Assembly (NCBI RefSeq): GCF_048403405.1
Contig: NZ_CP183129.1
Reading direction: 5' to 3' (one strand)
Length of the DNA stretch: 64,000 nucleotides
DNA from: Escherichia coli
GTDB lineage: Bacteria > Pseudomonadota > Gammaproteobacteria > Enterobacterales > Enterobacteriaceae
Shown here: positions 1 through 64,000 of the stretch, piece by piece
How positions within the stretch are numbered: the first letter of the stretch is position 1
Layout of the letters: every line of letters starts with the position of its first letter
Program-made: the position numbers and the translations under genes
The notes under the pieces: model-generated
What the model saw: only the letters and a program-made list of their open reading frames with translations
What the model was told of the DNA's origin: nothing
The model's database searches: none

Positions 1-188
1 CCATCCTGGATATTGGTGCGTGCTCCGATCTGTACATAATGTACATCTCCACGAATAACAACGAGCGGCCAGATCCCCACATCATCAGCCAGACGAACGT
101 CACCAATCACGACGCTGCTATCGTCGATCATTACGCGCTGACCGATTTGTGGAAAAAGATCGCGGTATGGGCGTAAAACATCAGACAT
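1..188 (-). CDS. yrdA: 5' part of hexapeptide-repeat / gamma-carbonic-anhydrase-like protein YrdA (runs off the window)
   Basis: Reverse-strand translation from the ATG at 188 gives MSDVLRPYRDLFPQIGQRVMIDDSSVVIGDVRLADDVGIWPLVVIRGDVHYVQIGARTNIQDG, which matches my recollection of K-12 YrdA. Its position next to rrnD is as in K-12. Confidence 0.8.
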   Translation of the reverse strand, partial: MSDVLRPYRDLFPQIGQRVMIDDSSVVIGDVRLADDVGIWPLVVIRGDVHYVQIGARTNIQD

Positions 189-340
189 AATTACCTCAGC
201 AATAAATGATTTACTAATGACTTTGGGTGCATTATTGGCCTTGTGCAAGTCTTTTAGCATGCAAAAAAGCACCGTTTTGTGTGCGAATGCAGCAAAAAGG
301 GTGAAAAAGCAACAAACAGAAAAAAAGATCAAAAAAGTAC

Positions 341-368
341 TTGTGCAAAAAATTGGGATCCCTATAAT
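341..368 (+). promoter_or_regulatory. rrn P1 promoter (-35 TTGTGC 341-346, 16-nt spacer, -10 TATAAT 363-368, GC-rich discriminator GCGCC)
   Basis: Classical rrn P1 layout, preceded by an A-rich UP-like tract (311-338). Confidence 0.7.
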
Positions 369-448
369 GCGCCTCCGTTGAGACGACAACGTGAAACACT
401 TCACAAGATGGTCGTAACAACAAAGAGAAAAAATCCTGAAATTCAGGG

Positions 449-476
449 TTGACTCTGAAAGAGGAAAGCGTAATAT
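449..476 (+). promoter_or_regulatory. rrn P2 promoter (-35 TTGACT 449-454, -10 TAATAT 471-476)
   Basis: Consensus-like hexamers with a 16-nt spacer, about 110 nt downstream of P1 as in E. coli rrn operons. Confidence 0.7.
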
Positions 477-516
477 ACGCCACCTCGCGACAGTGAGCTG
501 AAAGCCGCGTCGCAAA

Positions 517-529
517 TGCTCTTTAACAA
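517..529 (+). promoter_or_regulatory. rrn leader boxA antitermination element
   Basis: Exact TGCTCTTTAACAA in the leader upstream of 16S. Confidence 0.8.
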
Positions 530-660
530 TTTATCAGACAATCTGTGTGGGCACTCGAAGATACGGATTCTTAACGTCGCAAGACGAAAATTGAATACCA
601 AGTCTCAAGAGTGAACACGTAATTCATTACGAAGTTTAATTCTTTGAGCATCAAACTTTT

Positions 661-2202
<1,542 letters not shown>

Positions 2203-2270
2203 CCTTAAAGAACTGTACTTTGCAGTGCTCACACAGATTGTCTGATGAAAATGAGCAGTAAAACCTCTAC

Positions 2271-2347
<77 letters not shown>

Positions 2348-2389
2348 AATTTGCACCGCAAATTTGAAGAGGTTTTAACTACATGTTAT

Positions 2390-2465
2390 GGGGCTATAGC
2401 TCAGCTGGGAGAGCGCCTGCTTTGCACGCAGGAGGTCTGCGGTTCGATCCCGCATAGCTCCACCA
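2390..2465 (+). tRNA. alaU: tRNA-Ala (TGC)
   Basis: GGGGCTATAGCTCAGCTGGGAGAGC...CTCCACCA; anticodon TGC. Confidence 0.95.
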
Positions 2466-2648
2466 TCTCTGTAGTGATTAAATAAAAAATACTTCAGAGT
2501 GTACCTGCAAAGGTTCACTGCGAAGTTTTGCTCTTTAAAAATCTGGATCAAGCTGAAAATTGAAACACTGAACAACGAAAGTTGTTCGTGAGTCTCTCAA
2601 ATTTTCGCAACACGATGATGAATCGAAAGAAACATCTTCGGGTTGTGA

Positions 2649-5550
<2,902 letters not shown>

Positions 5551-5642
5551 ACAACGCCGAAGATGTTTTGGCGGATGAGAGAAGATTTTCAGCCTGATAC
5601 AGATTAACTCAGAACGCAGAAGCGGTCTGATGAAACAGAATT

Positions 5643-5762
5643 TGCCTGGCGGCCGTAGCGCGGTGGTCCCACCTGACCCCATGCCGAACTCAGAAGTGAA
5701 ACGCCGTAGCGCCGATGGTAGTGTGGGGTCTCCCCATGCGAGAGTAGGGAACTGCCAGGCAT
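5643..5762 (+). rRNA. rrfD: 5S ribosomal RNA
   Basis: TGCCTGGCGGCCGTAGCGCGGTGGTCCCACC...GGGAACTGCCAGGCAT; 120 nt. Confidence 0.95.
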
Positions 5763-5774
5763 CAAATTTAGCGT

Positions 5775-5850
5775 GCTGATATGGCTCAGTTGGTAGAGCG
5801 CACCCTTGGTAAGGGTGAGGTCCCCAGTTCGACTCTGGGTATCAGCACCA
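5775..5850 (+). tRNA. thrV: tRNA-Thr (GGT)
   Basis: GCTGATATGGCTCAGTTGGTAGAGC...TATCAGCACCA; anticodon GGT. A distal tRNA-Thr is typical of rrnD. Confidence 0.93.
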
Positions 5851-5887
5851 CTTTTTAGGTTAAAGTTCGGCAGATTAGAAAAGAATT

Positions 5888-6007
5888 TGTCTGGCGGCAG
5901 TAGCGCGGTGGTCCCACCTGACCCCATGCCGAACTCAGAAGTGAAACGCCGTAGCGCCGATGGTAGTGTGGGGTCTCCCCATGCGAGAGTAGGGAACTGC
6001 CAGACAT
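5888..6007 (+). rRNA. rrfF: second 5S ribosomal RNA
   Basis: TGTCTGGCGGCAGTAGCGCGGTGG...GGGAACTGCCAGACAT; 120 nt, a near copy of 5643-5762. Confidence 0.93.
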
Positions 6008-6016
6008 CAAATAAAA

Positions 6017-6052
6017 CAAAAGGCTCAGTCGGAAGACTGGGCCTTTTGTTTT
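6017..6052 (+). terminator. rrn T1-type rho-independent terminator
   Basis: Stem AAAAGGCTCAGTC / GACTGGGCCTTTT followed by a T-run. Confidence 0.8.
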
Positions 6053-6186
6053 ATCTGTTGTTTGTCGGTGAACACTCTCCCGAGTAGGACAAATCCGCCG
6101 GGAGCGGATTTGAACTTTGCGAAGCAACGGCCCGGAGGGTGGCGGGCAGGACGCCCGCCATAAACTGCCAGACATCAAATCAAGCG

Positions 6187-6220
6187 AAAGGCCATCCGAA
6201 AGGATGGCCTTTTTGCTTTT
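6187..6220. terminator. hairpin terminator between the rrn operon and the convergent yhdZ
   Basis: Stem AAAGGCCATCC, loop GAAA, stem GGATGGCCTTT, then TTTGCTTTT. A/T runs on both sides suggest bidirectional function. Confidence 0.7.
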
Positions 6221-6235
6221 CGAACTAACATTCAA

Positions 6236-6994
6236 TTAATGGATCACCTGCGATAAAAATGCCCTCGTACGCTCTGATTTAGGATGCGCAAAAAACTCAT
6301 CCGGTGCAGCTTGTTCCACTATCTCCCCACGATCCATAAAAATCACCCTGTCAGCGACGGTTCGTGCAAACCCCATCTCATGTGTTACACACAACATTGT
6401 CATACCCGACTGCGCCAGCCCAATCATCGTATCCAGCACTTCTTTCACCATCTCCGGATCGAGCGCCGACGTAGGTTCATCAAATAGCATGATCTTTGGT
6501 TTCATACAAAGTGAACGTGCTATGGCAACGCGTTGCTGCTGACCACCCGAAATCTGTCCGGGAAACTTCTGGGCATGTTCGGCAATTCTCACCCGCTCAA
6601 GGTAATGCATCGCCAGAGCTTCAGCCTCTTTTTTAGGCATCTTGCGTACCCAAATCGGTGCCAGGGTACAGTTCTGTAGAACGGTCAGATGAGGGAAGAG
6701 ATTGAAATGCTGAAAGACCATTCCCACTTCCTGCCTGACGCGCTCAATATTGCGGATATCTTCATTAAGTTCGATGCCATCCACCACGATCCGTCCCTGT
6801 TGATGTTCTTCCAGATGATTAATACAACGAATGGTTGTCGATTTACCGGAACCAGAAGGGCCACACAGAACGATCCGTTCTCCCGGTTGCACGGTTAAAT
6901 TTATATTTTTCAAAACATGGAATTGTCCATACCATTTATTGACGTTTTCCAGCGTAATCATCGCGTTAGCAGGTTGCAGTAAAATTTGGCTCAT
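6236..6994 (-). CDS. yhdZ: amino-acid ABC transporter ATP-binding protein
   Basis: 252 aa with Walker [10 protein letters not shown], signature [13 protein letters not shown] and Walker [12 protein letters not shown]; K-12 synteny. Confidence 0.93.
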
Positions 6995-7001
6995 AGTGTC
7001 C

Positions 7002-8108
7002 TCAATGCGGTGTACGCCCGGTGTTAAAACGTTTTTCCAGATGTTGGCTATAACGTGACATGCTGAAACAGAAGATCCAGTAGATCAGCGCGGCGAAAAC
7101 ATACCCTTCCGTCGACATACCCAACCAGGCGGGATCAACGGTTGCCTGCTGAACGCTACTGAAAAGATCGAACAACCCGATGATGATCACCAGGCTGGTA
7201 TCTTTGAAAAGTGCGATGATGGTATTTACCAGCCCAGGAATCACCAGCTTCAACGCCTGTGGCAGAATAACCAGCCCCTGGGTTTTCCAGTAACCCAACG
7301 CCAGCGACTCTGCCGCTTCATATTGCCCTTTAGGCAGCGCCTGTAATCCGCCTCGCACGACTTCCGCAACATATGCTGACTGAAACAGGATCACGCCAAC
7401 CAGCGCGCGGATCAATTTGTCGATACTGGTGCCTTCTGCCATAAACAACGGCAGCATGACCGAAGACATAAACAGAACGGTAATCAGCGGTACACCGCGC
7501 CAGAACTCGATAAAAATGACCGATAAGATACGCACAATCGGCATATGGGAGCGGCGACCTAACGCCAGTAAGATCCCCCACGGCAGCGCCCCCGCAATCC
7601 CAACTGATGCAATAATTAAAGTTAGCGTCAGCCCGCCCCATTGCCGGGTTTCAACCCGCTCAAGACCAAGAAACCCGCCATACATCAGCCACCAGACAAT
7701 CAGTGGGTAAATCACCGCCCATACCGCAATATAGCGACCGCGATGCGGGAGTATTTTCCAGAACATTGGTGCGATCGACACAAGCCCAATCAGTAATGCG
7801 AGGTTAATTCGCCAGCGTTGGTCGTGTGGGTAAAGCCCATACATAAACTGACCAAATCGTTCGTGGATGAAGACCCAACAGGCACCGGCTTTTGTGCAGT
7901 CGGTACGCGTTGAGCCAACCCAGTTAGCCTGCAAAAATGCCCAGTTCAGCAACGGTGGAATCAGTTCCCACATCAACCATATGCAGCCAATAGTCAGCAG
8001 GCTATTGCTCCAGCTGGAGAACAGATTTTTTCGCACCCACACCATCGCGCGGCTTGAGTTATGGCTCGCCGGGCGCGGGGGATGAGACAGCAATACTTTT
8101 GTCATCAT
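7002..8108 (-). CDS. yhdY: amino-acid ABC transporter permease
   Basis: 368-aa polytopic membrane protein with a HisM/GlnP-type EAA loop ([11 protein letters not shown]); synteny. Confidence 0.9.
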
Positions 8109-8114
8109 GACTCC

Positions 8115-9296
8115 TTAGCGTTCAACGATCGCGATGCGGCGGTTATAGATATTCATCAACAGCGAGATAGTCAGGCTGATAATCAGATAGACCGACATGG
8201 TCATGGCTATCGTCTCGATGGCTTGCCCCGTCTGGTTCAGCACGGTGCCAGCAAACAGCGAAACCATATCCGGATAGCCAATCGCGGCGGCAAGAGAGGA
8301 GTTTTTGACGATGTTGAGATACTGGCTGGTTAACGGCGGAATAATCACTCGCAGTGCCTGGGGAATAATGACCTGGCGTAGCGTAACCGGGTTGGGTAAT
8401 CCCAGTGACCGTGCCGCTTCATGTTGACCATAAGGCACTGCCTGGATCCCAGCGCGGATAATCTCGGCGATAAATGCAGAGGTATAAACCGAAAGCGCCA
8501 GCGTTAAGGCTGCCAGTTCAGGAATTAAAACCATCCCGCCACGGAAGTTGAAGCCTCGTAGGGCTGGAACATCCCAGTGTAGTGCTGCGCCAAAAAGCCA
8601 TTGCGCCAGTAAAGGCAAACCTATGATCAACATAACGGCGACCGGCCAGGTTCGGCGCAATTGTCCGGTCTTTATCTGGTACGTTTTATTAAAACGGAAT
8701 AGTCCAACAGAAATGGCTATAGCAATAACAACAGTCACGATAAACGCAATAAATCCGTCTCCCAGCTGCGGTGACGGAATATAAAGCCCACGATTGCTCA
8801 AAAAGGCCAGATCAAACGCGCTCACAGCCTGGCGTGGTCCGGGTAAATTGCGCAACACGGCAAAGTACCAGAAGAAGATTTGCAGCAGCGGCGGAATATT
8901 ACGGAAGATCTCAATATAAATTGTGGAAAGCTTTCGTAGCAGCCAGTTATCCGAAAGTCGCGCCAGACCGATAAAGAAGCCCAGAACAGAAGCGAATACA
9001 ATACACAATGCAGAAACCAGTAGCGTATTGAGTAAGCCAACAATGAAAACGCGTCTGTAGGTATCACCCTGCTGGTAATCGATCAAATGCTGGACAATAC
9101 CGAAGCCAGCGCCGCGATCCAGAAAGGCAAAACCTGAAGTAATGCCACGATTACTGAGATTCGTCACAGTGTTGTGAAATAGCCAACCAACAATGCCAAC
9201 AACAGCAACAACGGCAAGGATCTGGAATAACCAGGCGCGAACCGTAGGGTTGGCAAAGGAGAGTGAGCCTTTAACGGTTGAGCGGCGATGAGACAT
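8115..9296 (-). CDS. yhdX: amino-acid ABC transporter permease
   Basis: Membrane permease (EAARSLGL loop). I chose the start at MSHRRSTVKG (393 aa) rather than the longer ORF-track start. Confidence 0.88.
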   Translation of the reverse strand: MSHRRSTVKGSLSFANPTVRAWLFQILAVVAVVGIVGWLFHNTVTNLSNRGITSGFAFLDRGAGFGIVQHLIDYQQGDTYRRVFIVGLLNTLLVSALCIVFASVLGFFIGLARLSDNWLLRKLSTIYIEIFRNIPPLLQIFFWYFAVLRNLPGPRQAVSAFDLAFLSNRGLYIPSPQLGDGFIAFIVTVVIAIAISVGLFRFNKTYQIKTGQLRRTWPVAVMLIIGLPLLAQWLFGAALHWDVPALRGFNFRGGMVLIPELAALTLALSVYTSAFIAEIIRAGIQAVPYGQHEAARSLGLPNPVTLRQVIIPQALRVIIPPLTSQYLNIVKNSSLAAAIGYPDMVSLFAGTVLNQTGQAIETIAMTMSVYLIISLTISLLMNIYNRRIAIVER

Positions 9297-9363
9297 AGAA
9301 ACCTCGGAAAGCATAACGCTGAAGAGAGCGCCGCCGTAGCGACGCTCGTTACCTCACACCGAC

Positions 9364-10389
9364 TTAACGCACGGGCGGCGCGTACTGAATTCCGCCGTTA
9401 TTCCAGAGATTATTTTGCCCACGTTTAATTTTCAGCGGGCTTTCTGAACCTACGTTACGCTCAAAAATTTCCGAGTAGTTACCCACCTGTTTGATGATGT
9501 TGTAAGCCCATTTATTATCCAGCTTCAGATCCTTGCCGTAATCGCCCTCTTTACCCAGCAGATGTGCCATATCGGGCGTTGCTGGATTAGCCGCTTTTTC
9601 ATCGACGTTTTGCGAGTTAACGCCCATCTCTTCAGCATTCAGCATGGCGAAAAGCGTCCAGCGTACAATTGAGAACCATTCATCATCGCCACGACGAACT
9701 ACCGGCCCAAGCGGTTCTTTAGAGATAACTTCCGGTAAGACAATCCATTCAGCTGGGTTGCTTAATTTGATGCGCAGGGCATACAGTTGTGATTGATCCG
9801 AGGCTAGCGTATCGCAGCGACCAGATTCCAGTGCCTTCGCTGATTCGTCAGAGCGATCGAAAGTCACTGGTGTGTACTTCATATTGTTTGCCTTAAAGTA
9901 ATCGGCAACGTTGAGTTCGGTATCAGTACCCGCCTGAATACAGACGGTAGCGCCATCCAGTTCTTTCGCGCTTTTTAGTCCCGCTTTATCGTGAGTCAGG
10001 AAGCCAATGCCGTCGTAATAAGTGACGCCGGTAAATGCCATTCCCATCCCGGCATCGCGAGATGAAGTCCAGGTCGTATTACGGGAGAGCAAATCCACCT
10101 CCCCTGACTGTAAAGCCGTGAAGCGTTCTTTTGCAGTGAGCGGGGTATATTTCACTTTCGTGTCGTCACCAAATACAGCTGCCGCAACACCACGACAAAC
10201 ATCTACATCAATACCTGAAAACTTACCGTCAGCATCGGCATAAGAGAACCCAGGTAATCCATCACTGATCCCGCATTGCACAAAACCTTTTTTCTGTACG
10301 GCATCAAGCGTCGCGCCAGCATGCGCCTGATTTGCAACGGCAAGCAGCACGCTGGCGGCAGCCAGTGTGGCTATCATCATCTTTTTCAT
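9364..10389 (-). CDS. yhdW: periplasmic amino-acid-binding protein of the ABC transporter (intact, 341 aa)
   Basis: Signal peptide MKKMMIATLAAASVLLAVANQAHA followed by a family-3 solute-binding fold sequence; synteny. Confidence 0.9.
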   Translation of the reverse strand: MKKMMIATLAAASVLLAVANQAHAGATLDAVQKKGFVQCGISDGLPGFSYADADGKFSGIDVDVCRGVAAAVFGDDTKVKYTPLTAKERFTALQSGEVDLLSRNTTWTSSRDAGMGMAFTGVTYYDGIGFLTHDKAGLKSAKELDGATVCIQAGTDTELNVADYFKANNMKYTPVTFDRSDESAKALESGRCDTLASDQSQLYALRIKLSNPAEWIVLPEVISKEPLGPVVRRGDDEWFSIVRWTLFAMLNAEEMGVNSQNVDEKAANPATPDMAHLLGKEGDYGKDLKLDNKWAYNIIKQVGNYSEIFERNVGSESPLKIKRGQNNLWNNGGIQYAPPVR

Positions 10390-10819
10390 AATGCTTCCTG
10401 TGAGGCGAAAATTATCGTTATAGGACGTTTGGGAAACGTCTTTTACCTGTCTGTGGCCATCCTCTTATAAGCAAAAGTAGTGCCAGTTTTTGCGCACGAT
10501 TTCGCGTCGCAATAAGCTGAGTGTAGACAGGAAATAATAAAAACAGCGCCCCGCAATGGTGCGAAAATGAAACATGCGCCACATTTTGGCGCAAAATATT
10601 TACGCGTTTTTTACTAAGCAGAATAATGATTGTTAGCGTGAGTATAATTCTGGTGTGAAGTGTGAAAATTAAATTGATGCGTTATTTCGAAAGCAGCGAA
10701 ATAACGCGATATAACATGCTAAATCAGCAGGGAATTAGCCAGCAGAATATAGCAATATTTTATCTTATGGTGAGATACTGTATCGTTAAACAGAGCGCGG
10801 TACTCCGCGCTCTGTTCAG

Positions 10820-11041
10820 TTATTTCGACAGCGCGATGATCCCCATCGTCAGGCCAGCTACAGCTGCTGCCCCGCCAGCAATAGCCCCAGCCGTTTCCCA
10901 GTTATCCTGAGTCGTGCCTTTCATACAGGTATTAGTGTGAACCAGTCGACCCTGATCGTCATAAACCGGAACGCAGGGCGAATCGTGAGCACAGCCCGCC
11001 AGCAATGCGGTGAGCAATGCCACAGGAATTAATCTTTTCAT
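10820..11041 (-). CDS. yhdV: small lipoprotein
   Basis: 73 aa with lipobox LLAGC and a Gly/Ala-rich C-terminus; position as in K-12. Confidence 0.8.
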   Translation of the reverse strand: MKRLIPVALLTALLAGCAHDSPCVPVYDDQGRLVHTNTCMKGTTQDNWETAGAIAGGAAAVAGLTMGIIALSK

Positions 11042-11293
11042 GGTGTTACCTCAGTAATAAACGCTAACGCTTAATAAGTTAACTCTCTTATTAACGAGCT
11101 GAATGCCATTTTATCACTGGAGGTTATAAATCTTGCGGAATGAATAATGACAAATTATGTGAATTGTAAAAATAGTGAAGGGAGCGGGAACTATAGAAAG
11201 TTTTTAAAAAGTGAGTAGAGGAATATCTTATTAATTTTTATGGGTTTCACTGGAAATAATAAAGACACCCGAAAGTGCCTTTATGTTTCTGAT

Positions 11294-14200
11294 TTATCCT
11301 TTAAAGCAACGGCGGATCACCACAAAGAACACCGGCACGAAGAAGATTGCCAGCAACGTTGCAGAAACCATCCCGCCCATTACCCCGATACCCACTGCGT
11401 TCTGCGCGCCACTGCCGGCACCGTTACTGATAGCTAGCGGTAATACGCCGAGAATAAAGGCGAGAGAGGTCATCAGGATAGGACGCAGGCGCATACGTAC
11501 TGCCATCAGTGTCGCTTCAACAACACCTTTACCCTCTTTCTCCATGAGATCTTTAGCGAACTCAACAATCAAAATAGCGTTTTTAGCCGACAAGCCAATT
11601 GTCGTTAGCAAGCCCACCATAAAGTAGACGTCATTTTTTTGATTAAAGAGTGTCGCCGCCAGTAGCACGCCGACAATCCCTAACGGCACGACCAACATAA
11701 CCGAGACAGGAATTGACCAGCTTTCATAGAGTGCAGCAAGGCACAGGAAAACAACCACAAAGGAAATTGCTACCAGAGCGGGAGCCTGGTTTCCCGATAA
11801 GCGTTCCTGATATGACATACCCGTCCAGTCATAATCAATGCCAGCTGGTAATTGTGATGCAAGGTTTTCCATCAACGCCATGGCATCGCCGGAACTGGTT
11901 CCTGGCGCGGCTTCCCCCTGAATCTCCATTGACGGCAGACCGTTGTAGCGCTCCAGTCGCGGAGAGCCATACACCCAATGTGCAGTGGTAAAGGCCGAGA
12001 ATGGCACCATTTCGCCGTTGGCGCTGCGGACATAAAGTTTATCGACATCTTCTGGCAGCATACGGAATTTGGCATCCGCCTGAACATACACCTTTTTCAC
12101 GCGACCACGGTCAATGAAGTCGTTAACGTAAGTCCCACCCAACGCCGTTGAAATGGTCTGATTGATGTCAGAAAGTGAAACACCTAATGCCTGCGCCTTT
12201 TCCTGGTCAACTTCCAGTTTAAACTGCGCGGTGTCTTCCAGACCATTAGGACGCACGCTGACTAAGCTGGCAGGATGTTGCGCCGCCATACCAAGCAACT
12301 GGTTACGGGCCTGGGTTAGGGCATCGTGACCCAGCCCAGCCTGATCAATTAACTCAAAGTCGAAACCCGTTGCCGTGCCCAGTTCAACAATGGCTGGCAT
12401 ATTGAATGGAATGACAAAACCGTCGCGGATCTTGCCCAATTCCATTTTGGCGCGATGGATTACCGCTTCCGCACTGTTTTCGTCACCACTACGCTCTTCC
12501 CACGGTTTCAGACTGACGAAGGCCATACCGGCGTTTTGTGCCTGGCCGCTGAAGCTAAAACCGTTAACCGTAAAGACACTTTCAACGTTCGCTTTTTCGT
12601 TTTTCAGATAGTAATCCGTCACTTGATCCAACACTTTTTGCGTCCGCTCTTGCGTCGCGCCAGCGGGTAACTGAATCATGGTCAGAAAGACACCCTGATC
12701 CTCTTCAGGTAAGAAGGAAGACGGAAGGCGTAAAAACAACACCACCATTCCTGCAACAATCAGCGCATAGATCAGTAAATATCGTCCTGTGGAACCGAGG
12801 ATTTTGCCGACGCTGTTGGTGTAGTGGTTAACGCTATGATCGAAGGTGGTATTAAACCAGCCGAAGAAACTGCCCTTATTTTCGTGATGCTCAGCAGAGA
12901 CGGGTTTAAGCAGCGTTGCACATAACGCAGGGGTAAGAATCAATGCCACCAGAACAGAAAGCGCCATTGCCGAAACGATGGTGATAGAGAACTGGCGATA
13001 AATTGCCCCAGTAGAACCGCCGAAGAATGCCATCGGAATAAATACCGCTGACAGCACCATCGCGATACCCACCAGTGCGCCCTGAATTTGCGACATTGAT
13101 TTTTCCGTCGCTTCTTTTGGCGGGAGCTTATCCTCCATCATCACGCGCTCGACGTTCTCCACCACCACTATCGCATCATCGACGAGCAGCCCGATGGCAA
13201 GCACCATCCCGAACATCGTTAGTGTGTTGATGGAGTAACCAAAAGCGGCGAGGATGGCAAACGTCCCTAACAACACTACGGGTACCGCAATGGTGGGGAT
13301 CAGCGTTGCTCGCATATTCTGCAAGAACAGATACATCACCAGGAACACCAGCATAATGGCTTCGAACAGCGTTTTTACCACTTCGTGAATAGAAAGCTGG
13401 ACGAATGGTGTGGTGTCATAAGGGTAGAGAACCTTCATTCCCTGCGGGAAGAATGGCTGTAATTCCGCCAGTTTTGCCTTAATGGCTTTCGCGGTATCGA
13501 GAGCATTCGCGCCGGTTGCCAGCTTAATACCCAGGCCCGCCGCCGGTTTACCGTTGATGCGAGCGATAACGTTATAGTTTTCACCGCCAAGTTCAACCCG
13601 TGCGACATCTTTCAGGCGTACCACCGAGCCGTCACTGTTTACGCGCAAGGTCACTTTGCCGAATTCTTCCGGATTTTTTAACCGCGTCTGAGCAATAATC
13701 GAGGCGTTCAACTGTTGCCCTGGTAACGCTGGCGTTCCGCCCAACTGTCCGGCAGCGATCTGATCGTTCTGTACCTTCAACTGGTTAATCACATCAACCG
13801 GCGTCAGTTTGTATTTGTTTAGCAGATCGGCGTCCAACCAGATACGCATCGCATACTGTGCGCCGAAAAGTTGTACGTCACCGACGCCATTCAGACGGCT
13901 AAGCGTATCTTTAACGTTAGAGGCCACATAGTCCGAGATATCGTCCTGTGTGGTGCCTGGGTTATCAGAGACAAAGCCCGCCACCATCAAATAGCTGCTA
14001 CTGGACTTTTCAACACTGATCCCCTGCTGCTGTACCTCCTGCGGCAGCAACGGCGTGGCGAGCTGGAGTTTGTTCTGCACCTGCACTTGCGCGATATCTG
14101 GATCGGTCCCGGACTGGAAGGTAAGGGTAATTGTCACGCTACCGGCGGAATCGCTGGTGGAGGACATATACATCAGGTTATCGATACCATTCATATTCTG

Positions 14201-14398
14201 TTCGATAACCTGCGTCACCGTATCCTGCACAGTCTGCGCATCAGCGCCCGGATAGTTTGCCGAAACAGAAACTGCAGGCGGCGCAATGGTTGGGTATTGG
14301 GCGACGGGCAATTGTAGGATCGCCAGTACACCCGCCATCATCAGAATAATGGCCAGCACCCATGCAAATATCGGTCGTCGAATAAAAAAGTTTGCCAT
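11294..14398 (-). CDS. acrF: RND multidrug efflux pump, inner-membrane transporter
   Basis: 1034 aa starting [23 protein letters not shown], a typical AcrB/AcrF sequence; paired with acrE. Confidence 0.96.
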
Positions 14399-14409
14399 GT
14401 CAGATTGCC

Positions 14410-15567
14410 TTACTTCGATGCAGAATCTGCGGGGGTATCGGTAGTGGCTTTAACCTGCTCTCCCGGACGCGCTTTTTGCAGGCCGCTGACAATGACTTGA
14501 TCGCCAGATTTCAGCCCTTCGCTAATCAACCATTTATCGCCAATCGCCTGGCTGGCAACGACAGGGCGCGCTTCAACCTGACTTTTATCGTTAACAATCA
14601 GCACGGTTGCATCACCACGCGGTGTGCGGCTAACGCCTTGTTGCGGGATAAGAATGGCATCAGGTTGGACGCCTTCATCAATCCGTGCGCGCACAAACAT
14701 ACCAGGTAAAAGCGTATGTTGCGGGTTAGGGAAGACGGCACGTAGGGTTATGGAGCCGGTGCTTTCATCAACGGTAACATCGGAGAATTGAAGAGTACCT
14801 TTCAGGGGATAGGTTTGACCGTTCTCCATGACCAACTCTACGTTGCTGGCGGCGTTTTCCTTATGCAGATTTCCTTGCTCTACGGATTGCTTCAGCCTCA
14901 TAAAATCGTTGCTGGATTGGGTCACATCAACGTAGATAGGATCGAGCTGCTGGACAGTCGCCAGTTCGGTCGTTTGCCCATTAGTGACAAGAGCGCCTTC
15001 GGTCACAGTCGATTTGCCGATACGTCCACTAATTGGCGCAGTCACTTTGGTATAAGCGAGATTGATGTGAGCACTTTCGACCGTGGCTTTTGCGGCAATC
15101 ACGGCGGCATCGGCCTGGCGAGCATCAGCAATGGCCTGGTCGTACTCCTGCTGACTGATGTATTTCGTACCCACGAGCGGAACGTAACGTTTTACCGTCA
15201 AATGCGCGATGGCGGCGGCGGCTTCACTTTTCGCCAGTTCGCCTTTCGCGCTGTCATAACTTGCCTGATAGGTCGCGGGATCGATCTGGTACAGAGACTG
15301 GCCTGCTTGCACATCGCTGCCTTCAGTGAAATTGCGACTCAGTACGATCCCGCTAACCTGTGGGCGAACTTCGGCTATACGGTAAGCATTGGTGCGGCCT
15401 GGTAATTCAGTCTTAACTTCTAACGGGGCCGTTTTTACAATATGAACGGTAACCTGCGGTTCACCGACGTGAGCTTTCTCTTCTCCCTTATCGTTACAAC
15501 CGGCGATTAAAGCCGCGGAGATCAGAATAAAGGAGGGCAGGAGGAAAAACCTGGCATGTTTCGTCAT
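14410..15567 (-). CDS. acrE: RND efflux periplasmic adaptor lipoprotein
   Basis: 385 aa with lipobox LIAGC and HlyD/AcrA-like sequence; lies upstream of acrF. Confidence 0.95.
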
Positions 15568-15965
15568 TACTATTCCTCAAAAAACCAAAAGCGCGTTATT
15601 TACCCAAAAAGGGAACGCGTTAACTCGCAGAAAGAAAAATACAGTTCGCTATCCTACAAATTATCATTCGTCGATGTAAGGAATAGTTATGAATACAGGC
15701 GTCTCAAGGCACATAAACACAAAAAAAGATTAATATTCTACTGTTTTATTTTGACGCGGGTTGAAAGAGGCAGAATTAAAACCTCGTAAATTGAAATATA
15801 TATTGATAGAGTGAATGTATTTTAGGTGAATAATAAGCGTTATTTATTTGACGATTTATAGCAACTCAATATTATCCTCTCGTATAAATATACATTAGGT
15901 GATAGATTAACCTTCGCTATTTTCTCATCCTGTATCGAATATATTTATTTCCTGAATAATTAATC

Positions 15966-16628
15966 ATGGCAAAAAGAACCAAAGCTGAAGCCCTGAAGAC
16001 CCGGCAAGAACTGATTGAAACTGCCATCGCCCAGTTTGCGCAGCATGGCGTAAGCAAGACGACGCTCAACGACATTGCCGACGCCGCTAACGTTACGCGT
16101 GGCGCTATCTACTGGCACTTCGAGAACAAGACCCAACTGTTTAATGAGATGTGGTTGCAACAGCCTTCATTGCGGGAGTTAATCCAGGATCACTTGACTG
16201 CTGGGTTAGAGCATGACCCGTTTCAGCAATTGCGTGAAAAATTGATTGTTGGCTTGCAATATATTGCCAAAATTCCCCGCCAGCAGGCGTTGCTGAAAAT
16301 CTTATATCACAAATGTGAATTTAATGATGAGATGCTGGCAGAGGGAGTGATACGCGAAAAGATGGGTTTTAATCCGCAGACTCTCCGCGAAGTATTGCAG
16401 GCATGTCAGCAACAAGGTTGTATAGCAAATAATCTCGATTTAGATGTTGTGATGATTATTATTGATGGTGCCTTCAGCGGAATTGTTCAAAACTGGTTAA
16501 TGAATATGGCGGGTTATGATCTTTATAAACAAGCACCCGCACTGGTCGATAACGTATTAAGAATGTTCATGCCAGATGAAAACATAACGAAATTAATTCA
16601 TCAAGCGAATGAATTAAGTGTCATATAA
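15966..16628 (+). CDS. acrS: TetR-family repressor of acrEF/acrAB
   Basis: 220 aa with an N-terminal TetR HTH (TLNDIADAANVTRGAIYWHFENK); divergent from acrE across an AT-rich region. Confidence 0.92.
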   Translation: MAKRTKAEALKTRQELIETAIAQFAQHGVSKTTLNDIADAANVTRGAIYWHFENKTQLFNEMWLQQPSLRELIQDHLTAGLEHDPFQQLREKLIVGLQYIAKIPRQQALLKILYHKCEFNDEMLAEGVIREKMGFNPQTLREVLQACQQQGCIANNLDLDVVMIIIDGAFSGIVQNWLMNMAGYDLYKQAPALVDNVLRMFMPDENITKLIHQANELSVI

Positions 16629-16630
16629 AT

Positions 16631-16810
16631 TCACATTCTGTCCTGAAAATCCAGTTCGTCACAGTTAACCAGTTTTAGTGGATTAACTGAGTTCATATTG
16701 CGGCATTTGTCTGTTTCTGTTGCCAGCAGTTCAATCCACTGCATCAGTAAAGTATCAAACAGAAAAACGAAGACAGCGAAAACGACGAGCCACCAATACT
16801 TGCGAATCAT
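16631..16810 (-). CDS. yhdU: small membrane protein
   Basis: MIRKYWWLVVFAVFVFLFDTLLMQW... (59 aa using the internal Met); synteny. Confidence 0.7.
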   Translation of the reverse strand: MIRKYWWLVVFAVFVFLFDTLLMQWIELLATETDKCRNMNSVNPLKLVNCDELDFQDRM

Positions 16811-16893
16811 TACCTGAGCCTGTGCATGTTTAACCAAGTCTGGCAGGAAATATACACGAAATGAATAATCTGAAAACCAGGCTTACACTTCCT

Positions 16894-17778
16894 TTACTTT
16901 GCAATGAGATCGGGGTCAACTTCGCTTAACCTGCTTCGTTTTGACAGGTTGCCGGTCTTTCTTTTTTTCACTTTCGCCAGTTCTTCCGCAGAGTAATGCG
17001 ACGTGACATCCAGCCGTCGAAGCCCCATTTTGATGTACTCGCTGTTGATCTCAATACCAATGAATTTTCGCCCGCTGGCGACGGCTACGGCACCGGTAGT
17101 AAAGCTACCGGCAAACGGGTCGAGAACGATATCGCCTGGGTTGGAAGAGGCGAGAATAATGCGTTTCAGTAAGGCTTCCGGTTTTTGCGTCGGGTGATTC
17201 TCATATTCATCCATTAAATAACGCACGCGCGGAAAATCCCAGACGTTACCCGGTACTTTTTGATGATTGTAAGGCTGTGGAGGATTTTTGCGATAATCGA
17301 TTAACGCACGCTGCGATCCGGTTTTGGCTTCTACCAGAATAGCATCACCGTTGAACGTGTAGTTCTTTGCGTCTTTCACCATCATCAGGATGGGTTCGTA
17401 CATGGAGCCGTAGTGTTTTTTCGCCTGCACTCCAGAACTGTCATATGACCAGACGATGCGACTTTTGATGGTAAAAAGCTTGCGGCACTGGAGATCGATA
17501 AAGGGCATGTTTTCCGTACTGTTCATGATGTACATGCTGCCCTGCTTTTTCAGAACGCGGTGGCACTCTGCAATCACTTCAAACAGCCAGTCGATAAACA
17601 GATCTTCTTTCCAGGCTTCGATCAGACCATCAAAATTTTTACCGATGTTATACGGTGGGTCGGCAAAGATCAGATCGACACTTTCGGCGGGGATCTTTTT
17701 AAGTTCGGTTAATGCATCACCCTGGATGATGGTCTTTGCTTCATTACCAAATCGGGTCGGTTCACATCCTGTTCTCAT
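16894..17778 (-). CDS. yhdJ: orphan DNA adenine methyltransferase
   Basis: 294 aa with the DPPY motif (IFADPPYNIG) and a C-terminal AdoMet-binding motif (VLDPFAGSFTTG). The SD AGGGAG lies 5 nt before the ATG at 17778. Confidence 0.92.
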   Translation of the reverse strand: MRTGCEPTRFGNEAKTIIQGDALTELKKIPAESVDLIFADPPYNIGKNFDGLIEAWKEDLFIDWLFEVIAECHRVLKKQGSMYIMNSTENMPFIDLQCRKLFTIKSRIVWSYDSSGVQAKKHYGSMYEPILMMVKDAKNYTFNGDAILVEAKTGSQRALIDYRKNPPQPYNHQKVPGNVWDFPRVRYLMDEYENHPTQKPEALLKRIILASSNPGDIVLDPFAGSFTTGAVAVASGRKFIGIEINSEYIKMGLRRLDVTSHYSAEELAKVKKRKTGNLSKRSRLSEVDPDLIAK

Positions 17779-17800
17779 GGTCACTCCCTTTGTGACACCT

Positions 17801-17880
17801 ATAAAAAAGGCGCTTCCCCATGCCGAGTAGCGCCTTTTTAATCAAGCATTTAGCTAACCTGAATTAGTTCATGCCGTATT
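17801..17880. repeat. attL: 80-bp direct repeat (partner 33086-33165) with a duplicated fis 3' end and terminator
   Basis: Identical base-for-base to 33086-33165. It contains the reverse complement of the last 17 nt of fis (TTAGTTCATGCCGTATT) and the fis terminator hairpin. Confidence 0.9.
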
Positions 17881-18007
17881 ATCAAAACCTATGTTTCTTA
17901 CAGTTTGTCATGGTTCGTTAGTGTTTATATAACTTATTGAATAAAATGATTAATGTTGTTTCTTTAGTTTACCTTTGTTCATTTCTGTTCATAGGGTAAT
18001 ATTAAAG

Positions 18008-18029
18008 TGTGCAGTCAGTGGTGCAGTCA
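18008..18029 (+). repeat. 22-nt repeat TGTGCAGTCAGTGGTGCAGTCA (candidate integrase arm-type site; partner 33059-33080)
   Basis: An exact second copy in the same orientation lies just inside the other island end. It is internally a tandem GTGCAGTCA(G) duplication. Confidence 0.55.
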
Positions 18030-18055
18030 GTTTTCAATATGAATTAAGGTTTTCT

Positions 18056-19279
18056 ATGGCTGGAGGAACGAACAAATTAAGCGATACATCGTTGCGTAAG
18101 ATGCTGGGGAGGGAAATCGATAGAGATAGATTTTATGCTGACGGTGATGGATTGAGTATCAAGGTGTCAAAAATTGGCGTTCTTACTTGGTATTTCTCTT
18201 TCCGGATTGGTGGGCGTGAATCGTATTCACAGCGTGTTAAGCTTGGAAACTACCCGGATCTTTCTCTGAAAGCTGCGCGCGAGAAACGTGAACAGTGTCG
18301 AGCATGGCTTGCTGAAGGTAAAAATCCAAAGCATCGGTTAAATGTGGCAATACATGAAACACTCAAACCAGTGACGGTAAAAGAGGCTCTGGATTACTGG
18401 ATCAGAGAATACGCCGTTTACAAGCGCACGAATGTTGATAAACACATTGAGCAACTGAGGAAGCATATTTTCCCCTATATAGGTGATTATCCGTTATCAA
18501 TGTGCGAAACCCGGCATTGGCTGGAGTGTTTCGCTAGAGTAAGGAATGACGCTCCAGTGGCAGCTGGTTATTTGCTGCAGATGTGTAAGCAGGCTCTGAA
18601 GTTTTGCCGCGTACATCGTTATGCGGTTAGCAATGCTCTGGATGACCTGACTATCGATGATGTTGGTAGAAAACAGAATAAGCGCGATAGGGAACACAGC
18701 AGTCAAGAGTTAGCAGATATTTGGCAGGAATGTTCAGGTAAGAAATTTAAACCATACTATTCATCGTTGTTGCGTCTATTGGTGGTGTTTGGATGTCGAA
18801 CCCAGGAGCTTCGGTTGTCACGTATTACAGAGTGGGATTTAAAGGATTGGATCTGGACAGTGCCTAAAGAACACAGCAAAGGCGGAGAGAAGATATTGCG
18901 CCCTATTCCAGTGGTAATACGCCCATTCATCCAACAGCTTATAGAGCAACACAAAAACTCAGGTCTTTTGTTGGGTGAAATAAAGAAACCAGAAGCTGTC
19001 AGCCAATGGGGGAGGATGATATATAAGCGTCTGGGGCATATTGAATCGTGGACACTTCACGACCTGCGCAGGACGTTTGCTACCACACTAAATAACATGG
19101 GGGTTGCACCACATGTTGTTGAACAGCTTCTCGGTCACACATTAGGTGGTGTAATGGCCATATACAATCGTAGCCAGTACTTACCAGAAAAACTAGACGC
19201 TCTAAATAAATGGATGGAACGGCTTGAGGTTATTTCTGGTCAGTATTCAAATGTAAAAATATTGAAGGTAGCGAAATGA
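18056..19279 (+). CDS. int: P4-family tyrosine integrase
   Basis: N-terminal P4-int-type arm-binding region (LSDTSLRKM...DGDGLSIKVSK.G..TWYFSFR) and C-terminal catalytic residues (HDLRRTFAT...LLGH...AIYNRSQY). The start is set at MAGGTNK, which has an AAGG SD. Confidence 0.93.
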   Translation: MAGGTNKLSDTSLRKMLGREIDRDRFYADGDGLSIKVSKIGVLTWYFSFRIGGRESYSQRVKLGNYPDLSLKAAREKREQCRAWLAEGKNPKHRLNVAIHETLKPVTVKEALDYWIREYAVYKRTNVDKHIEQLRKHIFPYIGDYPLSMCETRHWLECFARVRNDAPVAAGYLLQMCKQALKFCRVHRYAVSNALDDLTIDDVGRKQNKRDREHSSQELADIWQECSGKKFKPYYSSLLRLLVVFGCRTQELRLSRITEWDLKDWIWTVPKEHSKGGEKILRPIPVVIRPFIQQLIEQHKNSGLLLGEIKKPEAVSQWGRMIYKRLGHIESWTLHDLRRTFATTLNNMGVAPHVVEQLLGHTLGGVMAIYNRSQYLPEKLDALNKWMERLEVISGQYSNVKILKVAK

Positions 19280-20013
19280 AAAAGATAAGCATCCCTGAGC
19301 GTATATATTATCCATTGCCTGAAGCAGCAAAGAAGCTGGGATGTACGCTTAATGATATATATCATTTTGCTGCTATAGGTGCTTTGAATATTTCTGTTTA
19401 TTTTCCAAACTGTCATCCATGTAAATCGCTAGTTATACCAAAATCATTAGTTGAAAATATTGATGTTGATTCAGGTGGGATGTTGCAAGGGGATCGCTGG
19501 GTAATTACAGGGATGAAGCCTGTTGGTAGCGATTTTGAATGGGTAAATTATTTTGGTGTGGCTTCTTATCTTGCAAAGAATTTTTGCGGTTTCTTCTATC
19601 TAAATCGGGAAAGTTTTTCTGAACTTGAATTTATTGGCAATGATGCAAGGATAGTATCATCTTTTTTTTCAACTCGTCCTGAATCAGAAAACTGGGAATG
19701 TCAAATTATGAGTGATGGGGCTATTGAGATCGACAGAAGGTTTTTATGTGTAATGGCTAAGGATTTGGAGCATATCAAAGATGTTGGAACCATGCCTGGA
19801 AGAAAAATGGGAGAATCGCCAAAAACTCTTGCGAAGAAAGCTGAGTTGATCCCTGCATTAATCAAACTAATTCCAGAAATGGATGATATAGATATTGGAA
19901 CTGCTCCAGTTGCTAAAGTGATCGCTGTTTTAGAGGCTGCGGCAGCGATGAAAGGGGTGTTTCTTCCCGCAACAGATAAGAATACGTGGGCTAAATACTT
20001 AGGGCGAACGTGA
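19276..20013 (+). CDS. hypothetical protein with an N-terminal AlpA/MerR-like HTH, translationally coupled to int
   Basis: 245 aa. Its ATG overlaps the int stop (ATGA). The N-terminus YYPLPEAAKKLGCTLNDIYHFAAIG resembles an excisionase-type HTH. The C-terminal ~190 aa are not recognised, and the gene is AT-rich. Confidence 0.6.
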   Translation: MKKISIPERIYYPLPEAAKKLGCTLNDIYHFAAIGALNISVYFPNCHPCKSLVIPKSLVENIDVDSGGMLQGDRWVITGMKPVGSDFEWVNYFGVASYLAKNFCGFFYLNRESFSELEFIGNDARIVSSFFSTRPESENWECQIMSDGAIEIDRRFLCVMAKDLEHIKDVGTMPGRKMGESPKTLAKKAELIPALIKLIPEMDDIDIGTAPVAKVIAVLEAAAAMKGVFLPATDKNTWAKYLGRT

Positions 20014-20040
20014 TATCACATATAAAATATGTGATATCAC
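20010..20040. promoter_or_regulatory. nested perfect palindrome (14-bp arms, 3-bp spacer) upstream of alpA; candidate operator or hairpin
   Basis: GTGATATCACATAT aaa ATATGTGATATCAC. Each arm contains the self-palindrome GTGATATCAC. Confidence 0.5.
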
Positions 20041-20102
20041 CTAAATATTCTAAGCATATTATCAATATGCTCTCGAACGATAATAAACGAGGGCATATCC
20101 AT

Positions 20103-20324
20103 ATGAGCAAAGTTAAATCATCGCAAGACCAATTTGATCGCATCATTCGTGAGGAGGAATGCCGACGCCTTACCGGTATTTGCCGAACGACGCGTTATAT
20201 GATGGAAAGGAAAGGGGTGTTTCCAGCCCGTCGTCAGTTGGGGGCTCGTTCTGTCGGTTGGTTGCTGTCTGAGGTTAATGATTGGCTTGAACGTCAACCC
20301 AAAGCACAACTGAAATCGGCGTAA
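20103..20324 (+). CDS. alpA: AlpA-family transcriptional activator / excisionase
   Basis: 73 aa from the internal Met. RIIREEECRRLTGICRTTRYMMERKGVFPARRQLGARSVGWLLSEVNDWL matches the AlpA (HTH_17) pattern. Confidence 0.85.
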   Translation: MSKVKSSQDQFDRIIREEECRRLTGICRTTRYMMERKGVFPARRQLGARSVGWLLSEVNDWLERQPKAQLKSA

Positions 20325-20349
20325 GGTGAGTTATGGTATATAAAACAAA

Positions 20350-20369
20350 GGCGACCGGGGGCGGTCGCC
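20350..20369 (-). terminator. rho-independent terminator for the leftward RHH operon (convergent with alpA)
   Basis: GGCGACCG gggg CGGTCGCC. On the minus strand it is followed by TTTGTTTTAT. Confidence 0.65.
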
Positions 20370-20436
20370 AATGGATACACACTAAACTTGAACGCATCAC
20401 CAACAATGCCACATTTGCGGCTGGTGGGCAATGTGA

Positions 20437-20616
20437 TCAGTCAGATTTGGTTCGTTCCAAGGTTTGCAACGAGAGCTTTTTCCTGTGCTCTTTAAGGAAT
20501 TTCTCAAGAGCAAACGAACAAGGTGCGAATCTTTCTGATTCATGTTCATGCGCTATATTTTTGCGTCGTCTCTTACGAGTTGGTGATGGTGTTTTGGTTG
20601 ATTCTGTGTCGCTCAT
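20437..20616 (-). CDS. possible small basic protein (59 aa), not in the ORF track
   Basis: Minus-strand ATG at 20616 preceded by AGGA. It translates to MSDTESTKTPSPTRKRRRKNIAHEHESERFAPCSFALEKFLKEHRKKLSLQTLERTKSD and sits between the RHH gene and the terminator. Confidence 0.35.
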   Translation of the reverse strand: MSDTESTKTPSPTRKRRRKNIAHEHESERFAPCSFALEKFLKEHRKKLSLQTLERTKSD

Positions 20617-20673
20617 GGTGCTGTCCTGTAAAGCAATGCGCCTGCGTTCCTCAAACTATGGCGCTGATAGTGG

Positions 20674-20979
20674 CTATTCCTGCCCTTTGACCTTGCGTCG
20701 CTGGAGTTCTTCACGCGCGACGGTGACGAGTTGCCCGATCTCCTCGGCGGCTTTGACTCCGATTTTTTCAACCTGCGCTAGGGCATCGAGCGAAGAAACC
20801 AGGAGGTTTTCTCCGCTTCCTTCTGCCTGGCGGCGGGCGATTTCACCGCGCATGGCGGTTACTATGAATCCGGCGTTGCTTTCACCGTCCAGTTTTACGG
20901 ATTCCATGCCTTCAATAACATCATGCGGGATCCGAGCTGTCAGTGATTGTGATTTTGCGTTTTTTGAACCTGTAGCCAT
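20674..20979 (-). CDS. ribbon-helix-helix (Arc/CopG-like) DNA-binding protein, candidate island repressor
   Basis: 101 aa from MATGSKNAKSQSLTARIPHDVIEGMESVKL..., with the SD GAGAGGA 6 nt upstream. The pattern is an N-terminal beta-strand and two helices typical of RHH, with a coiled C-terminus. Confidence 0.6.
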   Translation of the reverse strand: MATGSKNAKSQSLTARIPHDVIEGMESVKLDGESNAGFIVTAMRGEIARRQAEGSGENLLVSSLDALAQVEKIGVKAAEEIGQLVTVAREELQRRKVKGQE

Positions 20980-21000
20980 CTGTAATCCTCTCAATGAAAG

Positions 21001-21077
21001 TGTAAGACAATATACACATAAAAAGTCTTACATAAAAGCATTGACATGTAAGCCACCTATAAATAAAGTTACTTACA
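21001..21077. promoter_or_regulatory. divergent control region with four TGTAAG half-sites in two inverted pairs
   Basis: TGTAAGAC (21001) / GTCTTACA (21025) and TGTAAGCC (21047) / ACTTACA (21071). TTGACA at 21041 is embedded among them. Confidence 0.5.
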
Positions 21078-21175
21078 CCTTGTTAATGCAAGGTGCAGAA
21101 ACGACGAAACCCCGCACTGTAGGAGCAGTAACGGGGCTTCTAACCACCAACGATAGCAAGATTATCGAGGCAGCT

Positions 21176-21379
21176 ATGAGAAATCATACCATACACCCGC
21201 AAGGGCGGGACTCGTACAACCTGAATAAATACATCTGGCGTTTTATCGCCCTGAGCACCGCACAACCGCGCGTGATTCACATCGTGGCCACCAGCGAACA
21301 GGAAGCACGCCAGCAATCCCCGGCTGGCTGCGTGATGGTATTCGCCGCCCGCATTCGTCAGGGGGGGTGCCATGCCTGA
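21176..21379 (+). CDS. Icd-like (host cell division inhibitor-like) small protein
   Basis: 67 aa: MRNHTIHPQGRDSYNLNKYIWRFIALSTAQPRVIHIVATSEQEARQQSPAGCVMVFAARIRQGG. The '..F.A.....P.V...VA.SE.EAR....G....FAARI' pattern matches proteins I recall being annotated Icd-like in P4-like elements. A GAGG SD is present. Confidence 0.6.
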   Translation: MRNHTIHPQGRDSYNLNKYIWRFIALSTAQPRVIHIVATSEQEARQQSPAGCVMVFAARIRQGGCHA

Positions 21380-21692
21380 TATGTCAAATTACCAGTACCT
21401 GATTAATCCGCATTTTAACTGTGAGCATGATATTGCTAAAAAGGTTTATTCCGCTGCGGATGGGGCTACTGACAATATATCAATGGCTGTTGCGTCAATT
21501 GGTAGCCTGATGTGGCATGCGTCAGAAAATGAGGAATATGACGCAAAGGCCATGCGCATTGATATGGGTAATATCGGTTTGTTACTGGCAATGCTTGGAC
21601 ATTTTGATATTTCGTTACGGTGCACCATTGAAAATGCCACAGATGCATTAAATGCCATAAAGAAAGCGAATACTGATTCAAATCGGGGATAA
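21372..21692 (+). CDS. hypothetical protein
   Basis: 106-aa ORF whose start overlaps the preceding stop (operon-like). No recognisable motif. Confidence 0.5.
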   Translation: MPDMSNYQYLINPHFNCEHDIAKKVYSAADGATDNISMAVASIGSLMWHASENEEYDAKAMRIDMGNIGLLLAMLGHFDISLRCTIENATDALNAIKKANTDSNRG

Positions 21693-21698
21693 ATAATC

Positions 21699-21998
21699 AT
21701 GAGAACATATTTATCTGGCTTGACTGCCAGCGGTTATGCACACCCTAAAATTATCCCCGGCGCTATTTATCTGGATAAGAACGGTAACAGAGTAACGGTA
21801 AAAGAACTGATGTTTGACCGTGTTTATTTTATTCGTGATGGCTATTCATTTCATAGTTCGCTGAACGTGGAGATCTTTATTTGCAGATTCCGGCGGGAAA
21901 TCCCGCTTTCCAGAAATAACCATGTGTCATGTATGGATGTTGATAAAAAACTACAGGAACTGAAAAACATGATTGCCGCGTGGAGAGAGCAGAAATGA
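21699..21998 (+). CDS. hypothetical protein
   Basis: 99-aa ORF whose stop overlaps the primase start (ATGA). No confident family assignment. Confidence 0.5.
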   Translation: MRTYLSGLTASGYAHPKIIPGAIYLDKNGNRVTVKELMFDRVYFIRDGYSFHSSLNVEIFICRFRREIPLSRNNHVSCMDVDKKLQELKNMIAAWREQK

Positions 21999-23812
21999 AA
22001 AAAGCGCCAAATTTAAAACACCAGCCGCGTGACAAAATGACGGAAGTCATCATTTTTGCGGGTAGTGATGCGTGGGCACATGCGAAGCAGTGGCAGGAAC
22101 AGGACGGGCGACTGGCAGGCGATAACGTGCCACCTGTCTGGCTTGGAGAGCAACAACTTGCCGAACTGGACAACCTGCAAATTGTACCGGACGGACGCTA
22201 TCGCGTGCGTCTCTATCAGGCGGGGTTATTGCGTCCGGGGCTTGTTAATACCATCGGGCAGAAACTGGCAGCGGCAGGTGTCAGGGATGCTGATTATTAC
22301 CCTGAAGGAATGCACAGCCAGAAACGGGAGAACTGGCGCGAATATCTGGAACGTGAGCGGGGAGAGCTGGCGGAAAAGAAAAAGGTAGTTGAACTGCCTG
22401 TAAAGAAAAAAGAGCGGGTAAAAGACGATAACGCTTCATCACTGGCGCTTAACCAGATGGGAGCAAGTCAACGCGGCGAAGTTCTCCTGGCACATTATGG
22501 CGGTGAACTGGCGATTCATGCCGACTCTGACACTGTTCACCATTACAACGGCGTTGTATGGGAGCCAGTACAGGATAAAGAATTACAGCGAGCTATGGCG
22601 CAGATTTTCATTGATGCGGAGATCAGCTATTCGCAGAACGCCATTAAATCGGCGGTCGATACCATGAAGTTAAGTTTGCCTGTAATGGGGAATACAGCCC
22701 GTAACCTGATTGGATTCAGTAACGGGGTATTTGATACCAGAACAGGTAATTTTCGGGAGCATAACAAAAACGACTGGTTGTTAATTGCCAGTGAATTACC
22801 TTTCAGCCCACCAGCAGAGGGGGAAACGCTGGCAACACATGCGCCGAATTTCTGGAAGTGGTTACGCCGTTCGGTGGCTGAGAATGACCGCAAGGCGGAT
22901 CGCGTACTGGCGGCATTATTCATGGTGCTGGCGAACCGGTACGACTGGCAGTTATTCATTGAGGTAACAGGTCCAGGGGGAAGTGGTAAAAGCGTGATGG
23001 CGGAGATTTGCACCATGCTGGCGGGTAAGGCTAATACAGTATCAGCAAGCATGAAGGCGCTGGAAGATGCAAGGGAACGTGCGTTAGTGGTTGGCTTTTC
23101 TCTGATTATCATGCCGGATATGACCCGCTACGCTGGTGATGGGGCAGGGATTAAGGCCATTACAGGCGGTGACAAGGTGGCAATTGACCCGAAACACAAA
23201 GCTCCCTACTCAACGCGTATTCCGGCAGTAGTGCTGGCGGTTAACAATAACGCCATGTCATTCAGTGACCGCAGCGGGGGGATCTCACGTCGTCGGGTGA
23301 TATTCAATTTTTCGGAAGTTGTACCGGAGAACGAACGTGATCCGATGCTGGCGGAAAAAATAGAAGGTGAGCTGGCGGTAGTGATTCGCCATCTGCTTAC
23401 ACGGTTTGCTAACCAGGACGAAGCCAGACGCCTGTTATATGAGCAGCAGAAATCTGAAGAAGCACTGGCGATAAAGCGAGAGGGGGATTCGCTGGTGGAC
23501 TTCTGCGGCTATCTCATGGCGTCGGTAATGTGTGATGGCCTGTTAGTGGGTAATGCTGAAATTGTGCCATTCAGCCCGCGCAGATATCTCTATCATGCCT
23601 ATCTGGCTTATATGAGGGCACATGGGTTTGGTAAACCTGTAACACTGACGCGCTTCGGTAAAGATATGCCGGGGGCAATGGCGGAATATGGCAGGGAGTA
23701 TATGAAACGGAAAACGAAGCACGGTTTGCGTTCAAACGTGACACTGACGGAGGAATCAGAAGACTGGATGCCATCATGTGTATCGGTCACTAATGACGAT
23801 AGCAAAAATTAA
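21995..23812 (+). CDS. P4-alpha-type primase / SF3 (D5-like) replicative helicase (pri-rep)
   Basis: Walker A VTGPGGSGKS and the downstream ITGGDKVAIDPKHKAPY...RRRVIFNF pattern of the 'phage/plasmid primase, P4 family, C-terminal domain'. The iteron origin lies immediately 3'. Confidence 0.88.
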   Translation: MKKAPNLKHQPRDKMTEVIIFAGSDAWAHAKQWQEQDGRLAGDNVPPVWLGEQQLAELDNLQIVPDGRYRVRLYQAGLLRPGLVNTIGQKLAAAGVRDADYYPEGMHSQKRENWREYLERERGELAEKKKVVELPVKKKERVKDDNASSLALNQMGASQRGEVLLAHYGGELAIHADSDTVHHYNGVVWEPVQDKELQRAMAQIFIDAEISYSQNAIKSAVDTMKLSLPVMGNTARNLIGFSNGVFDTRTGNFREHNKNDWLLIASELPFSPPAEGETLATHAPNFWKWLRRSVAENDRKADRVLAALFMVLANRYDWQLFIEVTGPGGSGKSVMAEICTMLAGKANTVSASMKALEDARERALVVGFSLIIMPDMTRYAGDGAGIKAITGGDKVAIDPKHKAPYSTRIPAVVLAVNNNAMSFSDRSGGISRRRVIFNFSEVVPENERDPMLAEKIEGELAVVIRHLLTRFANQDEARRLLYEQQKSEEALAIKREGDSLVDFCGYLMASVMCDGLLVGNAEIVPFSPRRYLYHAYLAYMRAHGFGKPVTLTRFGKDMPGAMAEYGREYMKRKTKHGLRSNVTLTEESEDWMPSCVSVTNDDSKN

Positions 23813-23824
23813 ACTTATGGAATA

Positions 23825-24049
23825 ACTGTTCACCACTGTTCACCCTGTCATAAATATCTTTTATATCAGTATATTATAGGGTTAACAGTTATTTATGAAC
23901 TGTTCACCAAACTATTCACTGTTCACCTTTTTGATTGTTTATTGAGCTTCAAGGGTGAACAGTGGTGAACAGTTGGTGAATAGTTTTTGTGAAACTGTTC
24001 ACCCCTTAACCTTATGAATTAAAAGATAAAATATCAAAAGGTGAACAGG
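23825..24049. repeat. replication-origin iterons: ACTGTTCACC decamers in both orientations around AT-rich spacers
   Basis: Direct copies at 23825, 23835, 23899, 23918 and 23994. Inverted copies (GGTGAACAGT) at 23954, 23964 and 24040 (9/10 match). Degenerate copies at 23911 and 23975. Confidence 0.75.
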
Positions 24050-24196
24050 TGAAGGGTTAAAACGCAAAAATTTTAATTTACTGCTGTGAGATAAAGACTA
24101 TGACAGTAAAGCACACAAAAACACGCGCTTGATTTGACCGAATACTGGTTAAAAATGACTACAAATTAGATAAATTAGATAAAATAGGAAGAAATA

Positions 24197-24457
24197 ATGC
24201 CGATTCTGACGCATGAAATAAACAATTATTTTGATCAATTCGGACTTCATGATATTGCTTCAATGCCTACCACTCAGTACCGTCAGGCCCTTGCAAATGG
24301 TGGTTTACTGTGGATTGATCATCATGATTTTATTCGTAGCACGCTATCAGATGAAATCCTTGCAACAAATCAAGAGCAGGTTAATGTTTTGATTGAGCAT
24401 TTGCAGGTTTTAAGGAAAAAAATGCCACTACCTCCTAATTGGATGAGTGAGAAATGA
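24197..24457 (+). CDS. hypothetical protein (86 aa)
   Basis: AGGAAG SD before the ATG. AT-rich, no recognisable motif. Ends at the shared hairpin terminator. Confidence 0.5.
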   Translation: MPILTHEINNYFDQFGLHDIASMPTTQYRQALANGGLLWIDHHDFIRSTLSDEILATNQEQVNVLIEHLQVLRKKMPLPPNWMSEK

Positions 24458-24460
24458 ATT

Positions 24461-24489
24461 ATATGGCCTGGCTCTTTGCCAGGCCATAT
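24461..24489. terminator. bidirectional hairpin terminator between convergent genes
   Basis: ATATGGCCTGG ctctttg CCAGGCCATAT (11-bp stem) between the stops at 24457 (+) and 24492 (-). Confidence 0.7.
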
Positions 24490-24491
24490 AC

Positions 24492-25001
24492 TCAAAGCAT
24501 TGTTAACAAGGCGGACGCACCAGCACCAACGAGACTGGCTACCGTACTATTATTTAGTAAATCCTTAAGCAAATTTTTTGCCTGAGGATCTTGTGATTGA
24601 GAAACTTTTTCAACAAGTTCAGTTATGCTGAGATTTACAATAAGATTGTTATGCTCACCGAGTTGAACCTGTGTACCGGATATGTTACCAATGTTAAATG
24701 TATTTTGGCTAGATTGTTTTGGTTTATGTTCATTAGCAGTCAGATTCTCGACTTTTAATGTAAGCATGTGAGGGTGATTAGTACCAACATTGAGTGTACC
24801 TCCTGGTAAAAATGACATATCAATTACTTTTAATATTATTTCCCCCTTCCCTAGTTTTTGAGTGATTTCATCTCCAATATTAATATCTGGTTCTTCAGTA
24901 TAAGGGATTAGCACTTTTTTTTCAGCTGAGTTTCTTTTCCCCTTGTATTCAACTCCTGCGATTGTGAATTTTTCTGGATATGCCATGACGTTAAGATCCA
25001 T
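24492..25001 (-). CDS. hypothetical 169-aa protein: beta-rich N-domain, RHIM-like 'FNIGNISGTQVQLGEHNN' module, hydrophobic Gly/Ala-rich C-tail (candidate effector)
   Basis: Strong SD GAGGAG 7 nt upstream, 29 nt after the upstream gene's stop. The C-terminus is STVASLVGAGASALLTML. The motif translation was checked by hand against the DNA at about 24636-24707. Confidence 0.7.
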   Translation of the reverse strand: MDLNVMAYPEKFTIAGVEYKGKRNSAEKKVLIPYTEEPDINIGDEITQKLGKGEIILKVIDMSFLPGGTLNVGTNHPHMLTLKVENLTANEHKPKQSSQNTFNIGNISGTQVQLGEHNNLIVNLSITELVEKVSQSQDPQAKNLLKDLLNNSTVASLVGAGASALLTML

Positions 25002-25030
25002 TATGTTGCTCCTCGTGATCGCTTTTGCGT

Positions 25031-25807
25031 TTAACTAGTAGATTTGAAAGTGTATTTTGTCTGTGTGTTAAGGTTTGATATTAGAGCTTCATAGTTTTCT
25101 TTACTCAGTAAGTTTTTTGAGTAGGCCTTCTTAAGAAGGTTTTTTGAGAGAGTAATAATTTCTTTTTCACCAGTTGATGCAATTTTTGAGAAGAACTCAG
25201 AGAGCTCTTGTATATTAATATTGTTATTTGTACCAAGTTGTACGTATTGGCTATTTACAGTAGCTATGTTGAATATGTTTTGTTTTGGATGCGTTTTTTT
25301 TAGCTTTTCAATTTCAGCATGTTCTATGATTTTTTGAGAGATACTTTCAATATAACCACTAACGTCTTTTTTTTCTGGGAAGGAAAACCCATCACCTCTT
25401 AATATTTTATCTGTTTCGGCCATTTCATAGTAAAGCCTGCGAATCATCACAAGTAATAGTAATTTAGCCTCCTCGATTGACTCCTCTATTGAGAATTGAC
25501 ATTCAATTGCTAACGCGGAGGTCTGCTCTAAAACAATTTCTGAGTTATTTTCAATGTAAGGATTGATAAAACCATTCCAAAAAATTTGAACGGGAGTACC
25601 TTTAAATGCCAAACCTTGATAGCATATTTCTGTTCCATCATATGCAGTAACTTTCATGGGGGGGCCTGCATTGAAAAATCGCCATCTATGAATCAGTTTG
25701 GTTAATCTTTCGTCAATCTCCCGAACTAATTTATAAGTCCTTTTGAACAATGGGGATGGTCGCATCCCAGGAACAGCAAGAATTTCTTTTGTCACTTGAA
25801 TCTCCAT
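25031..25807 (-). CDS. hypothetical 258-aa protein carrying the same 'FNIATVNSQYVQLGTNNN' module (candidate sensor/partner)
   Basis: Long ORF in an AT-rich segment and first gene of a two-gene operon. The motif was checked by hand against the DNA at about 25211-25282. No known catalytic motifs recognised. Confidence 0.65.
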   Translation of the reverse strand: MEIQVTKEILAVPGMRPSPLFKRTYKLVREIDERLTKLIHRWRFFNAGPPMKVTAYDGTEICYQGLAFKGTPVQIFWNGFINPYIENNSEIVLEQTSALAIECQFSIEESIEEAKLLLLVMIRRLYYEMAETDKILRGDGFSFPEKKDVSGYIESISQKIIEHAEIEKLKKTHPKQNIFNIATVNSQYVQLGTNNNINIQELSEFFSKIASTGEKEIITLSKNLLKKAYSKNLLSKENYEALISNLNTQTKYTFKSTS

Positions 25808-26054
25808 AGTTTATCAGCATTTTTGTAAATTATTTGTGTGTTAACATTCAAGACTGTTCGTAACAAAAATACCTTATTTACATCAATTTTTTGATCCATA
25901 TCTTAAATAGTGGCACTCAGACGTGAGCCGCCACTGTTGCCGTCCGATCCCCTGCGCGATGCCGGGTTGATCTGCGAGATGCCGAGAGTGTCGGGCGGCG
26001 CTCCCTCCGTGTTGGTTTCACGTCCTGAATCTTAACCAATACGAGAAAACCTTC

Positions 26055-27224
26055 ATGAAGAAATTAATCGAGCTCCGCCAGCAAAAAAACGCCCTGAAAA
26101 ACCAGATGCGATCCCTGCTGGAAAAAGCCGACAGTGAAAACCGCAGCCTGAACGATGACGAGGGCAAACAGTTTGATGAACTGCGTGCAAAAGCTGATTC
26201 CCTCGATACAGACATTTCCCGCCTCGAGTCTGTGGCTGATGAAGAACGCAGCAAGCCAGGAACGGGCATCCAGAAAGTATCATCTGATGAATTGCGTAAC
26301 TACATCGTAACCGGAGATGTGCGATCTCTGTCCACCAGCACTGACAGCGGCAGGGATGGCGGATATACCGTAATTCCTGAGCTTGATCGCGAAGTCATGC
26401 GCCAGCTACAGGATGACAGTGTTATGCGCGTGATCGCGACCGTGAAGACTGCAAAATCAAATGAGTTTCAGAAACTGGTTTCCACTGGCGGCGCAACTGT
26501 AGGACGAGGCACAGAAGGCAGCGCACGCAGTGAAACCAACACCCCGAAAATTGAACGCGTAACCATCAAGCTGAACCCGATCTACGCCTACCCGAAAACC
26601 ACGCAGGAAATCCTAGATTTTTCAGAGGTGGATATTCTGGGCTGGTTATCCTCCGAAATTGCCGACACGTTCGCCAGCACCGAAGAGGATGATTTTGTTA
26701 ATGGCAACGGTAACGGCAAGCCGAAAGGCTTCATGGCTTACACCCGTGCGGCGACCAGTGACAAAACCCGCGCTTTTGGCACCATTGAAAAAATGGTAGC
26801 GGCAAGTGGAACCGCCATTACAGCGGACGAACTGATCGACATTCTCTACAAGCTGAAAGCGAAATACCGCAAAAATGCCGTCTGGGTGATGAACTCGGGC
26901 ACGGCAGGGACACTACAGAAGCTGAAAAATGAGAACGGCGATTATATCTGGCGCGACAGCCTTAAAGAAGGTGCGCCGGATATGTTGCTTGGTCGTCCTG
27001 TTTACTGCCTGGAGTCCATGCCGGACATCGGCGCAGGAAAAGCACCGCTAGCGGTTGGCGATTTCAGTCGTGGTTATTTCATCGTTGATCATGTAACAGG
27101 GATTCGCACCCGACCGGACAACATTACTGAACCCGGATTCTACAAGGTCCACACGGATAAATATCTGGGCGGTGGTGTGGTGGATTCAAACGCCATCAAA
27201 ATTCTGGAAATGAAAGCTGGCTAG
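26055..27224 (+). CDS. HK97-family major capsid protein
   Basis: 389 aa with an N-terminal coiled-coil delta/scaffold domain (MKKLIELRQQKNALKNQMRSLLEKAD...) followed by an HK97-fold-type sequence. Confidence 0.9.
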   Translation: MKKLIELRQQKNALKNQMRSLLEKADSENRSLNDDEGKQFDELRAKADSLDTDISRLESVADEERSKPGTGIQKVSSDELRNYIVTGDVRSLSTSTDSGRDGGYTVIPELDREVMRQLQDDSVMRVIATVKTAKSNEFQKLVSTGGATVGRGTEGSARSETNTPKIERVTIKLNPIYAYPKTTQEILDFSEVDILGWLSSEIADTFASTEEDDFVNGNGNGKPKGFMAYTRAATSDKTRAFGTIEKMVAASGTAITADELIDILYKLKAKYRKNAVWVMNSGTAGTLQKLKNENGDYIWRDSLKEGAPDMLLGRPVYCLESMPDIGAGKAPLAVGDFSRGYFIVDHVTGIRTRPDNITEPGFYKVHTDKYLGGGVVDSNAIKILEMKAG

Positions 27225-27237
27225 TCATGAGTAAGGA

Positions 27238-27258
27238 GGAGGCTGCGGCCTCCTTTTT
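27238..27258 (+). terminator. hairpin + T-run just after the capsid gene (candidate partial terminator/attenuator)
   Basis: GGAGGC tgcg GCCTCC TTTTT, located between the capsid stop and the protease start. Confidence 0.45.
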
Positions 27259-27278
27259 CAGCTTTATGGAGTACACCG

Positions 27279-27839
27279 ATGAAAAACACCGATTTTGAAA
27301 TCCGCACATCTGAACTGACCGCCAGCAATAAAAAGCTGGTGGGGTATGCCGTTCGCTGGAACAGCCTTTCAGAAATTATCTGGGACGAATTCCGCGAACA
27401 GTTCACGCCGGGGGCTTTTGCTGACTATCTGGCGGCGGGTAATGATGTGCGCTGCCTGTATGAGCATGACTATACCCAACTGCTGGGGCGCACCAAATCC
27501 GGCACTCTGGTACTGACTGAGGATAACACCGGGTTACGTTTTGAACTGACACCGCCGGATACCCAGCTTGGAAAAGATGTGCTTACGCTGGTGGAGCGTG
27601 GCGACATTACAGGAATGAGCTTTGGTTTTCGCGCATTATGCGAGGAGTGGAGTATCGCGCAAAAACCGTATTTGCGTACCGTAACCGCCGCTGAACTCCG
27701 TGAAATCACAATAACGTCGATGCCTGCTTATCCAGAATCTGGCGTGGAGATTGCCCACCGTTCGTTGTTTGCACAGCACCCTGAATTATGCCCGACAGGA
27801 AATAATCGTCATCGCTGGTCTGAGCTGGCGGGGTTGTGA
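27279..27839 (+). CDS. HK97-family prohead maturation protease
   Basis: 186 aa. The pattern GYAVRWN...FTPGAF...VRCLYEHD...LLGRT..GTL.L.ED..GL.F......T..G.D.L.L..RGD..GMSFGF matches the S78/U35 prohead protease family. Confidence 0.88.
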   Translation: MKNTDFEIRTSELTASNKKLVGYAVRWNSLSEIIWDEFREQFTPGAFADYLAAGNDVRCLYEHDYTQLLGRTKSGTLVLTEDNTGLRFELTPPDTQLGKDVLTLVERGDITGMSFGFRALCEEWSIAQKPYLRTVTAAELREITITSMPAYPESGVEIAHRSLFAQHPELCPTGNNRHRWSELAGL

Positions 27840-27840
27840 T

Positions 27841-29055
27841 ATGTGGTGGCCTTTTAGTCGTAAAAAAAGCGAGCAGCGTAACCTGTCCATTGATGATTTT
27901 CTGGCGCTGTCCGGCGTACCGAATACCGGATCCGGAGAATATGTTTCTGCCGGGACGGCTGAATCATTGCCTGCAGTGATGAATGCGGTTTCTGTCATCG
28001 CTGAGGCGGTGGCCACGATGCCGTGTTATCTGTATCTGGTACGTAATGACAAGGGCAGGGAGGCGCGGGAATGGCTGGACAGTCACCCGGTAGATATTCT
28101 GCTGAATGAGCAGCCTAATTCGTGCCAGACACCTTACCAGTTTAAACGCACAATGATGCGTCACTGCCTGCTGAACGGTAACGCCTATGCGGTTATTGAG
28201 TGGGGGCAGGACGGGCAGCCAAAATCACTTCATCCTTATGCGCCGGGGTGTGTTGTACCGGAACGCACAGGCGCACACAAATACCGCTATACCATCACCG
28301 AACCCTATACAGGAACGGTGCGCACGTATTTACAGGAAGAAGTTCTGCATCTCCGCTATGCCTCGGATGATGGCTTTCTGGGGCGCTCCCCCGTCACGAT
28401 TTGCCGTGAGGCACTTGGGCTTGGCCTTGCTCAACAGCGCCACGGAGCCAGCATTATGAAAGATGGCATGATGGCGGCAGGGATTATCACGTCAGGCGAA
28501 TGGCTGGACGGCGTGAAAGGTAAACAGGCATTGGATGCTCTGGAACGCTACAAGGGGGCGAAAAATGCCGGAAAAACGCCAATCCTTGAAGGGGGCATGG
28601 ATTACAGGCAACTGGGAATGAGTAACCAGGATGCGGAATGGCTGGCCTCCCGTCGCTTCTCCATTGAAGACATCGCCCGCATGTTCAACGTATCGCCTAT
28701 TTTTCTGCAGGAATACAGCAACAGCACCTACAGCAATTTCAGCGAGGCAAGCCGCGCGTTTCTGACCATGACAATGCGCCCGTGGCTGGCGAACTTCGAA
28801 CAGCAAATCAAGGCCGCTTTGCTGGTGGCTTCTCCCGTACCTGGTACCCGTTATCTGGTTGAGTTTGATTCAGCCGATTTATTACGCGCCACACCCACCG
28901 AACGTTATGCCACGTATGAGAAAGGGATTAAGAACGGGATCATGAATCCGAACGAAGCCCGTGAGCGTGAGGGTATGCCGCCGCGTGAAGGTGGTGATGA
29001 GTTCAGCCAGGCATGGAAACAGACTGTGGAAATTAAAGGGAGAAAAGATGAGTGA
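27841..29055 (+). CDS. HK97-family portal protein
   Basis: 404 aa from MWWPFSRKK, with the start abutting the protease stop. Portal-type sequence (NPNEARE..G.PP..GGD C-terminal region). Confidence 0.88.
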   Translation: MWWPFSRKKSEQRNLSIDDFLALSGVPNTGSGEYVSAGTAESLPAVMNAVSVIAEAVATMPCYLYLVRNDKGREAREWLDSHPVDILLNEQPNSCQTPYQFKRTMMRHCLLNGNAYAVIEWGQDGQPKSLHPYAPGCVVPERTGAHKYRYTITEPYTGTVRTYLQEEVLHLRYASDDGFLGRSPVTICREALGLGLAQQRHGASIMKDGMMAAGIITSGEWLDGVKGKQALDALERYKGAKNAGKTPILEGGMDYRQLGMSNQDAEWLASRRFSIEDIARMFNVSPIFLQEYSNSTYSNFSEASRAFLTMTMRPWLANFEQQIKAALLVASPVPGTRYLVEFDSADLLRATPTERYATYEKGIKNGIMNPNEAREREGMPPREGGDEFSQAWKQTVEIKGRKDE

Positions 29056-29350
29056 AGCCAGAATTACACCTGATGAAGTCAGGGCACATCTTCGACTTGA
29101 TGATGATTTATCCGGTGAAGGCGAACTTCTGAAAATGTATACCGATGCGGCGCTGGAAGCCTGCCAGAAGCATATCGGGAAACGTTTTGAAGACGGGCTG
29201 GAATTTACCCCGGCAATGCGTGTTGGTTGCCTGATGTACATCGCTTTCCTGTACGAGAACCGGGAAGCGGTTTCACCAGTGGAGCACTCGGAACTGCCTA
29301 TGGCTATTTCTGCGCTCTGGTCAGTTTATCGTGACGTAGGGGTGTACTGA
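29048..29350 (+). CDS. gp6-like head-tail connector (adaptor) protein
   Basis: 100 aa: MSEARITPDEVRAHLRLDDD...LLKMYTDAALEACQKHIG, a typical gp6-like/DNA-packaging-connector N-terminus. It overlaps the portal stop. Confidence 0.75.
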   Translation: MSEARITPDEVRAHLRLDDDLSGEGELLKMYTDAALEACQKHIGKRFEDGLEFTPAMRVGCLMYIAFLYENREAVSPVEHSELPMAISALWSVYRDVGVY

Positions 29351-29790
29351 TGCCGTGGCAACCATTAAGGCGATGCACTGAGCCTGGCTGTAATAAGCGC
29401 GTGAAGTCCGGCAAGTGTGAAGAGCACAGGCGGGCTGCATGGCGTGCAGAGGATGCCAGACGGGGACACCGCCGCGCGCGCGGGTATTCCCGACAGTGGG
29501 ACAAATACCGCGCCCTGTACCTGAGCAAAAACCCGTTATGCGTGCGTTGTCTGGCTAAGGGGATTTATACGCCAGCTCTTGTGGTGGATCACATCATTCC
29601 CATCAATGGCGGCGGTGATGTTCTCTTCTGGCCTGAGTGGAATCACCAGGCATTGTGCCAGACGTGCCACAACCGTAAGACGACACGGGAAGATCCAGCC
29701 ACGAAAGCAAACCGTAAAGCGGGCATGTATCACGAGCAGGAAGAACGGGCGGCACACCGTAACGACTGGATGTATGGCGATGATGACTGA
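29350..29790 (+). CDS. HNH endonuclease (packaging-associated)
   Basis: 146 aa with the HNH core VVDHIIPINGGGD...NHQALCQTCHNRKT and Cys-rich zinc motifs. It lies directly upstream of terS/terL, as in HK97-like cos phages. Confidence 0.88.
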   Translation: MPWQPLRRCTEPGCNKRVKSGKCEEHRRAAWRAEDARRGHRRARGYSRQWDKYRALYLSKNPLCVRCLAKGIYTPALVVDHIIPINGGGDVLFWPEWNHQALCQTCHNRKTTREDPATKANRKAGMYHEQEERAAHRNDWMYGDDD

Positions 29791-30078
29791 ACAGGAGCAA
29801 ACCAGGCTGATACGTGGACTGATAAGGCAGCGTGACACATGGAAGACACAGGAGACAGAGCACAAAGCCAACAGGACAGGGCGCACAAAACTCACCACAG
29901 CGAAGCGATTAACCGACCGTGACCGCGAGGTCATGGAATGTTTTCGCAATCGCTGGTGAGGCCGTCAGAGGGGGTGGGGGTGGTTTTCAGGACGAAACCG
30001 TCCCTGCCGGACACCGACCGCCCCCTCAAATTTTTGTGCACGGTAATTTTTTTGAAAATAATTGGGCGAAAAAAGAAC

Positions 30079-30435
30079 ATGGCAAGACCACCAAAAGCCC
30101 CCGCTTACCTGGATGAAATCGCGGTCAGGCAGTGGAAGGAAAAATCGCGCCAGCTTTCCGGGCGGGAAGACCTTACCCCCGCCGACTGGAGCAATCTGGA
30201 ACTGTATTGTGTTAACTACTCCATATACCGCAAAGCCGTCGAAGACCTTGCGACGCGCGGGTTCAGCATTGTTAACAGTCAGGGCAGCGAGAGCAGAAAC
30301 CCCGCACTGAGCGCAAAGGCTGACGCAGAAAGAATAATGATCAAAATGGCTTCTTTGCTGGGTTTTGACCCGGTAAGCCGTCGCAGAAATCCACCGGAAA
30401 CAGAGGAAGAGGACGAACTTGACCGCCTGGCATGA
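30079..30435 (+). CDS. terminase small subunit (P27 family)
   Basis: 118 aa from MARPPKAPAYLDEIAVRQWKE..., typical of the P27-family TerS N-terminus. The longer ORF-track start was rejected. Confidence 0.8.
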   Translation: MARPPKAPAYLDEIAVRQWKEKSRQLSGREDLTPADWSNLELYCVNYSIYRKAVEDLATRGFSIVNSQGSESRNPALSAKADAERIMIKMASLLGFDPVSRRRNPPETEEEDELDRLA

Positions 30436-32080
30436 GTACGCAGAAGGCGTAAAAAACGGCAAAATTACGGCCTGTAAACGACTGAAACAGGCCGTTAAAC
30501 GGTATTTTTCTGACCTTGAAAACTCCCTTTACACGTTCGATCCGGAGGTCGTGGAGCGGTTTATTGCCTTTTCCCGGGTGTGTCCGCACGTAAAAGGCGC
30601 AATGCGCGGTAGTCCCATTGAACTGGAGCCGTGGCAGCAGTTCGCCTTTGCCTGCATCCTGGGCTTTAAGGTTAAGGCCACCGGACGGCGCAAATACACC
30701 AGCGCATTCATTGAAGTACCGCGAAAAAATGCCAAATCCACGGTCGCCGCTATCCTGGCTAACTGGTTTCTGGTTATGGAAAACGGGCAGCAGGATATTT
30801 ACACCGCCGCCGTGAGTCGTGATCAGGCGCGGATCGTGTTTGATGATGCGCGTCAGATGTGCCTTTTATCCCGACCGTTACGAAAGCGGGTAAATATTCA
30901 GGCACACAAGGTGATACACCCGAAAACTAACAGCCTGTTAAAGCCACTGGCAGCAAAAGCGGCAACCATTGAAGGTACAAATCCGAGTCTTGCCATTGTG
31001 GATGAATATCACCTGCACCCTGACAACGGGGTTTATTCCGCACTTGAGCTGGGGATGGGGGCGCGTCCGGAGGGGCTGTTATTTGCCATCACCACATCGG
31101 GGAGCAACGTTGTTTCAGCCTGTAAACAACACTATGACTATTGCTGTCAGATACTGGATGGTGAAGAGATGAACGAATCCATGTTCGTTCTGATTTACGA
31201 GCTGGATGATGAAAGCGAGGTTGACGATCCGGCCATGTGGATAAAGGCGAATCCAAATATCGATGTTTCCGTCGATCGTGAAAAACTGGCCTCAACCATC
31301 CAGAAAGCGCGGGGTATTCCGTCGCAGTGGGTGGAAATGCTCACCAAGCGATTCAATATCTGGTGTCAGGGGGCTACGCCGTGGATGGGTAACGGTGCAT
31401 GGGCGGAGTGCGCCGGAACGTTCGCGGAGGCGGATTTATACGGGCAGGAGTGCTACGCGGGACTGGACTTATCATCAACCAGCGATATTTCCAGCGTGTG
31501 CTATGCCTTTCCGGTCGGTAAAAAGATTATGCTGGTTTCCCGTCACTATCTGCCGGAATTTCAGCTACAGAACCCCGCCAATAAAAACCGCGCCATCTAT
31601 CGCCAGTGGGTAAAGGCGGGCTGGATACGCACAACACCGGGTGACTGCATTGATTATGACCGTATCCGTGATGACATCATGGCGGATGCAGAGAATTTCA
31701 ATATCAGGCTGGTGGGCTTCGATACATGGAACGCCACGCACCTGAGGACGCAGCTACAGGGGGCAGGATTTGAGGTGGAGCCGTTCCCGCAAACATACCT
31801 TCGTTTCAGTCCGGCGGCGAAATCGTTCGAAGTTTTTGTTAACCGGAAGGTGATTGTGCATCGTGGTGATCCGGTGCTGGCCTGGTCAATGAGTAATGTT
31901 GTGATGCAGAGTGACGCGAACGCCAATATCAAGCCGAACAAGAAAAAATCATCCAACAAGATAGACCCGAGCGTTGCGGCGCTGATGGCGTTTGGCACAT
32001 TCCAGGCAGAGCATGAGGAATTTGCATTTGATATGAGCGACAGCCACAAAGAGCGACTTGCGGCGTTTGATGGGGTATGA
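30419..32080 (+). CDS. terminase large subunit
   Basis: 553 aa with a TTG start overlapping the terS end. It has an ATPase Walker-A-like VPRKNAKST and Walker B AIVDEYH, followed by a nuclease domain. Confidence 0.9.
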   Translation: MTAWHEYAEGVKNGKITACKRLKQAVKRYFSDLENSLYTFDPEVVERFIAFSRVCPHVKGAMRGSPIELEPWQQFAFACILGFKVKATGRRKYTSAFIEVPRKNAKSTVAAILANWFLVMENGQQDIYTAAVSRDQARIVFDDARQMCLLSRPLRKRVNIQAHKVIHPKTNSLLKPLAAKAATIEGTNPSLAIVDEYHLHPDNGVYSALELGMGARPEGLLFAITTSGSNVVSACKQHYDYCCQILDGEEMNESMFVLIYELDDESEVDDPAMWIKANPNIDVSVDREKLASTIQKARGIPSQWVEMLTKRFNIWCQGATPWMGNGAWAECAGTFAEADLYGQECYAGLDLSSTSDISSVCYAFPVGKKIMLVSRHYLPEFQLQNPANKNRAIYRQWVKAGWIRTTPGDCIDYDRIRDDIMADAENFNIRLVGFDTWNATHLRTQLQGAGFEVEPFPQTYLRFSPAAKSFEVFVNRKVIVHRGDPVLAWSMSNVVMQSDANANIKPNKKKSSNKIDPSVAALMAFGTFQAEHEEFAFDMSDSHKERLAAFDGV

Positions 32081-32367
32081 CGAGAATGACTGAAACTGAT
32101 CTACTAAAAATAATTCGCCGCATTACCGGAATCAGTCAGCAGCCTGACGAACAGGCTACACAGCCGGACAGCGTGATAGCCGAAAATTACGCGCGTGTGG
32201 TGGCTGAGGTGATGCGCCGTGACGGTATTGAGCTTAACGGCGTGGATATGCGCAACATACGAACCAGAGTCCTTGAGTTGCTGGCATACCGTCGCCGTTC
32301 TCAACAACGGAGGGAGAGCGCGAAAAATACTTACCAGTGGAAGAAGCCGGAACGACTGCGGCGGTAA
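32077..32367 (+). CDS. hypothetical protein (96 aa) coupled to terL
   Basis: Its start overlaps the terL stop (ATGA). Basic C-terminus. No family recognised. Confidence 0.45.
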   Translation: MTRMTETDLLKIIRRITGISQQPDEQATQPDSVIAENYARVVAEVMRRDGIELNGVDMRNIRTRVLELLAYRRRSQQRRESAKNTYQWKKPERLRR

Positions 32368-32432
32368 CTTGCTGATATTCCCGATAACGCAAAATTGCGT
32401 TGGCTGGCATAGTGCAAATTTGCACGATGACC
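32364..32432 (+). repeat. unit 1 of a paralogous ~70-nt element (TGATATTCCCGA ... GTTGGCTGG ... perfect palindrome)
   Basis: Shares GTAACT, TGATATTCCCGA and GTTGGCTGG at identical 26-nt spacing with unit 2. Contains ACGCAAaaTTGCGT and the perfect 14-bp palindrome GTGCAAATTTGCAC (32412-32425). Confidence 0.6.
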
Positions 32433-32667
32433 TAACCCATTGACTTTTCTTCAATCCTCAATTTTGAGGAGGCCGGAAGATAAAAAACTGTCAAAACTTG
32501 TCATGCAAAACGTTACCAGCACGGCTATTGATTTATTCGGCCCCTGCAACTGCTCCCAGAATGGTGGGGATCTGAAATCCGACCCTGAAAAAGTGCGCAA
32601 AAGTGGTACGCAAAAATTAGCGTCCAGCCACAGCCACCAGCTAGACAGAACGCCCAGAGCATTGTCA

Positions 32668-32740
32668 GTAACTGGTTGATATTCCCGACAGCCCCAAAAT
32701 GGGTTGGCTGGTGGGTGAGTTGCAGATCTGCAACTCGACC
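32668..32740 (+). repeat. unit 2 of the paralogous element
   Basis: Has the same conserved blocks as unit 1 and contains the perfect 16-bp palindrome GTTGCAGATCTGCAAC (32719-32734). Confidence 0.6.
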
Positions 32741-33058
32741 ATGAAACTACGGAAACTACCCGTAGTTTGGGTAGTAAGAGTAACACCCAGATTCTGGGGC
32801 TTACTCGCGATACCCAAATAAAGGGTATCGGTGGACGAAATATTATTTCTCATATGTGAGCACCGAAGGCGGAATTCCGCCCTCGGTTATCTATCATGCA
32901 CAGGGAGAAGCAGGGCAAAACTCTTGCCATGGCGTCTTCCGGACCGCTCACCACACCGTTTTTATCCCCATTAAAAATGAAAAAACACATCACTGCGGAG
33001 ACATAACCACTGGCAGGTATCTATTCTATTTATTATTGTTCGGTTTCGTTCGTGCTTA

Positions 33059-33080
33059 TGTGCAGTCAGTGGTGCAGTCA
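33059..33080 (+). repeat. second copy of the 22-nt TGTGCAGTCAGTGGTGCAGTCA repeat
   Basis: Identical to 18008-18029. It lies 5 nt inside the right-hand 80-bp att repeat. Confidence 0.55.
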
Positions 33081-33085
33081 TTTTA

Positions 33086-33165
33086 ATAAAAAAGGCGCTT
33101 CCCCATGCCGAGTAGCGCCTTTTTAATCAAGCATTTAGCTAACCTGAATTAGTTCATGCCGTATT
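33086..33165. repeat. attR: 80-bp direct repeat overlapping the 3' end of the intact fis gene and its terminator
   Basis: Identical to 17801-17880. Positions 33149-33165 are the last five sense codons plus the stop codon of fis. Confidence 0.9.
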
Positions 33166-33445
33166 TTTTCAATTTTTTACGCAGCGTACCACGGTTGATG
33201 CCCATCATCAGCGCAGCACGGGTCTGGTTACCACGGGTGTATTGCATCACCATGTCCAACAGGGGCTGTTCTACTTCAGCCAGTACCAGCTCATAGAGGT
33301 CATTCACATCCTGACCGTTCAGTTGAGCAAAATAGTTCTTCAGTGCCTGTTTAACCGAGTCACGCAGGGGTTTTTGGGTTACCTGATCCTGAGAGTTAAC
33401 GGTAGAAACGGTCAGTACGTCAGAATTTACGCGTTGTTCGAACAT
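33149..33445 (-). CDS. fis: nucleoid-associated global regulator Fis
   Basis: 98 aa, [98 protein letters not shown], matches my recollection of E. coli Fis. Confidence 0.98.
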
Positions 33446-33470
33446 AGTTCTGTCAGCTCTTTATTTCTGT

Positions 33471-34436
33471 TTACGCAAAATTTTCGAAGTATGCCTCCAA
33501 CGCCTCCAGCTGTTCGCTGGCATCCTCAATGGCGTTGAATGTGCGCCGAAACTGGTCATTTGGAGCGTGTTCCTGGAGATACCAGGAAACGTGTTTACGT
33601 GCAATTCGGTACCCTTTTGCCGGACCATAAAAGTCATGCAGTTCCCGAACGTGCGCGCAAAGCAAGCGCTTAACCTCTGCCAAAGGCAGCGGGGGCAGCA
33701 ACTCCCCAGTGTCCAGATAATGCTGGATTTCCCGAAAGATCCAGGGTCTTCCCTGAGCTGCGCGGCCTATCATCAGGGCATCCGCCCCTGTATAGTCGAG
33801 CACAGCTCTGGCTTTAAGCGGGTCAGTAATGTCGCCATTCGCGATAACCGGAATGGAAACTTTCTGCTTAACTGCCCGAATACTGTCGTACTCAGCTTCT
33901 CCATTGAACAAACAGGCGCGTGTACGGCCATGAATGGTCAGAGCCTGAATGCCACAGTCTTCAGCCAGTTGGGCAATCTCTTCGCAGTTACGGTGTTCCG
34001 GTGCCCAGCCGGTGCGAATCTTCAGGGTAACAGGAACGTCCACTGCATTGACGACCTCGGTAAGGATCGATTTAACGACATCCGGGTACTGCAAGAGGGC
34101 TGAACCTGCGAGCTTGCGATTCACTTTTTTAGCCGGGCAACCCATATTGATATCAATAATCTGGGCACCGCTTTCCACGTTAATACGTGCTGCATCTGCC
34201 ATTTCTTTCGGATCGCTACCAGCAATTTGCACGGTGCGAATACCGGGTTCATCAATGTGCACCATCCGTAAACGAGATTTGTCGCTTTCCCAAACCTGAG
34301 GGTTAGAAGACATCATCTCGGATACTGTCAATCCGGCTCCCATCTCGTAGCACAACGTCCGAAAAGGTCTGTCTGTAATGCCAGCCATGGGCGCTGCGAT
34401 CAGGCGATTTCTGAGCTGATATTGTCCGATGCGCAT
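33471..34436 (-). CDS. dusB: tRNA-dihydrouridine synthase B
   Basis: 321 aa with a Dus-family TIM-barrel sequence; lies upstream of fis in the same operon. Confidence 0.95.
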
Positions 34437-34475
34437 GAGTTAAGAAATGACCATACTGTGACTGCAAGGCGGCGT

Positions 34476-34503
34476 ATATTACGCATTTTTTGCACGAGAT
34501 GAA
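34476..34503 (-). promoter_or_regulatory. dusB-fis promoter (-35 TTCATC, -10 TAATAT, GC-rich discriminator)
   Basis: The minus strand reads TTCATCTCGTGCAAAAAATGCGTAATATACGCCGCC, matching the described fis P as I recall it. Confidence 0.6.
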
Positions 34504-34763
34504 AGGCCAAACTTTGACCAATCCTCTGAGATGGATCAAAGAATTGCATTTAAAATGAGCGTGGCGCGATAATTACTCATAAAAATCATCATATTAGAAA
34601 ATGTTGACTAAAATTTACACTCCAAGAAATTTGAGTAAGTTCTCAATTTTTCTTTATGAATGAAAATTTTGGCACGCAAATTTGCGTAAATAATCAGCAA
34701 ATTTACGTGCCTTTTGTGAGCTTGCTCGCACTTCGGCTTGGTCACCTTACGGTGATGCGAAGG

Positions 34764-35645
34764 TTAATTCTTACGACCGGTAATGCGGCACCACTCTTCT
34801 TTTTCCACGACCGGGTCCAGTGCGAAGCTGTCGGCATAAGCTTCGCAAACGCTCTCTGCCTGGCTTGCCAGAATACCGGAAAGGCCCAGCAAACCGCCTG
34901 AAACCGGCAGGACGCTGATTAACGGTGCCAGTTCACGTAATGGGCCTGCAAGGATGTTAGCGACCACCACGTCGGCTTTCATTTCTTCTGGCTGATCTTT
35001 CGGTAAGTAGAGTTCCAGACGGTCAGAGACGCCATTACGTTCCGCGTTGTCGCGGCTGGCCTGAATCGCCTGCGGATCGATATCAATACCAATGGCTTTT
35101 GCTGCACCCAGTTTCAGCGCCGCGATAGCCAGAATGCCGGAACCACAGCCAAAGTCGATGACTGTTTTACCGGTTAAATCGAGGCTGTCGAGCCATTGCA
35201 GGCACAGAGAGGTAGTTGGATGGGTACCCGTACCAAACGCCAGCCCTGGGTCTAACATTACGTTGACGGCGTTTTCGTCCGGCACATCACGCCAGCTTGG
35301 GCAGATCCACAGTCGTTCACCAAAGCGCATCGGGTGGAAATTATCCATCCATTCGCGCTCCCAGTCTTTATCTTCCAGTTGTTCGATTTTATGCGCGAAG
35401 ACTGCGCCGAGCAGCGGATGGTTTTCCAGAATCGCCACCACGTCGTTCATATCGGTTTCAGCGTCGAACAGACCAATCACATCGGTGTCGCCCCACAGGC
35501 GCGTTTCGCCCGGCAGCGGCTCAAACACAGGCGTATCGTGGGTATCCTGAAAAGTGATAGAAACGGCACCCGCTTCCATCAGCGCATCGCTAAGATCTTC
35601 CGCGTTCGCGCCGGTGGTGTTCAGTTTCAGTTGGATCCAAGGCAT
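34764..35645 (-). CDS. prmA: ribosomal protein L11 methyltransferase
   Basis: 293 aa with the AdoMet motif [15 protein letters not shown]; synteny. Confidence 0.95.
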
Positions 35646-35656
35646 GGCAAAACTCT

Positions 35657-37108
35657 TTATTTATCAGTAGTCAAAACGGTAGCTTGCGGGACGGATGTAC
35701 CGAAACGGTTTCCGACCAGGAAAGCCAGCAAACTTAGTAGTAACGAGGGCACGATAGGGTGGAAGCCCAGGTACTGAATATTCAGCGTCGCGAGTACGGC
35801 ATACAGCACGCCGCCAACGATCATCGCACTTAGCGCGCCTTTGGCGTTGGCGCGTTCCCAGTAAAGACCCAGCACCAGCGGCCACAGGAAAACGGCTTCC
35901 AGCCCACCGAAGGCCAGCAAATTCAGCCAGATGATCATTTCTGGCGGCTTCCAGGCGGCAAGCAGCAGCAACGCACCGAGAACTAACGTAATTACCGCCG
36001 ACATCCGCTTCAGACGCGTCTCGTTTTGCATTTGATCCGGACGGATATTCAAATAGAGATCTTTAATGATCGTAGCGGAACTTTGCAGCAACTGGGCATT
36101 GATCGTCGACATGATCGCAGCCATAGGTGCAGCCAGGAAGATCCCGGCAGCAAACGGTGGCAACACTTTTACCATTAACGTCGGGATCACCAGGTCCGGT
36201 ACGGTGAGATCGGGGATCACCGCCCGACCTAACGCTCCGGCCAGGTGCATACCGAACATCAGGATTGCGACCACAATCGTACCGATGATGATCCCCCGAT
36301 GTACGGCTTTGCTGTCTTTATAAGAGATACAGCGCACCGCAGTATGCGGCAGGCCAATCACGCCAAAACACACCAGCACCCAGAACGACGTCATAAACGC
36401 AGGCGACAGAATATCGTCAGCGCCTTGTGGCGTAACCAGTTGCGGATCGATGGTTTGCAGCGTCTCTACCGCATTGCTTAAGCCGCCAGCAGCATGGACC
36501 ACGCCAATAAGCAGCACAATGGTGCCAATCAGCATCACCAGCCCTTGCATGGTGTCGTTCAGCACGCTGGCGCGAAAGCCACCAAAGGCGGTGTAGAGCG
36601 CAATGCTGATGCCAAAAATCAGCAAACCTGTTTCATAAGGAATACCCGCCGCAGTTTCCAGCAGGCGCGCACCGCCGATAAACTGCACGGCCATCGCACC
36701 AACGAACGCAACCAGCAAACTCAAACTCGCCAGCCACACCAGCAGACGACTCTGGTAGCGGGCAAATAGCATATCGTTCAGCGTCACCGCATTGTAGCGG
36801 CGCGCAAGAATCGCGAACTTCTTGCCGAGAATACCGAGCGAAAGCCAGACCGCAGGAAGCTGAATCATCGCCAGCAATACCCAACCCAGGCCGTATTTAT
36901 AAGCAGCGCCAGGCCCGCCGATAAACGAACTGGCACTGATATAGGTCGCGGTGAGCGTCATCGCTAGCACAATACCGCCCATAGAGCGGCTACCGAGGAA
37001 ATACTCATTAAGGAAGGTGCCGGTGCTCCGTTTACGCATCGCATAAACAGAGATACCGAACACCACCACCAGATAGGCGACCAGCGGTAGAATCACTTCA
37101 AGCTGCAT
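35657..37108 (-). CDS. panF: sodium/pantothenate symporter
   Basis: 483 aa from [21 protein letters not shown]-family membrane protein; overlaps the end of yhdT. Confidence 0.93.
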
Positions 37109-37340
37109 CGTCATCCTCCAGTGGGATATCGCGATAGATAAATTTCACCATCGCCCAGCACAGTCCAATAAACAGCAGCGGCGTCAGGATGCAGGCCATC
37201 TCAAACCAGCGCGGAAAGCCGGTAAAACCGGGGGCAACGCCAGGTAAGTAAGCGGCTACTAACCATACCGCCAGATACAAAAGGGTCAGCCCCAGCGCCC
37301 AGCGCGCCTCTTTATGGGCCTGAACAAAACGAGTGTCCAT
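37098..37340 (-). CDS. yhdT: small membrane protein (DUF997)
   Basis: 80 aa with two TM segments; lies upstream of and overlaps panF, as in K-12. Confidence 0.8.
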   Translation of the reverse strand: MDTRFVQAHKEARWALGLTLLYLAVWLVAAYLPGVAPGFTGFPRWFEMACILTPLLFIGLCWAMVKFIYRDIPLEDDDAA

Positions 37341-37404
37341 TTTTTGTCCCTGATGGGTGAAGAAAGCGGGGATTGTACCTTATGGGGGTTGTCGATCCCC
37401 AGTA

Positions 37405-37435
37405 ATAAAAAAGGCCGGAAAATCCGGCCTTTTGA
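37405..37435 (-). terminator. rho-independent terminator after accC
   Basis: AAGGCCGGA-loop-TCCGGCCTT with flanking A/T runs. Confidence 0.7.
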
Positions 37436-37448
37436 CGCTTTTGCAGTC

Positions 37449-38798
37449 TTATTTTTCCTGAAGACCGAGTTTTTTCTCCAGATAGTGGATATTAGTACCA
37501 CCATGCTGGAAGTTCTCGTCATTCATGATGCGGATCTGTAGATCAACGTTGGTTTTGATACCGTCGATGATCAGCTCCTGCAGCGCATTCTTCATGCGGG
37601 CAATCGCCACGTCACGGTTTTCACCGTAGCAAATCAGCTTACCGATCATTGAGTCATAGTACGGCGGTACGGTGTAGCCCGCGTAGATATGAGACTCCCA
37701 ACGTACGCCAAAACCGCCAGGTGCGTGGAAACGGGTAATTTTGCCCGGACTTGGCAGGAAGGTGTTCGGATCTTCGGCGTTGATACGACATTCCACCGCA
37801 TGGCCGCGAACGTGAACTTCTTCTTGCTTGATCGACAGCGGTTGACCAGCAGCGATACGCAGCTGTTCTTTGATCAGGTCAACGCCGGTGATCATTTCAG
37901 TAACCGGGTGTTCTACCTGAATACGGGTGTTCATTTCGATGAAATAGAACTCGCCGTTTTCGAACAGGAACTCGAAAGTACCCGCACCGCGATAGCCGAT
38001 ATCAATACATGCTTTAGCGCAACGTTCGCCGATGTAGCGACGCAGTTCCGGGGTAATGCCTGGTGCTGGTGCTTCTTCGACCACTTTCTGGTGGCGGCGC
38101 TGCATGGAGCAGTCACGTTCCGCCAGATAGATAGCGTTGCCCTGACCGTCAGCCAGTACCTGAATCTCGACGTGGCGAGGATTTTCCAGGTATTTCTCCA
38201 TGTAAACCATATCGTTGCTGAAAGCAGCTTTCGCTTCCGCACGGGTCATGGAGATGGATTGTGCCAGTTCAGCGTCGCCGCGCACTACGCGCATACCGCG
38301 ACCGCCGCCGCCGCCGGAGGCTTTGATAATCACCGGATAACCAATGCGTTTAGCAATGGCGCGGTTTTTATCCATATCGTCGCCCAGCGGGCCGTCAGAA
38401 CCCGGTACGCAAGGAACACCCGCTTTTTTCATCGCCGCGATTGCGGATACTTTGTCGCCCATCAGGCGAATGGTTTCTGCTTTCGGGCCGATGAAGATAA
38501 AGCCGGAGCGTTCAACCTGCTCGGCAAAATTGGCGTTCTCGGAGAGGAAGCCGTAACCCGGATGGATTGCTACTGCGCCGGTGATTTCAGCGGCGCTGAT
38601 GATTGCCGGGATGTTCAGATAACTTTTTACTGACGGAGCAGGGCCGATACAGACCGTTTCATCTGCCAGTAATACGTGTTTTAGATCGCGATCCGCGCTG
38701 GAGTGCACAGCGACAGTCTTGATGCCCAGTTCTTTACAGGCACGAAGAATACGCAATGCAATCTCGCCGCGGTTGGCAATAACAATTTTATCCAGCAT
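37449..38798 (-). CDS. accC: biotin carboxylase subunit of acetyl-CoA carboxylase
   Basis: 449 aa from [33 protein letters not shown]. The ORF-track 5' extension was rejected. Confidence 0.97.
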
Positions 38799-38808
38799 GT
38801 TCGCCTCG

Positions 38809-39279
38809 TTACTCGATGACGACCAGCGGCTCGTCAAATTCTACCGGTTGTCCACTTTCGACCAGAATTGCTTTCACGGTACCGGATTTGTCCGCTTCGA
38901 TCTGGTTCATCATTTTCATGGCTTCAACGATGCACAGGGTATCGCCCACGTTGACTTTCTGACCCACTTCGATGAACGCTTTCGCGTCCGGGCTTGGGGT
39001 GCGGTAGAAAGTACCAACCATCGGGGAACGTACGATGTGACCACTGATTTCCGCTGCTGCTGGCGCTTCCATGGAAGGAACGGTCGCCGGAGCGGCTGCG
39101 TTAGATTGAGCTGGCTGCTGCATCATTGGTGCAGCGTAAGCTTGTTGCATCACAGGGAAACTTGCGGCAGGAGCTGCACGGCTGATGCGTACTGACTCTT
39201 CGCCTTCGGAGATTTCCAGTTCGGAGATGCCTGATTCTTCAACCAGCTCGATCAGTTTTTTAATCTTACGAATATCCAT
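38809..39279 (-). CDS. accB: biotin carboxyl carrier protein
   Basis: 156 aa with an Ala/Pro-rich linker and the biotinylation motif EAMKMMN. Confidence 0.97.
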
Positions 39280-40256
39280 GAGTGGGTTCCGTACTCTTTG
39301 TTTAGTGTGATTGTGACAGGCGTTTCACCGCCGTCTGTAAAGCGTATGCCCCGACAGCTGTATGCATAGCGATAAATTCCAGCAGGCCGGGACGCCGGTC
39401 TATTTTGCCCCAGAGTGTCAATGTTAGACTTGACGGACATTGTGCAGCGATCTGCTGCTATCCTCCGGCAAAAAACAAAATATACCTTCGTTGCGCCAAT
39501 GTCACCTTTTCCGCAGCGCAAAAACTGCGTCAGGGAGGACGAGGTCGCACATTATAACGATTTCGTAGCAATTGGCAGCTAAATACTGGTCTTATCAGGG
39601 AAGATAATCAACAGCTAACATGTAAATAACCTTCAACACCGTGTAATTTGCAACAAGCCGCACAATTCACGAAATTAGCGCCATCATCGACGGAACTTCT
39701 TATAACGTAAGGCTAAAAGCTGTAAAGCCAGCCCTGCGAAGATGAGGGGCTGTAATGAGATAATCTTCACAGACCACAAATAATGTAGGGATGCCAGGAT
39801 CGCGACAAGATAGACGACATTACGCAGCGGTTGCTGAGGATTACGCAATTTTCACTGTATCGTCTGGATAGATGTGAATGCTAAAGCACGCAAAATCAAC
39901 CGTCTGACAATGCTCAGCATCAAATACGTTCGAGTGGTTAATTTGTAGGCAAATAAAATCAGATTATTCACCCCATGGTACCAGAAATCAGTAACAGGTT
40001 AAGCGTAGCGTCGCCCAGGCAAAGCACCATAAACCTAACAGGCGACGGAGGCGTATCAATAATGGCTGTTTAGTGGAGTAACAGTGCGCATCAATTTATG
40101 GTCAGTCGAAATCATGACGTTCCAGTTTGGATGATGTTGTACAACTTCATGACCAAGATGTTCGACGAAAGCTGTCCGGCTAACCGCTTTTCCCGTTAAC
40201 CGATTGAATAATGATTTCAAAATGAGTTCCCTCTCTTATTAATCCTTGCTAAATGG

Positions 40257-41231
40257 TTAGTTAACCTTCACCAGCGTGCGACCCTGGATCTGGTTATTAA
40301 TGATGGCCTCGGCAAACTTCGGTGCCTCTGCCAGAGATATCTCTTGTGCCGCCTGGGTATAGAATGATTCCGGTAAATCGGCGACCAATCGCTGCCAGGC
40401 TTGTGCGCGGCGTGTTGGTGGCGTCATCACTGAATCCACCCCCTGTAAACGGACATTACGCAGAATAAATGGCATGACCGTGGTCGGCAGAGTGAAACCA
40501 CCCGCCAGACCACAGGCCGCCACGCAGCCGCCGTAATTCATTTGCGCCAGCACTTTTGCCAGCACTTTGTCGCCAACGGTGTCAATTGCCCCAGCCCAGA
40601 CTTGTTTTTCCAGAGGACGGGATTCGGCAAACTCATCGCGAGGGAGAATACGGCTGGCTCCTAAACTTTTCAGATATTCATGGGTACTTTCGCGACCAGA
40701 AACGGCAACGACCTGATAACCCAACTTATGCAGCAGCGCCACGGCGGTACTGCCGACGCCACCACTGGCACCCGTCACGACAATCTCCCCATCCTGCGGG
40801 CGAACACCGGCATCTTCCAGCGCCATCACACACAGCATGGCGGTAAAACCGGCAGTACCGATAATCATTGCTTTACGCGCGTCCAGCCCTTGCGGCATGG
40901 CAACCAGCCAGTCACCTTTCACTCGCGCCTGCTCCGCCAGCCCCCCCCAGTGGTTTTCACCAACGCCCCAGCCAGTGAGTAACACCTCCTGACCGGCATG
41001 AAAACGCGGATCTTCGCTGGTGCGTACAGTTCCGGCAAAATCGATCCCAGGAATCATCGGAAAATTACGGATGATTTTTCCCTTACCGGTAATTGCCAGC
41101 GCATCTTTGTAGTTCAGGCTCGACCAATGAACATCAACCGTGACATCGCCCTCCGGCAGGCAACTTTCGTCCAGAGTCTTTACCGATGCGAGAGTTTTGC
41201 CGTCCTGCTGTTCTAAAAGTAACGCCTGCAT
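40257..41231 (-). CDS. acuI: NADPH-dependent acrylyl-CoA reductase (MDR/zinc-less quinone oxidoreductase family)
   Basis: 324 aa with the nucleotide-binding motif VTGASGGVGS; K-12 yhdH position. Confidence 0.9.
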   Translation of the reverse strand: MQALLLEQQDGKTLASVKTLDESCLPEGDVTVDVHWSSLNYKDALAITGKGKIIRNFPMIPGIDFAGTVRTSEDPRFHAGQEVLLTGWGVGENHWGGLAEQARVKGDWLVAMPQGLDARKAMIIGTAGFTAMLCVMALEDAGVRPQDGEIVVTGASGGVGSTAVALLHKLGYQVVAVSGRESTHEYLKSLGASRILPRDEFAESRPLEKQVWAGAIDTVGDKVLAKVLAQMNYGGCVAACGLAGGFTLPTTVMPFILRNVRLQGVDSVMTPPTRRAQAWQRLVADLPESFYTQAAQEISLAEAPKFAEAIINNQIQGRTLVKVN

Positions 41232-41382
41232 AAGTGGTCCTCATGTGCATGATGGATTGGAAAATAATTTCTGAAGACTATACTCGCTAATGGAAAAGCA
41301 AAGCCGATGAAGCGCAATAAATTGCGAGATAAATCTGATTTGCTAGTATGCCCGCTTCCTCACTATCGGAGTTAACACAAGG

Positions 41383-43323
41383 ATGAGATTAACGACGAAA
41401 TTTTCGGCCTTTGTTACGCTGCTCACCGGGTTAACAATTTTTGTGACTTTGCTGGGCTGTTCGCTAAGTTTCTACAACGCCATTCAGTATAAGTTTAGTC
41501 ATCGCGTTCAGGCGGTGGCGACGGCGATTGATACCCACCTTGTGTCGAATGACTTCAGCGCATTAAGGCCACAAATTACCGAATTAATGATGTCAGCAGA
41601 TATCGTTCGTGTAGACCTGCTGCATGGTGATAAACAGGTTTATACCCTCGCCAGAAATGGTAGTTATCGTCCGGTTGGCACCAGCGATCTGTTTCGCGAA
41701 CTGAGCGTTCCGTTGATAAAGCATCCGGGGATGTCGCTGCGTCTGGTTTATCAGGATCCGATGGGCAACTATTTCCATTCGTTGATGACCACCGCGCCGC
41801 TCACGGGGGCGATTGGCTTTATCATTCTTATGCTCTTCCTGGCGGTACGCTGGTTACAACGGCAACTTGCCGGGCAAGAATTGCTGGAAACCCGGGCTAC
41901 TCGTATCTTAAACGGTGAGCGTGGCTCTAATGTGTTGGGAACCATCTATGAATGGCCGCCCAGAACCAGCAGTGCGCTGGATACGCTGCTTCGTGAAATT
42001 CAGAACGCACGCGAACAACACAGCCGTCTTGATACGCTGATCCGCTCTTATGCCGCCCAGGACATGAAAACCGGCCTCAATAACCGACTCTTTTTCGATA
42101 ATCAGTTAGCAACGTTACTGGAAGATCAAGAGAAAGTAGGTACCCACGGGATCGTGATGATGATTCGTCTGCCGGATTTCAATATGTTGAGTGATACCTG
42201 GGGGCACAGCCAGGTTGAAGAACAGTTCTTCTCTCTGACGAATCTGCTATCGACATTTATGATGCGCTACCCTGGCGCACTGCTGGCGCGTTACCACCGC
42301 AGTGATTTTGCTGTGCTGTTACCGCACCGGACGTTAAAAGAGGCAGAGAGCATCGCCGGTCAGTTAATCAAAGCCGTCGATACCTTGCCGAACAATAAAA
42401 TGCTCGATCGCGACGATATGATCCACATTGGTATCTGCGCCTGGCGTAGTGGTCAGGATACCGAGCAGGTAATGGAACATGCAGAGTCTGCCACGCGTAA
42501 TGCGGGATTGCAGGGCGGCAATAGCTGGGCTATTTACGATGACTCGTTGCCTGAAAAAGGACGCGGTAATGTTCGCTGGCGTACGCTTATCGAGCAAATG
42601 CTGAGTCGCGGCGGCCCGCGCCTTTATCAAAAACCGGCGGTTACTCGCGAAGGTCAGGTTCATCATCGCGAACTCATGTGCCGCATCTTCGATGGTAACG
42701 AAGAGGTTAGCTCGGCGGAGTATATGCCGATGGTCTTGCAGTTTGGCTTATCGGAAGAGTATGACCGCCTGCAAATCAGCCGTCTTATTCCACTATTGCG
42801 TTACTGGCCTGAGGAAAATCTGGCGATTCAGGTTACCGTTGAGTCGCTGATTCGCCCGCGTTTTCAGCGTTGGCTGCGCGATACGTTAATGCAATGTGAA
42901 AGATCGCAACGAAAACGCATAATTATTGAACTTGCAGAGGCCGATGTAGGTCAACATATCAGTCGTTTACAACCTGTTATTCGTTTAGTGAATGCTTTAG
43001 GGGTACGGGTAGCCGTCAACCAGGCTGGTTTGACGCTGGTAAGCACCAGTTGGATCAAAGAACTTAATGTTGAGTTACTCAAGCTCCATCCGGGGCTGGT
43101 CAGAAACATTGAGAAGCGAACGGAGAACCAGCTGCTGGTTCAAAGCCTGGTGGAAGCCTGCTCCGGGACCAGCACCCAGGTTTACGCCACCGGCGTGCGT
43201 TCGCGAAGCGAGTGGCAGACCCTGATTCAGCGCGGTGTTACAGGTGGGCAAGGGGATTTTTTCGCGTCCTCACAGCCACTTGATACTAACGTGAAAAAAT
43301 ATTCACAAAGATACTCGGTTTAA
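41383..43323 (+). CDS. csrD: CsrB/CsrC turnover regulator with degenerate GGDEF-EAL domains
   Basis: 646 aa with N-terminal TM segments and degenerate GGDEF (HRSDF) and EAL regions; synteny. Confidence 0.92.
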   Translation: MRLTTKFSAFVTLLTGLTIFVTLLGCSLSFYNAIQYKFSHRVQAVATAIDTHLVSNDFSALRPQITELMMSADIVRVDLLHGDKQVYTLARNGSYRPVGTSDLFRELSVPLIKHPGMSLRLVYQDPMGNYFHSLMTTAPLTGAIGFIILMLFLAVRWLQRQLAGQELLETRATRILNGERGSNVLGTIYEWPPRTSSALDTLLREIQNAREQHSRLDTLIRSYAAQDMKTGLNNRLFFDNQLATLLEDQEKVGTHGIVMMIRLPDFNMLSDTWGHSQVEEQFFSLTNLLSTFMMRYPGALLARYHRSDFAVLLPHRTLKEAESIAGQLIKAVDTLPNNKMLDRDDMIHIGICAWRSGQDTEQVMEHAESATRNAGLQGGNSWAIYDDSLPEKGRGNVRWRTLIEQMLSRGGPRLYQKPAVTREGQVHHRELMCRIFDGNEEVSSAEYMPMVLQFGLSEEYDRLQISRLIPLLRYWPEENLAIQVTVESLIRPRFQRWLRDTLMQCERSQRKRIIIELAEADVGQHISRLQPVIRLVNALGVRVAVNQAGLTLVSTSWIKELNVELLKLHPGLVRNIEKRTENQLLVQSLVEACSGTSTQVYATGVRSRSEWQTLIQRGVTGGQGDFFASSQPLDTNVKKYSQRYSV

Positions 43324-43501
43324 CCTGCCGTTTAATCCGTTTTCACGTAGAATAACGCGCGCTGCGTCTCATGGGAGTGTGCTTGTCTGCTCGCCAGATT
43401 GTTGCAGCACATATGCAGATGAATGACCTTACGCGGTTGCAAACAGGCGAGGAATGCTGCTGATGCATTAAGCCTTTCTGGACTCAGGCAGAGATTTGTA
43501 A

Positions 43502-44671
<1,170 letters not shown>

Positions 44672-44736
44672 TCGGATGCAGGCAGGGGAAATGTCTGTTT
44701 ACCCTGCCTGGTCTGATACGAGAATACGCATAACTT

Positions 44737-46328
<1,592 letters not shown>

Positions 46329-46336
46329 AGGTTTCT

Positions 46337-46930
46337 ATGACTTCTCTGTATTTAGCTTCCGGTTCTCCGCGTCGTCAGGAGTTACTTGCGCAACTTGGCG
46401 TAACCTTTGAACGTATTGTTACGGGCATTGAGGAGCAGCGTCAGCCGCAGGAGAGCGCGCAGCAGTATGTTGTGCGTCTGGCGCGCGAGAAAGCACAGGC
46501 GGGTGTCGCGCAAACGGCGCAGGATCTCCCGGTGCTGGGTGCGGATACTATCGTTATCCTGAACGGAGAAGTGCTGGAGAAACCGCGCGACGCAGAGCAT
46601 GCGGTGCAGATGTTGCGCAAATTATCGGGTCAGACCCATCAGGTAATGACGGCAGTGGCGTTGGCTGACAGCCAGCACATTCTCGATTGCCTGGTGGTCA
46701 CCGATGTGACTTTCAGAACGTTAACAGACGAAGACATCGCGGGCTATGTCGCCAGCGGTGAACCGTTAGATAAAGCAGGTGCATACGGTATTCAGGGGCT
46801 GGGTGGCTGTTTTGTCAGGAAGATAAATGGCAGCTATCACGCCGTAGTCGGCTTACCGCTGGTTGAAACGTATGAATTATTAAGTAATTTTAACGCACTG
46901 CGTGAGAAAAGGGATAAACATGACGGCTGA
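46337..46930 (+). CDS. yhdE: Maf-family nucleoside triphosphate pyrophosphatase
   Basis: 197 aa starting [14 protein letters not shown]...; Maf motifs. Confidence 0.93.
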
Positions 46931-48389
46931 ATTGTTGGTAAACGTAACGCCTTCGGAAACGCGAGTGGCGTATATTGATGGCGGTATTCTGCAGGAAATT
47001 CATATTGAACGTGAGGCGCGACGCGGAATAGTAGGCAATATCTACAAGGGTCGTGTAAGTCGTGTACTTCCGGGTATGCAGGCGGCTTTTGTAGATATTG
47101 GGCTGGATAAAGCCGCGTTTCTTCATGCATCTGACATCATGCCGCACACCGAATGTGTGGCGGGTGAAGAACAAAAGCAATTCACGGTGCGCGACATCTC
47201 GGAGCTGGTCCGTCAGGGGCAAGATCTGATGGTGCAGGTGGTGAAAGATCCACTTGGCACTAAGGGTGCGCGCCTGACCACGGATATCACGCTGCCTTCT
47301 CGCTATTTGGTATTTATGCCAGGGGCTTCTCACGTTGGGGTTTCCCAACGAATTGAAAGCGAATCAGAACGTGAACGCCTGAAAAAAGTGGTCGCAGAGT
47401 ATTGCGACGAGCAGGGCGGGTTTATCATCCGTACCGCAGCGGAAGGGGTTGGCGAGGCTGAACTGGCCTCCGATGCCGCTTATCTGAAACGCGTCTGGAC
47501 CAAAGTTATGGAGCGTAAAAAGCGCCCGCAGACTCGTTATCAGCTGTACGGCGAACTGGCGCTGGCGCAGCGTGTTCTGCGTGATTTCGCCGACGCCGAA
47601 CTCGACCGCATTCGCGTTGACTCACGCCTGACTTACGAAGCATTGCTGGAGTTTACCTCGGAGTACATTCCCGAGATGACCAGCAAGCTGGAGCATTACA
47701 CCGGACGCCAGCCGATTTTCGATCTCTTTGATGTCGAAAACGAAATTCAGCGAGCGCTGGAACGCAAAGTAGAACTGAAATCCGGTGGCTATCTGATTAT
47801 CGACCAGACCGAAGCGATGACCACCGTAGACATCAATACCGGGGCGTTTGTCGGTCATCGCAATCTGGACGACACCATTTTCAATACCAATATTGAAGCG
47901 ACGCAGGCTATCGCTCGCCAGTTACGGTTGCGTAATCTGGGCGGGATTATCATTATTGATTTCATCGATATGAATAATGAAGATCACCGCCGCCGCGTGC
48001 TGCACTCGCTGGAGCAGGCGTTGAGCAAAGACCGGGTGAAAACCAGCGTTAATGGTTTTTCGGCGCTGGGGCTGGTGGAGATGACGCGTAAACGCACCCG
48101 CGAAAGCATTGAGCACGTACTATGTAACGAATGCCCAACCTGCCACGGTCGCGGAACGGTGAAAACCGTGGAAACGGTATGCTATGAAATCATGCGCGAG
48201 ATTGTTCGTGTACACCATGCTTATGATTCCGACCGTTTCCTGGTCTATGCTTCTCCGGCAGTAGCTGAAGCCTTGAAAGGCGAAGAGTCACACTCGCTGG
48301 CGGAAGTGGAAATTTTCGTTGGCAAACAGGTTAAAGTACAAATTGAACCGCTCTATAACCAGGAGCAGTTTGACGTCGTAATGATGTAA
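46920..48389 (+). CDS. rng: ribonuclease G
   Basis: 489 aa from [23 protein letters not shown]1 domain plus an RNase E/G catalytic core. Confidence 0.95.
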
Positions 48390-48456
48390 ACAGATGCTGG
48401 GCCGCCATCCGGCAAAGGGTTTTTGAGTCACATTTTTAGCAGACAAGGAGTGACGG

Positions 48457-51400
48457 GTGAGGCGATTGCCGGGGATATTACTGCTTACTGGAGCCGCGCT
48501 CGTTGTGATCGCTGCCCTGCTGGTTAGCGGCCTGCGTATTGCTTTACCGCATCTTGATGCCTGGCGTCCGGAAATCCTCAACAAAATAGAATCCGCGACT
48601 GGCATGCCGGTAGAAGCCAGTCAGCTCTCAGCCAGCTGGCAGAATTTTGGCCCGACGCTTGAAGCACACGACATCCGTGCAGAACTAAAGGATGGCGGCG
48701 AATTTTCGGTTAAACGCGTTACTCTTGCGCTAGATGTCTGGCAGAGCCTGTTACATATGCGCTGGCAGTTTCGCGACCTCACTTTCTGGCAGCTGCGCTT
48801 TCGCACCAACACTCCTATCACCAGCGGCGGTGGTAATGATAGCCTGGAAGCCAGTCACATCAGCGATCTGTTTCTTCGTCAGTTCGACCATTTTGATCTC
48901 CGCGACAGTGAAGTCAGTTTCCTGACGCCATCCGGTCAGCGCGCCGAGCTGGCGATCCCACAACTCACCTGGCTGAACGATCCACGTCGACACCGTGCAG
49001 AAGGCCTGGTAAGCCTCTCCAGCCTTACCGGACAGCACGGCGTGATGCAGGTGCGTATGGATTTGCGCGATGATGAGGGGTTGTTAAGCAATGGTCGCGT
49101 CTGGCTCCAGGCGGATGACATCGACCTGAAGCCGTGGCTCGGTAAATGGATGCAGGACAATATTGCGCTGGAAACGGCACAGTTCTCCCTTGAAGGCTGG
49201 ATGACGATCGACAAAGGCGATGTAACCGGTGGCGACGTCTGGCTGAAACAGGGCGGTGCCAGCTGGTTGGGCGAGAAGCAAACGCATACGCTGTCGGTGG
49301 ATAATCTGACCGCGCATATTACGCGTGAAAATCCGGGATGGCAGTTCTCTATTCCCGATACACGGATCACGATGGACGGCAAACCCTGGCCGAGCGGAGC
49401 ATTGACGCTGGCCTGGATACCGGAACAGGACGTTGGCGGCAAAGACAATAAACGCAGTGACGAACTCCGGATTCGCGCCAGTAATCTGGAGCTGGCAGGC
49501 CTGGAGGGCATACGCCCGCTGGCCGCGAAACTTTCACCTGCACTGGGTGATGTTTGGCGCTCCACACAACCGAGCGGCAAGATTAACACTCTGGCGCTGG
49601 ATATCCCGCTTCAGGCGGCAGACAAGACCCGTTTTCAGGCATCGTGGAGCGATCTGGCCTGGAAGCAATGGAAATTATTACCGGGTGCGGAACACTTCTC
49701 CGGGACGCTTTCCGGCAGCGTAGAAAATGGTTTGCTTACCGCGTCGATGAAACAGGCAAAGATGCCTTACGAAACGGTATTCCGTGCGCCACTGGAAATC
49801 GCCGACGGCCAGGCAACGATAAGCTGGCTGAACAATGACAAAGGTTTCCAGCTGGATGGGCGTAATATTGACGTTAAAGCCAAAGCAGTCCATGCGCGCG
49901 GCGGTTTTCGTTACCTGCAACCAGCTAACGATGAACCCTGGCTGGGTATTCTGGCTGGCATCAGTACCGATGATGGTTCACAAGCCTGGCGCTATTTCCC
50001 GGAAAACTTGATGGGTAAAGACCTGGTTGATTACTTAAGTGGCGCGATTCAGGGCGGTGTAGCGGATAACGCGACGCTGGTTTATGGTGGCAATCCGCAA
50101 CTCTTCCCCTATAAACACAACGAAGGTCAGTTTGAAGTGCTGGTGCCGCTGCGCAACGCGAAGTTTGCCTTCCAGCCGGACTGGCCTGCATTAACTAACC
50201 TTGATATTGAACTGGACTTTATTAACGACGGTTTATGGATGAAAACCGATGGCGTTAATCTGGGCGGCGTGCGCGCGAGTAATCTCACCGCAGTGATCCC
50301 TGACTACTCGAAAGAAAAACTGCTGATTGACGCTGACATTAAAGGTCCGGGTAAAGCCGTCGGCCCTTACTTTGATGAGACACCGCTGAAAGATTCTCTG
50401 GGTGCAACCCTGCAAGAACTCCAGCTCGACGGCGATGTGAATGCTCGCTTACATCTCGATATTCCGCTGAACGGCGAACTGGTAACCGCGAAAGGTGAAG
50501 TGACGCTGCGTAATAACAGTCTGTTTATCAAACCACTCGACAGCACCCTGAAAAATTTGAGCGGGAAATTCAGCTTTATTAATGGCGATCTGCAAAGTGA
50601 ACCACTGACAGCAAGCTGGTTTAATCAGCCGTTGAACGTGGATTTTTCCACCAAAGAAGGGGCAAAAGCCTACCAGGTTGCGGTGAATCTCAACGGTAAC
50701 TGGCAACCAGCGAAAACCGGCGTTTTGCCTGAAGCGGTGAACGAAGCATTAAGTGGCAGCGTGGCGTGGGATGGTAAAGTGGGCATTGATCTGCCTTATC
50801 ATGCTGGCGCGACCTATAACGTAGAGCTAAACGGCGATTTGAAGAATGTGAGCAGTCACTTACCTTCACCGTTAGCCAAACCTGCGGGTGAACCACTGCC
50901 GGTAAACGTTAAGGTTGATGGCAATCTCAACAGCTTTGAGTTAACCGGACAGGCTGGTGCAGATAACCATTTCAATAGTCGCTGGTTGCTTGGTCAAAAG
51001 CTGACGCTCGACCGTGCTATTTGGGCGGCAGACAGTAAAACGCTCCCGCCGTTGCCGGAACAAAGTGGCGTTGAACTCAATATGCCGCCGATGAATGGTG
51101 CCGAGTGGCTGGCCCTGTTCCAGAAAGGCGCGGCGGAGAGTGTCGGTGGTGCAGCGAGTTTCCCACAACACATAACGTTACGTACGCCTATGTTGTCGCT
51201 GGGAAATCAGCAATGGAATAACCTGAGCATTGTTTCGCAACCGACGGCAAATGGCACCCTGGTTGAGGCGCAAGGGCGTGAAATCAACGCCACGCTGGCG
51301 ATGCGTAATAACGCGCCGTGGCTGGCGAATATCAAATATCTTTATTACAACCCGAGCGTGGCGAAAACTCGTGGTGATTCAACACAGTCATCACCTTTCC

Positions 51401-52257
51401 CGACAACGGAGCGCATTAACTTCCGTGGCTGGCCGGACGCCCAAATACGATGCGCAGAGTGCTGGTTCTGGGGGCAAAAATTCGGGCGCATTGACAGTGA
51501 TATCACCATTTCTGGCAATACATTAACGCTGACTAATGGACTGATTGATACTGGTTTTTCGCGGCTCACTGCCGATGGTGAATGGGTTAACAATCCGGGA
51601 AATGAACGCACCTCGCTGAAAGGAAAACTGCGTGGGCAGAAAATTGATGCCGCCGCAGAATTTTTTGGTGTCACGACGCCCATACGCCAGTCGTCATTTA
51701 ATGTGGATTACGATTTACACTGGCGCAAAGCACCCTGGCAACCAGATGAGGCGACGTTGAATGGCATCATTCATACTCAACTGGGCAAAGGCGAAATTAC
51801 CGAAATCAATACCGGACATGCCGGGCAATTGCTGCGCTTATTGAGCGTTGATGCACTGATGCGTAAGCTGCGTTTTGATTTCAGAGACACTTTTGGCGAA
51901 GGGTTCTATTTTGACTCCATTCGCAGCACCGCGTGGATTAAAGACGGCGTTATGCACACTGACGACACGCTGGTGGATGGCCTGGAAGCGGATATCGCCA
52001 TGAAAGGGTCGGTAAATCTGGTGCGTCGCGACCTGAATATGGAAGCGGTTGTCGCACCAGAGATTTCTGCGACGGTGGGCGTGGCTGCGGCTTTTGCGGT
52101 TAACCCCATTGTTGGCGCGGCAGTGTTTGCAGCCAGTAAAGTGCTGGGGCCGCTGTGGAGCAAAGTCTCCATTTTGCGCTATCACATTTCGGGTCCGCTG
52201 GACGATCCGCAAATCAACGAAGTGTTGCGCCAACCGCGTAAAGAAAAAGCGCAATGA
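48457..52257 (+). CDS. yhdP: AsmA-like large envelope protein (phospholipid transport)
   Basis: 1266 aa with an N-terminal TM anchor; same size and position as K-12 yhdP. Confidence 0.92.
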   Translation: MRRLPGILLLTGAALVVIAALLVSGLRIALPHLDAWRPEILNKIESATGMPVEASQLSASWQNFGPTLEAHDIRAELKDGGEFSVKRVTLALDVWQSLLHMRWQFRDLTFWQLRFRTNTPITSGGGNDSLEASHISDLFLRQFDHFDLRDSEVSFLTPSGQRAELAIPQLTWLNDPRRHRAEGLVSLSSLTGQHGVMQVRMDLRDDEGLLSNGRVWLQADDIDLKPWLGKWMQDNIALETAQFSLEGWMTIDKGDVTGGDVWLKQGGASWLGEKQTHTLSVDNLTAHITRENPGWQFSIPDTRITMDGKPWPSGALTLAWIPEQDVGGKDNKRSDELRIRASNLELAGLEGIRPLAAKLSPALGDVWRSTQPSGKINTLALDIPLQAADKTRFQASWSDLAWKQWKLLPGAEHFSGTLSGSVENGLLTASMKQAKMPYETVFRAPLEIADGQATISWLNNDKGFQLDGRNIDVKAKAVHARGGFRYLQPANDEPWLGILAGISTDDGSQAWRYFPENLMGKDLVDYLSGAIQGGVADNATLVYGGNPQLFPYKHNEGQFEVLVPLRNAKFAFQPDWPALTNLDIELDFINDGLWMKTDGVNLGGVRASNLTAVIPDYSKEKLLIDADIKGPGKAVGPYFDETPLKDSLGATLQELQLDGDVNARLHLDIPLNGELVTAKGEVTLRNNSLFIKPLDSTLKNLSGKFSFINGDLQSEPLTASWFNQPLNVDFSTKEGAKAYQVAVNLNGNWQPAKTGVLPEAVNEALSGSVAWDGKVGIDLPYHAGATYNVELNGDLKNVSSHLPSPLAKPAGEPLPVNVKVDGNLNSFELTGQAGADNHFNSRWLLGQKLTLDRAIWAADSKTLPPLPEQSGVELNMPPMNGAEWLALFQKGAAESVGGAASFPQHITLRTPMLSLGNQQWNNLSIVSQPTANGTLVEAQGREINATLAMRNNAPWLANIKYLYYNPSVAKTRGDSTQSSPFPTTERINFRGWPDAQIRCAECWFWGQKFGRIDSDITISGNTLTLTNGLIDTGFSRLTADGEWVNNPGNERTSLKGKLRGQKIDAAAEFFGVTTPIRQSSFNVDYDLHWRKAPWQPDEATLNGIIHTQLGKGEITEINTGHAGQLLRLLSVDALMRKLRFDFRDTFGEGFYFDSIRSTAWIKDGVMHTDDTLVDGLEADIAMKGSVNLVRRDLNMEAVVAPEISATVGVAAAFAVNPIVGAAVFAASKVLGPLWSKVSILRYHISGPLDDPQINEVLRQPRKEKAQ

Positions 52258-52330
52258 TTTGACGAGGGCGCGTAATTGCCCCAATCTCATATGATAATCG
52301 TTGCCAAAGGCCAACGAGCCGGAACATAAC

Positions 52331-52367
52331 CGTAGGCCGGATAGGGCGTTCACGCCGCATCCGGCAG
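52331..52367. repeat. REP (repetitive extragenic palindromic) element
   Basis: CGTAGGCCGGATAGGGCGTTCACGCCGCATCCGGCAG is a canonical REP-type sequence. Confidence 0.8.
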
Positions 52368-52397
52368 CCGTAAAAAATCCTCTACTGCAGTAACTAA

Positions 52398-53858
<1,461 letters not shown>

Positions 53859-53984
53859 TAATTTCAGTATTTTCAGAAGGATAATTAATCCTTCTACGTG
53901 CACGAACGGTCCCCTCCCCCTCTGGGGTTAGGGTGAGGGGAACCCATTGGCACAGGTTTGTACAACGTAACAGTACAATATGAA

Positions 53985-54914
53985 TTACTTCTCTTTCCCG
54001 CGCCCGTGCATTTCCTGAAACAATTTACCGACCTCAACAAAATAATCCGTCAGTGAGTTGATCACGACCTGTACCTTCAGCGGCAGCTTATCTTTTTCGG
54101 TATACAACGCATAAACCGGGCGTGGATCTGACTGGTAACGCGGCAGCAGGATCTCCAGCTCCCCGCGATTGATCTCGTTGATCACCCACATCAGCGGCAC
54201 ATAGGCGATCCCAGCGCCTGCAGTCAGCCAGCGCACCAGCGTCATCGGATCATTAGTCACAAATCTCCCTTGCGGGATCAGGCGAGTCGAGATCCCTTCC
54301 GGTGCGATCAGTTCAAATTCATTGTCGGGTCGCACGCTGTATTCAAGCCATGAATGACTACTTAAATCGGCGGGTTTTTCCGGTATGCCGTATTGTGTGA
54401 GATAGCTTTTCGCGGCGCACACCACCATTGGCATCGCGCCCAGACGGCGGGAAAACAGGCTGGAATCCTGCAACGCGCCGACGCGGATCACCACATCCAG
54501 ACCGTCGGCAATCAGGTCGGGGGCAGGAATTCCGGTAACCAGATTGACGCTCAAACCTGGGTATTCTTTCAGCATTTTTGCTGTCAGCCCGGCGAGAACA
54601 TTTTGTGCCATAGTTGAAGAACAGCCAATGCGCAGCGTCCCGATGGGGGTGTTATTGAAAGCATACAGTTGCTCATGAACATCCTGCACTTCATGAAGCA
54701 TCCGACGGCAGCCCTGGTAGTAAATTCTACCGGCTTCGGTCAGGCCAATGCTGCGTGTGCTACGGTTTAACAGCTTTACCTGCAACTCATCTTCCAGTTT
54801 TGACACCGTCTGACTGATGGACGAAACGCTCATCTGTAGCTGTCTGGCGGCGGCGGTAAAAGAGCCAAATTCAACTACTTTGGCAAACACCGACATGCGT
54901 TTTAGTCGTTCCAT
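53985..54914 (-). CDS. aaeR: LysR-family activator of aaeXAB
   Basis: 309 aa with an N-terminal LysR HTH; divergent from aaeX. Confidence 0.93.
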   Translation of the reverse strand: MERLKRMSVFAKVVEFGSFTAAARQLQMSVSSISQTVSKLEDELQVKLLNRSTRSIGLTEAGRIYYQGCRRMLHEVQDVHEQLYAFNNTPIGTLRIGCSSTMAQNVLAGLTAKMLKEYPGLSVNLVTGIPAPDLIADGLDVVIRVGALQDSSLFSRRLGAMPMVVCAAKSYLTQYGIPEKPADLSSHSWLEYSVRPDNEFELIAPEGISTRLIPQGRFVTNDPMTLVRWLTAGAGIAYVPLMWVINEINRGELEILLPRYQSDPRPVYALYTEKDKLPLKVQVVINSLTDYFVEVGKLFQEMHGRGKEK

Positions 54915-55096
54915 TATTCACTCTGACTTAAAAGTGATTTAGATCACATAATATAGATAACAGCATAACAGTTACGCTAATATATTAAATATCAATCTAC
55001 AGCAATGTTGCTCTCGCCCGGCTTTCCATGCCCTTCTCTGCGGCGACAGATGCTGAAAATAATAACGCCTGCTCTCTCTATACAACCAAGGTCAAC

Positions 55097-55300
55097 ATGA
55101 GTCTGTTTCCCGTTATCGTGGTGTTTGGGCTGTCCTTCCCACCGATATTTTTTGAATTGCTTTTATCACTGGCGATTTTCTGGCTGGTGCGCCGGGTACT
55201 TGTGCCAACAGGTATCTACGACTTTGTCTGGCATCCGGCGTTGTTCAACACCGCGCTCTATTGCTGCTTGTTTTATTTGATATCGCGACTGTTCGTTTGA
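55097..55300 (+). CDS. aaeX: small membrane protein AaeX
   Basis: 67 aa from [23 protein letters not shown]. Confidence 0.85.
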
Positions 55301-55307
55301 GGTTGAA

Positions 55308-56240
55308 GTGAAAACACTAATAAGAAAATTCTCCCGTACGGCCATCACGGTCGTATTAGTCATTCTGGCCTTCATCGCAATTTTTAATGCCTGGGTCTAT
55401 TACACCGAATCCCCGTGGACGCGTGACGCGCGCTTTAGCGCTGACGTCGTTGCGATCGCGCCGGACGTTTCTGGACTTATCACCCAGGTGAATGTTCATG
55501 ATAACCAGCTGGTGAAAAAAGGACAGGTACTGTTCACCATCGACCAGCCGCGCTATCAAAAGGCGCTTGAGGAAGCGCAAGCCGATGTTGCTTATTATCA
55601 GGTACTGGCACAGGAGAAACGCCAGGAGGCCGGACGTCGTAACCGTCTCGGTGTGCAGGCGATGTCTCGCGAAGAGATCGATCAGGCCAACAACGTACTA
55701 CAAACGGTTCTGCATCAGTTAGCGAAAGCGCAGGCGACCCGCGATCTGGCAAAACTGGATCTTGAACGCACGGTGATCCGCGCGCCAGCAGATGGCTGGG
55801 TGACCAACCTCAACGTCTATACCGGTGAGTTTATTACCCGTGGATCAACGGCGGTTGCGCTGGTGAAACAGAACTCCTTCTATGTACTGGCCTATATGGA
55901 AGAAACTAAGCTGGAAGGGGTGCGCCCTGGGTATCGTGCAGAGATCACGCCGCTTGGCAGTAACAAAGTGCTGAAAGGGACTGTTGATAGTGTTGCCGCT
56001 GGGGTCACCAACGCCAGCAGCACGCGTGACGACAAAGGGATGGCGACCATCGACTCTAACCTTGAATGGGTGCGTTTGGCGCAACGTGTTCCGGTTCGTA
56101 TTCGTCTCGACAACCAGCAAGAGAACATCTGGCCTGCGGGCACCACTGCTACAGTGGTGGTCACTGGCAAACAAGATCGCGACGAAAGCCAGGATTCGTT
56201 CTTCCGTAAAATGGCCCATCGCCTGCGTGAGTTTGGTTAA
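55308..56240 (+). CDS. aaeA: p-hydroxybenzoic acid efflux pump, membrane fusion subunit
   Basis: 310-aa HlyD-family protein with a GTG start. Confidence 0.93.
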
Positions 56241-56245
56241 TCACG

Positions 56246-58213
56246 ATGGGTATTTTCTCCATTGCTAACCAACATATTCGCTTTGCGGTAAAACTGGCGA
56301 CCGCCATTGTACTGGCGCTGTTTGTTGGCTTTCACTTCCAGCTGGAAACGCCACGCTGGGCGGTACTGACAGCGGCGATTGTTGCCGCCGGTCCGGCCTT
56401 TGCTGCGGGAGGTGAACCGTATTCTGGCGCTATTCGCTATCGTGGCTTTTTGCGCATCATCGGCACATTTATTGGCTGTATTGCCGGACTGGTGATCATT
56501 ATTGCGATGATCCGTGCACCATTATTGATGATTCTGGTGTGCTGTATCTGGGCCGGTTTTTGTACCTGGATATCCTCGCTGGTACGAATAGAAAACTCGT
56601 ATGCGTGGGGGCTGGCCGGTTATACCGCGCTGATCATTGTGATCACCATTCAGCCGGAACCATTGCTTACGCCGCAGTTTGCCGTCGAACGTTGTAGCGA
56701 GATCGTTATCGGTATTGTGTGTGCCATTATGGCGGATTTGCTCTTTTCTCCGCGATCGATCAAACAAGAAGTGGATCGAGAGCTGGAAAGTTTGCTGGTC
56801 GCGCAATATCAATTAATGCAACTCTGTATCAAGCATGGCGATGGTGAAGTTGTCGATAAAGCCTGGGGCGATCTGGTGCGACGCACCACGGCGTTACAAG
56901 GTATGCGCAGCAACCTGAATATGGAATCTTCCCGCTGGGCGCGGGCCAATCGACGTTTAAAAGCGATTAATACGCTATCGCTGACGCTGATTACACAATC
57001 CTGCGAAACTTATCTTATTCAGAATACGCGCCCGGAATTGATCACTGATACTTTCCGCGAATTTTTTGACACGCCGGTAGAAACCGCGCAGGACGTCCAC
57101 AAGCAGCTCAAACGCCTGCGGAGAGTTATCGCCTGGACTGGGGAACGGGAAACGCCTGTCACCATTTATAGCTGGGTCGCGGCGGCAACGCGTTATCAGC
57201 TTCTCAAGCGCGGCGTTATCAGTAACACAAAAATCAACGCCACCGAAGAAGAGATCCTGCAAGGCGAACCGGAAGTCAAAGTAGAGTCAGCCGAACGTCA
57301 TCATGCGATGGTTAACTTCTGGCGAACCACACTTTCCTGCATTCTGGGGACGCTTTTCTGGCTGTGGACGGGCTGGACTTCCGGCAGTGGTGCAATGGTG
57401 ATGATTGCGGTAGTGACGTCACTGGCAATGCGTTTGCCGAATCCACGCATGGTGGCGATCGACTTTATCTACGGGACGCTGGCAGCGCTGCCGTTAGGGC
57501 TGCTCTACTTTTTGGTGATTATCCCTAATACTCAACAGAGCATGTTGCTGCTGTGTATTAGCCTGGCAGTGCTGGGATTCTTCCTCGGTATAGAAGTACA
57601 GAAACGGCGACTGGGCTCGATGGGGGCGCTGGCCAGCACCATAAATATTATCGTGCTGGATAACCCGATGACTTTCCATTTCAGTCAGTTTCTCGACAGC
57701 GCATTAGGGCAAATCGTCGGCTGTGTGCTCGCGTTCACCGTTATTTTGCTGGTGCGGGATAAATCGCGCGACAGGACTGGACGTGTACTGCTTAATCAGT
57801 TCGTTTCTGCTGCTGTTTCCGCGATGACTACCAATGTGGCACGTCGTAAAGAGAACCACCTCCCGGCACTTTATCAGCAGCTGTTTTTGCTGATGAATAA
57901 GTTCCCAGGGGATTTGCCGAAATTTCGCCTGGCGCTGACGATGATTATCGCGCACCAGCGCCTGCGTGATGCGCCGATCCCGGTTAACGAGGATTTATCG
58001 GCGTTTCACCGACAAATGCGCCGCACAGCAGACCATGTGATATCTGCCCGTAGCGATGATAAACGTCGTCGGTACTTTGGCCAGTTGCTGGAAGAACTTG
58101 AAATCTACCAGGAAAAGCTACGCATCTGGCAAGCGCCACCGCAGGTGACGGAACCGGTTCATCGGCTGGCGGGGATGCTCCATAAGTATCAACATGCGTT
58201 GACCGATAGTTAA
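56246..58213 (+). CDS. aaeB: p-hydroxybenzoic acid efflux pump subunit B
   Basis: 655-aa FUSC-family membrane protein. Confidence 0.93.
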
Positions 58214-58216
58214 GTC

Positions 58217-58246
58217 AAAACCGACGCCAAAAGCGTCGGTTTTTTC
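58217..58246 (+). terminator. rho-independent terminator after aaeB
   Basis: AAAACCGACGC caaaa GCGTCGGTTTTTT. Confidence 0.8.
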
Positions 58247-58304
58247 ATGGCTATACTTAGCGATGAACGGCAGAACTCGCCGCGAAACGTGACGGTGGCA
58301 ACAG

Positions 58305-58577
58305 ATGAATATTTATACCTTTGATTTTGATGAGATTGAGAGTCAGGAGGATTTTTATCGCGACTTCAGCCAAGCCTTTGGTCTGGCGAAAGATAAGGTA
58401 CGCGATCTCGACTCACTATGGGATGTGTTAATGAACGATGTCCTGCCGCTACCACTTGAGATTGAATTTGTTCATCTGGGAGAGAAAACGCGTCGCCGTT
58501 TTGGCGCGTTAATATTGCTGTTTGATGAGGCAGAGGAAGAGTTGGAAGGGCATTTGCGTTTTAATGTTCGTCATTAG
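58305..58577 (+). CDS. yhcO: barstar-like ribonuclease-inhibitor family protein
   Basis: 90 aa; same size and position as K-12 yhcO. Confidence 0.8.
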
Positions 58578-58632
58578 CGCAAAAAAAAGCCCCCGAACCG
58601 AGGGCAATATCGTCGGACAAGACGATGAGGGT

Positions 58633-58896
58633 TTATTTGTACAGTTCAGCCGTAGCGTGCCAGGTGTCACCGCTACGAGCTTCCGTAATCTGGTAGGCCG
58701 TTGCGCCTTTCTCTTCTGCTTTTTTGTTCAGCATTTCACGCATATCCATTGGCGAAGACGCCACACCACTTACGGATACGGTCCCGATTGCTTCACGATT
58801 TTGTGCTTGTGCAGCATCAATGGAGTCGGCAGCGAATGCACCGAAAGATAGAACAGAAAGTACGCTTAATGCAGCAACAGTGGTTTTGATTTTCAT
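58633..58896 (-). CDS. yhcN: periplasmic stress-response protein (YdgH/BhsA/McbA family)
   Basis: 87 aa from MKIKTTVAALSVLSVLSFGAFA (signal peptide). The ORF-track extension was rejected. Confidence 0.85.
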   Translation of the reverse strand: MKIKTTVAALSVLSVLSFGAFAADSIDAAQAQNREAIGTVSVSGVASSPMDMREMLNKKAEEKGATAYQITEARSGDTWHATAELYK

Positions 58897-59261
58897 GATT
58901 TTTACCTCGACATAATCTTTTAGCTGGGCCTTTGTTTCGTGACCCATATCACAAAATCAAGTATACACTAATTATTGAACTAATTAATACCACGCTAACT
59001 GTTTCAGTTGATACTAAGTGTTAAAAATGTGAATTTTAATAACAAAAAAGAATTAAAAACACGGTTATTTATTTTTAATTCTAGTATTTTCAATTAGATA
59101 ATGAATTTTGCATAATGTGCTTTTTTTATCGTATGTATTCATTGTGTGAATGACATGTCGCAGTAAAACGCACTATTCGTTAAATTAATCGCAGGGGAAA
59201 GCAGGGGGGTTGAGAGGGATAAGCAACATTTTCCCCGCCGCCAGAAGCGACGGGGCAGAGA

Positions 59262-59735
<474 letters not shown>

Positions 59736-60091
59736 TCACCCGATATGGTGGTTGATACAACATTATTGTGCATACAGATGAATTTTTATGCAAACAGTCA
59801 GCCCTGAAGAAGGCTGAAATAATGTTATGAAAGAGCGGGATTTTATCAAATTTCGTTATTGAGAAACATGCCTGCGTCACGGCATGCAAATTCTGCTTAA
59901 AAGTAAATTAATTGTTATCAAATTGATGTTGTTTTGGCTGAACGGTAGGGTATATTGTCACCACCTGTTGGAATGTTGCGCTAATGCATAAGCGACTGTT
60001 AATTACGTAAGTTAGGTTCCTGATTACGGCAATTAAATGCATAAACGCTAAACTTGCGTGACTACACATTCTTGAGATGTGGTCATTGTAA

Positions 60092-61105
<1,014 letters not shown>

Positions 61106-61121
61106 TTGATTAGCGGATAAT

Positions 61122-61152
61122 AAAAAACCGGAGCGCAGACTCCGGTTTTTTG
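61122..61152. terminator. bidirectional terminator between mdh and degS
   Basis: AAAAAACCGGAG cgcaga CTCCGGTTTTTT. Confidence 0.8.
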
Positions 61153-61167
61153 TTTTGAGCGCACGAC

Positions 61168-62235
61168 TTAATTGGTTGCCGGATATTCCTGAATGGTGAC
61201 CTGCAGCGTTAACTGCTTATCATCACGCATCACTACAACCGGGATCACCGAGCCAGGGCGAATTTCCGCCACCTGATCCATCGTCTCCAGAGCAGAGATG
61301 GCCGGTTTGTTATCCACCGAAATAATCAAATCGTTGACCTGAATACCCGCATTCGCCGCCGGGCCGTCAGGTGACACTTCATTAACCACGATCCCTTGCA
61401 GTTGATCTATACCACCGCCCTGCGCGTGCAGTGGTGCGATCTCACGTCCGCCGATACCAATGTAGCCGCGGATCACGCGACCATCGCGGATCAGTTTATC
61501 CATAATTTTGGTTGCTAACTGGAAAGGAATCGCAAAGCCGATACCTTCCGGCGTTTCGCCATCGTTACTCTTATCAAACGACAGCGTGTTAATGCCCATC
61601 AGTTCGCCCAGCGAGTTCACCAGCGCGCCGCCAGAGTTACCGTGGTTAATGGAAGCATCGGTTTGCAGGAAGTTTTGCCGCCCGGTCGGGTTCAGACCGA
61701 TTCGACCCGTGGCACTAATAATCCCCTGGGTAATGGTCTGCCCGAGGTTGTACGGGTTACCGATCGCTAGTACCACGTCGCCAATGTGCGGTACGCGACG
61801 TGCATTGATTGGAATGGTAGGTAAACCGCCAGTGGCATTAATTTTAAGTACCGCCAGATCGGTTAGAGAGTCAGATCCCACCAGCAATGCTTCAAATACA
61901 CGCCCATCCTGTAAGGCGACGATGATCTGATCGGCGTCGTTGATGACGTGTTTATTGGTGATGATATAACCGCGTTGATCCATGATTACACCGGATCCCA
62001 GGGTGCGGATCTCAAGCTGGTTGTGAGAGTTGGTGTTCAAACCACGGTTGTAAACGTTAACCACCGCTGGTGCGGCGCGGCGAACCGCCAGATTATAGCT
62101 GGCAGGCGTCTCATCGGTACTGTCAAATTGCGGAGTGGAAAGCGGGTTAAGGCTGCGCAGCGAAGGCATGGCAACCAGCAGAATAGCGCCGACAATTAAT
62201 CCAATCGCAACGGAACGTAAGAGCTTCACAAACAT
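61168..62235 (-). CDS. degS: envelope-stress serine endoprotease DegS
   Basis: 355 aa with an N-terminal anchor, a trypsin-like domain (GNSGGAL) and one PDZ domain. Confidence 0.96.
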   Translation of the reverse strand: MFVKLLRSVAIGLIVGAILLVAMPSLRSLNPLSTPQFDSTDETPASYNLAVRRAAPAVVNVYNRGLNTNSHNQLEIRTLGSGVIMDQRGYIITNKHVINDADQIIVALQDGRVFEALLVGSDSLTDLAVLKINATGGLPTIPINARRVPHIGDVVLAIGNPYNLGQTITQGIISATGRIGLNPTGRQNFLQTDASINHGNSGGALVNSLGELMGINTLSFDKSNDGETPEGIGFAIPFQLATKIMDKLIRDGRVIRGYIGIGGREIAPLHAQGGGIDQLQGIVVNEVSPDGPAANAGIQVNDLIISVDNKPAISALETMDQVAEIRPGSVIPVVVMRDDKQLTLQVTIQEYPATN

Positions 62236-62324
62236 GATGGAGGCGTCATTAAAAAAGGGAACGGCAGCAGCATACCACGAGTTAACCGGACATCACACGT
62301 CAGCCTGATGCCCGGTTTACGACA

Positions 62325-63692
62325 TTAACGCATCAGCAGATAGATGCTTTCATTGCCGCGTACAATTTGCAGGGCGATGATGGCCGGTTTTGCCGCCAGC
62401 ACTTTACGCATTTCAGCAATCGAGTTCACCCGATCGCGGTTGACGCCAATGATCACATCGTCTTTTTGCAAGCCTGCCTGAGCAGCTGGGCTTCCTTTGA
62501 CAACCTCATCGATCTTAATACCTTTGCCGCCATCTTTTAGCTGACCATCGCTCAACGTTGCACCTTCAAGCGCTGGCGTGATCATTTCAGCGCTGGCCGA
62601 CGAAGAGGTGCTGGTATCGAGCGTCACTTCTACTTCCAGTGGTTTGCCGTTACGCAGCAGGCCAAGCTTCACTTTCGTGCCCGGCTCGGTGGTTGCGATA
62701 CGAGAGCGCAACTCAGCAAAGCTATTCAGCGGTTTGCCGTTGAGGCTGGTAATAATATCGCCCGCTTTGACGCCCGCTTTTGCCGAGCCAGAACCTGGCA
62801 ACACTTCGCTGACAAACGCGCCACGCTGCACGTCAAGGTTGAAGGCTTTGGCGATATCGGCACTCATCTCTGTGCCTTTGATGCCTAACAGACCGCGTTT
62901 GATTTCACCAAAGTCGATAAGCTGCTGCGCCAGTGTTCGCGCCATATTACTGGGGATGGCAAATCCAATCCCGACGCTCCCGCCGCCAGGCGCAAGGATT
63001 GCCGTGTTGATGCCAATTAACTCACCGTTAAGGTTTAACAGTGCACCGCCGGAGTTACCGCGGTTAATGGAAGCATCTGTCTGGATAAAGTTTTCAAGAC
63101 CTTCAAGATTCAACCCACTGCGGCCTAATGCTGACACAATGCCAGAGGTGGCGGTTTGCCCAAGGCCAAATGGGTTACCGACCGCCACGGCAAAATCACC
63201 GACGCGCAATTTATCGGAGTCGGCAATAGCGATTTGCGTTAATTTGCTCGGGTTTTGAATTTGCAACAGGGCGATATCGCTCTGGTCATCGCTACCAATC
63301 AGTTTTGCATCAAACTCGCGCCCATCATTGAGCTGAATACTGATTTTCTGTGCCTGATTAATCACATGGTTGTTAGTCAGCACATAGCCTTTACTGGCGT
63401 TGATGATGACACCGGAGCCTAAACCTTCGAAGGGTTGTGCAGGTTGATCCGGTAAATCATCACCAAAAAACTTTTTGAATTCTTCCGGGATTTTCTGTCC
63501 CTGACTGGCCGTTCCTTCCACCCGTACGCTCACCACTGCCGGAAGCACTTTTTCCAGCATTGGAGCCAGACTGGGGAGAGGGGCCTGATCGGCAACCTGG
63601 CCTGGAATCGACGCAACGGCCTGAAATGACGCCGAGAGAGTTAACCCGACACTTAACGCTAATGCACTCAACAGCTGGGTTTGTTTTTTCAT
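62325..63692 (-). CDS. degQ: periplasmic serine endoprotease DegQ
   Basis: 455 aa from MKKQTQLLSALALSVGLTLSA. GNSGGAL active site and two PDZ domains. Confidence 0.96.
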   Translation of the reverse strand: MKKQTQLLSALALSVGLTLSASFQAVASIPGQVADQAPLPSLAPMLEKVLPAVVSVRVEGTASQGQKIPEEFKKFFGDDLPDQPAQPFEGLGSGVIINASKGYVLTNNHVINQAQKISIQLNDGREFDAKLIGSDDQSDIALLQIQNPSKLTQIAIADSDKLRVGDFAVAVGNPFGLGQTATSGIVSALGRSGLNLEGLENFIQTDASINRGNSGGALLNLNGELIGINTAILAPGGGSVGIGFAIPSNMARTLAQQLIDFGEIKRGLLGIKGTEMSADIAKAFNLDVQRGAFVSEVLPGSGSAKAGVKAGDIITSLNGKPLNSFAELRSRIATTEPGTKVKLGLLRNGKPLEVEVTLDTSTSSSASAEMITPALEGATLSDGQLKDGGKGIKIDEVVKGSPAAQAGLQKDDVIIGVNRDRVNSIAEMRKVLAAKPAIIALQIVRGNESIYLLMR

Positions 63693-63845
63693 TATTCCTG
63701 CTCTCGTACCTGAATGATAAGAAAAGAGATTCAAAACAGTTTGATGTTATTGAATTTTCAGACGGCTAACAATGAGACACCAGATTAAATGATAGTCGGG
63801 GAGGGAAAGAAGAGGAGGGCGCAATGGCTGCGCCCGAAAAATAAA

Positions 63846-64000
63846 TTAGTCGCGCTTCGCGCCAGTACGCAGCAGGCCGGACGCGCCTTCAGAATAGTCG
63901 CGAGGCATTTGCACCGGTGCCTGATCGTTGCTGGCTTCAGACTCTGCCAGACGATTACGGAACGGGTTTGCTTCAGCAGACAGTTCCGGCAGCAGGCTGC
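63846..64000 (-). CDS. yhcB: 3' part of inner-membrane cell-division-associated protein YhcB/ZapG (runs off the window)
   Basis: The minus-strand C-terminus reads ...MPRDYSEGASGLLRTGAKRD*; K-12 synteny next to degQ. Confidence 0.75.
   Translation of the reverse strand, partial: SLLPELSAEANPFRNRLAESEASNDQAPVQMPRDYSEGASGLLRTGAKRD

Follow-up and report, generated by a model that had tools for sequence, protein, structure and literature searches.

The window analysed here is a 64-kb stretch of Escherichia coli DNA in which yhdJ and fis are separated by an element bounded by two copies of an 80-mer. By direct comparison the copies, at 17801-17880 and 33086-33165, were found to be 100% identical, with the identity ending exactly at both edges, and no further copy was seen elsewhere in the window; a perfect 80-nt repeat within 64 kb is impossible by chance. 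The element (17801-33165) measures 15,285 bp when one att copy is counted, its composition differs from that of the flanks, and 23 CDSs are annotated between the att sites. The RefSeq annotation used for the window is that of an identical locus (L001, offset 600). The features of the region are as follows:

16894-17778, minus strand: yhdJ, adenine DNA methyltransferase, left chromosomal flank (RefSeq annotation of the identical locus; K-12 comparison)
17801-17880: attL identity block, comprising the chromosomal fis terminator, a spacer and the last 17 nt of fis
17866-17878: crossover region TACGGCATGAACT (fis sense), within the attL block
18009-18029, plus strand: P' arm doublet GTGCAGTCA-GTG-GTGCAGTCA, a putative arm-type integrase binding site
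18056-19279, plus strand: P4-type tyrosine integrase (int), 407 aa, with Arm-DNA-bind_3, Phage_int_M and Phage_integrase domains (RefSeq)
19276-20013, plus strand: 245-aa ORF in a variable accessory slot, overlapping the int stop
20103-20324, plus strand: AlpA-family regulator/excisionase (PF05930, E=3e-14; RefSeq)
20674-20979, minus strand: YlcI/YnfO family protein (RefSeq)
21176-21379, plus strand: Icd-like protein (RefSeq)
21372-21998, plus strand: two small ORFs, a hypothetical protein and a DUF4222 protein (RefSeq)
21995-23812, plus strand: primase/replicase with D5_N, DUF5906 and Pox_D5 domains (RefSeq)
23811-24050: probable replication origin, an AT-rich stretch surrounded by ten ACTGTTCACC iterons, which occur in both orientations
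24197-24457, plus strand: 86-aa ORF (phrog_1957)
24492-25795, minus strand: two-gene accessory cargo, 169 aa and 254 aa, of low GC (0.34-0.36)
26055-27224, plus strand: HK97-type major capsid protein (PF05065, E=5e-71)
27279-27839, plus strand: prohead serine protease, S78 (PF04586, E=7e-46)
27841-29055, plus strand: portal protein (PF04860, E=2e-92; RefSeq)
29048-29350, plus strand: head-tail connector/adaptor (RefSeq)
29350-29790, plus strand: HNH endonuclease, packaging accessory (Pfam)
29774-29959: 61-aa CDS annotated as hypothetical (RefSeq)
30079-30435, plus strand: small terminase, P27 family/Terminase_4 (Pfam; RefSeq)
30419-32080, plus strand: large terminase (Pfam)
32086-32367, plus strand: 93-aa ORF (phrog_1561)
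32368-33058: structured non-coding right end, two paralogous double-hairpin units
33060-33080, plus strand: P arm doublet GTGCAGTCA-GTG-GTGCAGTCA, 5 nt before the attR identity block
33086-33165: attR identity block, comprising the final 17 nt of the intact fis gene and, at 33086-33148, the fis terminator and spacer borne by the element
33149-33445, minus strand: fis, intact, 98 aa (MFEQ...KKYGMN), right chromosomal flank (RefSeq annotation of the identical locus)

The right 80-mer contains the last 17 nt of fis because of the position and orientation of that gene; the left 80-mer carries the same 17 nt, and the remainder of fis is absent there. Of the sense codons, four are complete within these nucleotides (Y-G-M-N) and a fifth contributes 2 nt; the stop codon makes up the rest. 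In the fis sense the hairpin folds at -26.4 kcal/mol and is followed by a U6 tail; the plus-strand reading gives -21 kcal/mol and a U5 tail. It is a strong terminator on both strands, revealed by folding and overlooked by a consensus terminator scan because its loop is larger than the limit of that scan. In K-12 MG1655, yhdJ directly adjoins fis with an 85-bp spacer containing exactly one identical 80-mer. This agrees with a first-pass annotation of the same DNA, which had proposed a site-specific insertion bounded by two perfect 80-bp direct repeats at the 3' end of a protein-coding gene, an uninterrupted yhdJ-fis junction in K-12, a single 80-mer at any empty junction, and an integrase at the end distal to the intact fis, where int was indeed found, next to yhdJ. 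Its account of the repeat was correct as to the 17 nt of fis and the terminator hairpin but not as to "five sense codons"; likewise, its distance of 23 nt between the left copy and the yhdJ start holds if counted start to start, whereas 22 nt intervene between the copy and the annotated ATG at 17778.

Among 5425 complete E. coli genomes, the yhdJ-fis junction was empty (a synthetic empty site was contiguous) in 5309, none of which deviated from a single att copy, and was interrupted in about 116. The element was present at ≥99% identity in 18 genomes, from hosts and sources that include human, dog, pig, poultry and seawater. Across junction and flanks the carriers match the window at 97.8-100% identity, and flanks of 100% identity also occur in genomes whose site is empty; near-identical copies of the element sit in different chromosomal backgrounds.

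A survey of other elements at this site, as suggested in the first-pass annotation, revealed at least four unrelated or diverged occupants with identity blocks of 13-28 bp. In L004 a C/T difference in the attR spacer cuts the block down to 28 bp; L003 and L006 have a 17-bp block each, with their own, different terminator; and L005 has a 13-bp block, fis there gaining a TGA stop and a foreign terminator. As these blocks are only 28, 17 and 13 bp long, the crossover lies inside TACGGCATGAACT, and is placed to this 13-bp block with a 6-8-bp overlap somewhere within it. The shorter blocks also indicate that the terminator now serving fis derives from the element: the attR terminator is of element origin, as the first-pass annotation had it in stating that the element regenerates the fis 3' end and terminator, and in relatives the stop codon is of element origin too. 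Every element compared at fis keeps or replaces the fis terminator. In the mechanism that we propose, the integrase recombined the element attP with a chromosomal attB located in the four final codons and the stop of fis, TACGGCATGAACT containing the crossover. Beside this core the attP carries 63 nt that replicate the 3' UTR of fis together with its terminator, so that in attR fis keeps an unchanged, element-supplied end and terminator, and the original fis terminator comes to lie in attL, beside int. The presence of this replica in attP is the reason why the direct repeat is 80 bp long and not about 13-17 bp.

Judged by its gene content, the segment at 17801-33165 is very probably a capsid-forming phage-inducible chromosomal island (cf-PICI), integrated at the fis end by its own integrase, and no observation speaks against this. 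The first-pass annotation had recognized the insertion and missed this identity as a phage satellite. An integrase is located at one end, beside attL, and the flanking att repeats are perfect. An AlpA-type regulator and a primase/replicase with its adjoining iterons are present, as are the element's own major capsid, prohead protease and portal genes, followed by its own HNH, TerS and TerL genes in that order; proteobacterial cf-PICIs have been described with this gene order. Tail and holin/lysis genes are forbidden components of cf-PICIs, and no match to such families was found among the 20 of 23 CDSs scanned with Pfam and/or PHROGs (the 61-aa CDS at 29774-29959 lay outside the scan); no tail or lysis gene remnants were seen at the element borders. 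One head-tail connector/adaptor gene was found, compared to two in the prototype and in L005, and no separate head-closure gene like that of L005 was found in the element; the SatelliteFinder model counts adaptor and connector as two components. Counted by hand against the SatelliteFinder model, 10 of 11 core components are present. As in fis-targeting PICIs, the identity block contains TACGGCATGAACT(AA) and fis is intact on one side; element length and att block are identical to those of catalogued entries of that group, and the integrase, whose domain architecture matches, is a putative member of the clade related to the HE-PICI integrase 11capE. At the nucleotide level the late module shares ~82% identity with cf-PICIs of O55:H7 and further strains; with cf-PICIs located at different sites the identity reaches up to 98%. 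The cf-PICI layout recurs with diverged sequence at the same site in L004 and L005. A megablast search against deposited phages returned three weak partial matches, the best being a 16.5-kb 'induced prophage'. A P4-like satellite was rejected, as sid, psu, delta and epsilon were not found in the element, which has its own capsid, portal and terminase; a temperate prophage was rejected on the lack of tail or lysis genes and of almost any similarity to deposited phages.

By analogy with known cf-PICIs, we infer induction, excision, capsid formation and tail hijacking for this copy as well. A helper phage would induce the alpA operon, AlpA and Int would excise the island, and the primase/replicase would replicate it from the iteron origin; the island would then build its own small HK97-type capsids and package itself with its own HNH-TerS-TerL, with tails as the sole contribution of the helper. 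As candidate accessory functions of satellites we consider the low-GC cargo genes and the structured right end, the latter of which may be a packaging site or an RNA. The cargo ORFs and the 245-aa ORF had no usable match in PADLOC, Pfam and PDB sequence searches, and a BrxA match at 32077-32367 (E=0.0096) was taken as noise. An Rfam scan of 17000-34000 (E≤0.1) returned nothing, so that no known RNA family accounts for the structured right end or the att region.

The first-pass annotation had also suggested that excision or expression of the element may be coupled to fis transcription. In a broader form, which does not exclude the cf-PICI explanation, integration at fis would be adaptive, tying the satellite to fis, whether by transcription that runs into the element or by a cis action of Fis as a cofactor of recombination. 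Three kinds of satellite (PICI, cf-PICI and Vibrio PICMI) do target the fis end, and Fis is a cofactor of lambda excision (cited in PMC10803314). Nevertheless, the suggested coupling is unsupported. With fis read from the minus strand and the satellite late operon from the plus strand, the two run towards each other into a strong bidirectional terminator; this geometry argues against simple read-through, and the terminator is kept or replaced in all elements compared. Furthermore, int and alpA occupy the other end of the element, at a distance of 13-15 kb and on the strand opposite to fis, and since Fis acts in trans, where its gene lies has no bearing on its supply as a cofactor. Every base of the fis 3' UTR is restored in this element, so that the integration seems neutral for fis, and fis output is expected to stay unchanged. 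That the site is used repeatedly is explained more simply by one integrase clade recognizing a highly conserved 13-bp sequence. We therefore regard an adaptive link as unlikely, and find it similarly doubtful that satellite families target the fis end, always rebuilding the terminator, because this position links recombination or the late operon to the Fis/growth-phase circuit; if true, fis would be more than a convenient conserved target for PICIs, cf-PICIs and PICMIs.

A second alternative is that the element is a decayed, immobile prophage remnant in which only head and packaging genes were kept, the repeats being relics of an old integration. Phage-type capsid, portal and terminase genes are present without tail and lysis genes, and a deletion derivative could in principle look alike. 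This scenario is nonetheless very improbable: all the genes are intact and laid out as is conserved in cf-PICIs, L004 and L005 show the same arrangement at fis with diverged sequences, near-identical copies occupy different backgrounds, the two att copies are each perfect, deposited phages show no resemblance to the element beyond the weak matches above, and no prophage at the fis site was found in a published survey (PMC10111431). That the region is ancestral and was deleted from K-12 and most strains, as RecA-mediated recombination between the 80-bp direct repeats could conceivably do while likewise leaving a single copy, can practically be dismissed, as about 98% of the 5425 genomes, in all lineages, are empty, the site hosts the other unrelated or diverged elements with their 13-28-bp blocks, the island brings an integrase and arm sites of its own and differs from the flanks in composition, and its carriers are scattered over different flank alleles.

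Both the cf-PICI and its attachment site have been part of a published catalogue since 2023; the find is an ordinary one and matters little beyond correct annotation. In that catalogue 3565 fis-integrated islands are listed, all scored as PICIs, with a consensus block TACGGCATGAACTAA that reaches into the terminator, and one of them, Kpn47.16.fis, was excised within the consensus block after mitomycin C (Mageeney et al. 2023, NAR Genom Bioinform, PMC10111431). The 15,285-bp E. coli entries such as Eco10764.15.fis carry the exact 80-mer (PMC10111431, Supplementary File 3), which settles affirmatively, down to element size, the question left in the first-pass annotation of whether this attB had been catalogued. 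Eco10764.15.fis and Eco10847.15.fis share host species, site and length with the element in the window, and the attL/attR block listed for entries of this type is the exact reverse complement of the window 80-mer; with no substantive difference from the catalogued fis PICIs, the window holds one more copy. It does serve as a clear textbook example of an attP in which the 3' end of the integrase target is replicated, and the comparison set directly shows a satellite supplying the terminator of the gene for the global regulator Fis, and in relatives its stop codon as well.

The cf-PICI prototype EcCIEDL933 (Alqurainy et al., bioRxiv 10.1101/2022.09.08.507074; SatelliteFinder cfPICI model, PMC10085698) has the same int-alpA-primase left half, the same order of capsid-protease-portal-connector and then hnh-terS-terL, no tail or lysis genes, and a size of about 15 kb; the element described here differs in integrase, attB and accessory genes, and one connector gene was detected in it. 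Vibrio PICMIs (PMC10803314) also integrate at the fis end, with 17-bp direct repeats and an int-alpA-primase core, but are about 6 kb long, lack capsid and packaging genes, have virulent helpers and reside in another bacterial family. Satellite P4 and tRNA-targeting P4-type integrases share with the window integrase the Arm-DNA-bind_3 and catalytic domains; in P4-type systems, too, the attP replicates the 3' end of the gene that is targeted, which keeps this gene intact, and P4 likewise has a D5/alpha-like primase and an Icd-like gene. In contrast to P4, the element targets the end of a protein-coding gene and not a tRNA gene, has its own capsid, and lacks sid, psu and delta.

The 9-mer GTGCAGTCA occurs in four copies in the window (0.53 expected), doubled and co-oriented at fixed positions in both attP arms. 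The P' arm doublet begins 128 nt past the attL identity block and ends 26 nt ahead of the int ATG. The doubled 9-mers are most likely arm-type sites bound by the N-terminal domain of the integrase. The same arrangement is found in the helper-embedded PICIs (HE-PICIs; PMC10111431), probably of the same integrase clade and with a related P4-type integrase: their attP also has two co-oriented doubled motifs of 12-bp spacing, one per arm, such motifs lying roughly 80-90 bp and 130-150 bp from the crossover. HE-PICIs, however, insert in prophage late genes and use the motif TGTATTGC, whereas the present element inserts in a chromosomal gene end and uses GTGCAGTCA. The doubled TGTATTGC was reported to be absent from fis PICI attPs (PMC10111431); compared to that report, the element has analogous doublets of other sequence at fixed positions. 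A doubled-motif scan of genome contigs yielded six loci, four of which are fis att arms in Buttiauxella, Erwinia and Enterobacter; the other two (a Bdellovibrio MAG and an Acidiferrales MAG) were dropped as unrelated tandem repeats. In fis PICIs the co-oriented doubled arm motifs are about 233-235 bp apart, and the doublet sequence (GTGCAGTCA, TGTATAAACA, GGTTGTCA or GTGTAACT) covaries with the integrase arm-binding domain. These covarying doublets are a small addition to what is known, better supported than a link to the fis circuit, and provide a concrete prediction for integrase arm-domain specificity.

The two 80-mers at 17801-17880 and 33086-33165 were found to be identical, with identity breaking off exactly at either border, which confirms the perfect 80-bp direct repeats described in the first-pass annotation; a search of the rest of the window did not reveal even part of the 80-mer. 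The fis gene (33149-33445, minus strand) is intact, encodes 98 aa, and has its final 17 nt in the right copy. These were correctly said to include the stop, but the "five sense codons" were slightly off: ahead of the stop come 2 nt of a Lys codon and then four complete codons, Y-G-M-N. The other 63 nt of the 80-mer comprise the fis terminator and a spacer. The terminator is bidirectional: its hairpin folds at -26.4 kcal/mol in the fis sense, where a U6 tail follows, and at -21 kcal/mol on the opposite strand, with a U5 tail. The left copy lies 22 nt from the annotated yhdJ start (17778).

The DNA between the repeats had been proposed to be an insertion. In K-12 MG1655 yhdJ adjoins fis, 85 bp apart, with a single 80-mer identical to that of the window. 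A synthetic empty site (17581-17880 joined to 33166-33465) was compared with 5425 complete E. coli genomes; it was contiguous in 5309 of them and interrupted in approximately 116 (2%). In almost every genome the left-flank match broke off precisely at 17880; it ran on into the window's integrase in just 23. Since the empty junctions of K-12 and of most genomes hold one 80-mer, the data support an insertion and argue against both an ancestral region and some other junction at empty sites.

The genes between the repeats, identified by family searches and annotation, are listed below.

Genes of the island, in order
First gene: P4-type tyrosine integrase (Arm-DNA-bind_3, Phage_int_M, Phage_integrase)
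19276-20013: 245-aa ORF, overlapping the integrase stop codon; no family match
Next: AlpA
Next, minus strand: YlcI/YnfO protein
Next: Icd-like protein
Next: two small ORFs, one DUF4222
Next: D5-type primase/replicase
24492-25795, minus strand: low-GC gene pair, between the replication and capsid modules
Next, in this order: HK97-type major capsid, S78 prohead protease, portal, one head-tail connector
Last, in this order: HNH, TerS (P27 family), TerL

This gene set, which includes neither tail nor lysis genes, and its order are those described for proteobacterial phage-inducible chromosomal islands of the capsid-forming type (cf-PICIs), and the island is a cf-PICI. At the nucleotide level it hardly resembles any deposited phage. 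Its late module shares 82-98% identity with cf-PICIs located at other loci in E. coli, in keeping with a modular, mosaic family. The satellite replication origin probably consists of ten ACTGTTCACC iterons at 23811-24050, directly 3' of the primase/replicase stop codon; they occur in both orientations and surround an AT-rich stretch.

Islands at this site have been catalogued before. Across Proteobacteria, Mageeney et al. 2023 (PMC10111431) mapped 3565 fis-integrated islands, every one scored as a PICI, with a consensus block, TACGGCATGAACTAA, that reaches into the terminator, and cited experimental excision of Kpn47.16.fis inside this block. Supplementary File 3 of that study has E. coli islands (for example Eco10764.15.fis, RNSI01000006.1/144136-128852, 15,285 bp) whose identity block, once reverse-complemented, matches the window's 80-mer exactly; the same extended block opens at least 71 entries, and 9-kb elements with a 17-bp block are likewise included. 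The fis end is also the integration site of the Vibrio PICMIs. The attB, the element and its interpretation are therefore already known from the literature. The island is of low interest; the items left over are its arm doublets, cargo genes and structured right end.

To locate the crossover, four other occupied fis sites were fetched, and attL (the yhdJ-side copy) was compared with attR (the fis-side copy).

Other occupied fis sites
L004: cf-PICI, integrase gene 77% nt-identical; identity block 28 bp; spacer with T in attR vs C in attL
L003, L006: 9.5-9.75 kb, VapE-type primase; identity block 17 bp; each brings a terminator of its own, entirely different
L005: cf-PICI, 16.1 kb; identity block 13 bp (AGTTCATGCCGTA); fis gains a TGA stop and a foreign terminator

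The spacer difference in L004 indicates that the attR terminator arrived with the element, and from the lengths of the identity blocks we infer that strand exchange must fall within TACGGCATGAACT. The window's repeat extends to 80 bp solely because a 63-nt copy of the E. coli fis 3' UTR is built into the element's attP. The earlier statement that the fis 3' end and terminator are regenerated by the element proved correct; the original observation is confirmed, as is its structural interpretation. The element in L003 (10522-20017) and L006 (19490-29256), a different one in other E. coli, encodes an integrase, an HTH protein, a VapE-type primase, small ORFs and a 760-aa protein annotated 'tail tape measure'; the Fis protein of L003 has an accession other than the usual one.

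No evidence was found for the further proposal that placement at fis couples excision or expression of the island to fis transcription. The fis gene (minus) and the satellite late operon (plus) point towards each other, with the bidirectional terminator of attR between them; int and alpA are located 13-15 kb from this terminator on the strand opposite fis. Read-through from fis, if any, would be antisense to terL rather than run in the sense direction of the recombination genes. All the elements examined have kept or replaced the terminator at the fis end, which looks like insulation rather than coupling. Fis works in trans, so that the position of its gene has no effect on cofactor supply. 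That fis is used repeatedly would be explained by a single integrase clade recognising a conserved 13-bp target.

Four copies of the 9-mer GTGCAGTCA are present in the 64-kb window, compared to 0.53 expected, and all of them belong to two co-oriented doublets with 12-bp spacing (33060-33080 and 18009-18029).

Doublet start positions, counted from the 12-nt core GTTCATGCCGTA
Window, L004 and a Buttiauxella fis island: GTGCAGTCA, -92 / +131
L005: TGTATAAACA, -91 / +131
L003: GGTTGTCA, -79 / +142
L006: GTGTAACT, -77 / +144

The doublet-to-doublet distance stays at about 233-235 bp. Erwinia mallotivora and Enterobacter soli likewise have the GTGCAGTCA doublet beside the fis terminator. In the integrase, the arm domain (aa 1-95) covaries with the doublet sequence: integrases with the same doublet (L004, Buttiauxella) are 84-88% identical to the window's in this domain and 80-85% in the rest, and those with a different doublet (L005, L003, L006) 38-53% and 58-67%, respectively. 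Such covariation is the pattern that arm-type binding sites would show, and the doublets are putative sites of this type. Their arrangement mirrors that of the attP of helper-embedded PICIs, whose own doubled motif was reported to be absent from fis PICI attPs (PMC10111431). The doublets add a minor detail and do not amount to a new type of system. Doubled motifs, at fixed positions in each of the two attP arms, were recorded in the window, L003 to L006, and the further loci L008/L010, L009 and L012.

The minus-strand cargo pair (24492-25795; GC 0.34-0.36) encodes proteins of 169 and 254 aa with a common C-terminal segment (phrog_5789); neither had a match in Pfam, PADLOC or PDB. Unrelated genes fill the same slot in L004 (DUF3775) and L005, which marks it as a variable accessory slot; it is a candidate defence locus. 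Similarly, the int-alpA slot of both these islands holds a DUF6387 protein unrelated to the window's 245-aa ORF, making 19276-20013 a second variable slot. At the right end, 32368-33058 (~690 nt) is non-coding and strongly structured (z = -5.9), with two paralogous ~75-nt units, each containing two palindromic hairpins that differ by compensatory changes. The region had no Rfam match and is partly shared with classical PICIs at other places in E. coli; it could function as a packaging site or as an RNA.

Copies of the island at ≥99% identity were found in 18 genomes. The yhdJ-side stretches of the carriers, whose hosts are diverse, are 97.8%-100% identical to the window, and empty-site genomes with 100% identical flanks exist, which indicates horizontal gain or precise loss and suggests that the island may be mobile. 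The window's island is 100% identical to that of TUM1226. Strain 4621 (L001) has the same island with identical junctions and carries an IS1 between acrS and yhdU (L001 15235-15932) that is not in the window (about 16628-16631), indicating that the window represents a different sublineage.

What the first reader, a model, noticed from the sequence alone, without database searches (positions are those of the whole stretch)
20980..21175. Divergent control region: paired TGTAAG operators, RHH protein leftward, structured leader plus Icd-like gene rightward
Seen directly: four TGTAAG half-sites lie between the RHH gene (start 20979, minus) and the Icd-like gene (start 21176, plus). They form two inverted pairs of nearly equal span (21001-21032 and 21047-21077), with a TTGACA hexamer embedded among them. 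Downstream there is a long interrupted hairpin (about 21107-21139: CCCCG...ACTG-taggag-CAGT...CGGGG) whose loop displays an SD-like AGGAG. The rightward operon then runs through the Icd-like gene, two unknown genes and the primase-helicase. The layout recalls the P1 immI (c4-icd-ant) and P4 immunity regions, where a processed antisense RNA from the leader controls downstream genes. Inference: the RHH protein represses the replication operon through the TGTAAG dyads, and the leader may add RNA-level control.
Basis: partly seen in the sequence, partly recalled or inferred. Interest (0 to 1): 0.5.

Follow-up and report, generated by a model that had tools for sequence, protein, structure and literature searches.

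The report
Satellite repressor-operator switch plus antisense RNA
The control region of a phage satellite (a capsid-forming PICI) in E. coli pairs a small DNA-binding repressor and its four matching operator sites with a previously undescribed small antisense RNA over the first replication-operon gene, which may be the "missing" repression system of Gram-negative PICIs.

Summary

Repressor and operators. In about 125 related loci, a small ribbon-helix-helix (RHH)-type gene always lies divergent from an Icd-like gene. Each locus has 3-4 repeats at fixed positions over two back-to-back promoters. The repeat sequence changes with the RHH DNA-binding domain (at least 15 specificity classes). It does not follow AlpA, Icd, DUF4222 or the primase. 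Repression by the RHH protein is therefore well supported, though only by comparison.

Leader. This part of the reading needs correction.
- No C4/CI-like RNA is present, and the AGGAG loop is not conserved.
- The hairpins are selected on the opposite strand: 66 A·C against 1 G·U on the plus strand, and 96.8% of cells paired on the minus strand.
- The minus strand folds more stably in 44 of 44 loci.
- The hairpins fit a roughly 75-nt cis-antisense RNA. It has its own TAnnnT -10 inside the first icd codons, a 5' stem-loop complementary to the icd ribosome-binding site, and a terminator-like 3' hairpin.

Closest analogues. P22 immI (Mnt/Arc plus sar RNA) and pMV158 CopG plus RNA II are closer than P1 or P4. 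No experiment has been done, and I found no published description of this module.

The parts
20674..20979 (-). Gene for a 101-aa YlcI/YnfO-family protein. It has a predicted ribbon-helix-helix N-domain (strand about residues 12-18, helices 19-28 and 35-54) and a long C-terminal helix with an HhH-like motif. It is the putative satellite repressor.
21000..21009 (+). Operator half-site 1 (GTGTAAGACA). It overlaps the predicted start point of the leftward RHH transcript.
21009..21014 (-). Predicted -10 of the leftward (RHH) promoter: TATATT on the minus strand. The CAnTATAC motif is conserved in YlcI-type loci whatever the operator class.
   Evidence: Alignment table. Not called by the consensus scan because there is no good -35.
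21024..21033 (-). Operator half-site 2 (AGTCTTACAT on the plus strand; ATGTAAGACT read on the minus strand).
21041..21069 (+). Rightward promoter of the replication operon: TTGACA-17 nt-TAAAGT, with a predicted start near 21076.
   Evidence: 10 of 12 matches. The TTGAC -35 is conserved across loci.
21046..21055 (+). Operator half-site 3 (ATGTAAGCCA), directly abutting the -35.
21069..21079 (-). Operator half-site 4 (TTACTTACACC on the plus strand; GGTGTAAGTAA read on the minus strand). It covers the predicted start of the rightward transcript.
21076..21095 (+). Hairpin 1 (CACCTTG-ttaatg-CAAGGTG) at the predicted 5' end of the rightward mRNA.
   Evidence: Present in many but not all related loci. 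Its function was not tested.
21096..21180 (-). Predicted cis-antisense RNA, probably about 21176 to about 21102 (roughly 75 nt). Its 5' stem-loop is complementary to the icd SD and ATG: inner stem 21167-21163 / 21155-21151, outer stem 21176-21169 / 21148-21141. A spacer UUAGA follows. The 3' end is a GC-rich hairpin (21140-21106, core 21136-21110) followed by UUUCGUCGUUUCU.
   Evidence: Covariance model R1: 75.2 bits, E 7e-16, the only hit in the window. Folding: -34.5 kcal/mol, z -5.35, against -20.7 kcal/mol, z -1.69, for the plus strand. Covariation.
21183..21191 (-). Predicted promoter of the antisense RNA: extended -10 TGgTATGAT on the minus strand, inside icd codons 3-6.
   Evidence: TAnnnT is kept in 44 of 45 loci although the codons encode H, S, L, R or D. 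Third-position entropy is 0.15 bits for codons 1-12 against 0.55 bits for codons 13-66. Inference only; there is no mapped transcription start.
21176..21379 (+). Icd-like small ORF (67 aa), the first gene of the replication operon. Its stop codon overlaps the next start codon.
   Evidence: NF033153 E 5.4e-20. It aligns with the P4 ORF that follows CI RNA.
21372..23812 (+). Rest of the operon: a 106-aa ORF, a DUF4222 protein, and a P4-type primase/helicase.

Best explanation
The region is the immunity and replication switch of a 15.3-kb capsid-forming PICI-type satellite.

(A) Repressor and operators. The divergently transcribed 101-aa YlcI/YnfO protein is a ribbon-helix-helix repressor. It binds four roughly 10-bp half-sites, (G)GTGTAAGnn, centred about 20-25 bp apart. 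Sites 1 and 2 bracket the -10 and start of its own leftward promoter, giving autoregulation. Sites 3 and 4 bracket the spacer, -10 and start of the rightward TTGACA/TAAAGT promoter. That promoter drives icd-like, orf106, DUF4222 and the primase, so binding keeps replication off. The variable residues of the N-terminal strand and the variable 4-6 bp of the half-site together define many immunity specificities.

(B) Antisense RNA. A roughly 75-nt RNA is transcribed leftward from a -10 element inside the first icd codons. It is fully complementary to the icd SD and start codon. Pairing would block icd translation. The operon genes overlap, and in P1 and P4 translation of the homologous ORF prevents Rho-dependent termination. 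By that analogy, blocked translation would shut off the downstream replication genes.

What is shown and what is inferred. The anatomy, conservation, covariation and strand asymmetry are shown. Binding, transcription of the antisense RNA, and the polarity step are inferred. How repression is lifted is unknown. Read-through from the helper-induced alpA promoter, running antisense across the RHH operon, is a speculative option.
For: Operators.
- Dyad pattern: 2 occurrences against 0 in 100 shuffles.
- Identical architecture in 43 genome loci from Enterobacterales genera, 4 E. coli loci and 80 IMG/VR loci. Repeats lie about +21, +46, +67 and +91 from the RHH ATG, in the framework GGTG-[variable]-(T)CA.
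- At least 15 classes in which all sites of a locus change together: TGTAAGAC, TGTTTCA, TATTTCA, GTGTTCA, CGATTCA, GCTGACA, GTGTACAC, GGTAATTACC and others.
- The TGTAAG cluster occurs only with SQS[LV]TARI-type RHH N-domains. Among those loci AlpA identity ranges 48-100%, the primase 47-100% and DUF4222 34-100%. Loci with a 99% identical primase but a different RHH lack the cluster.

RHH fold.

Antisense RNA.
- On the plus strand, non-Watson-Crick cells are 66 A·C against 1 G·U, and 14 of 18 pairs show A·C.
- On the minus strand, 96.8% of cells pair, 13 pairs change on both sides, and the covariation score is 0.389 against at most 0.12 in slid controls.
- The independent IMG/VR set gives 106 G·U against 0 A·C.
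- The minus strand is more stable in 44 of 44 loci, by 12.4 kcal/mol on average. In the window it is -34.5 against -20.7 kcal/mol.
- Model R1 hits once in the window and in every one of the 80 IMG/VR loci, always on the minus strand abutting the icd ATG.
- The TAnnnT -10 is conserved across different codons, and synonymous variation is reduced in codons 1-12.

Precedent for the logic. P4 CI RNA causes premature termination of the replication operon (PMC4825925, PMC3632133). In P22, sar antisense RNA acts together with the Mnt and Arc repressors (PMC2629481, PMC13397905).
Against: - Nothing here is experimental: no footprint, no mapped transcription start, no Northern blot.
- The operators lie next to the RHH gene, so part of the protein/site co-variation could reflect linkage within one recombining cassette.
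- One strand motif, SQQLNARFP, goes with two different half-sites: GTGCGATTCA in the short forms and TGGTATTCAC in the long forms. The strand alone therefore does not set specificity.
- The fold assignment is weak by sequence (Pfam none; hhalign probability 4%) and absent by Foldseek.
- The consensus promoter scan did not call the antisense promoter or the leftward promoter.
- The U-tract after the 3' hairpin is poor in about 9 loci that lack hairpin 1.
- G·T tolerance would also fit a minus-strand single-stranded DNA structure.
Confidence: 0.6

Rival explanations
1. The sense-strand leader folds into a structured RNA, like P1 C4 or P4 CI, that is processed from the transcript and controls downstream genes. 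The hairpin loop displays an SD-like AGGAG.
For: The Icd-like gene is homologous to the ORF downstream of P4 CI RNA. The hairpin exists, and the sense leader folds moderately well when hairpin 1 is included (z -3.3).
Against: There is no C4, isrK or c4-a1b1 match here at E<=10 and no C4 match in 20 related loci scanned at Rfam gathering thresholds, while P4 scores 74.9 bits. The loop sequence is hypervariable. On the sense strand 66 stem cells are A·C mismatches against 1 G·U. The sense interval 21095-21180 folds no better than 13 of 200 shuffles.
Confidence: 0.07
2. The minus-strand structure is not a separate small RNA. It is either a terminator or insulator for antisense transcription coming from inside the operon, or part of a long leader of a second RHH transcript that starts in icd.
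For: The structure is clearly on the minus strand. In some loci the U-tract is weak, so read-through toward the RHH gene is conceivable.
Against: A -10-like TAnnnT lies at a fixed short distance upstream of the 5' stem-loop. The 5' half, which is complementary to the icd ribosome-binding site, is nearly invariant. Most loci have a U-rich tail.
Confidence: 0.15
3. The hairpins act as single-stranded DNA on the minus strand, for example as a priming or single-strand initiation signal for the satellite primase.
For: G·T pairs are tolerated in DNA hairpins, so the strand asymmetry alone does not separate RNA from DNA. A primase is encoded downstream.
Against: Iteron-like repeats typical of an origin lie after the primase gene (23815-23909), where PICI origins are reported (PMC6092414, PMC10111431). 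The element exactly overlaps the icd SD and ATG and has a promoter-like -10.
Confidence: 0.05
4. The TGTAAG repeats are bound by another satellite protein (AlpA, integrase or primase) rather than by the RHH protein.
For: AlpA is the only experimentally shown regulator of Gram-negative PICIs, where it acts as an activator (PMC6092414).
Against: The repeat sequence does not follow the AlpA, primase or DUF4222 alleles and follows only the RHH N-domain. Loci with unrelated RHH subfamilies carry their own palindromes.
Confidence: 0.05

Closest known systems
Phage P22 immI region (mnt / Pant-arc-ant plus sar antisense RNA)
   Same: In both, a ribbon-helix-helix repressor gene is transcribed divergently from the promoter it represses. 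In both, a small antisense RNA is started inside the 5' part of the target gene, covers its ribosome-binding site and ends at a hairpin (PMC2629481, PMC13397905; details of Psar are from my own knowledge of Liao et al. 1987).
   Different: The target here is an Icd-like leader ORF heading a replication operon, not an antirepressor. There is no second RHH (Arc) in the operon. No Rfam family matched on either strand. The host element is a satellite, not a phage.
Plasmid copy-number control by repressor plus countertranscript (pMV158 CopG + RNA II; R1 CopB + CopA/tap/repA)
   Same: Both use dual control of a replication initiator operon: a small repressor (CopG is an RHH protein) and a cis-antisense RNA with a 5' target-recognition stem-loop and a 3' terminator hairpin. 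In R1 the RNA blocks translation of a short leader ORF that is coupled to the replication gene (my own knowledge).
   Different: Here the repressor gene is divergent rather than inside the operon. The element is integrated and quiescent rather than a steady-state plasmid. No sequence similarity was detected.
P4 immunity (CI RNA, seqA/seqC) and P1 immI (c4-icd-ant)
   Same: All have an Icd-like small ORF at the head of the operon. All control that ORF at the RNA level to gate downstream genes (PMC4825925, PMC3632133).
   Different: In P4 and P1 the RNA is processed from the sense leader and acts at upstream and downstream complementary sites. It belongs to Rfam C4, which does not match here. 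P4 has no protein repressor at this promoter.
Stl/Rpr master repressors of Gram-positive PICIs (SaPIs)
   Same: The position and orientation match: a repressor gene divergent from the excision/replication operon (PMC6092414).
   Different: Stl proteins are larger HTH-type repressors relieved by helper-phage proteins. For Gram-negative PICIs the literature states that a global repressor is unclear and that AlpA is an activator (PMC6092414).

Membership tests
YlcI/YnfO family (NCBIfam NF041551) | Match to the 42-residue N-terminal model above the curated cut-off | tested here: met
   71.3 bits against a cut-off of 30, E 4.9e-20. RefSeq annotates the identical protein in the same way.
Ribbon-helix-helix (Arc/MetJ/CopG) DNA-binding fold | An N-terminal strand followed by two helices, similar to solved RHH proteins | tested here: inconclusive
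Ribbon-helix-helix (Arc/MetJ/CopG) DNA-binding fold | Dimer that inserts a two-stranded sheet into the major groove of repeated operator sub-sites | not testable with these tools
   Indirect support only: 3-4 repeated sites per locus that co-vary with strand residues.
C4 antisense RNA family (Rfam RF01695; P1 C4, P4 CI) | Match to the covariance model (long closing stem enclosing two hairpins) on the sense strand upstream of icd | tested here: not met
   No hit at E<=10 in 20900-21300. No C4 match in the window or in 20 related loci at gathering thresholds. Positive control: P4 scores 74.9 bits.
Any described RNA family (Rfam 15, 4227 models, both strands) | Match at or near a gathering score | tested here: not met
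   Only three chance-level hits (SprD 15.5 bits against a gathering score of 100, mt-tmRNA, mir-92).
Cis-encoded antisense RNA (countertranscript) | Conserved secondary structure selected on the strand opposite the target mRNA | tested here: met
Cis-encoded antisense RNA (countertranscript) | Own promoter and terminator giving a discrete small transcript | tested here: inconclusive
   A conserved TAnnnT -10 and a GC hairpin followed by a U-rich tail in most loci. Neither was called by the simple consensus scans. No transcript data are available.
Host cell division inhibitor Icd-like (NCBIfam NF033153) | Match above the curated cut-off | tested here: met
   71.2 bits against a cut-off of 25. 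Inhibition of cell division itself was not tested.
Capsid-forming PICI (cf-PICI, EcCIEDL933 type) | About 15 kb; int and alpA; primase; own HK97 capsid, protease, portal, head-tail connector, HNH, TerS and TerL; no tail genes; flanked by att repeats | tested here: met
   Gene content. 80-bp direct repeats at 17801 and 33086. Family description in 10.1101/2022.09.08.507074. Induction by a helper phage was not tested.

The most novel reading that the evidence does not exclude
YlcI/YnfO-type RHH proteins are the long-sought master repressors of Gram-negative PICIs and cf-PICIs. They would form a hypervariable set of immunity specificities, at least 15 repressor/operator classes exchanged as cassettes. 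They would be backed by a nearly invariant antisense RNA that could cross-silence the replication operons of co-resident satellites. Helper-induced AlpA would then act by overriding this double lock rather than by simple activation.
Probability: 0.4. Interest if true: 0.75.

Novelty: new variant of a known kind. Interest (0 to 1): 0.62.

Why it matters
Gram-negative PICIs are widespread. Sequence matching this 1.1-kb region occurs in 1455 of 5426 complete E. coli genomes. These elements move defence and virulence genes.

The founding paper states that whether they have a global repressor is unclear, and that only the activator AlpA is known (PMC6092414). A later genome-organisation survey mentions only Bro proteins and C4/isrK immunity RNAs in this zone (PMC10111431).

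A conserved repressor/operator cassette plus a new antisense RNA directly upstream of the replication operon would give:
- a concrete, testable model for how these satellites stay silent;
- an explanation for how several satellites can coexist in one genome, with different repressor specificities but a shared RNA;
- a natural library of orthogonal RHH/operator pairs.

Tried and rejected
- C4/CI-like leader RNA: rejected.
- BoxA/nut-like reading of the conserved UCUNACCA after the hairpin: considered because CUCUUAC is shared with lambda nutR boxA (from memory). Dropped because the motif is explained as the 3' arm (GUGG) and spacer of the minus-strand 5' stem-loop.
- tRNA-like minihelix or RNase P substrate (hairpin plus ACCA): dropped because ACCA lies 3-4 nt too far from the stem and the structure is on the other strand.
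- Antisense ORF 21140-21373 (77 aa): not conserved; its length ranges 18-106 aa across loci.
- Second copy of the hairpin arm at 30296: no hairpin there, and a match of that length is at chance level.
- Foldseek against the PDB and a profile search of PDB sequences gave no RHH hit.
- K-12 ynfO was inspected in the hope of using K-12 transcription-start data, but it has no Icd-like neighbour.
- The search for related loci with the Icd alignment failed because no stretch was conserved enough; a single protein was used instead.
- PADLOC found nothing for the accessory genes.
- Literature searches for an RHH repressor, or an antisense RNA upstream of the replication operon, in PICIs found nothing. 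C4/isrK-type immunity RNAs are reported for some Gram-negative PICIs. The library lacks most subscription journals.

Full report
Context. The window is E. coli chromosome, 100% identical to strain 4621. The finding lies in a 15.3-kb island bounded by perfect 80-bp direct repeats at 17801-17880 and 33086-33165, between yhdJ and fis. The island encodes integrase, a 245-aa ORF, AlpA, a YlcI/YnfO protein on the minus strand, an Icd-like protein, a 106-aa ORF, DUF4222 and a P4-type primase. After three accessory genes come an HK97 capsid, protease, portal, head-tail connector, HNH, TerS and TerL. This is the gene set of a capsid-forming PICI (10.1101/2022.09.08.507074).

Observation. TGTAAG is not enriched in the window as a whole (21 found, 23.5 expected). 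However, four copies fall within 77 bp, and the dyad TGTAAG-N14-21-CTTACA occurs twice here and never in 100 shuffles. The rightward promoter TTGACA-17-TAAAGT (21041-21069) matches 10 of 12 consensus positions.

Repressor and operators: the layout. A profile of the 101-aa protein retrieved 43 loci from Enterobacterales genomes, including Enterobacter, Xenorhabdus, Photorhabdus, Erwinia, Serratia, Yersinia, Pantoea and Pectobacterium. The Icd-like protein retrieved 80 satellite-sized IMG/VR contigs. In every case a small RHH-type gene of 59-110 aa is divergent from an Icd-like gene across 136-205 bp. In the YlcI-type loci, 3-4 repeats sit at nearly fixed distances from the RHH start (about +21, +46, +67, +91). 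They are built on the frame GGTG-[4-6 variable bp]-(T)CA. Between sites 1 and 2 lies a conserved CAnTATAC, which reads TATAnT on the minus strand and is the likely -10 of the RHH promoter. A conserved TTGAC -35 directly precedes site 3, and site 4 covers the predicted rightward transcription start. Binding would therefore shut both promoters.

Repressor and operators: specificity. The variable core differs between loci but is the same at all sites within one locus. I counted at least 15 classes: TGTAAGAC, TGTTTCA, TATTTCA, GTGTTCA, CGATTCA, GCTGACA and TTTAACAC, plus GTGTACAC, GGTAATTACC, TGGTACGTACCA and CTGGAATCCAG for more distant RHH subfamilies. The cross-tabulation separates the candidate binders.
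- The TGTAAG cluster occurs only with RHH N-domains of the SQS[LV]TARI type. These are the window, 14 IMG/VR loci, Enterobacter soli, and two short-form proteins.
- Among those loci AlpA is 48-100% identical to the window's, the primase 47-100% and DUF4222 34-100%.
- Loci with a 99% identical primase and 94-97% identical Icd but another RHH have no such cluster.

The operators therefore follow the RHH protein and nothing else.

Leader: not a C4/CI RNA. Rfam finds no C4 or any other family here, while the same search finds P4's CI RNA at 74.9 bits. The ORF after P4's CI RNA does align with the Icd-like family. The gene is therefore homologous to its P4 counterpart, but the RNA is not.

Leader: conserved structure. 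On the plus strand, 89% of cells pair, 12 pairs change on both sides, and the covariation score is 0.239 against 0.04-0.08 for slid controls.

Leader: the strand. The exceptions to pairing are almost all A·C (66 cells in 14 of 18 pairs) against a single G·U. A·C on the plus strand is G·U on the minus strand. Realigned as the minus strand, and with an added outer stem that only forms there, 96.8% of cells pair, 13 pairs change on both sides, and the covariation score is 0.389 against at most 0.12. In the window the minus-strand interval 21180-21095 folds at -34.5 kcal/mol (z -5.35). The same interval on the plus strand gives -20.7 kcal/mol (z -1.69). The minus strand is the more stable one in 44 of 44 distinct loci, by 12.4 kcal/mol on average.

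Leader: model search. A covariance model of the minus-strand element hits once in the window (75.2 bits), not at all in P4, and at least once in every one of the 80 IMG/VR loci. All hits are on the minus strand, and in each locus one abuts the icd ATG.

What the minus-strand element looks like. It begins with a 5' stem-loop whose arms and loop are the exact complement of the icd SD, start codon and the conserved UCUNACCA. A short spacer follows. It ends with a GC-rich hairpin followed by UUUCGUCGUUUCU, which has the shape of an intrinsic terminator. The tail is U-rich in most loci and poor in about nine. Just upstream on the minus strand, inside icd codons 3-6, lies TGgTATGAT. Across loci this position keeps TAnnnT although the codon encodes H, S, L, R or D, always with T in the third position. 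Third-position entropy of icd codons 1-12 is 0.15 bits against 0.55 bits for the rest of the gene. Together these features fit a cis-antisense RNA of about 75 nt (about 21176 to about 21102). Its transcription is inferred, not shown.

Mechanism proposed. The RHH repressor holds both promoters. Any rightward transcripts that escape are met by the antisense RNA, which occludes the icd ribosome-binding site. The icd stop overlaps the next start codon, and the following genes also overlap. In P4, and from my own knowledge also in P1, blocking the homologous ORF leads to premature termination (PMC4825925, PMC3632133). Loss of icd translation should therefore silence the primase. Release is unknown. 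AlpA is the helper-induced activator of these islands (PMC6092414), and a Pseudomonas AlpA is a processive antiterminator (PMC7969949, PMC9371919). Between alpA and the control region the only terminator is specific to the minus strand (20369-20350). Read-through from alpA across the RHH operon is therefore possible, but this is pure speculation.

Comparison with known systems and novelty. The nearest known layout is P22 immI: the RHH repressors Mnt and Arc plus sar antisense RNA over the ant ribosome-binding site (PMC2629481, PMC13397905). Next is plasmid copy control by CopG plus RNA II, or by CopB plus CopA and tap (my own knowledge). P1 and P4 share the Icd-like ORF and the logic, but not the RNA. 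Both component types are known kinds. The RNA has no Rfam family, and the YlcI/YnfO family has no assigned function. The accessible PICI literature describes no repressor or antisense RNA at this position. I rate it a new variant of a known kind, with real interest for satellite biology.

Noticed in passing
window 17801-17880 and 33086-33165: Perfect 80-bp direct repeats flank the island. They are probable attL and attR of a 15.3-kb cf-PICI-type satellite inserted between yhdJ and fis.
   Followed up: partly
window 23815-23835 and 23889-23909: Two iteron-like repeats (TTAT..AACTGTTCACCA) lie directly after the primase stop codon. They probably mark the satellite's replication origin.
   Followed up: no
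window 20350-20369 (minus strand): A strong intrinsic terminator (GGCGACCGCCCCCGGTCGCC + TTTGTTTTAT) ends the leftward RHH operon. It has no U-tract on the plus strand, so alpA transcripts could run on, antisense to the RHH operon.
   Followed up: partly
window 20437-20616 (minus strand): A 59-aa ORF (phrog_21027, unknown function) lies downstream of the RHH gene in the same operon. A similar small gene is annotated at this position in other E. coli islands (L048, L049).
   Followed up: no
window 24492-25001 and 25031-25807 (minus strand): Two accessory genes lie between the primase and the capsid gene, where satellites often carry defence genes. They have no Pfam or PADLOC match.
   Followed up: partly
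window 21197-21210: CCCGCAAGGGCGGG inside icd codons 8-12 is invariant, including third codon positions, in 56 distinct loci. It lies where a -35 or upstream element of the antisense promoter would be. It remains unexplained.
   Followed up: partly
window 21076-21095: A hairpin (CACCTTG-ttaatg-CAAGGTG) lies at the predicted 5' end of the rightward mRNA and overlaps operator half-site 4. It is present in many but not all related loci. The strand it is selected on and its role were not resolved.
   Followed up: partly
L088 1176-1261 and 1921-2005; L049 2564-3221: Some satellites carry two tandem Icd-like genes. In L088 each has its own copy of the antisense RNA motif.
   Followed up: no
window 20674-20850 (RHH residues 46-86): The C-terminal half of the long RHH forms resembles the helix-hairpin-helix motif of Hef (E 0.01). 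It is absent from the 60-aa forms, which have a different site geometry.
   Followed up: no
L130 (K-12 Qin prophage) 6757-6990: The family namesake ynfO in K-12 is divergent from the terminase gene nohA and has no Icd-like neighbour. The family therefore also occurs in a different, uncharacterised context in lambdoid prophages.
   Followed up: partly
L033, L035, L036, L037: The Rfam int-alpA RNA motif (RF02996) is present in several related islands but not at gathering score in this window. L007 carries an isrN match.
   Followed up: no

Follow-up and report, generated by a model that had tools for sequence, protein, structure and literature searches.

A two-gene operon whose products share a RHIM-like motif occupies a probable accessory-gene hotspot of a capsid-forming PICI beside fis in Escherichia coli

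Introduction

An accessory region of PICIs that lies downstream of pri has been described together with its Tai systems (He et al. 2024, PMC11364771), and in capsid-forming PICIs (cf-PICIs) variable regions were reported both before and after the packaging operon (He et al. 2025, bioRxiv 10.1101/2025.02.11.637232). The position concerned, between the replication module or origin and the packaging operon, has already been named as an expected or demonstrated PICI immune hotspot (PMC11364771; bioRxiv 10.1101/2025.02.11.637232). In these accessory regions conserved flanks enclose exchangeable contents, and in several cases the cargo is not seen by PADLOC or DefenseFinder, as is true here for PADLOC. 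The antiviral hotspots of P2 and P4 (Rousset et al. 2022, PMC9122126) follow the same principle of a fixed site with conserved bounds and diverse AT-rich defence cargo, although the satellite family, the site and the cargo are all different from those described below.

A different kind of described system is formed by gene pairs that share a signalling motif. In E. coli, Bab/Agp acts by abortive infection and signals via an amyloid motif common to two adjacent genes (10.1101/2024.11.07.622273). In Bab/Agp (ECOR25, BASS11) and in the Bell/NLR pairs with BASS3, RHIM or PP motifs (10.1101/2024.11.07.622273; 10.1101/2020.01.06.895854) the effector, of Bell/HeLo type, has the motif at its C-terminus, and the sensor, of NLR or TGP type, has it at its N-terminus.

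Here we describe a segment, positions 24060-26054, of a 64,000-nucleotide stretch of E. coli DNA (the window) which a first, sequence-only reading had picked out as an AT-rich, strand-inverted cargo slot of a phage satellite. We conclude that the segment is very probably an accessory-gene hotspot of a cf-PICI integrated beside fis, and we compare its present cargo with the systems named above.

Results

Base composition and limits of the variable block

The break in base composition had been claimed by eye, and a sliding-window G+C calculation bore it out. The G+C content of 24060-26054 was 0.366 as compared with 0.510 for the pri-rep flank (21980-23812) and 0.527 for the packaging operon (26055-32080), that is 36.6% against 51-53%. 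Sliding windows of 1995 bp over the 64-kb sequence gave a mean G+C of 0.501 with a standard deviation of 0.039, and only 0.8% of them had an equally low G+C, every one overlapping 24060-26054, which is the lowest-G+C 2-kb piece in the window.

The limits of the slot required revision. A variable block does lie inside 24060-26054, but junction mapping gave it a smaller extent: conserved flank DNA extends on the left to ~24152-24165 and restarts on the right at 25910, or at 25821 where islands likewise bear minus-strand cargo, and the variable block is therefore ~24166-25820/25909. At 24166-25820 it has 35.6% G+C, and sister E. coli islands carry other gene sets in its place. The putative left recombination junction is at ~24152-24165, where the conserved flank DNA stops. 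The conserved left context, outside the cargo, contains the iteron array of the satellite origin (CTGTTCACC and its inverse, 23824-24048), and a ten-codon remnant at 24100-24132 on the plus strand (MTVKHTKTRA and a stop codon) derives from an 81-aa gene that heads a hyp-ssb-82aa operon in sister islands.

On the right, the first conserved element beyond the insertion point is TTTTGTAAATTATTTGT (25822-25838), which is kept with or without cargo. The conserved capsid-operon leader (25910-26054, plus strand, 60% G+C) contains two 13-nt direct repeats at 25952-25964 and 25972-25984 and is part of the packaging module, outside the slot. An Rfam scan of 23700-26300 gave no credible match. Divergent promoters for the cargo and capsid operons had been predicted in 25808-26054, and this prediction was only half verified. 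A candidate sigma-70-like promoter for the capsid operon, TTTACA-16-TATCTT, is located at 25877-25904 on the plus strand and is conserved, sister islands having TTTACA-16-TATGTT at the equivalent place, while a relaxed sigma-70 scan found no comparable minus-strand promoter for the cargo operon.

Exchange of cargo between conserved flanks

The slot was compared among 57 E. coli islands in which both flanks are near-identical, and at least five configurations were observed. The slot of 1759 bp with the present minus-strand gene pair was found in 19 of the 57, a slot of 1554 or 1565 bp with an ssb module and a lone 168-aa gene in about 24, and a slot of 1008 bp with the ssb module only in six; the remaining forms were a PerC or a ProQ variant. 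The pair was absent or replaced in islands whose pri-rep proteins are 97-100% identical and whose capsid proteins are 98% identical. At the same site in other genera we found a 414-aa gene or PDC-M18A/B, likewise on the minus strand and AT-rich. PDC-M18, a PADLOC candidate, is a two-gene operon in the identical slot and on the same strand in the cf-PICI of Enterobacter sp. C2 (E = 3.5e-69 and 1.1e-22 for PDC-M18A and PDC-M18B, locus L023), and it has no sequence relation to the present pair.

The hotspot proposed in the sequence-only reading is thus supported by conserved flanks and exchanged content, both among the 57 E. coli islands and in related cf-PICIs with unrelated cargo. The genes are not invariant, being present in only 19 of the 57 islands, and the G+C break is strong. 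On one side of the hotspot is the 86-aa gene, which with its terminator closes the replication-side operon, and on the other is the capsid-operon regulatory region.

The 86-aa gene on the left flank

The 86-aa gene (24197-24457, plus strand) forms the left flank of the cargo site and in the window stands after the remnant of its operon's first gene. Its product belongs to the phrog_1957 family and bears the family motif YR..L..[VI]DHHDF[LIV]RS.L..EI.ATN.EQV; the PHROG match notwithstanding, tblastn of the protein against phage genomes gave no match. Homologues with 29-78% identity were found at the same position in 10 of the 10 islands compared, whatever the cargo, and were in place whether the slot was empty, contained a lone 168-aa gene or contained unrelated cargo. 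The gene had been suggested to be cargo or an immunity/antitoxin-like accessory of the neighbouring pair, a suggestion which does not agree with the presence of same-place homologues in all cf-PICIs examined regardless of cargo. It is quite probably a cf-PICI backbone gene flanking the hotspot, and neither cargo nor a partner of the pair.

The minus-strand operon

The three ORFs, the 13-bp hairpin and the intergenic region were located where the first reading had placed them. Its description of the cargo as strand-inverted applies to the minus-strand pair, and not to the 86-aa gene, which lies on the plus strand. The first gene of the operon is a 258-aa ORF at 25031-25807 (minus strand), probably a 254-aa gene: the GTG at 25795 is the more likely start because it is preceded at 6 nt by GGAG, homologues start with MTKEIL and the RefSeq protein has 254 aa. 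The second gene (24492-25001, minus strand) encodes a 169-aa protein of the phrog_5789 family and follows after a gap of 29 nt, with GAGGAG ahead of its start. Between the converging stop codons lies a hairpin (24460-24490) whose 13-bp stem is perfect and closes a loop of 5 nt, with a stability of ~-26 kcal/mol. As it has a T-rich tail on the minus-strand side only, it is convincing as the terminator of the cargo operon, and the proposal of a shared terminator is weaker where the 86-aa gene is concerned.

Comparison with Citrobacter orthologues gave dN/dS values of 0.08-0.14 for the three genes and 0.08-0.11 for the capsid gene, and these low, capsid-like values indicate that all three ORFs are real genes under purifying selection. 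The three proteins had been said to have no recognisable homology, which proved an overstatement in that each of them falls into a PHROG or sequence family and the minus-strand pair are mutually related. The PHROG matches were only to families of unknown function, Pfam and NCBIfam scans of the three proteins gave no match, and PADLOC-DB v2 profiles gave 0 families at E <= 1. A literature search with the RefSeq protein accessions returned no paper.

Between the E. coli and Citrobacter islands the trio and the packaging genes are collinear with a uniform nucleotide identity of ~76%. The trio recurs in Yersinia and in one other lineage, with three different replication modules. Such divergence in step with the packaging genes would also be compatible with genes that serve the life cycle of the satellite itself.

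The 169-aa and 254/258-aa protein families

The 169-aa protein consists of a beta-barrel (aa 10-86), the motif (aa ~98-124) and three helices, which end in a short hydrophobic Gly/Ala-rich tail of 18 residues, STVASLVGAGASALLTML. Its family, of ~168 aa and with more than 180 clusters at 90% identity, is highly conserved and reaches Shewanella, Aeromonas and Thermodesulfobacteriota as well as chromosomal islands of marine bacteria. The gene often stands alone, lone 168-aa genes being found in 51 E. coli genomes and in other taxa. Outside PICIs it adjoins AbiJ-like, PDC-S21 and PDC-S60-like genes; these neighbours are without the shared module, and we therefore rejected the view that the gene always comes with a motif-sharing partner.

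The 254/258-aa protein has a helical domain B (aa ~10-172) followed by a diverged copy of the C-terminal module of the 169-aa protein. Domain B is a widespread uncharacterised helical domain, which in one protein is fused to a TIR domain. The two minus-strand proteins matched each other by BLASTP with E = 7e-6, and an HMM of the 169-aa-family C-terminus matched 258-aa-family tails with E = 1e-32 to 1e-3. The 258-aa family has only 24 clusters, and its gene was directly upstream of a 169-aa-family gene in 5 of the 5 loci read (including the window, L014, L015 and L017); for five further members the pairing was taken only from a contig as long as that of a 169-aa-family member. The comparison showed the 258-aa (254-aa) family to be obligately paired with the 169-aa family, and not vice versa. 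The hydrophobic end is lost from the 254-aa forms of E. coli, Klebsiella and Citrobacter (mean hydropathy -0.65 vs +1.56) and is kept complete in several members of the 258-aa family (P0021, P0145).

The shared RHIM-like motif

Both minus-strand proteins conserve a beta-motif with the consensus FNIxxxSGxxVQ[IL]GxxN. The DNA coding for the RHIM-like motif NTFNIGNISGTQVQLGEHNNLIVNLSI of the 169-aa protein lies at 24630-24710 (minus strand), and that for the copy in the 254/258-aa protein (aa 177-200) at 25208-25279 (minus strand). The phi-Q-phi-G core is invariant (V112, Q113, G115), as is N118, and most members have the opening G of the G-phi-Q-phi-G signature shifted by two residues. PF12721 (RHIM) was the only Pfam family that matched the motif peptides of the 169-aa and 258-aa families (E = 0.0022 and 0.14), and the score of 17.9 bits obtained at E = 0.0022 is under the gathering score of 20. 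Although the motif is the most conserved stretch of the family, it was modelled in the AlphaFold2 monomer with pLDDT <50 and no secondary structure.

Motif similarity was 0.394 between cognate partners and 0.359 between non-cognate partners (permutation p ~0.009), a comparison of nine pairs of which five were matched only by equally long contigs and in which shared ancestry can inflate the signal. The tails of cognate partners were no closer than those of non-cognate partners (p = 0.95). An F-to-Y change was present in both partners in two non-sister lineages.

Discussion

We propose that the cf-PICI hotspot carries a two-gene abortive-infection-type module which assembles through its shared motif, an account that, taken as a whole, we regard as evenly poised. 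We infer an anti-phage function, motif-driven assembly and membrane action. That the pair is an anti-phage defence or phage-conflict module is plausible, if a little short of evenly poised; as there is no PADLOC, Pfam or NCBIfam match, the case for it is drawn only from position and neighbourhood. Motif-driven assembly with membrane action is put forward more tentatively. The 169-aa protein would be a self-contained sensor-effector made up of the beta-barrel head, the RHIM-like motif and an amphipathic helical tail with its hydrophobic Gly/Ala-rich C-terminus, and the 254-aa protein would have another helical domain, a sensor or regulator, fused to its own copy of that motif and tail. A phage cue would free the motifs, which would then stack in register to give a homo- and hetero-oligomeric, possibly cross-beta, assembly. 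This assembly may gather the 169-aa helical tails at the inner membrane so that the infected cell is killed or arrested, and the 254-aa protein may either add a second trigger or gate the first.

The pair resembles Bab/Agp and the Bell/NLR pairs in having two adjacent genes with a common N/Q/G-rich motif, alternating hydrophobics and a phi-Q-phi-G core, in having one small protein with a hydrophobic helix, and in its location in a mobile-element defence hotspot. It differs from them in that both proteins carry the motif internally or C-terminally (aa 98-124 of 169; aa 177-200 of 258), with a shared helical tail behind it. Profile scans of the pair found no NLR, TPR or PIN domain, and in place of an NLR or TPR-GreA/B-PIN sensor and a Bell/HeLo domain the pair has a beta-barrel at one N-terminus and a helical bundle at the other. 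The known pairs carry the hydrophobic helix N-terminally and the present one C-terminally, and the small protein is often partnerless. A bolder version, in which the pair is a new amyloid-like (RHIM-type) signalling defence on a phage satellite, of neither NLR nor Bell type, must be considered doubtful. Small stand-alone proteins would then combine a phage-neck-like sensor barrel, a motif that stacks in register and a membrane-active C-terminal tail, and add-on sensors such as domain B would be recruited simply by sharing the motif.

Identity with Tai/Ati was rejected, with hhalign probabilities of 0.2% (TaiEcA, phi80 orf63) and 0.7% (AtiEcA, orf64) and no BLASTP alignment. A Tai-type blocker of tail assembly would be counter-productive for a cf-PICI since the satellite requires helper tails.

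This same dependence lends some support to another function, which we nevertheless think unlikely, namely that the 169-aa barrel mimics a head-closure or stopper (neck) protein and caps helper heads or tails, leaving tails for the satellite capsids. The cf-PICIs require only helper tails, with adaptor and connector proteins setting tail specificity (10.1101/2025.02.11.637232), and PICIs are known to include defences that act by blocking virion assembly (Tai, PMC11364771). The comparison is with head-closure proteins such as PDB 2kz4 and 8vhx_F, of the SPP1 gp16 / Phage_H_T_join type, but the fold is a small six-stranded barrel which PilZ and split-barrel flavoproteins have as well, and these stand in the same match list. 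No sequence-level likeness to any solved neck protein was found, Foldseek of the 169-aa model against viral structures gave non-specific matches, and a PDB profile search gave only a spurious CsrA match (E = 0.54). The family also occurs widely beyond satellites, in chromosomal islands of marine bacteria, a spread which a satellite-specific role cannot explain, and the conserved motif and hydrophobic tail, both absent from neck proteins, would be left without a role.

A toxin-antitoxin or addiction pair, in which the 169-aa protein is a membrane toxin neutralised by co-assembly with the 254-aa protein through the module, is distinctly unlikely. Such a pair would be consistent with the tight two-gene operon with the putative neutraliser upstream, with the module common to both proteins and with the 254-aa forms of E. 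coli, Klebsiella and Citrobacter that have no hydrophobic tail. The 169-aa family, however, is partnerless in the 51 E. coli genomes and in many other taxa and so cannot be constitutively toxic; several 258-aa members (P0021, P0145) have the full hydrophobic tail, and no profile makes either protein resemble a labile antitoxin or a DNA-binding protein.

It is highly improbable that the three genes are core functions of the island, such as regulators of the packaging operon or of replication, with the low G+C incidental. The collinearity of the trio and its packaging-like nucleotide identity of ~76% between E. coli and Citrobacter, together with its recurrence in Yersinia and one other lineage beside three different replication modules, would accord with such housekeeping, and the 86-aa gene is truly ubiquitous. 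The description fits that gene only, however: there are islands that lack the pair entirely or have unrelated cargo even though their capsid proteins are 98% and their pri-rep proteins 97-100% identical, and the 169-aa family is widespread outside satellites. Scarcely credible is a PilZ-like nucleotide-binding barrel coupling a cyclic-nucleotide signal to a membrane effector, for which a near-invariant R23 (within RxxxK) and the invariance of D61 could be cited, but PilZ identity was rejected because the c-di-GMP-binding signatures RxxxR and [DN]xSxxG are missing from the family alignment, which instead shows RxxxK and D-x-[SK]-x-x-x-G without conservation of the S, and no locus has an adjacent cyclase gene.

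The hotspot itself is ordinary, since PICI and cf-PICI accessory regions at that position have already been described. The precise map of the cf-PICI cargo site, past the terminator of the phrog_1957 gene and ahead of TTTTGTAAATTATTTGT, allows a systematic harvest of cargo. The present cargo consists of two uncharacterised families for which there is no Pfam or PADLOC model and which are joined by a shared RHIM-like module, one of them being widespread and found in defence neighbourhoods. If the two-gene module does co-assemble through its motif, it would provide a compact, genetically tractable E. coli system for amyloid-type immune signalling beyond the NLR/Bell pairs and would illustrate the way in which a satellite reliant on helper tails arms its host. 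If the amyloid-like reading is true, RHIM-like signalling would reach ordinary unicellular Gammaproteobacteria as well as an architecture of neither NLR nor Bell type.

The cargo site of the capsid-forming island

The slot between the iteron origin and the capsid gene (24060-26054) sits inside a capsid-forming PICI (cf-PICI) integrated upstream of fis, which carries an integrase (17975-19279), pri-rep (21980-23812), iterons (23824-24048) and capsid, protease, portal, connector, HNH, TerS and TerL genes (26055-32080). Of 5426 complete E. coli genomes, 19 carry the slot sequence at 99.4-100% identity. The sharp compositional break proposed in the sequence-only reading was borne out, with a G+C of 0.366 over the slot and 0.356 over its variable block (24166-25820) compared with 0.510 for pri-rep and 0.527 for the packaging operon; the slot is the lowest-G+C 2-kb stretch of the 64-kb window, approximately 3.5 sd under the mean. 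Two more low-G+C stretches (0.32-0.41) were observed in the window, at 15400-16800 left of the integrase and at 34400-34800 beyond dusB. A plus-strand 348-aa ORF (20333-21379), which overlaps an annotated minus-strand YlcI/YnfO-family gene (20674-20994) and Icd-like genes, is probably spurious. Strain MS 69-1 (locus L001) has the same slot and packaging module and a different left end (L001 6159-7345 vs window 17975-19279); since a truncated acrE lies against an HTH gene there and the annotation shows no integrase, this copy may be rearranged or degraded.

Sister E. coli islands encode pri-rep and capsid proteins 97-100% and 98% identical, respectively, to those of the window. DNA homology to these islands ends at approximately 24152-24165 and is back at 25910, or at 25821 where the sister island also has a minus-strand gene. 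Just left of the break, a ten-codon remnant, MTVKHTKTRA* (24100-24132), survives from the 81-aa gene with which the hyp-ssb-82aa operon of sister islands begins, and the window's island has lost its ssb gene along with this module. A search with both flanks joined identified 57 genomes possessing both, in which the slot was either 1759 bp with the three genes of the window (19 genomes), 1554/1565 bp with hyp-ssb-82aa and a lone minus-strand 168-aa gene homologous to the 169-aa gene described below (about 24 genomes), 1008 bp with hyp-ssb-82aa only (six genomes), or a variant with PerC or ProQ/FinO. These several contents support the suggestion of a variable cargo hotspot between conserved modules. 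In empty islands TTTTGTAAATTATTTGT directly follows the terminator of the 82-aa gene, and the cargo insertion point lies between the two. At the same site Klebsiella islands (L020-L022, 4279-5523) have an unannotated 414-aa minus-strand gene, and the cf-PICI of Enterobacter sp. C2 (L023 4298-5855) has, at exactly this slot, PDC-M18A/B, a PADLOC candidate defence system; both cargoes are 35-38% G+C with flanks of 51-59%. Hotspots of this kind are known: the literature already places an immune or accessory region at this location in PICIs and cf-PICIs (PMC11364771; 10.1101/2025.02.11.637232).

Genes and signals of the slot

All three ORFs of the initial reading were present: an 86-aa gene on the plus strand (24197-24457) and, on the minus strand, a 169-aa gene (24492-25001) and a 258-aa ORF (25031-25807), for which GTG at 25795 is the more likely true start, giving 254 aa. 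The three are under purifying selection (dN/dS 0.08-0.14 vs Citrobacter orthologues; capsid gene 0.08-0.11). The predicted hairpin was confirmed at 24460-24490, where a 13-bp stem without mismatch (about -26 kcal/mol) has a T-rich tail solely on the minus-strand side. Divergent promoters had been expected in the intergenic region upstream of the pair of minus-strand genes; a sigma-70-like site was found (25877-25904, its position kept in sister islands), and no convincing minus-strand candidate was seen there.

After this site lies a 145-nt leader of 60% G+C (25910-26054), upstream of the capsid gene, which is conserved in sister islands with any cargo (92-96% nucleotide identity over the stretch starting at 25910). 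It holds two 13-nt direct repeats, CTGCGCGATGCCG and CTGCGAGATGCCG, spaced 20 nt, and folds a little more strongly than shuffled sequences (z = -2.07); nothing in Rfam matched it. One possible role is that of a regulatory leader for the packaging operon, such as an antitermination or activator site.

The 86-aa gene had been considered a cargo gene or an accessory of the pair, which did not hold, as its position is the same whatever the cargo. In each cf-PICI examined, a homologue is the final plus-strand gene ahead of the cargo site, whether the slot is empty or holds a lone 168-aa gene, the pair, the 414-aa gene or PDC-M18; the gene is part of the cf-PICI backbone. The protein falls in phrog_1957 (E = 7.5e-22), with no Pfam family and no tblastn match in phage genomes. 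Because the window's allele is nearer to that of Citrobacter (78% identical) than to those of E. coli sister islands (37-39%), the recombination block of the window's island includes this gene; the shared block is linkage to the pair and no sign of functional partnership.

The 169-aa and 254/258-aa protein families

The cargo of the window's island is the uncharacterised pair, which is absent from PADLOC v2; a literature search on its RefSeq accessions returned no paper mentioning them. Clustered at 90% identity, the 169-aa family falls into more than 180 groups; its members are nearly always 166-171 aa long, and it retains 52-65% identity to non-enterobacterial members from Shewanella, Marinomonas, Aeromonas and one Thermodesulfobacteriota genome bin. 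A lone member occupies the same site in 51 E. coli genomes. Outside satellites the 168-aa gene was found in small-orphan-gene arrays or beside AbiJ-like, PDC-S21 or PDC-S60-like genes. In Shewanella algae and Pokkaliibacter (L005 4655-11100; L006 6001-8769; L007 3995-10027) it lies among small orphan genes lined up on the same strand (DUF7660, DUF4917/PDC-S21, DUF3806, DUF4279), a layout resembling gene-cassette arrays. On two Aeromonas contigs (L009 383-988; L010 847-1671) an AbiJ-like (Abi_C, PF14355) gene immediately precedes it on the same strand, with an Xre-type HTH gene, VspR and a ResIII helicase on its other side, surroundings that resemble a defence island. The 106-kb record of Klebsiella phage P12620-1 (L019, PQ569648.1) has a cf-PICI-like segment at 98.6-105 kb, in the order primase-like gene, minus-strand 170-aa homologue, capsid, protease and portal, suggesting that this deposited phage genome contains a co-assembled or co-packaged satellite.

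The 254/258-aa family has only 24 clusters. In each of the five loci read its gene was immediately upstream of one of the 169-aa family, and the cf-PICIs carrying both have three different replication modules. For five further members, the contig is equal in length to one bearing a 169-aa-family member. The N-terminal ~160 residues form a helical domain (domain B) with no Pfam model, which an exhaustive HMM search found in 539 representative proteins, alone, after transmembrane segments or in one TIR-domain fusion. The C-terminal part shares homology with the last 72 residues of 169-aa-family proteins, with E = 1e-32 in the members that have diverged least and 1e-3 to 1e-7 in the E. coli/Klebsiella/Citrobacter group, which has lost the hydrophobic end.

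In the AlphaFold2 models the 169-aa protein has a beta-barrel (aa 10-86, pLDDT about 80-85) followed by three C-terminal helices, and the 258-aa protein has a helical bundle (aa 21-170) with C-terminal helices behind it. A shared motif, T/I-F-N-I-x-x-[IV]-S/N-G/S-x-x-[VIA]-Q-[ILF]-G-x-x-N..., is disordered in both models (pLDDT <50), yet is the best-conserved part of both families. RHIM, PP and BASS3 motifs have G-phi-Q-phi-G in common; in the pair phi-Q-phi-G is invariant, whereas the G before it usually sits two residues farther upstream. RHIM (PF12721) was the sole Pfam family of 24,736 to match motif peptides of the two families (six tested; E = 0.0022 at 17.9 bits, gathering score 20; second E = 0.14), a sub-threshold likeness that is suggestive. 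Across nine gene pairs motif similarity was higher for cognate (0.394) than non-cognate partners (0.359; permutation p about 0.009), a difference which relatedness can inflate; the tail showed no cognate excess across the same pairs (p = 0.95). An F-to-Y change (FNI/YNI) has occurred in both partners in two lineages which are not each other's closest relatives. In this small sample, partner residues appear to match at equivalent motif positions as in-register stacking would favour.

Proposed function of the pair

We infer RHIM-like co-assembly and a neck-like sensor in the pair, which would be an abortive-infection-type module, constitutively expressed and housed in the cargo site of the cf-PICI. 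As sensor-effector, the 169-aa protein would oligomerise via the motif, and its Gly/Ala-rich hydrophobic tail would act on the membrane; the 254-aa protein would co-assemble via the same motif, with domain B adding or gating a trigger. Bab/Agp is a precedent for such a mechanism, although, domain by domain, the architecture of the pair is different. The competing readings are neck mimicry that disturbs the joining of helper heads and tails, a toxin-antitoxin pair, housekeeping of the island and a PilZ-like effector. Identity with Tai was rejected on comparison. If functional as the proposed abortive-infection module, the pair would add a new variant to the abortive-infection systems that share a motif.

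What the first reader, a model, noticed from the sequence alone, without database searches (positions are those of the whole stretch)
26055..32367. Complete HK97-type head and cos-packaging set but no tail, lysis or lysogeny genes: capsid-forming satellite architecture with a non-canonical gene order
Seen directly: the region encodes major capsid, prohead protease, portal, gp6-like connector, HNH, TerS (P27 family) and TerL. Most junctions overlap (translational coupling). No tail, tape-measure, holin/endolysin or CI/Cro-type genes occur anywhere between the att repeats, and the whole element is only ~15 kb. Together with int, alpA and a P4-type primase-helicase plus iterons, this matches what has been described as capsid-forming PICIs (satellites that build their own small capsids and hijack only helper tails). 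The order capsid-protease-portal-connector-HNH-terS-terL reverses the usual terS-terL-portal-protease-capsid order of HK97-like phages. Inference: the element depends on a helper phage for tails and lysis.
Basis: partly seen in the sequence, partly recalled or inferred. Interest (0 to 1): 0.6.

Follow-up and report, generated by a model that had tools for sequence, protein, structure and literature searches.

The report
Capsid-forming phage satellite in E. coli
This is an ordinary member of an already described family of E. coli phage satellites that build their own small capsid and borrow only a helper phage's tail; its one unusual feature is that it lacks one of the family's two head-to-tail joining genes.

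Summary
Window 26055-32367 encodes major capsid, prohead protease, portal, gp6-type connector, HNH, P27-type TerS and TerL. It sits in a 15.3-kb island bounded by perfect 80-nt repeats at the 3' end of fis. The island also carries int, alpA, a P4-type primase-helicase and iterons, and has no tail, lysis or repressor genes.

Every packaging gene has an ordered orthologue (56-93% aa) in the EcCIEDL933-type island. The capsid protein matches the solved EcCIEDL933 capsid, 9gyi, at E 8e-155.

Two corrections apply:
- **Gene order.** The "non-canonical" order is the published norm for proteobacterial cf-PICIs. I found it in all ~70 loci with the region intact, across about 25 genera.
- **Completeness.** The head set is not complete. 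The head-closure gene (Hc1, the papers' "adaptor") between portal and connector is absent. That makes 10 of SatelliteFinder's 11 core components.

The Hc1-less form is common: about 136 of 5,426 complete E. coli genomes and at least six integration sites. Its packaging genes are under purifying selection (dN/dS about 0.1). Similar losses recur in other genera.

Verdict: a new member of a known kind, of modest interest.

The parts
17801..17880 (.). attL: left copy of the perfect 80-nt direct repeat. It duplicates the last codons of fis (YGMN-stop on the minus strand) and its terminator hairpin.
   Evidence: sequence read
18008..18033 (+). Tandem GTGCAGTCA repeat just upstream of int, repeated next to attR. 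Candidate integrase arm-type binding sites (inference).
   Evidence: (family D2)
18056..19279 (+). Tyrosine integrase (Arm-DNA-bind_3 and Phage_integrase domains); 54% aa identity to the integrase of the EcCIEDL933-type island
19276..20013 (+). Hypothetical protein, 245 aa, no family. Occupies the variable slot between int and alpA.
20103..20324 (+). AlpA-family regulator (PICI inducer/activator by analogy)
20674..20979 (-). YlcI/YnfO family protein, divergently oriented
21176..21379 (+). Icd-like cell-division inhibitor homologue
21372..21692 (+). Hypothetical protein, 106 aa (PHROG 15327, function unknown)
21699..21998 (+). DUF4222 protein
21995..23812 (+). Primase-helicase (D5_N, DUF5906, Pox_D5; P4-family primase C-terminal domain)
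23825..24049 (.). Iteron cluster: 10 copies of ACTGTTCACC in both orientations around an AT-rich core. Presumed replication origin.
24197..24457 (+). Hypothetical protein, 86 aa (PHROG 1957); 38% aa identity to the ORF preceding the capsid gene in the EcCIEDL933-type island
24492..25795 (-). Two antisense, low-GC (0.36) cargo genes, hyp169 and hyp254, in the variable slot before the packaging operon. Function unknown.
26055..27224 (+). HK97-fold major capsid protein; 63% aa identity to the EcCIEDL933-type capsid protein. Matches PDB 9gyi at E 8e-155.
27279..27839 (+). Prohead serine protease (Peptidase_S78)
27841..29055 (+). Portal protein; 81% aa identity to the prototype's portal. Its last ~10 residues fall inside the recombinant patch 29023-29147.
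29048..29350 (+). gp6/Ad1-type head-tail connector (the papers' 'connector'), overlapping the portal stop by 8 nt. No Hc1 ('adaptor') gene lies between portal and connector.
29350..29790 (+). HNH endonuclease (packaging accessory, as in HK97-type cos phages)
29774..29959 (+). Conserved small ORF hyp61 (PHROG 3173); 75% aa identity to its counterpart in the EcCIEDL933-type island
29960..30078 (.). Conserved non-coding block (GGGGTGGGGG...TTTCAGGAC...CCGCCCCCTCAAATTTTT.CGCACGG.ATTTTTTTGAAAATAA) upstream of terS. Candidate cos site (inference from conservation and position).
30079..30435 (+). Small terminase, P27 family (Terminase_4)
30419..32080 (+). Large terminase (ATPase and nuclease domains); 93% aa identity to the prototype's TerL
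32086..32367 (+). Conserved terminal ORF hyp93 (PHROG 1561, function unknown). Also the last gene of classical PICIs.
32368..33085 (.). Gene-free right arm. Contains a 44-nt direct repeat (32364-32407 and 32668-32711) and the second GTGCAGTCA tandem (33059-33084).
33086..33165 (.). attR: right copy of the 80-nt repeat, overlapping the 3' end of fis (33149-33445, minus strand)

Best explanation
The region is the packaging operon of a capsid-forming phage-inducible chromosomal island (cf-PICI) of the EcCIEDL933 family. The island is integrated by its own tyrosine integrase at the 3' end of fis in E. coli.

Likely life cycle, inferred by homology with EcCIEDL933 and not shown here:
1. A helper phage triggers alpA expression.
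2. The island excises as a 15,285-bp circle.
3. It replicates from the iteron origin using its primase-helicase.
4. Its own capsid protein, protease and portal build a small (T=4-type) procapsid.
5. Its own TerS, TerL and HNH cut at a cos site in the conserved block just upstream of terS and package one unit.
6. The gp6/Ad1-type connector caps the portal.
7. The helper supplies the tail and lysis.

This island belongs to a widespread sub-lineage that lacks the second neck gene (Hc1, head closure, the papers' 'adaptor'). It therefore probably takes Hc1 from the helper along with the tail, or joins tails without it.
For: Shown here:
- Pfam, PHROG and NCBIfam identities of all parts.
- Perfect 80-nt att repeats 15,285 nt apart.
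- Iterons.
- Gene-for-gene colinearity with the O157:H7 (EcCIEDL933-type) island at 56-93% aa identity.
- The capsid protein matches the solved EcCIEDL933 capsid 9gyi at E 8e-155 over its full length.
- True phages reach only about 37% capsid identity. The nearest 'phage' records are a 3.8-kb fragment, the end of one 106-kb Klebsiella phage record, and two 15-16.5-kb records that look like cf-PICIs deposited as phages.
- The same gene order holds in all ~70 intact loci among 80 from about 25 genera.
- A non-coding block upstream of terS is conserved from E. coli to Gilliamella.
- The Hc1-less module occurs in about 136 of 5,426 complete E. coli genomes, at the fis, rcnR/thiM, gcd/hpt, roxA/phoQ, clpS and comM-like sites and inside a prophage terL.
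- The exact connector protein is indexed in 8,793 collection blocks.
- dN/dS is 0.08-0.10 among Hc1-less islands, with all ORFs intact.

From the literature:
- The cf-PICI definition and the experimental life cycle of EcCIEDL933 (10.1101/2022.09.08.507074).
- Tail-less capsids, and tail specificity set by adaptor plus connector (10.1101/2025.02.11.637232).
- SatelliteFinder accepts 9-11 of 11 core components (PMC10085698).
Against: No experiment bears on this particular island: induction, capsid size, cos ends and helper identity are all inferred.

In EcCIEDL933, every packaging-module gene tested individually was needed for transfer, connectors included. An island lacking Hc1 could therefore be transfer-defective on its own.

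No helper prophage is visible in the 64-kb window.

The cos assignment rests on conservation and position only.
Confidence: 0.9

Rival explanations
1. It is a cf-PICI by descent but is now transfer-defective. Loss of the Hc1/'adaptor' gene leaves heads that cannot retain DNA or bind tails, and the island persists only vertically.
For: Hc1 is absent from the island and from the whole window: an HMM built from 65 cf-PICI Hc1 sequences gives a best E-value of 1.8. In EcCIEDL933 all packaging-module genes were required for transfer. Adaptor plus connector determine tail compatibility.
Against: The Hc1-less module is found at six or more different chromosomal sites, combined with different int and replication modules. 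It occurs in about 136 complete E. coli genomes from human, pig, cattle, water and vegetable sources. dN/dS is about 0.1 and all ORFs are intact. Hc1-less arrangements recur independently in Xenorhabdus, Pantoea, Yersinia, Leclercia, Erwinia and Gilliamella. That pattern fits continued horizontal spread.
Confidence: 0.1
2. It is a deletion remnant of a full HK97-like temperate prophage that lost its tail, lysis and immunity genes.
For: All the structural genes are of phage type. PGAP simply calls them phage proteins.
Against: Islands with this module are uniformly about 14-15 kb and directly flanked by host genes at many sites. The left half is PICI-type: alpA, icd-like, DUF4222, primase, iterons. 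This int-alpA module occurs in only 18 genomes, in line with the 19 that carry the whole island. None of the 80+ related loci matches the HK97-type tail proteins of the L006 prophage, apart from that prophage itself, which merely flanks a cf-PICI. True phages reach at most 37% capsid identity and have the opposite gene order.
Confidence: 0.02
3. It is a classical (capsid-redirecting) PICI or a P4-like satellite that depends on the helper's capsid proteins.
For: It shares int, alpA, icd-like, DUF4222, primase and the terminal hyp93 gene with classical E. coli PICIs. The primase is of the P4 family.
Against: It encodes its own portal, protease, full-length capsid protein, connector and TerL. These are the components SatelliteFinder uses to exclude elements from the PICI model. 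No sid, psu, delta or epsilon-type genes were found among the annotated ORFs.
Confidence: 0.02

Closest known systems
EcCIEDL933 (prototype cf-PICI of E. coli O157:H7; compared here through the identical-type island in strain ATCC 43888, L003)
   Same: Similar size (15.3 vs 15.4 kb). Same order: int-alpA-...-primase-...-capsid-protease-portal-connector-HNH-small ORF-terS-terL-hyp93. Orthologues at 56-93% aa identity in the packaging block (TerL 93%, TerS 88%, HNH 84%, portal 81%, capsid 63%). The capsid protein aligns end to end with the solved T=4 capsid protein 9gyi, including the region of the 227-248 loop.
   Different: Lacks the 112-aa Hc1/'adaptor' gene between portal and connector. Different attachment site (fis 3' end vs roxA/phoQ). 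Integrase only 54% identical. D5_N/DUF5906 primase instead of a DUF927-type one. No ssb or perC genes; instead two antisense low-GC cargo genes.
E. coli CREC-2 island (L004) and KpCIDSM30104 / EcCIGN02175-type cf-PICIs
   Same: L004 is the closest Hc1-bearing relative. Its packaging DNA is 98.1% identical up to the portal 3' end and 94.8% identical from mid-connector onward. The literature shows that the adaptor/connector patch is the variable, tail-specifying region of otherwise near-identical cf-PICIs.
   Different: In the window, a 125-nt patch (29023-29147) replaces 466 nt of L004: the portal C-terminal tail, Hc1 and the first ~33 codons of the connector. This is a replacement with a diverged connector N-terminus, not a clean deletion.
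HK97-family temperate siphophages (HK97, HK022, HK106; the prophage in L006)
   Same: Same protein families for head and packaging, including the HNH-cos-TerS-TerL arrangement. These phages are the experimentally shown helpers of cf-PICIs.
   Different: Phage order is terS-terL-portal-protease-capsid-Ad1-Hc1-tail. The prophage's capsid, portal and TerL are only 30-36% identical to the island's. The island has no tail, lysis or immunity genes and is one third the size.
Classical E. coli PICIs (EcCICFT073 type; L088 and L089 here)
   Same: Shared left-half architecture (int, alpA, icd-like, DUF4222, primase) and the same terminal hyp93 gene.
   Different: Classical PICIs lack portal, connector, HNH and TerL, and rely on helper capsid proteins.

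Membership tests
cf-PICI (criteria of He et al. 2025, 10.1101/2025.02.11.637232, and SatelliteFinder, PMC10085698) | Size about 10-18 kb, bounded by att repeats | tested here: met
   80-nt perfect repeats 15,285 nt apart
cf-PICI | Integrase, regulator (AlpA) and primase-replicase module | tested here: met
   Pfam and NCBIfam hits; iteron origin
cf-PICI | Own major capsid protein, prohead protease and portal | tested here: met
cf-PICI | Head-tail connector (gp6/Ad1 type) | tested here: met
   PF05135, PHROG 40, TIGR01560. The mapping to the papers' 'connector' was checked against KpCIDSM30104: 62.1% here vs 63% reported.
cf-PICI | Head-tail adaptor (Hc1 / head-closure type) | tested here: not met
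   The portal stop overlaps the connector start. tblastn and an HMM of 65 cf-PICI Hc1 sequences find nothing in the window. The published classifier still admits elements with 9-10 of 11 components (Types B and C, 792 of 969 elements), so this does not exclude membership under that definition.
cf-PICI | HNH, TerS and TerL | tested here: met
cf-PICI | Conserved proteobacterial order: capsid-protease-portal-connectors, then hnh-terS-terL | tested here: met
cf-PICI | No tail module and no lysis genes (forbidden components) | tested here: met
   No such family among the scanned ORFs or the 20 PGAP CDSs. No match to HK97-type tail proteins.
cf-PICI | Helper-phage induction through AlpA; small self-made capsids; transfer dependent on helper tails | not testable with these tools
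   Needs induction and transfer assays and EM. Inferred from 63% capsid-protein identity to the structurally solved prototype.
Classical PICI | Absence of portal, head-tail connector/adaptor and TerL (forbidden in the PICI model) | tested here: not met
   Portal, connector and TerL are all present (model rules)
P4-like satellite | sid / psu / delta / epsilon hijacking genes alongside int, alpA and alpha primase | tested here: not met
   Only int, alpA and a P4-family primase domain were found; no other P4 marker among the annotated ORFs
Intact HK97-like temperate prophage | Tail, lysis and immunity modules; genome about 35-45 kb | tested here: not met
   15.3 kb between att repeats, with none of these modules

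The most novel reading that the evidence does not exclude
Hc1-less cf-PICIs are a functional sub-type that outsources head closure as well as the tail. Their DNA-filled heads are finished by the helper phage's own Hc1 (gp7-like) protein, or bind tails directly through a remodelled connector N-terminus. This would change which helpers can serve them, and whether they can persist as free tail-less capsids.

Circumstantial support:
- cf-PICI Hc1 proteins are far closer to genuine phage Hc1 proteins (up to 68% identity, 267 phage records) than any other cf-PICI head protein is to its phage counterpart (at most 37%).
- One Hc1-less island sits inside a prophage whose Hc1 is 61% identical to a cf-PICI Hc1.
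- Hc1 loss recurs in several genera.
Probability: 0.35. Interest if true: 0.5.

Novelty: new member of a known kind. Interest (0 to 1): 0.3.

Why it matters
cf-PICIs move DNA between enterobacterial species by making their own capsids and borrowing tails, so cataloguing them matters for tracking horizontal gene flow. This island adds little to that picture: the family, its gene order and its detection rules were published in 2022-2025, and identical copies are already in RefSeq.

The one useful lead is the common Hc1-less lineage. The published experiments treat adaptor plus connector as the tail-specificity determinant and found every packaging gene essential in the prototype. A widespread natural variant without the adaptor is therefore a ready-made test of what the adaptor is needed for: DNA retention in free tail-less capsids, or tail docking.

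Tried and rejected
- **Hidden or relocated Hc1.** I searched with tblastn using two Hc1 proteins, and with an HMM of 65 cf-PICI Hc1 sequences against all six-frame ORFs of the window. Nothing was found (best E 1.8). The small conserved ORFs hyp61 and hyp93 are not replacements, because Hc1-bearing islands have them too.
- **Simple deletion of Hc1.** Rejected. The boundary is a 125-nt replacement patch with a diverged connector N-terminus.
- **Single origin of all Hc1-less forms.** Rejected. The connector N-termini of Hc1-less loci resemble those of their own genus.
- **Defence-system cargo in hyp169/hyp254.** No hits in PADLOC, Pfam, NCBIfam or PDB.
- **Known RNA families in 15000-36000.** None at gathering thresholds.
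- **Consensus promoter and terminator scan.** Not above shuffled expectation, so uninformative.
- **Published element tables.** SatelliteFinder's supplementary tables are not held as text, and the Alqurainy tables are images. I could not check whether this exact island is already listed.
- **EDL933 itself.** My one attempt to fetch its record failed on a range limit. I used O157:H7 ATCC 43888 as the EcCIEDL933-type reference; it has the same flanking genes and the same 385-aa capsid protein length as 9gyi.


Full report
**What is in the sequence.** The window is E. coli chromosome; flanking DNA matches 5,425 of 5,426 complete genomes. The connector is also PHROG 40 'head-tail adaptor Ad1' (2e-28) and TIGR01560. 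Two small conserved ORFs were not listed: hyp61 (29774-29959) and hyp93 (32086-32367). Of the eight junctions in the block, four overlap, two abut and two are gaps of 54 and 119 nt. TerS most likely starts at 30079 rather than 29938, because 29960-30078 behaves as conserved non-coding DNA.

**The element.** Perfect 80-nt direct repeats at 17801-17880 and 33086-33165 lie 15,285 nt apart. The repeat contains the last codons of fis, its stop codon and its terminator, so the island sits at the 3' end of fis, between fis and yhdJ.

- Left half: tyrosine integrase, AlpA, a YlcI/YnfO gene, an Icd-like gene, DUF4222 and a D5_N/DUF5906/Pox_D5 primase-helicase of the P4 family.
- Origin: ten ACTGTTCACC iterons in 23825-24049, immediately after the primase gene. 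Sixteen copies occur in the whole window against 3.4 expected.
- Cargo: two antisense, low-GC genes (24492-25795) fill the slot before the packaging operon.
- Absent: no ORF matches a tail, tape-measure, holin, endolysin or CI/Cro family. PGAP's annotation of a 100%-identical copy lists 20 CDSs with none of these.

**Comparison with the known family.** The founding cf-PICI paper describes EcCIEDL933 as a 15.4-kb island with int, alpA and rep plus capsid, protease, portal, head-tail connectors, HNH, TerS and TerL, and no tail genes. It states that proteobacterial cf-PICIs share the conserved order 'capsid-protease-portal-head connectors', then 'hnh-terS-terL' (10.1101/2022.09.08.507074).

- The EcCIEDL933-type island of O157:H7 (L003) is colinear with the window. 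Identities are TerL 93%, TerS 88%, HNH 84%, portal 81%, hyp61 and hyp93 75%, capsid 63%, protease 62%, connector 56%. These lie at or near the paper's stated 50-90% range for family members.
- The capsid protein matches PDB 9gyi, the 385-aa EcCIEDL933 major head protein, at E 8e-155 over its full length.
- True phages such as ST64B and SfI reach only about 37% capsid identity. The four closer 'phage' records (60-77% capsid identity) are a 3.8-kb fragment, the end of one 106-kb Klebsiella phage record, and two 15-16.5-kb records that look like cf-PICIs deposited as phages.
- A portal-seeded scan of species-representative genomes returned 80 loci in about 25 genera. Every locus with the region intact shows the same order.

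**The one real difference.** In the prototype and most relatives, a 112-aa gene lies between portal and connector. PGAP calls it 'phage head closure protein'; the cf-PICI papers call it the 'adaptor'. I confirmed that mapping using KpCIDSM30104 (L010, the K. pneumoniae type strain): 35.5% and 62.1% identity here, against the 35% and 63% reported.

In the window the portal stop overlaps the connector start by 8 nt, and the gene is absent. An HMM built from 65 cf-PICI Hc1 sequences finds nothing in the 64-kb window (best E 1.8).

Against the closest Hc1-bearing relative (L004; 98.1% DNA identity upstream and 94.8% downstream), a 125-nt patch (29023-29147) replaces 466 nt. The replaced stretch covers the portal C-terminal tail, Hc1 and the first ~33 connector codons. 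The island thus has 10 of SatelliteFinder's 11 core components. That is Type B, the commonest class (459 of 969 elements).

**Is the Hc1-less form alive?**

- *Frequency.* All listed E. coli hits at 95% identity or more to 28700-29500 are single-piece and annotated portal|connector|HNH. The identity bands put about 136 genomes in that class. Roughly 400 more-divergent relatives are two-piece matches, and those listed carry the head-closure gene.
- *Spread.* The Hc1-less module sits at the fis, rcnR/thiM, gcd/hpt, roxA/phoQ, clpS and comM-like sites and inside a prophage terL gene. It is combined with different integrases and with either D5_N- or DUF927-type replicases.
- *Abundance.* The exact connector protein is indexed in 8,793 blocks of the assembly collection.
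- *Selection.* Between Hc1-less islands, all packaging ORFs are intact and dN/dS is 0.08-0.10. A caveat is that mosaic recombination blurs when that divergence arose.
- *Recurrence.* About 10 of ~68 complete loci from other species also lack Hc1 at this position. Their connectors resemble those of their own genus, which indicates repeated loss.

This pattern fits an actively spreading element better than a dead one.

**Not a prophage remnant.**

- Related islands are uniformly about 14-15 kb and abut host genes.
- This int-alpA module occurs in only 18 complete genomes, in line with the 19 that hold the whole island at this site.
- None of the related loci matches the HK97-type tail proteins of the L006 prophage. 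That prophage's own tail genes merely flank an inserted cf-PICI.

**Most likely mechanism.** Steps 1-4 are inferred by homology with EcCIEDL933; only the parts list is shown here.

1. A helper phage induces alpA. Int excises a 15,285-bp circle, and the primase-helicase replicates it from the iterons.
2. The island's own capsid protein, protease and portal build a small procapsid. The prototype's is T=4 and 47.5 nm.
3. TerS, TerL and HNH cut at a cos site and package one unit. The best cos candidate is the 119-nt non-coding block between hyp61 and terS, whose sequence is conserved from E. coli to Gilliamella.
4. The Ad1-type connector binds the portal.
5. The helper provides the tail and lysis.

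Because Hc1 is missing, the neck must be finished either by the helper's Hc1 or without one. It is suggestive that cf-PICI Hc1 proteins have many close homologues in genuine 30-59-kb phages: 267 records, up to 68% identity. The connector hits no full-length phage gene set: four of its five 'phage' matches are cf-PICI-like or fragmentary records, and the fifth is at the end of one 106-kb Klebsiella phage record. One Hc1-less island also lies inside a prophage whose Hc1 is 61% identical to a cf-PICI Hc1, although that prophage's capsid, portal and TerL are only 30-36% identical to the island's.

**Verdict.** The kind is already described and routinely detectable. This island is an uncharacterised but ordinary member. 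I found no mention of the Hc1-less sub-lineage in the paper texts available to me. It is a modest, testable lead rather than a new kind of system.

Noticed in passing
L006:1-17628 (E. coli EC416, NZ_AP027404.1): An Hc1-less cf-PICI of the same lineage appears to be inserted inside the terL gene of an HK97-like siphophage prophage. PGAP annotates terL as two partial fragments, at 1-940 and 16885-17628, on either side of the island. The prophage's own Hc1 is 61% identical to a cf-PICI Hc1. I did not find the att repeats of this insertion.
   Followed up: partly
window 32086-32367; L088:6977-7261; L089:7005-7286: The 93-aa terminal ORF (PHROG 1561, function unknown) is also the last gene of classical, non-capsid-forming E. 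coli PICIs. Roughly half of the 1,100 genomes that match the packaging region appear to match only this gene. It may be the 'hypothetical gene 1792' whose mutation reduced EcCIEDL933 transfer, but I could not verify the numbering.
   Followed up: partly
window 24492-25795 (minus strand): Two adjacent antisense genes (169 and 254 aa, GC 0.36) with a shared C-terminal PHROG 5789 region occupy the slot where cf-PICIs are said to carry immunity cargo. They have no hit in Pfam, NCBIfam, PADLOC or PDB.
   Followed up: partly
window 29960-30078 and homologous positions in L003-L071: A non-coding block upstream of terS is conserved across genera from E. coli to Gilliamella. It consists of a G-run / C-run inverted repeat followed by AAATTTTT.CGCACGG.ATTTTTTTGAAAATAA. 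It is a candidate cos site for the whole family.
   Followed up: partly
L061 and L062: 7993-8310 (Symbiopectobacterium sp. RP): A weak Hc1-like ORF (25% identity) lies after HNH instead of after portal. This suggests relocation rather than loss of the head-closure gene in that lineage.
   Followed up: no
L024-L087 (Xenorhabdus loci): Several Xenorhabdus genomes contribute three to six separate loci of this packaging module each (for example X. innexi, X. mauleonii, X. anantnagensis). That indicates unusually high cf-PICI copy number per genome, though some loci are contig fragments.
   Followed up: no
window 32364-32407 and 32668-32711: A 44-nt direct repeat (82% identical copies, 304 nt apart) lies in the gene-free right arm between hyp93 and attR. 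Its function is unknown.
   Followed up: no
window 18008-18033 and 33059-33084: A tandem GTGCAGTCA repeat is present just inside both att repeats. These are probably integrase arm-type binding sites.
   Followed up: no

What the first reader, a model, noticed from the sequence alone, without database searches (positions are those of the whole stretch)
32364..32740. Two paralogous ~70-nt units, each ending in a perfect palindrome, in a ~0.7-kb apparently non-coding tail of the island
Seen directly: 32364-32432 and 32668-32740 share GTAACT, TGATATTCCCGA and GTTGGCTGG with identical 26-nt spacing between the last two blocks. Each unit has a short hairpin between those blocks (ACGCAA-aa-TTGCGT in one, CCCA-aaa-TGGG in the other). 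Each ends in a perfect palindrome built on TGCA...TGCA: GTGCAAATTTGCAC (32412-32425) and GTTGCAGATCTGCAAC (32719-32734). The sequence changes in the first hairpin preserve pairing, which suggests selection on structure or on dyad symmetry. The ORFs predicted here (32440-32679 +, 32451-32786 -) lack convincing starts and cut through the repeats. In the excised circle this region lies between terL and attP/int. Candidate roles: packaging (cos/terminase-binding) sites, Xis/AlpA or Int accessory sites of the attP arm, or small structured RNAs. The last would be analogous to the C4/CI antisense immunity RNAs of P1/P4, which is notable because the island also has an Icd-like gene.
Basis: partly seen in the sequence, partly recalled or inferred. 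Interest (0 to 1): 0.5.

Follow-up and report, generated by a model that had tools for sequence, protein, structure and literature searches.

The report
Hairpin repeat array ending a phage satellite
The two look-alike 70-base units are real copies of a small repeated DNA module (a host bending-protein box followed by a short hairpin) that fills the non-coding end of a family of E. coli phage satellites; what the module does is still unknown.

Summary
The window holds a capsid-forming phage-inducible chromosomal island (cf-PICI) inserted at fis, with att repeats at 17801-17880 and 33086-33165. Units 32364-32407 and 32668-32711 are 82% identical over 44 nt. They are not a lone pair. A third, more canonical copy lies at 32433-32481. 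All three belong to a repeat family of about 48 nt found 0-5 times in the non-coding tail of enterobacterial PICIs. Copies always run in the same direction as the late operon and nearly always follow a conserved 93-aa gene (ORF93). Each unit has three parts: TAAC-N4-YTGATW, which matches the IHF consensus; a hairpin of 4-7 bp whose stem sequence varies but stays complementary; and RRNYCGG. The tails hold about 12 perfect short hairpins per kb, against about 1 per kb in coding or shuffled DNA. The units are not cos, not Int arm sites and not C4/CI-like RNAs. An EcCICFT073-like PICI has none, so they appear dispensable for the PICI architecture (its mobility was not tested). The best reading, at low to moderate confidence, is an operon-end element like E. 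coli BIME-1/RIP repeats. I found no description of this family. Function needs experiments.

The parts
32086..32367 (+). ORF93, the last gene of the late (packaging) operon. Its TAA stop codon forms bases 1-3 of the first unit. It is a small helical protein with an arginine-rich C-terminus.
   Evidence: It is annotated as a hypothetical protein in RefSeq. It matches phrog_1561 (unknown function), with no Pfam or PDB match. The AlphaFold model is all-helical with no significant fold match. In 48 of 56 loci found through the unit pattern alone, a homologue lies just upstream on the same strand.
32364..32407 (+). Unit u1 (divergent 'class B' member): GTAACTTGCTGATATTCCCGAT + hairpin AACGCAA/TTGCGTT + GGCTGG.
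   Evidence: It gives a partial covariance-model match of 12.7 bits. It fits the looser IHF consensus YAANNNNYTGATW.
32412..32425 (.). Perfect palindrome GTGCAAATTTGCAC. In relatives it is a longer hairpin, for example CATAGTGCAAAATTGCACTATG.
32433..32481 (+).
   Evidence: It is the best covariance-model hit in the window (36.7 bits, E 1.5e-8).
32482..32667 (.). A rare middle segment, found complete in only about 42 E. coli genomes. It holds a diverged copy of the start of block B (32569-32590), a Chi complement CCACCAGC at 32634-32641, and two terminator-like hairpins on the minus strand.
32668..32711 (+). Unit u2 (class B): GTAACTGGTTGATATTCCCGACAG + hairpin CCCA/TGGG (alternative outer helix CAGCC/GGCTG) + TTGGCTGG. 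Its 3' end overlaps a Chi octamer GCTGGTGG at 32707-32714.
   Evidence: (16.3 bits, E 0.008). It is the only exact match to YAANNNNTTGATW inside the tail upstream of the att repeat.
32712..32834 (.). Block B, a discrete 123-nt module of four consecutive hairpins: GAGTTGCAGATCTGCAACTC; AAACTACGG..CCGTAGTTT; GAGTAA..CCCAGA/TCTGGG..TTACTC; CGATACCC..GGGTATCG.
   Evidence: It is 92-97% identical in many tails whose flanks differ, and it is duplicated around an insert in L003, L008 and L012. Both strands are predicted to fold.
32862..32887 (.). Strong palindrome ACCGAAGGCGGAATTCCGCCCTCGGT.
   Evidence: repeat I4; it is conserved in L002 and L003.
33059..33080 (+). Doubled motif TGTGCAGTCAGTGGTGCAGTCA, the probable Int arm-type site. 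A second copy lies at 18008-18029, just upstream of int.
   Evidence: The same layout is described for PICI integrases in PMC10111431. Analogous motifs GGTGTAGTTAATGGTGTAGTTAAT and GGTGTAGTCACTGGTGTAGTCA occur in L002, L005 and L004.
33086..33165 (.). attR, an 80-bp direct repeat of attL (17801-17880). It contains the 3' end of fis, the fis terminator, and an IHF consensus on the minus strand at 33125-33137.
29960..30078 (+). Context: the HNH/small-ORF to terS gap, the probable cos site of this cf-PICI (G/C-rich GAGGGGGTGGGGGTGG...CCGCCCCCTC followed by an A/T-rich stretch).
   Evidence: This is inferred from gene order and sequence, and from the known hnh-cos-terS layout of HK97-type cos phages (my own knowledge). 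It was not tested.
23826..24048 (.). Context: the replication origin. It has nine exact copies of CTGTTCACC, five direct and four inverted, just after the primase gene. None occurs in the tail.

Best explanation
What it is (shown). The two units are copies of a PICI-specific direct repeat of about 48 nt. A unit has three parts. First comes a conserved single-stranded-looking box, TAAC-N3-YTGATWNTTYYCGRAA, whose invariant bases TAA....TGA are the defined positions of the IHF consensus YAANNNNTTGATW. Second comes a hairpin of 4-7 bp whose stem sequence differs from copy to copy but stays complementary. Third comes RRNYCGG, which can pair with the YCGR of the box to form an outer helix. Units occur 0-5 times, sometimes in tandem every 48-54 nt. 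They always run in the direction of the late operon. They sit in the 0.4-1.1 kb non-coding, palindrome-packed tail between the last late gene (ORF93) and the Int arm sites of attP. The window has three copies, and copies are gained and lost by recombination between them.

How it most likely works (inferred). The array is a cis-acting operon-end element, analogous to the E. coli BIME-1/RIP elements, which combine REP hairpins with an IHF site. When transcribed as the untranslated 3' end of the late mRNA, the chain of hairpins would block 3'-to-5' exonucleases and mark processing points. On the DNA, the IHF boxes would bend the segment next to attP. The units are accessory rather than essential. 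They are not the packaging site, not Int arm sites and not a C4/CI-type immunity RNA.
For: Family and strand. The covariance model R1 gives about 150 hits in 84 related loci. Every hit above 20 bits is on the ORF93 strand and downstream of its stop codon. In IMG/VR, 56 loci were found by the unit pattern alone, and 48 of them have ORF93 just upstream on the same strand.

Structure. On the seed alignment 85.5% of cells pair, against 69.9% after shuffling and 28-53% with slid partners. Seven of 11 pairs change on both sides. On 51 distinct sequences 11 of 11 pairs do so, although that alignment was fitted to the model. At least 12 different stem sequences occupy the same position.

IHF box. T1 A2 A3 T9 G10 A11 are invariant. 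Of 49 distinct units, 27 match the strict consensus and 44 the looser one. Tails carry 53 strict sites per 30.5 kb, against 8 per 108 kb upstream.

Hairpin density. Tails have 11.7 perfect hairpins of at least 6 bp per kb, against 0.8 in the coding DNA upstream and 1.2 in shuffled tails. The window tail folds with z = -6.1 on the plus strand and -7.2 on the minus strand.

Other points. The region is non-coding. No intrinsic terminator is predicted on the plus strand within the tail. The real terminator is the fis hairpin in the att core. Units are absent from the Rpp-type PICI L143, and L002 carries a hybrid unit.
Against: There are no expression data. Neither transcription through the tail nor any effect on mRNA stability has been shown.

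Mismatches inside tail hairpins show no strand bias: 14 are of the G.T type and 13 of the A.C type. The minus strand folds at least as well as the plus strand. Several palindromes are complementary right through their centre, which an RNA hairpin does not need.

IHF binding rests on a consensus match only, and class B units, including u1, fit only the looser consensus. REP/BIME elements are dispersed around the chromosome, whereas these units are confined to one locus type.

The conserved 3' motif and the invariant first loop base A are not explained by this model.
Confidence: 0.4

Rival explanations
1. A DNA-only architectural array. The units are phased IHF sites that fold the long arm next to attP, or the replicating circle, into a nucleoprotein structure. 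That structure would help Int/AlpA-mediated excision and integration, or DNA compaction. The palindromes would be secondary.
For: The invariant bases match the IHF consensus. Tandem copies are spaced 48-54 bp apart. PICI attP arms carry a conserved IHF-consensus site next to the Int doubled motif, which suggests that these integrases use IHF. Hairpin mismatches show no strand bias.
Against: The units lie 400-700 bp from the att core, beyond the only arm-type sites. They are the same whichever integrase and att site the island has. They are absent from some PICIs. The model does not explain why variable stems stay complementary or why all copies share one orientation.
Confidence: 0.2
2. Functionless or selfish repeats. 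The units are minisatellite-like products of unequal crossing-over between PICI tails, a region that is also rich in Chi. They persist because they do no harm.
For: Copy number ranges from 0 to 5. L002 has a hybrid unit, L129 has a duplicated and truncated ORF93 followed by units, and block B is duplicated in L003. The 3' end of ORF93 (GAAGAAGCCGGAA) resembles the 3' part of a unit (GAGGAGGCCGGAA, repeat D8). Chi is enriched in the tails.
Against: Compensatory changes in two helices and invariant box positions across about 50 distinct copies indicate purifying selection on both structure and sequence. A 10-fold excess of perfect hairpins is not expected from neutral duplication.
Confidence: 0.15
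3. nut-like RNA sites. ORF93 would bind the nascent hairpins through its arginine-rich C-terminus and make RNA polymerase resistant to termination, or would otherwise regulate the transcript. In the excised circle, late transcription could then cross the fis terminator in the att core and run into int and alpA.
For: The ORF93 C-terminus YRRRSQQRRESAKNTYQWKK looks by eye like the lambda N arginine-rich motif TRRRERRAEKQAQWK, and it is nearly invariant. ORF93 and the units are tightly linked, and its stop codon lies inside the first unit. The box-spacer-hairpin layout and a purine-rich internal loop resemble RNA sites bound by arginine-rich peptides. The att core holds a strong terminator.
Against: The loops are 3-4 nt and A/U-rich, not GNRA-like pentaloops. 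The box is not a boxA. The gene sits at the end of the operon rather than its start. The ORF93-bearing PICI L143 lacks units.
Confidence: 0.07
4. Trans-acting small RNAs, the first reader's C4/CI analogy. Units or block B would be processed into small regulatory RNAs that act on helper-phage or island transcripts.
For: The region is strongly structured. Block B is a discrete module kept at 92-97% identity. PICIs are reported to carry CI/seqA homologues elsewhere, in the Bro zone (PMC10111431).
Against: Rfam gives no hit even at E <= 10. No promoter or terminator frames the units. The window holds no complementary target for the conserved box. The variable stems argue against base-pairing specificity.
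Confidence: 0.06
5. Packaging signals: cos or pac sites, or terminase (TerS) binding sites.
For: The position just after the terminase genes fits. IHF sites are part of lambda cosB. The sequence GCGGCGGTAACTTGC weakly resembles lambda GCGGCGACCTCGC by eye.
Against: The units are shared by PICIs with three different packaging systems. Lambda-type cosN lies upstream of terS/rpp in L002, L005 and L143, and L143 has both cos1 and an inverted cos2 around rpp but no units (PMC6739421, PMC9026076). The cf-PICI keeps the hnh-gap-terS layout.
Confidence: 0.03

Closest known systems
E. coli BIME-1 / RIP (RIB) elements: REP palindromic units flanking an IHF site
   Same: Both are short extragenic hairpins combined with an IHF-consensus box. 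Both lie after the last gene of an operon, in transcribed non-coding DNA. Both vary in copy number and occur in tandem or mosaic arrangements. In both, structure is conserved more than sequence.
   Different: There is no similarity to the REP consensus or its GTAG tag. The hairpins are much shorter (4-7 bp against about 12-15 bp). The copies are direct rather than inverted pairs. They are confined to one locus type, the PICI tail, and are not dispersed in the chromosome. The strict unit pattern found nothing in 185,579 species-representative genomes.
Lambda nut sites (boxA-spacer-boxB) with the N protein
   Same: Both have a conserved single-stranded box, a spacer, and a short hairpin whose stem sequence varies between copies. 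Both have an adjacent small protein with an arginine-rich segment.
   Different: The box is not boxA. The loops are not GNRA-like pentaloops. The elements lie at the 3' end of the operon and are repeated. ORF93 shows no detectable homology to N.
Lambda-type cos sites of phages and classical PICIs (cosQ-cosN-cosB with IHF site I1; PICI cos1 and cos2)
   Same: Both lie close to terminase genes and contain an IHF consensus.
   Different: The cosN sequence lies elsewhere in the same elements. There are no R-type repeats. The units are present whatever the packaging type and are absent from a PICI that has cos1 and cos2.
Integron attC sites
   Same: Both begin at or overlap the stop codon of the upstream gene with ...TAAC, resembling the inverse core RYYYAAC. 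Both have a conserved outer helix, an internal bubble and a variable inner hairpin. In both, structure matters more than sequence.
   Different: No GTTRRRY core pairs with the TAAC end. There are no gene cassettes between copies. There is no integron integrase. The length is 48 nt, below the 57 nt or more that I recall for attC sites (my own knowledge).
P1 C4 / P4 CI antisense immunity RNAs
   Same: Both are small structured non-coding elements in a P4-like satellite that also carries an Icd-like gene.
   Different: There is no Rfam match, no complementary target, no promoter or terminator, and the location is different.
MITE-like repeats with IHF sites (Neisseria Correia elements, enterobacterial ERIC/IRU)
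   Same: Both are repeated, hairpin-forming, often co-transcribed elements that carry an IHF site.
   Different: The units have no terminal inverted repeats or target duplications. They have a single orientation and a single locus type, and they show no sign of mobility.

Membership tests
REP/BIME-1 (RIP) elements | REP consensus sequence (GTAG-tagged imperfect palindrome of about 35 nt) | tested here: not met
   Unit hairpins are 4-7 bp with unrelated, variable stems. No GTAG tag or REP consensus is visible.
REP/BIME-1 (RIP) elements | IHF consensus between or next to the palindromic units | tested here: met
   Of 49 distinct units, 27 match YAANNNNTTGATW and 44 match YAANNNNYTGATW. Actual IHF binding was not tested.
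REP/BIME-1 (RIP) elements | Hundreds of dispersed chromosomal copies in extragenic, transcribed positions | tested here: not met
   In the 64-kb window the units occur only in the island tail. In related loci they occur only after ORF93. The strict pattern found nothing in the GTDB species representatives.
Lambda-type or PICI cos site | cosN sequence with two-fold symmetry, cut to give cohesive ends | tested here: not met
   No match to GGGCGGCGACCT with up to 2 mismatches lies in any tail. It lies upstream of terS/rpp instead.
Lambda-type or PICI cos site | Presence in every element that uses that terminase | tested here: not met
   L143 has cos1 and an inverted cos2 but no units. The units are shared by cf-PICIs, terS-type PICIs and helper-embedded PICIs.
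Lambda-type or PICI cos site | Ends of the packaged DNA map to the site | not testable with these tools
   This needs sequencing of virion DNA ends.
Tyrosine-integrase arm-type sites | Repeats specific to the integrase, close to the core on both arms | tested here: not met
   That role fits the doubled motif at 33059 and 18008 (PMC10111431). The units do not change with the integrase or att site.
C4 / CI antisense RNA (Rfam RF01695 and relatives) | Match to the covariance model | tested here: not met
   No hit in 20000-36000 at E <= 10, and none in the whole window at gathering score.
C4 / CI antisense RNA (Rfam RF01695 and relatives) | Complementary target sequences (seqA/seqC-like) in the element | tested here: not met
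   The conserved box has no reverse-complement match in the window at up to 3 mismatches.
Lambda nut / N antitermination | boxA consensus and a boxB hairpin with a GNRA-like pentaloop | tested here: not met
   The box is TAACYNNYTGATW, and the loops are AUU, AAU, AAC, AGC or AAAA.
Lambda nut / N antitermination | Arginine-rich protein that binds the hairpin RNA | tested here: inconclusive
   ORF93 has a conserved arginine-rich C-terminal helix, but BLASTP finds no similarity to N. Binding cannot be tested here.
Integron attC | Paired R''(RYYYAAC)/R'(GTTRRRY) boxes that bracket a gene cassette | tested here: not met
   No GTTRRRY partner is visible downstream of the units in the sequences read. 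No ORFs lie between units.
Intrinsic terminator | G+C-rich hairpin followed by a U tract | tested here: not met
   No terminator-like site is found on the plus strand in 31900-33300. The unit hairpins are followed by RRNYCGG.

The most novel reading that the evidence does not exclude
ORF93 and the unit array together form a satellite-specific RNA-protein module. The arginine-rich C-terminal helix of ORF93 would bind the box-plus-hairpin RNA units made just downstream of its own gene. It would then reprogram the transcript or the polymerase by N/nut-like antitermination or RNA protection. After excision, late transcription could then cross the terminator-containing att site into int and alpA, closing a transcription loop that exists only in the circular form.
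Probability: 0.07. Interest if true: 0.75.

Novelty: new variant of a known kind. Interest (0 to 1): 0.4.

Why it matters
PICIs and cf-PICIs are compact satellites of 10-15 kb, yet they keep 0.4-1.1 kb, or 4-8% of the genome, as a non-coding tail packed with hairpins. None of the PICI papers I could search describes this tail. The known cis sites of these islands (cos, ori, attP arm sites) all lie elsewhere, so the tail is an unassigned conserved feature. If the units stabilise or insulate the late transcript, or build an IHF-bent structure next to attP, they would be a new control point for satellite transfer. They would also be a design element for synthetic PICIs. If they are neutral, they are still a useful marker of recombination between islands. 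For annotation, the result removes two spurious ORFs and a wrong cos assignment.

Tried and rejected
Rfam: a scan at E <= 10 over 20000-36000 and a gathering-score scan of the whole window found nothing in the island.

Coding: the two ORFs across the region have no Pfam match; in PHROGs the minus-strand ORF has none and the plus-strand ORF only hits at E 0.25 and 0.27. Tails in relatives are also free of ORFs.

cos: no lambda-like cosN lies in any tail.

crr-like replication site: the ori iteron CTGTTCACC clusters at 23826-24048 and is absent from the tail.

Phage origin: only seven weak hits in 50,697 phage records, none to the units.

Motifs compared by eye and rejected:
- RfaH ops (GGCGGTAG against GGCGGTAA; internal units lack it).
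- Tus Ter core (only GTAACT is shared).
- Sigma-54 -24/-12 promoter.
- Sigma-70 promoters on either strand.
- Type III toxin-antitoxin RNA repeats (the copies are not identical and no toxin gene is present).
- CRISPR I-E repeat mimic (only CGCCAGCGG and GGGGAAACC are shared, in one unit type).
- IS200/IS605 or REP-RAYT ends (variable hairpins, no transposase).
- Three-frame stop-codon block (only two frames are covered).

ORF93: PDB sequence search, Pfam, a 1.84-billion-protein HMMER search, an AlphaFold model and a Foldseek search of the PDB gave no functional assignment. BLASTP against lambda N found nothing.

Wider distribution: two scans of the GTDB species representatives, one with the protein and one with the unit pattern, found nothing.

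Strand test for RNA: mismatch types in tail hairpins gave 14 G.T against 13 A.C, so the test did not discriminate.
Full report
Context. The window is E. coli chromosome. RefSeq annotation of an identical region (strain D8) shows an island between yhdJ and fis. In order it encodes integrase, an AlpA-like HTH protein, an Icd-like protein, primase, major capsid protein, protease, portal, connector, HNH, terS (P27 family), terL and a small hypothetical protein. This is the gene set of a capsid-forming PICI, or cf-PICI (bioRxiv 10.1101/2022.09.08.507074). The island is bounded by an 80-bp direct repeat at 17801-17880 and 33086-33165, which contains the 3' end of fis and its terminator. The finding lies in the 718-bp stretch between the stop codon of the last gene (ORF93, 32086-32367) and attR.

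Checking the observation. The pair 32364-32407 / 32668-32711 is the longest direct repeat in the region: 44 nt, 82% identical, spacing 304. The degenerate box occurs nowhere else in 64 kb. The two palindromes are at the stated coordinates.

Relatives show a family, not a pair. A blastn search of 5,426 complete E. coli genomes found parts of the tail in 1,422 genomes, but the full arrangement in only about 42. Many relatives cover the two ends of the query within 187 bp. Reading four such loci gave the following:
- L002, a classical PICI at clpS, has one hybrid unit: the 5' part of u1 joined to the 3' part of u2 at GTTGGCTGG.
- L004 has two units, and L005 has at least four.
- L003 has the window's arrangement plus a further insertion.

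Eighty IMG/VR loci fetched through ORF93 gave about 50 distinct unit sequences.

The unit grammar is as follows. It starts with TAAC(C/T)-N3-TGAT(A/T)-N-TT-YY-CG-R-AA. A hairpin of 4-7 bp follows, with a 2-5 nt A/T-rich loop. The unit ends with RRNYCGG. Stem sequences differ widely but stay complementary: AACGCAA, AGCGCAA, AAGTGCA, CAGCC, CCCA, CCCCC, CCTCA, CCTGC, TCCCCC, TCCTCA, TTCGCC and TTTCCAC.

A covariance model was built from 15 canonical copies. In the window it finds a third unit at 32433-32481 as the best hit (36.7 bits, E 1.5e-8). Next come u2 (16.3 bits) and u1 (12.7 bits, partial). In 84 related loci every hit above 20 bits is on the ORF93 strand and downstream of its stop codon.

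I then searched IMG/VR with the unit pattern alone, independently of ORF93. Of the 56 loci found, 48 have an ORF93 homologue just upstream on the same strand, and most of the rest are cut off at a contig end. The same strict pattern, and ORF93 itself, were absent from the 185,579 GTDB species-representative genomes. The family is thus narrow and strain-specific.

Structure. On the seed alignment a two-helix structure pairs in 85.5% of cells. The figure is 69.9% after shuffling partners and 28-53% when partners are slid by one to three columns. Seven of 11 pairs change on both sides. On 51 distinct sequences aligned to the model all 11 pairs do so, but that alignment leans towards the model. 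The outer helix also covaries (G-C to A-U at two positions). G.U at one outer position is common, but those two bases are themselves conserved, so this is weak evidence for RNA. A less biased test tallied single mismatches in all tail hairpins and found 14 of the G.T type and 13 of the A.C type, so no strand preference emerges. The whole tail is a chain of hairpins. It holds 11.7 perfect hairpins of at least 6 bp per kb, against 0.8 in the upstream coding DNA and 1.2 in shuffled tails. The window tail folds with z = -6.1 on the plus strand and -7.2 on the minus strand.

The conserved box. The invariant positions are T1 A2 A3 and T9 G10 A11, with T12 and W13 in canonical copies. These are exactly the defined positions of the IHF consensus YAANNNNTTGATW, which I cite from my own knowledge (Craig and Nash form; WATCAR-N4-TTR on the other strand). 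Of 49 distinct units, 27 match it strictly and 44 match the version with Y at position 8. Non-redundant tails hold 53 strict matches in 30.5 kb, against 8 in 108 kb of upstream sequence. The 14 matches on the opposite strand are mostly a different, conserved site. It lies next to the Int doubled motif at the att core; in the window the corresponding consensus lies inside the att repeat itself, at 33125-33137. PICI attP regions therefore carry a conserved IHF-consensus site, which suggests these islands use IHF. I compared the box with perhaps twenty known motifs, so the match should be discounted accordingly, but it remains the best account of the invariant bases.

What the units are not.

Packaging sites. 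Classical PICIs that carry the same units have the lambda cosN sequence GGGCGGCGACCT upstream of terS/rpp, as the literature describes (PMC6739421, PMC9026076). An EcCICFT073-like, Rpp-type island (L143) has cos1 and an inverted cos2 flanking rpp, then ORF93, and then a tail with no units at all. The cf-PICI keeps the hnh-gap-terS layout, and that gap (29960-30078) has the G/C-rich and A/T-rich character expected of a cos site. This last point is an inference.

Int arm sites. The doubled motif TGTGCAGTCAGTGGTGCAGTCA lies on both sides of the att core. This matches the layout reported for PICI integrases (PMC10111431). The motif changes with the integrase, whereas the units do not.

A second replication site. 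The ori iterons (CTGTTCACC, nine exact copies at 23826-24048) are absent from the tail.

Known RNA families. Rfam gives nothing even at E <= 10.

Terminators and small-RNA genes. No U tracts and no framing promoters are present.

Coding sequence. No significant protein-family match exists and the pieces are mosaic.

How it most likely works. Every step in this paragraph is inferred. The combination of features is this: short extragenic hairpins of variable sequence, an IHF box, a position just after the last gene of a heavily transcribed operon, variable copy number, and gain and loss by recombination. It is closest to the BIME-1/RIP class of E. coli repeats. By analogy, I propose that the array acts in cis at the end of the late operon. 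In the RNA, serial hairpins would protect the 3' end and define processing points. In the DNA, the IHF boxes would bend the segment next to attP. Because units are absent from some PICIs, they are accessory. I give this reading a confidence of 0.4. The rivals are a DNA-only IHF architecture (0.2), neutral recombination products (0.15), nut-like sites for ORF93 (0.07), trans-acting small RNAs (0.06) and packaging signals (0.03).

ORF93. The gene is tightly linked to the units, and its stop codon is bases 1-3 of the first unit. The protein belongs to a narrow family: 39 clusters at 50% identity in 1.84 billion proteins. It has no Pfam, PDB or fold match. The model is all-helical with a long basic C-terminal helix. 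This is the basis of the low-probability novel reading.

Evolution of the window's arrangement. The simplest account of the L002-type hybrid is deletion between u1 and u2 at the shared GTTGGCTGG. The reverse event, insertion by recombination with another tail, is equally possible. The middle segment (32482-32667) contains a diverged copy of the start of block B (repeat D3). The window tail therefore looks like two diverged tandem copies of a unit-plus-block arrangement.

Novelty and verdict. I found no description of these tail repeats in the PICI literature available to me. They are best classed as a new variant of a known kind, extragenic hairpin/IHF repeats. They are specific to enterobacterial PICIs and their function is unproven. 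Interest is moderate at 0.4. The finding identifies an unassigned, conserved 4-8% of these satellite genomes and gives clear experiments, but nothing so far points to a new mechanism.

Noticed in passing
window 17881-33085; tail sites 32634-32641 (CCACCAGC) and 32707-32714 (GCTGGTGG); tails of loci L002-L085: Chi octamers are enriched in the island: 11 in 15.2 kb, against 7 in the other 48.8 kb of the window. They are especially enriched in PICI tails: 48 in 29.7 kb, 33 of them as CCACCAGC on the plus strand, against 39 in 105 kb upstream. To the right of lambda-type cosN the count is 43 (-) against 18 (+). To the left it is 13 (-) against 16 (+). This orientation would be the active one for RecBCD entering at the terS-side cos end, so Chi may protect linear or concatemeric satellite DNA or promote multimer formation. 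The loci are related to each other, so the counts are not independent.
   Followed up: partly
window 23826-24048: The replication origin lies just after the primase gene. It has nine exact copies of CTGTTCACC, five direct and four inverted. The core TGTTCACC is, from my memory, the type I iteron of satellite phage P4 ori/crr. There is no second cluster (no crr-like site) in the island.
   Followed up: partly
window 33059-33080 and 18008-18029: The identical 22-nt doubled motif TGTGCAGTCAGTGGTGCAGTCA lies on both sides of the att core. It is probably the Int arm-type site. Analogous doubled motifs occur in PICIs at the clpS, ydgV and phoQ sites. This layout is already described in PMC10111431.
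   Followed up: yes
window 33125-33137 and 17840-17852 (minus strand); L004 3725, L018 3954, L063 3843 and others: An IHF-consensus site (AATCAA-N4-TTR) lies in the attP region: inside the 80-bp att repeat in this window, and after an A/T-rich run just after the Int doubled motif in PICIs at other attachment sites (clpS, ydgV, phoQ).
   Followed up: partly
window 32086-32367: ORF93 is a PICI-restricted, all-helical 93-aa protein with a nearly invariant arginine-rich C-terminus (YRRRSQQRRESAKNTYQWKKPERLRR). It follows terL in cf-PICIs and terS or cos2 in classical PICIs. Its function is unknown.
   Followed up: partly
window 29960-30078: The gap between the HNH-adjacent small ORF and terS has the motif GAGGGGGTGGGGGTGG...CCGCCCCCTC followed by an A/T-rich stretch. 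It is the likely cos site of the cf-PICI. I found no published mapping of cos for cf-PICIs.
   Followed up: no
L003 3373-3930 (also L008, L012, L037 4060-4240): A segment of about 316 bp has three direct TTGCGGGTTAT repeats and three inverted ATAACCCGC repeats around an A/T-rich core, which looks like an origin. In L003, L008 and L012 it sits between two direct copies of the 123-nt block B; L037 carries the segment but its flanks were not checked.
   Followed up: no
L143 2530-3285 and 3630-3700: In an Rpp-type (EcCICFT073-like) PICI the two cosN copies flank rpp in inverted orientation. The tail after ORF93 starts with four GTGAC repeats (CCGTGACGGAGAGTGACAACCAGTGACACGCCGTGAC) instead of units. 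The same GTGAC module follows the units in L028.
   Followed up: no
L129 (IMG/VR), about 470 bp upstream to 560 bp downstream of the unit at 12330: A truncated 59-aa ORF93-like gene that keeps both termini is followed by units and then by a full ORF93. This is evidence for tandem duplication or recombination of the ORF93-plus-tail module.
   Followed up: no
window 32585-32647 (minus strand): Two terminator-like hairpins with T runs lie on the minus strand inside the rare middle segment, and a weak minus-strand promoter-like site lies at 32504-32477. A short antisense transcript is possible but was not tested.
   Followed up: no
L017 4100-4400 and related loci L072-L085: These tails end in a lambda portal-like gene fragment. 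The loci are therefore helper-embedded PICIs of the kind described in PMC10111431. They carry three tandem canonical units with a 54-nt period (3534, 3588, 3642).
   Followed up: partly
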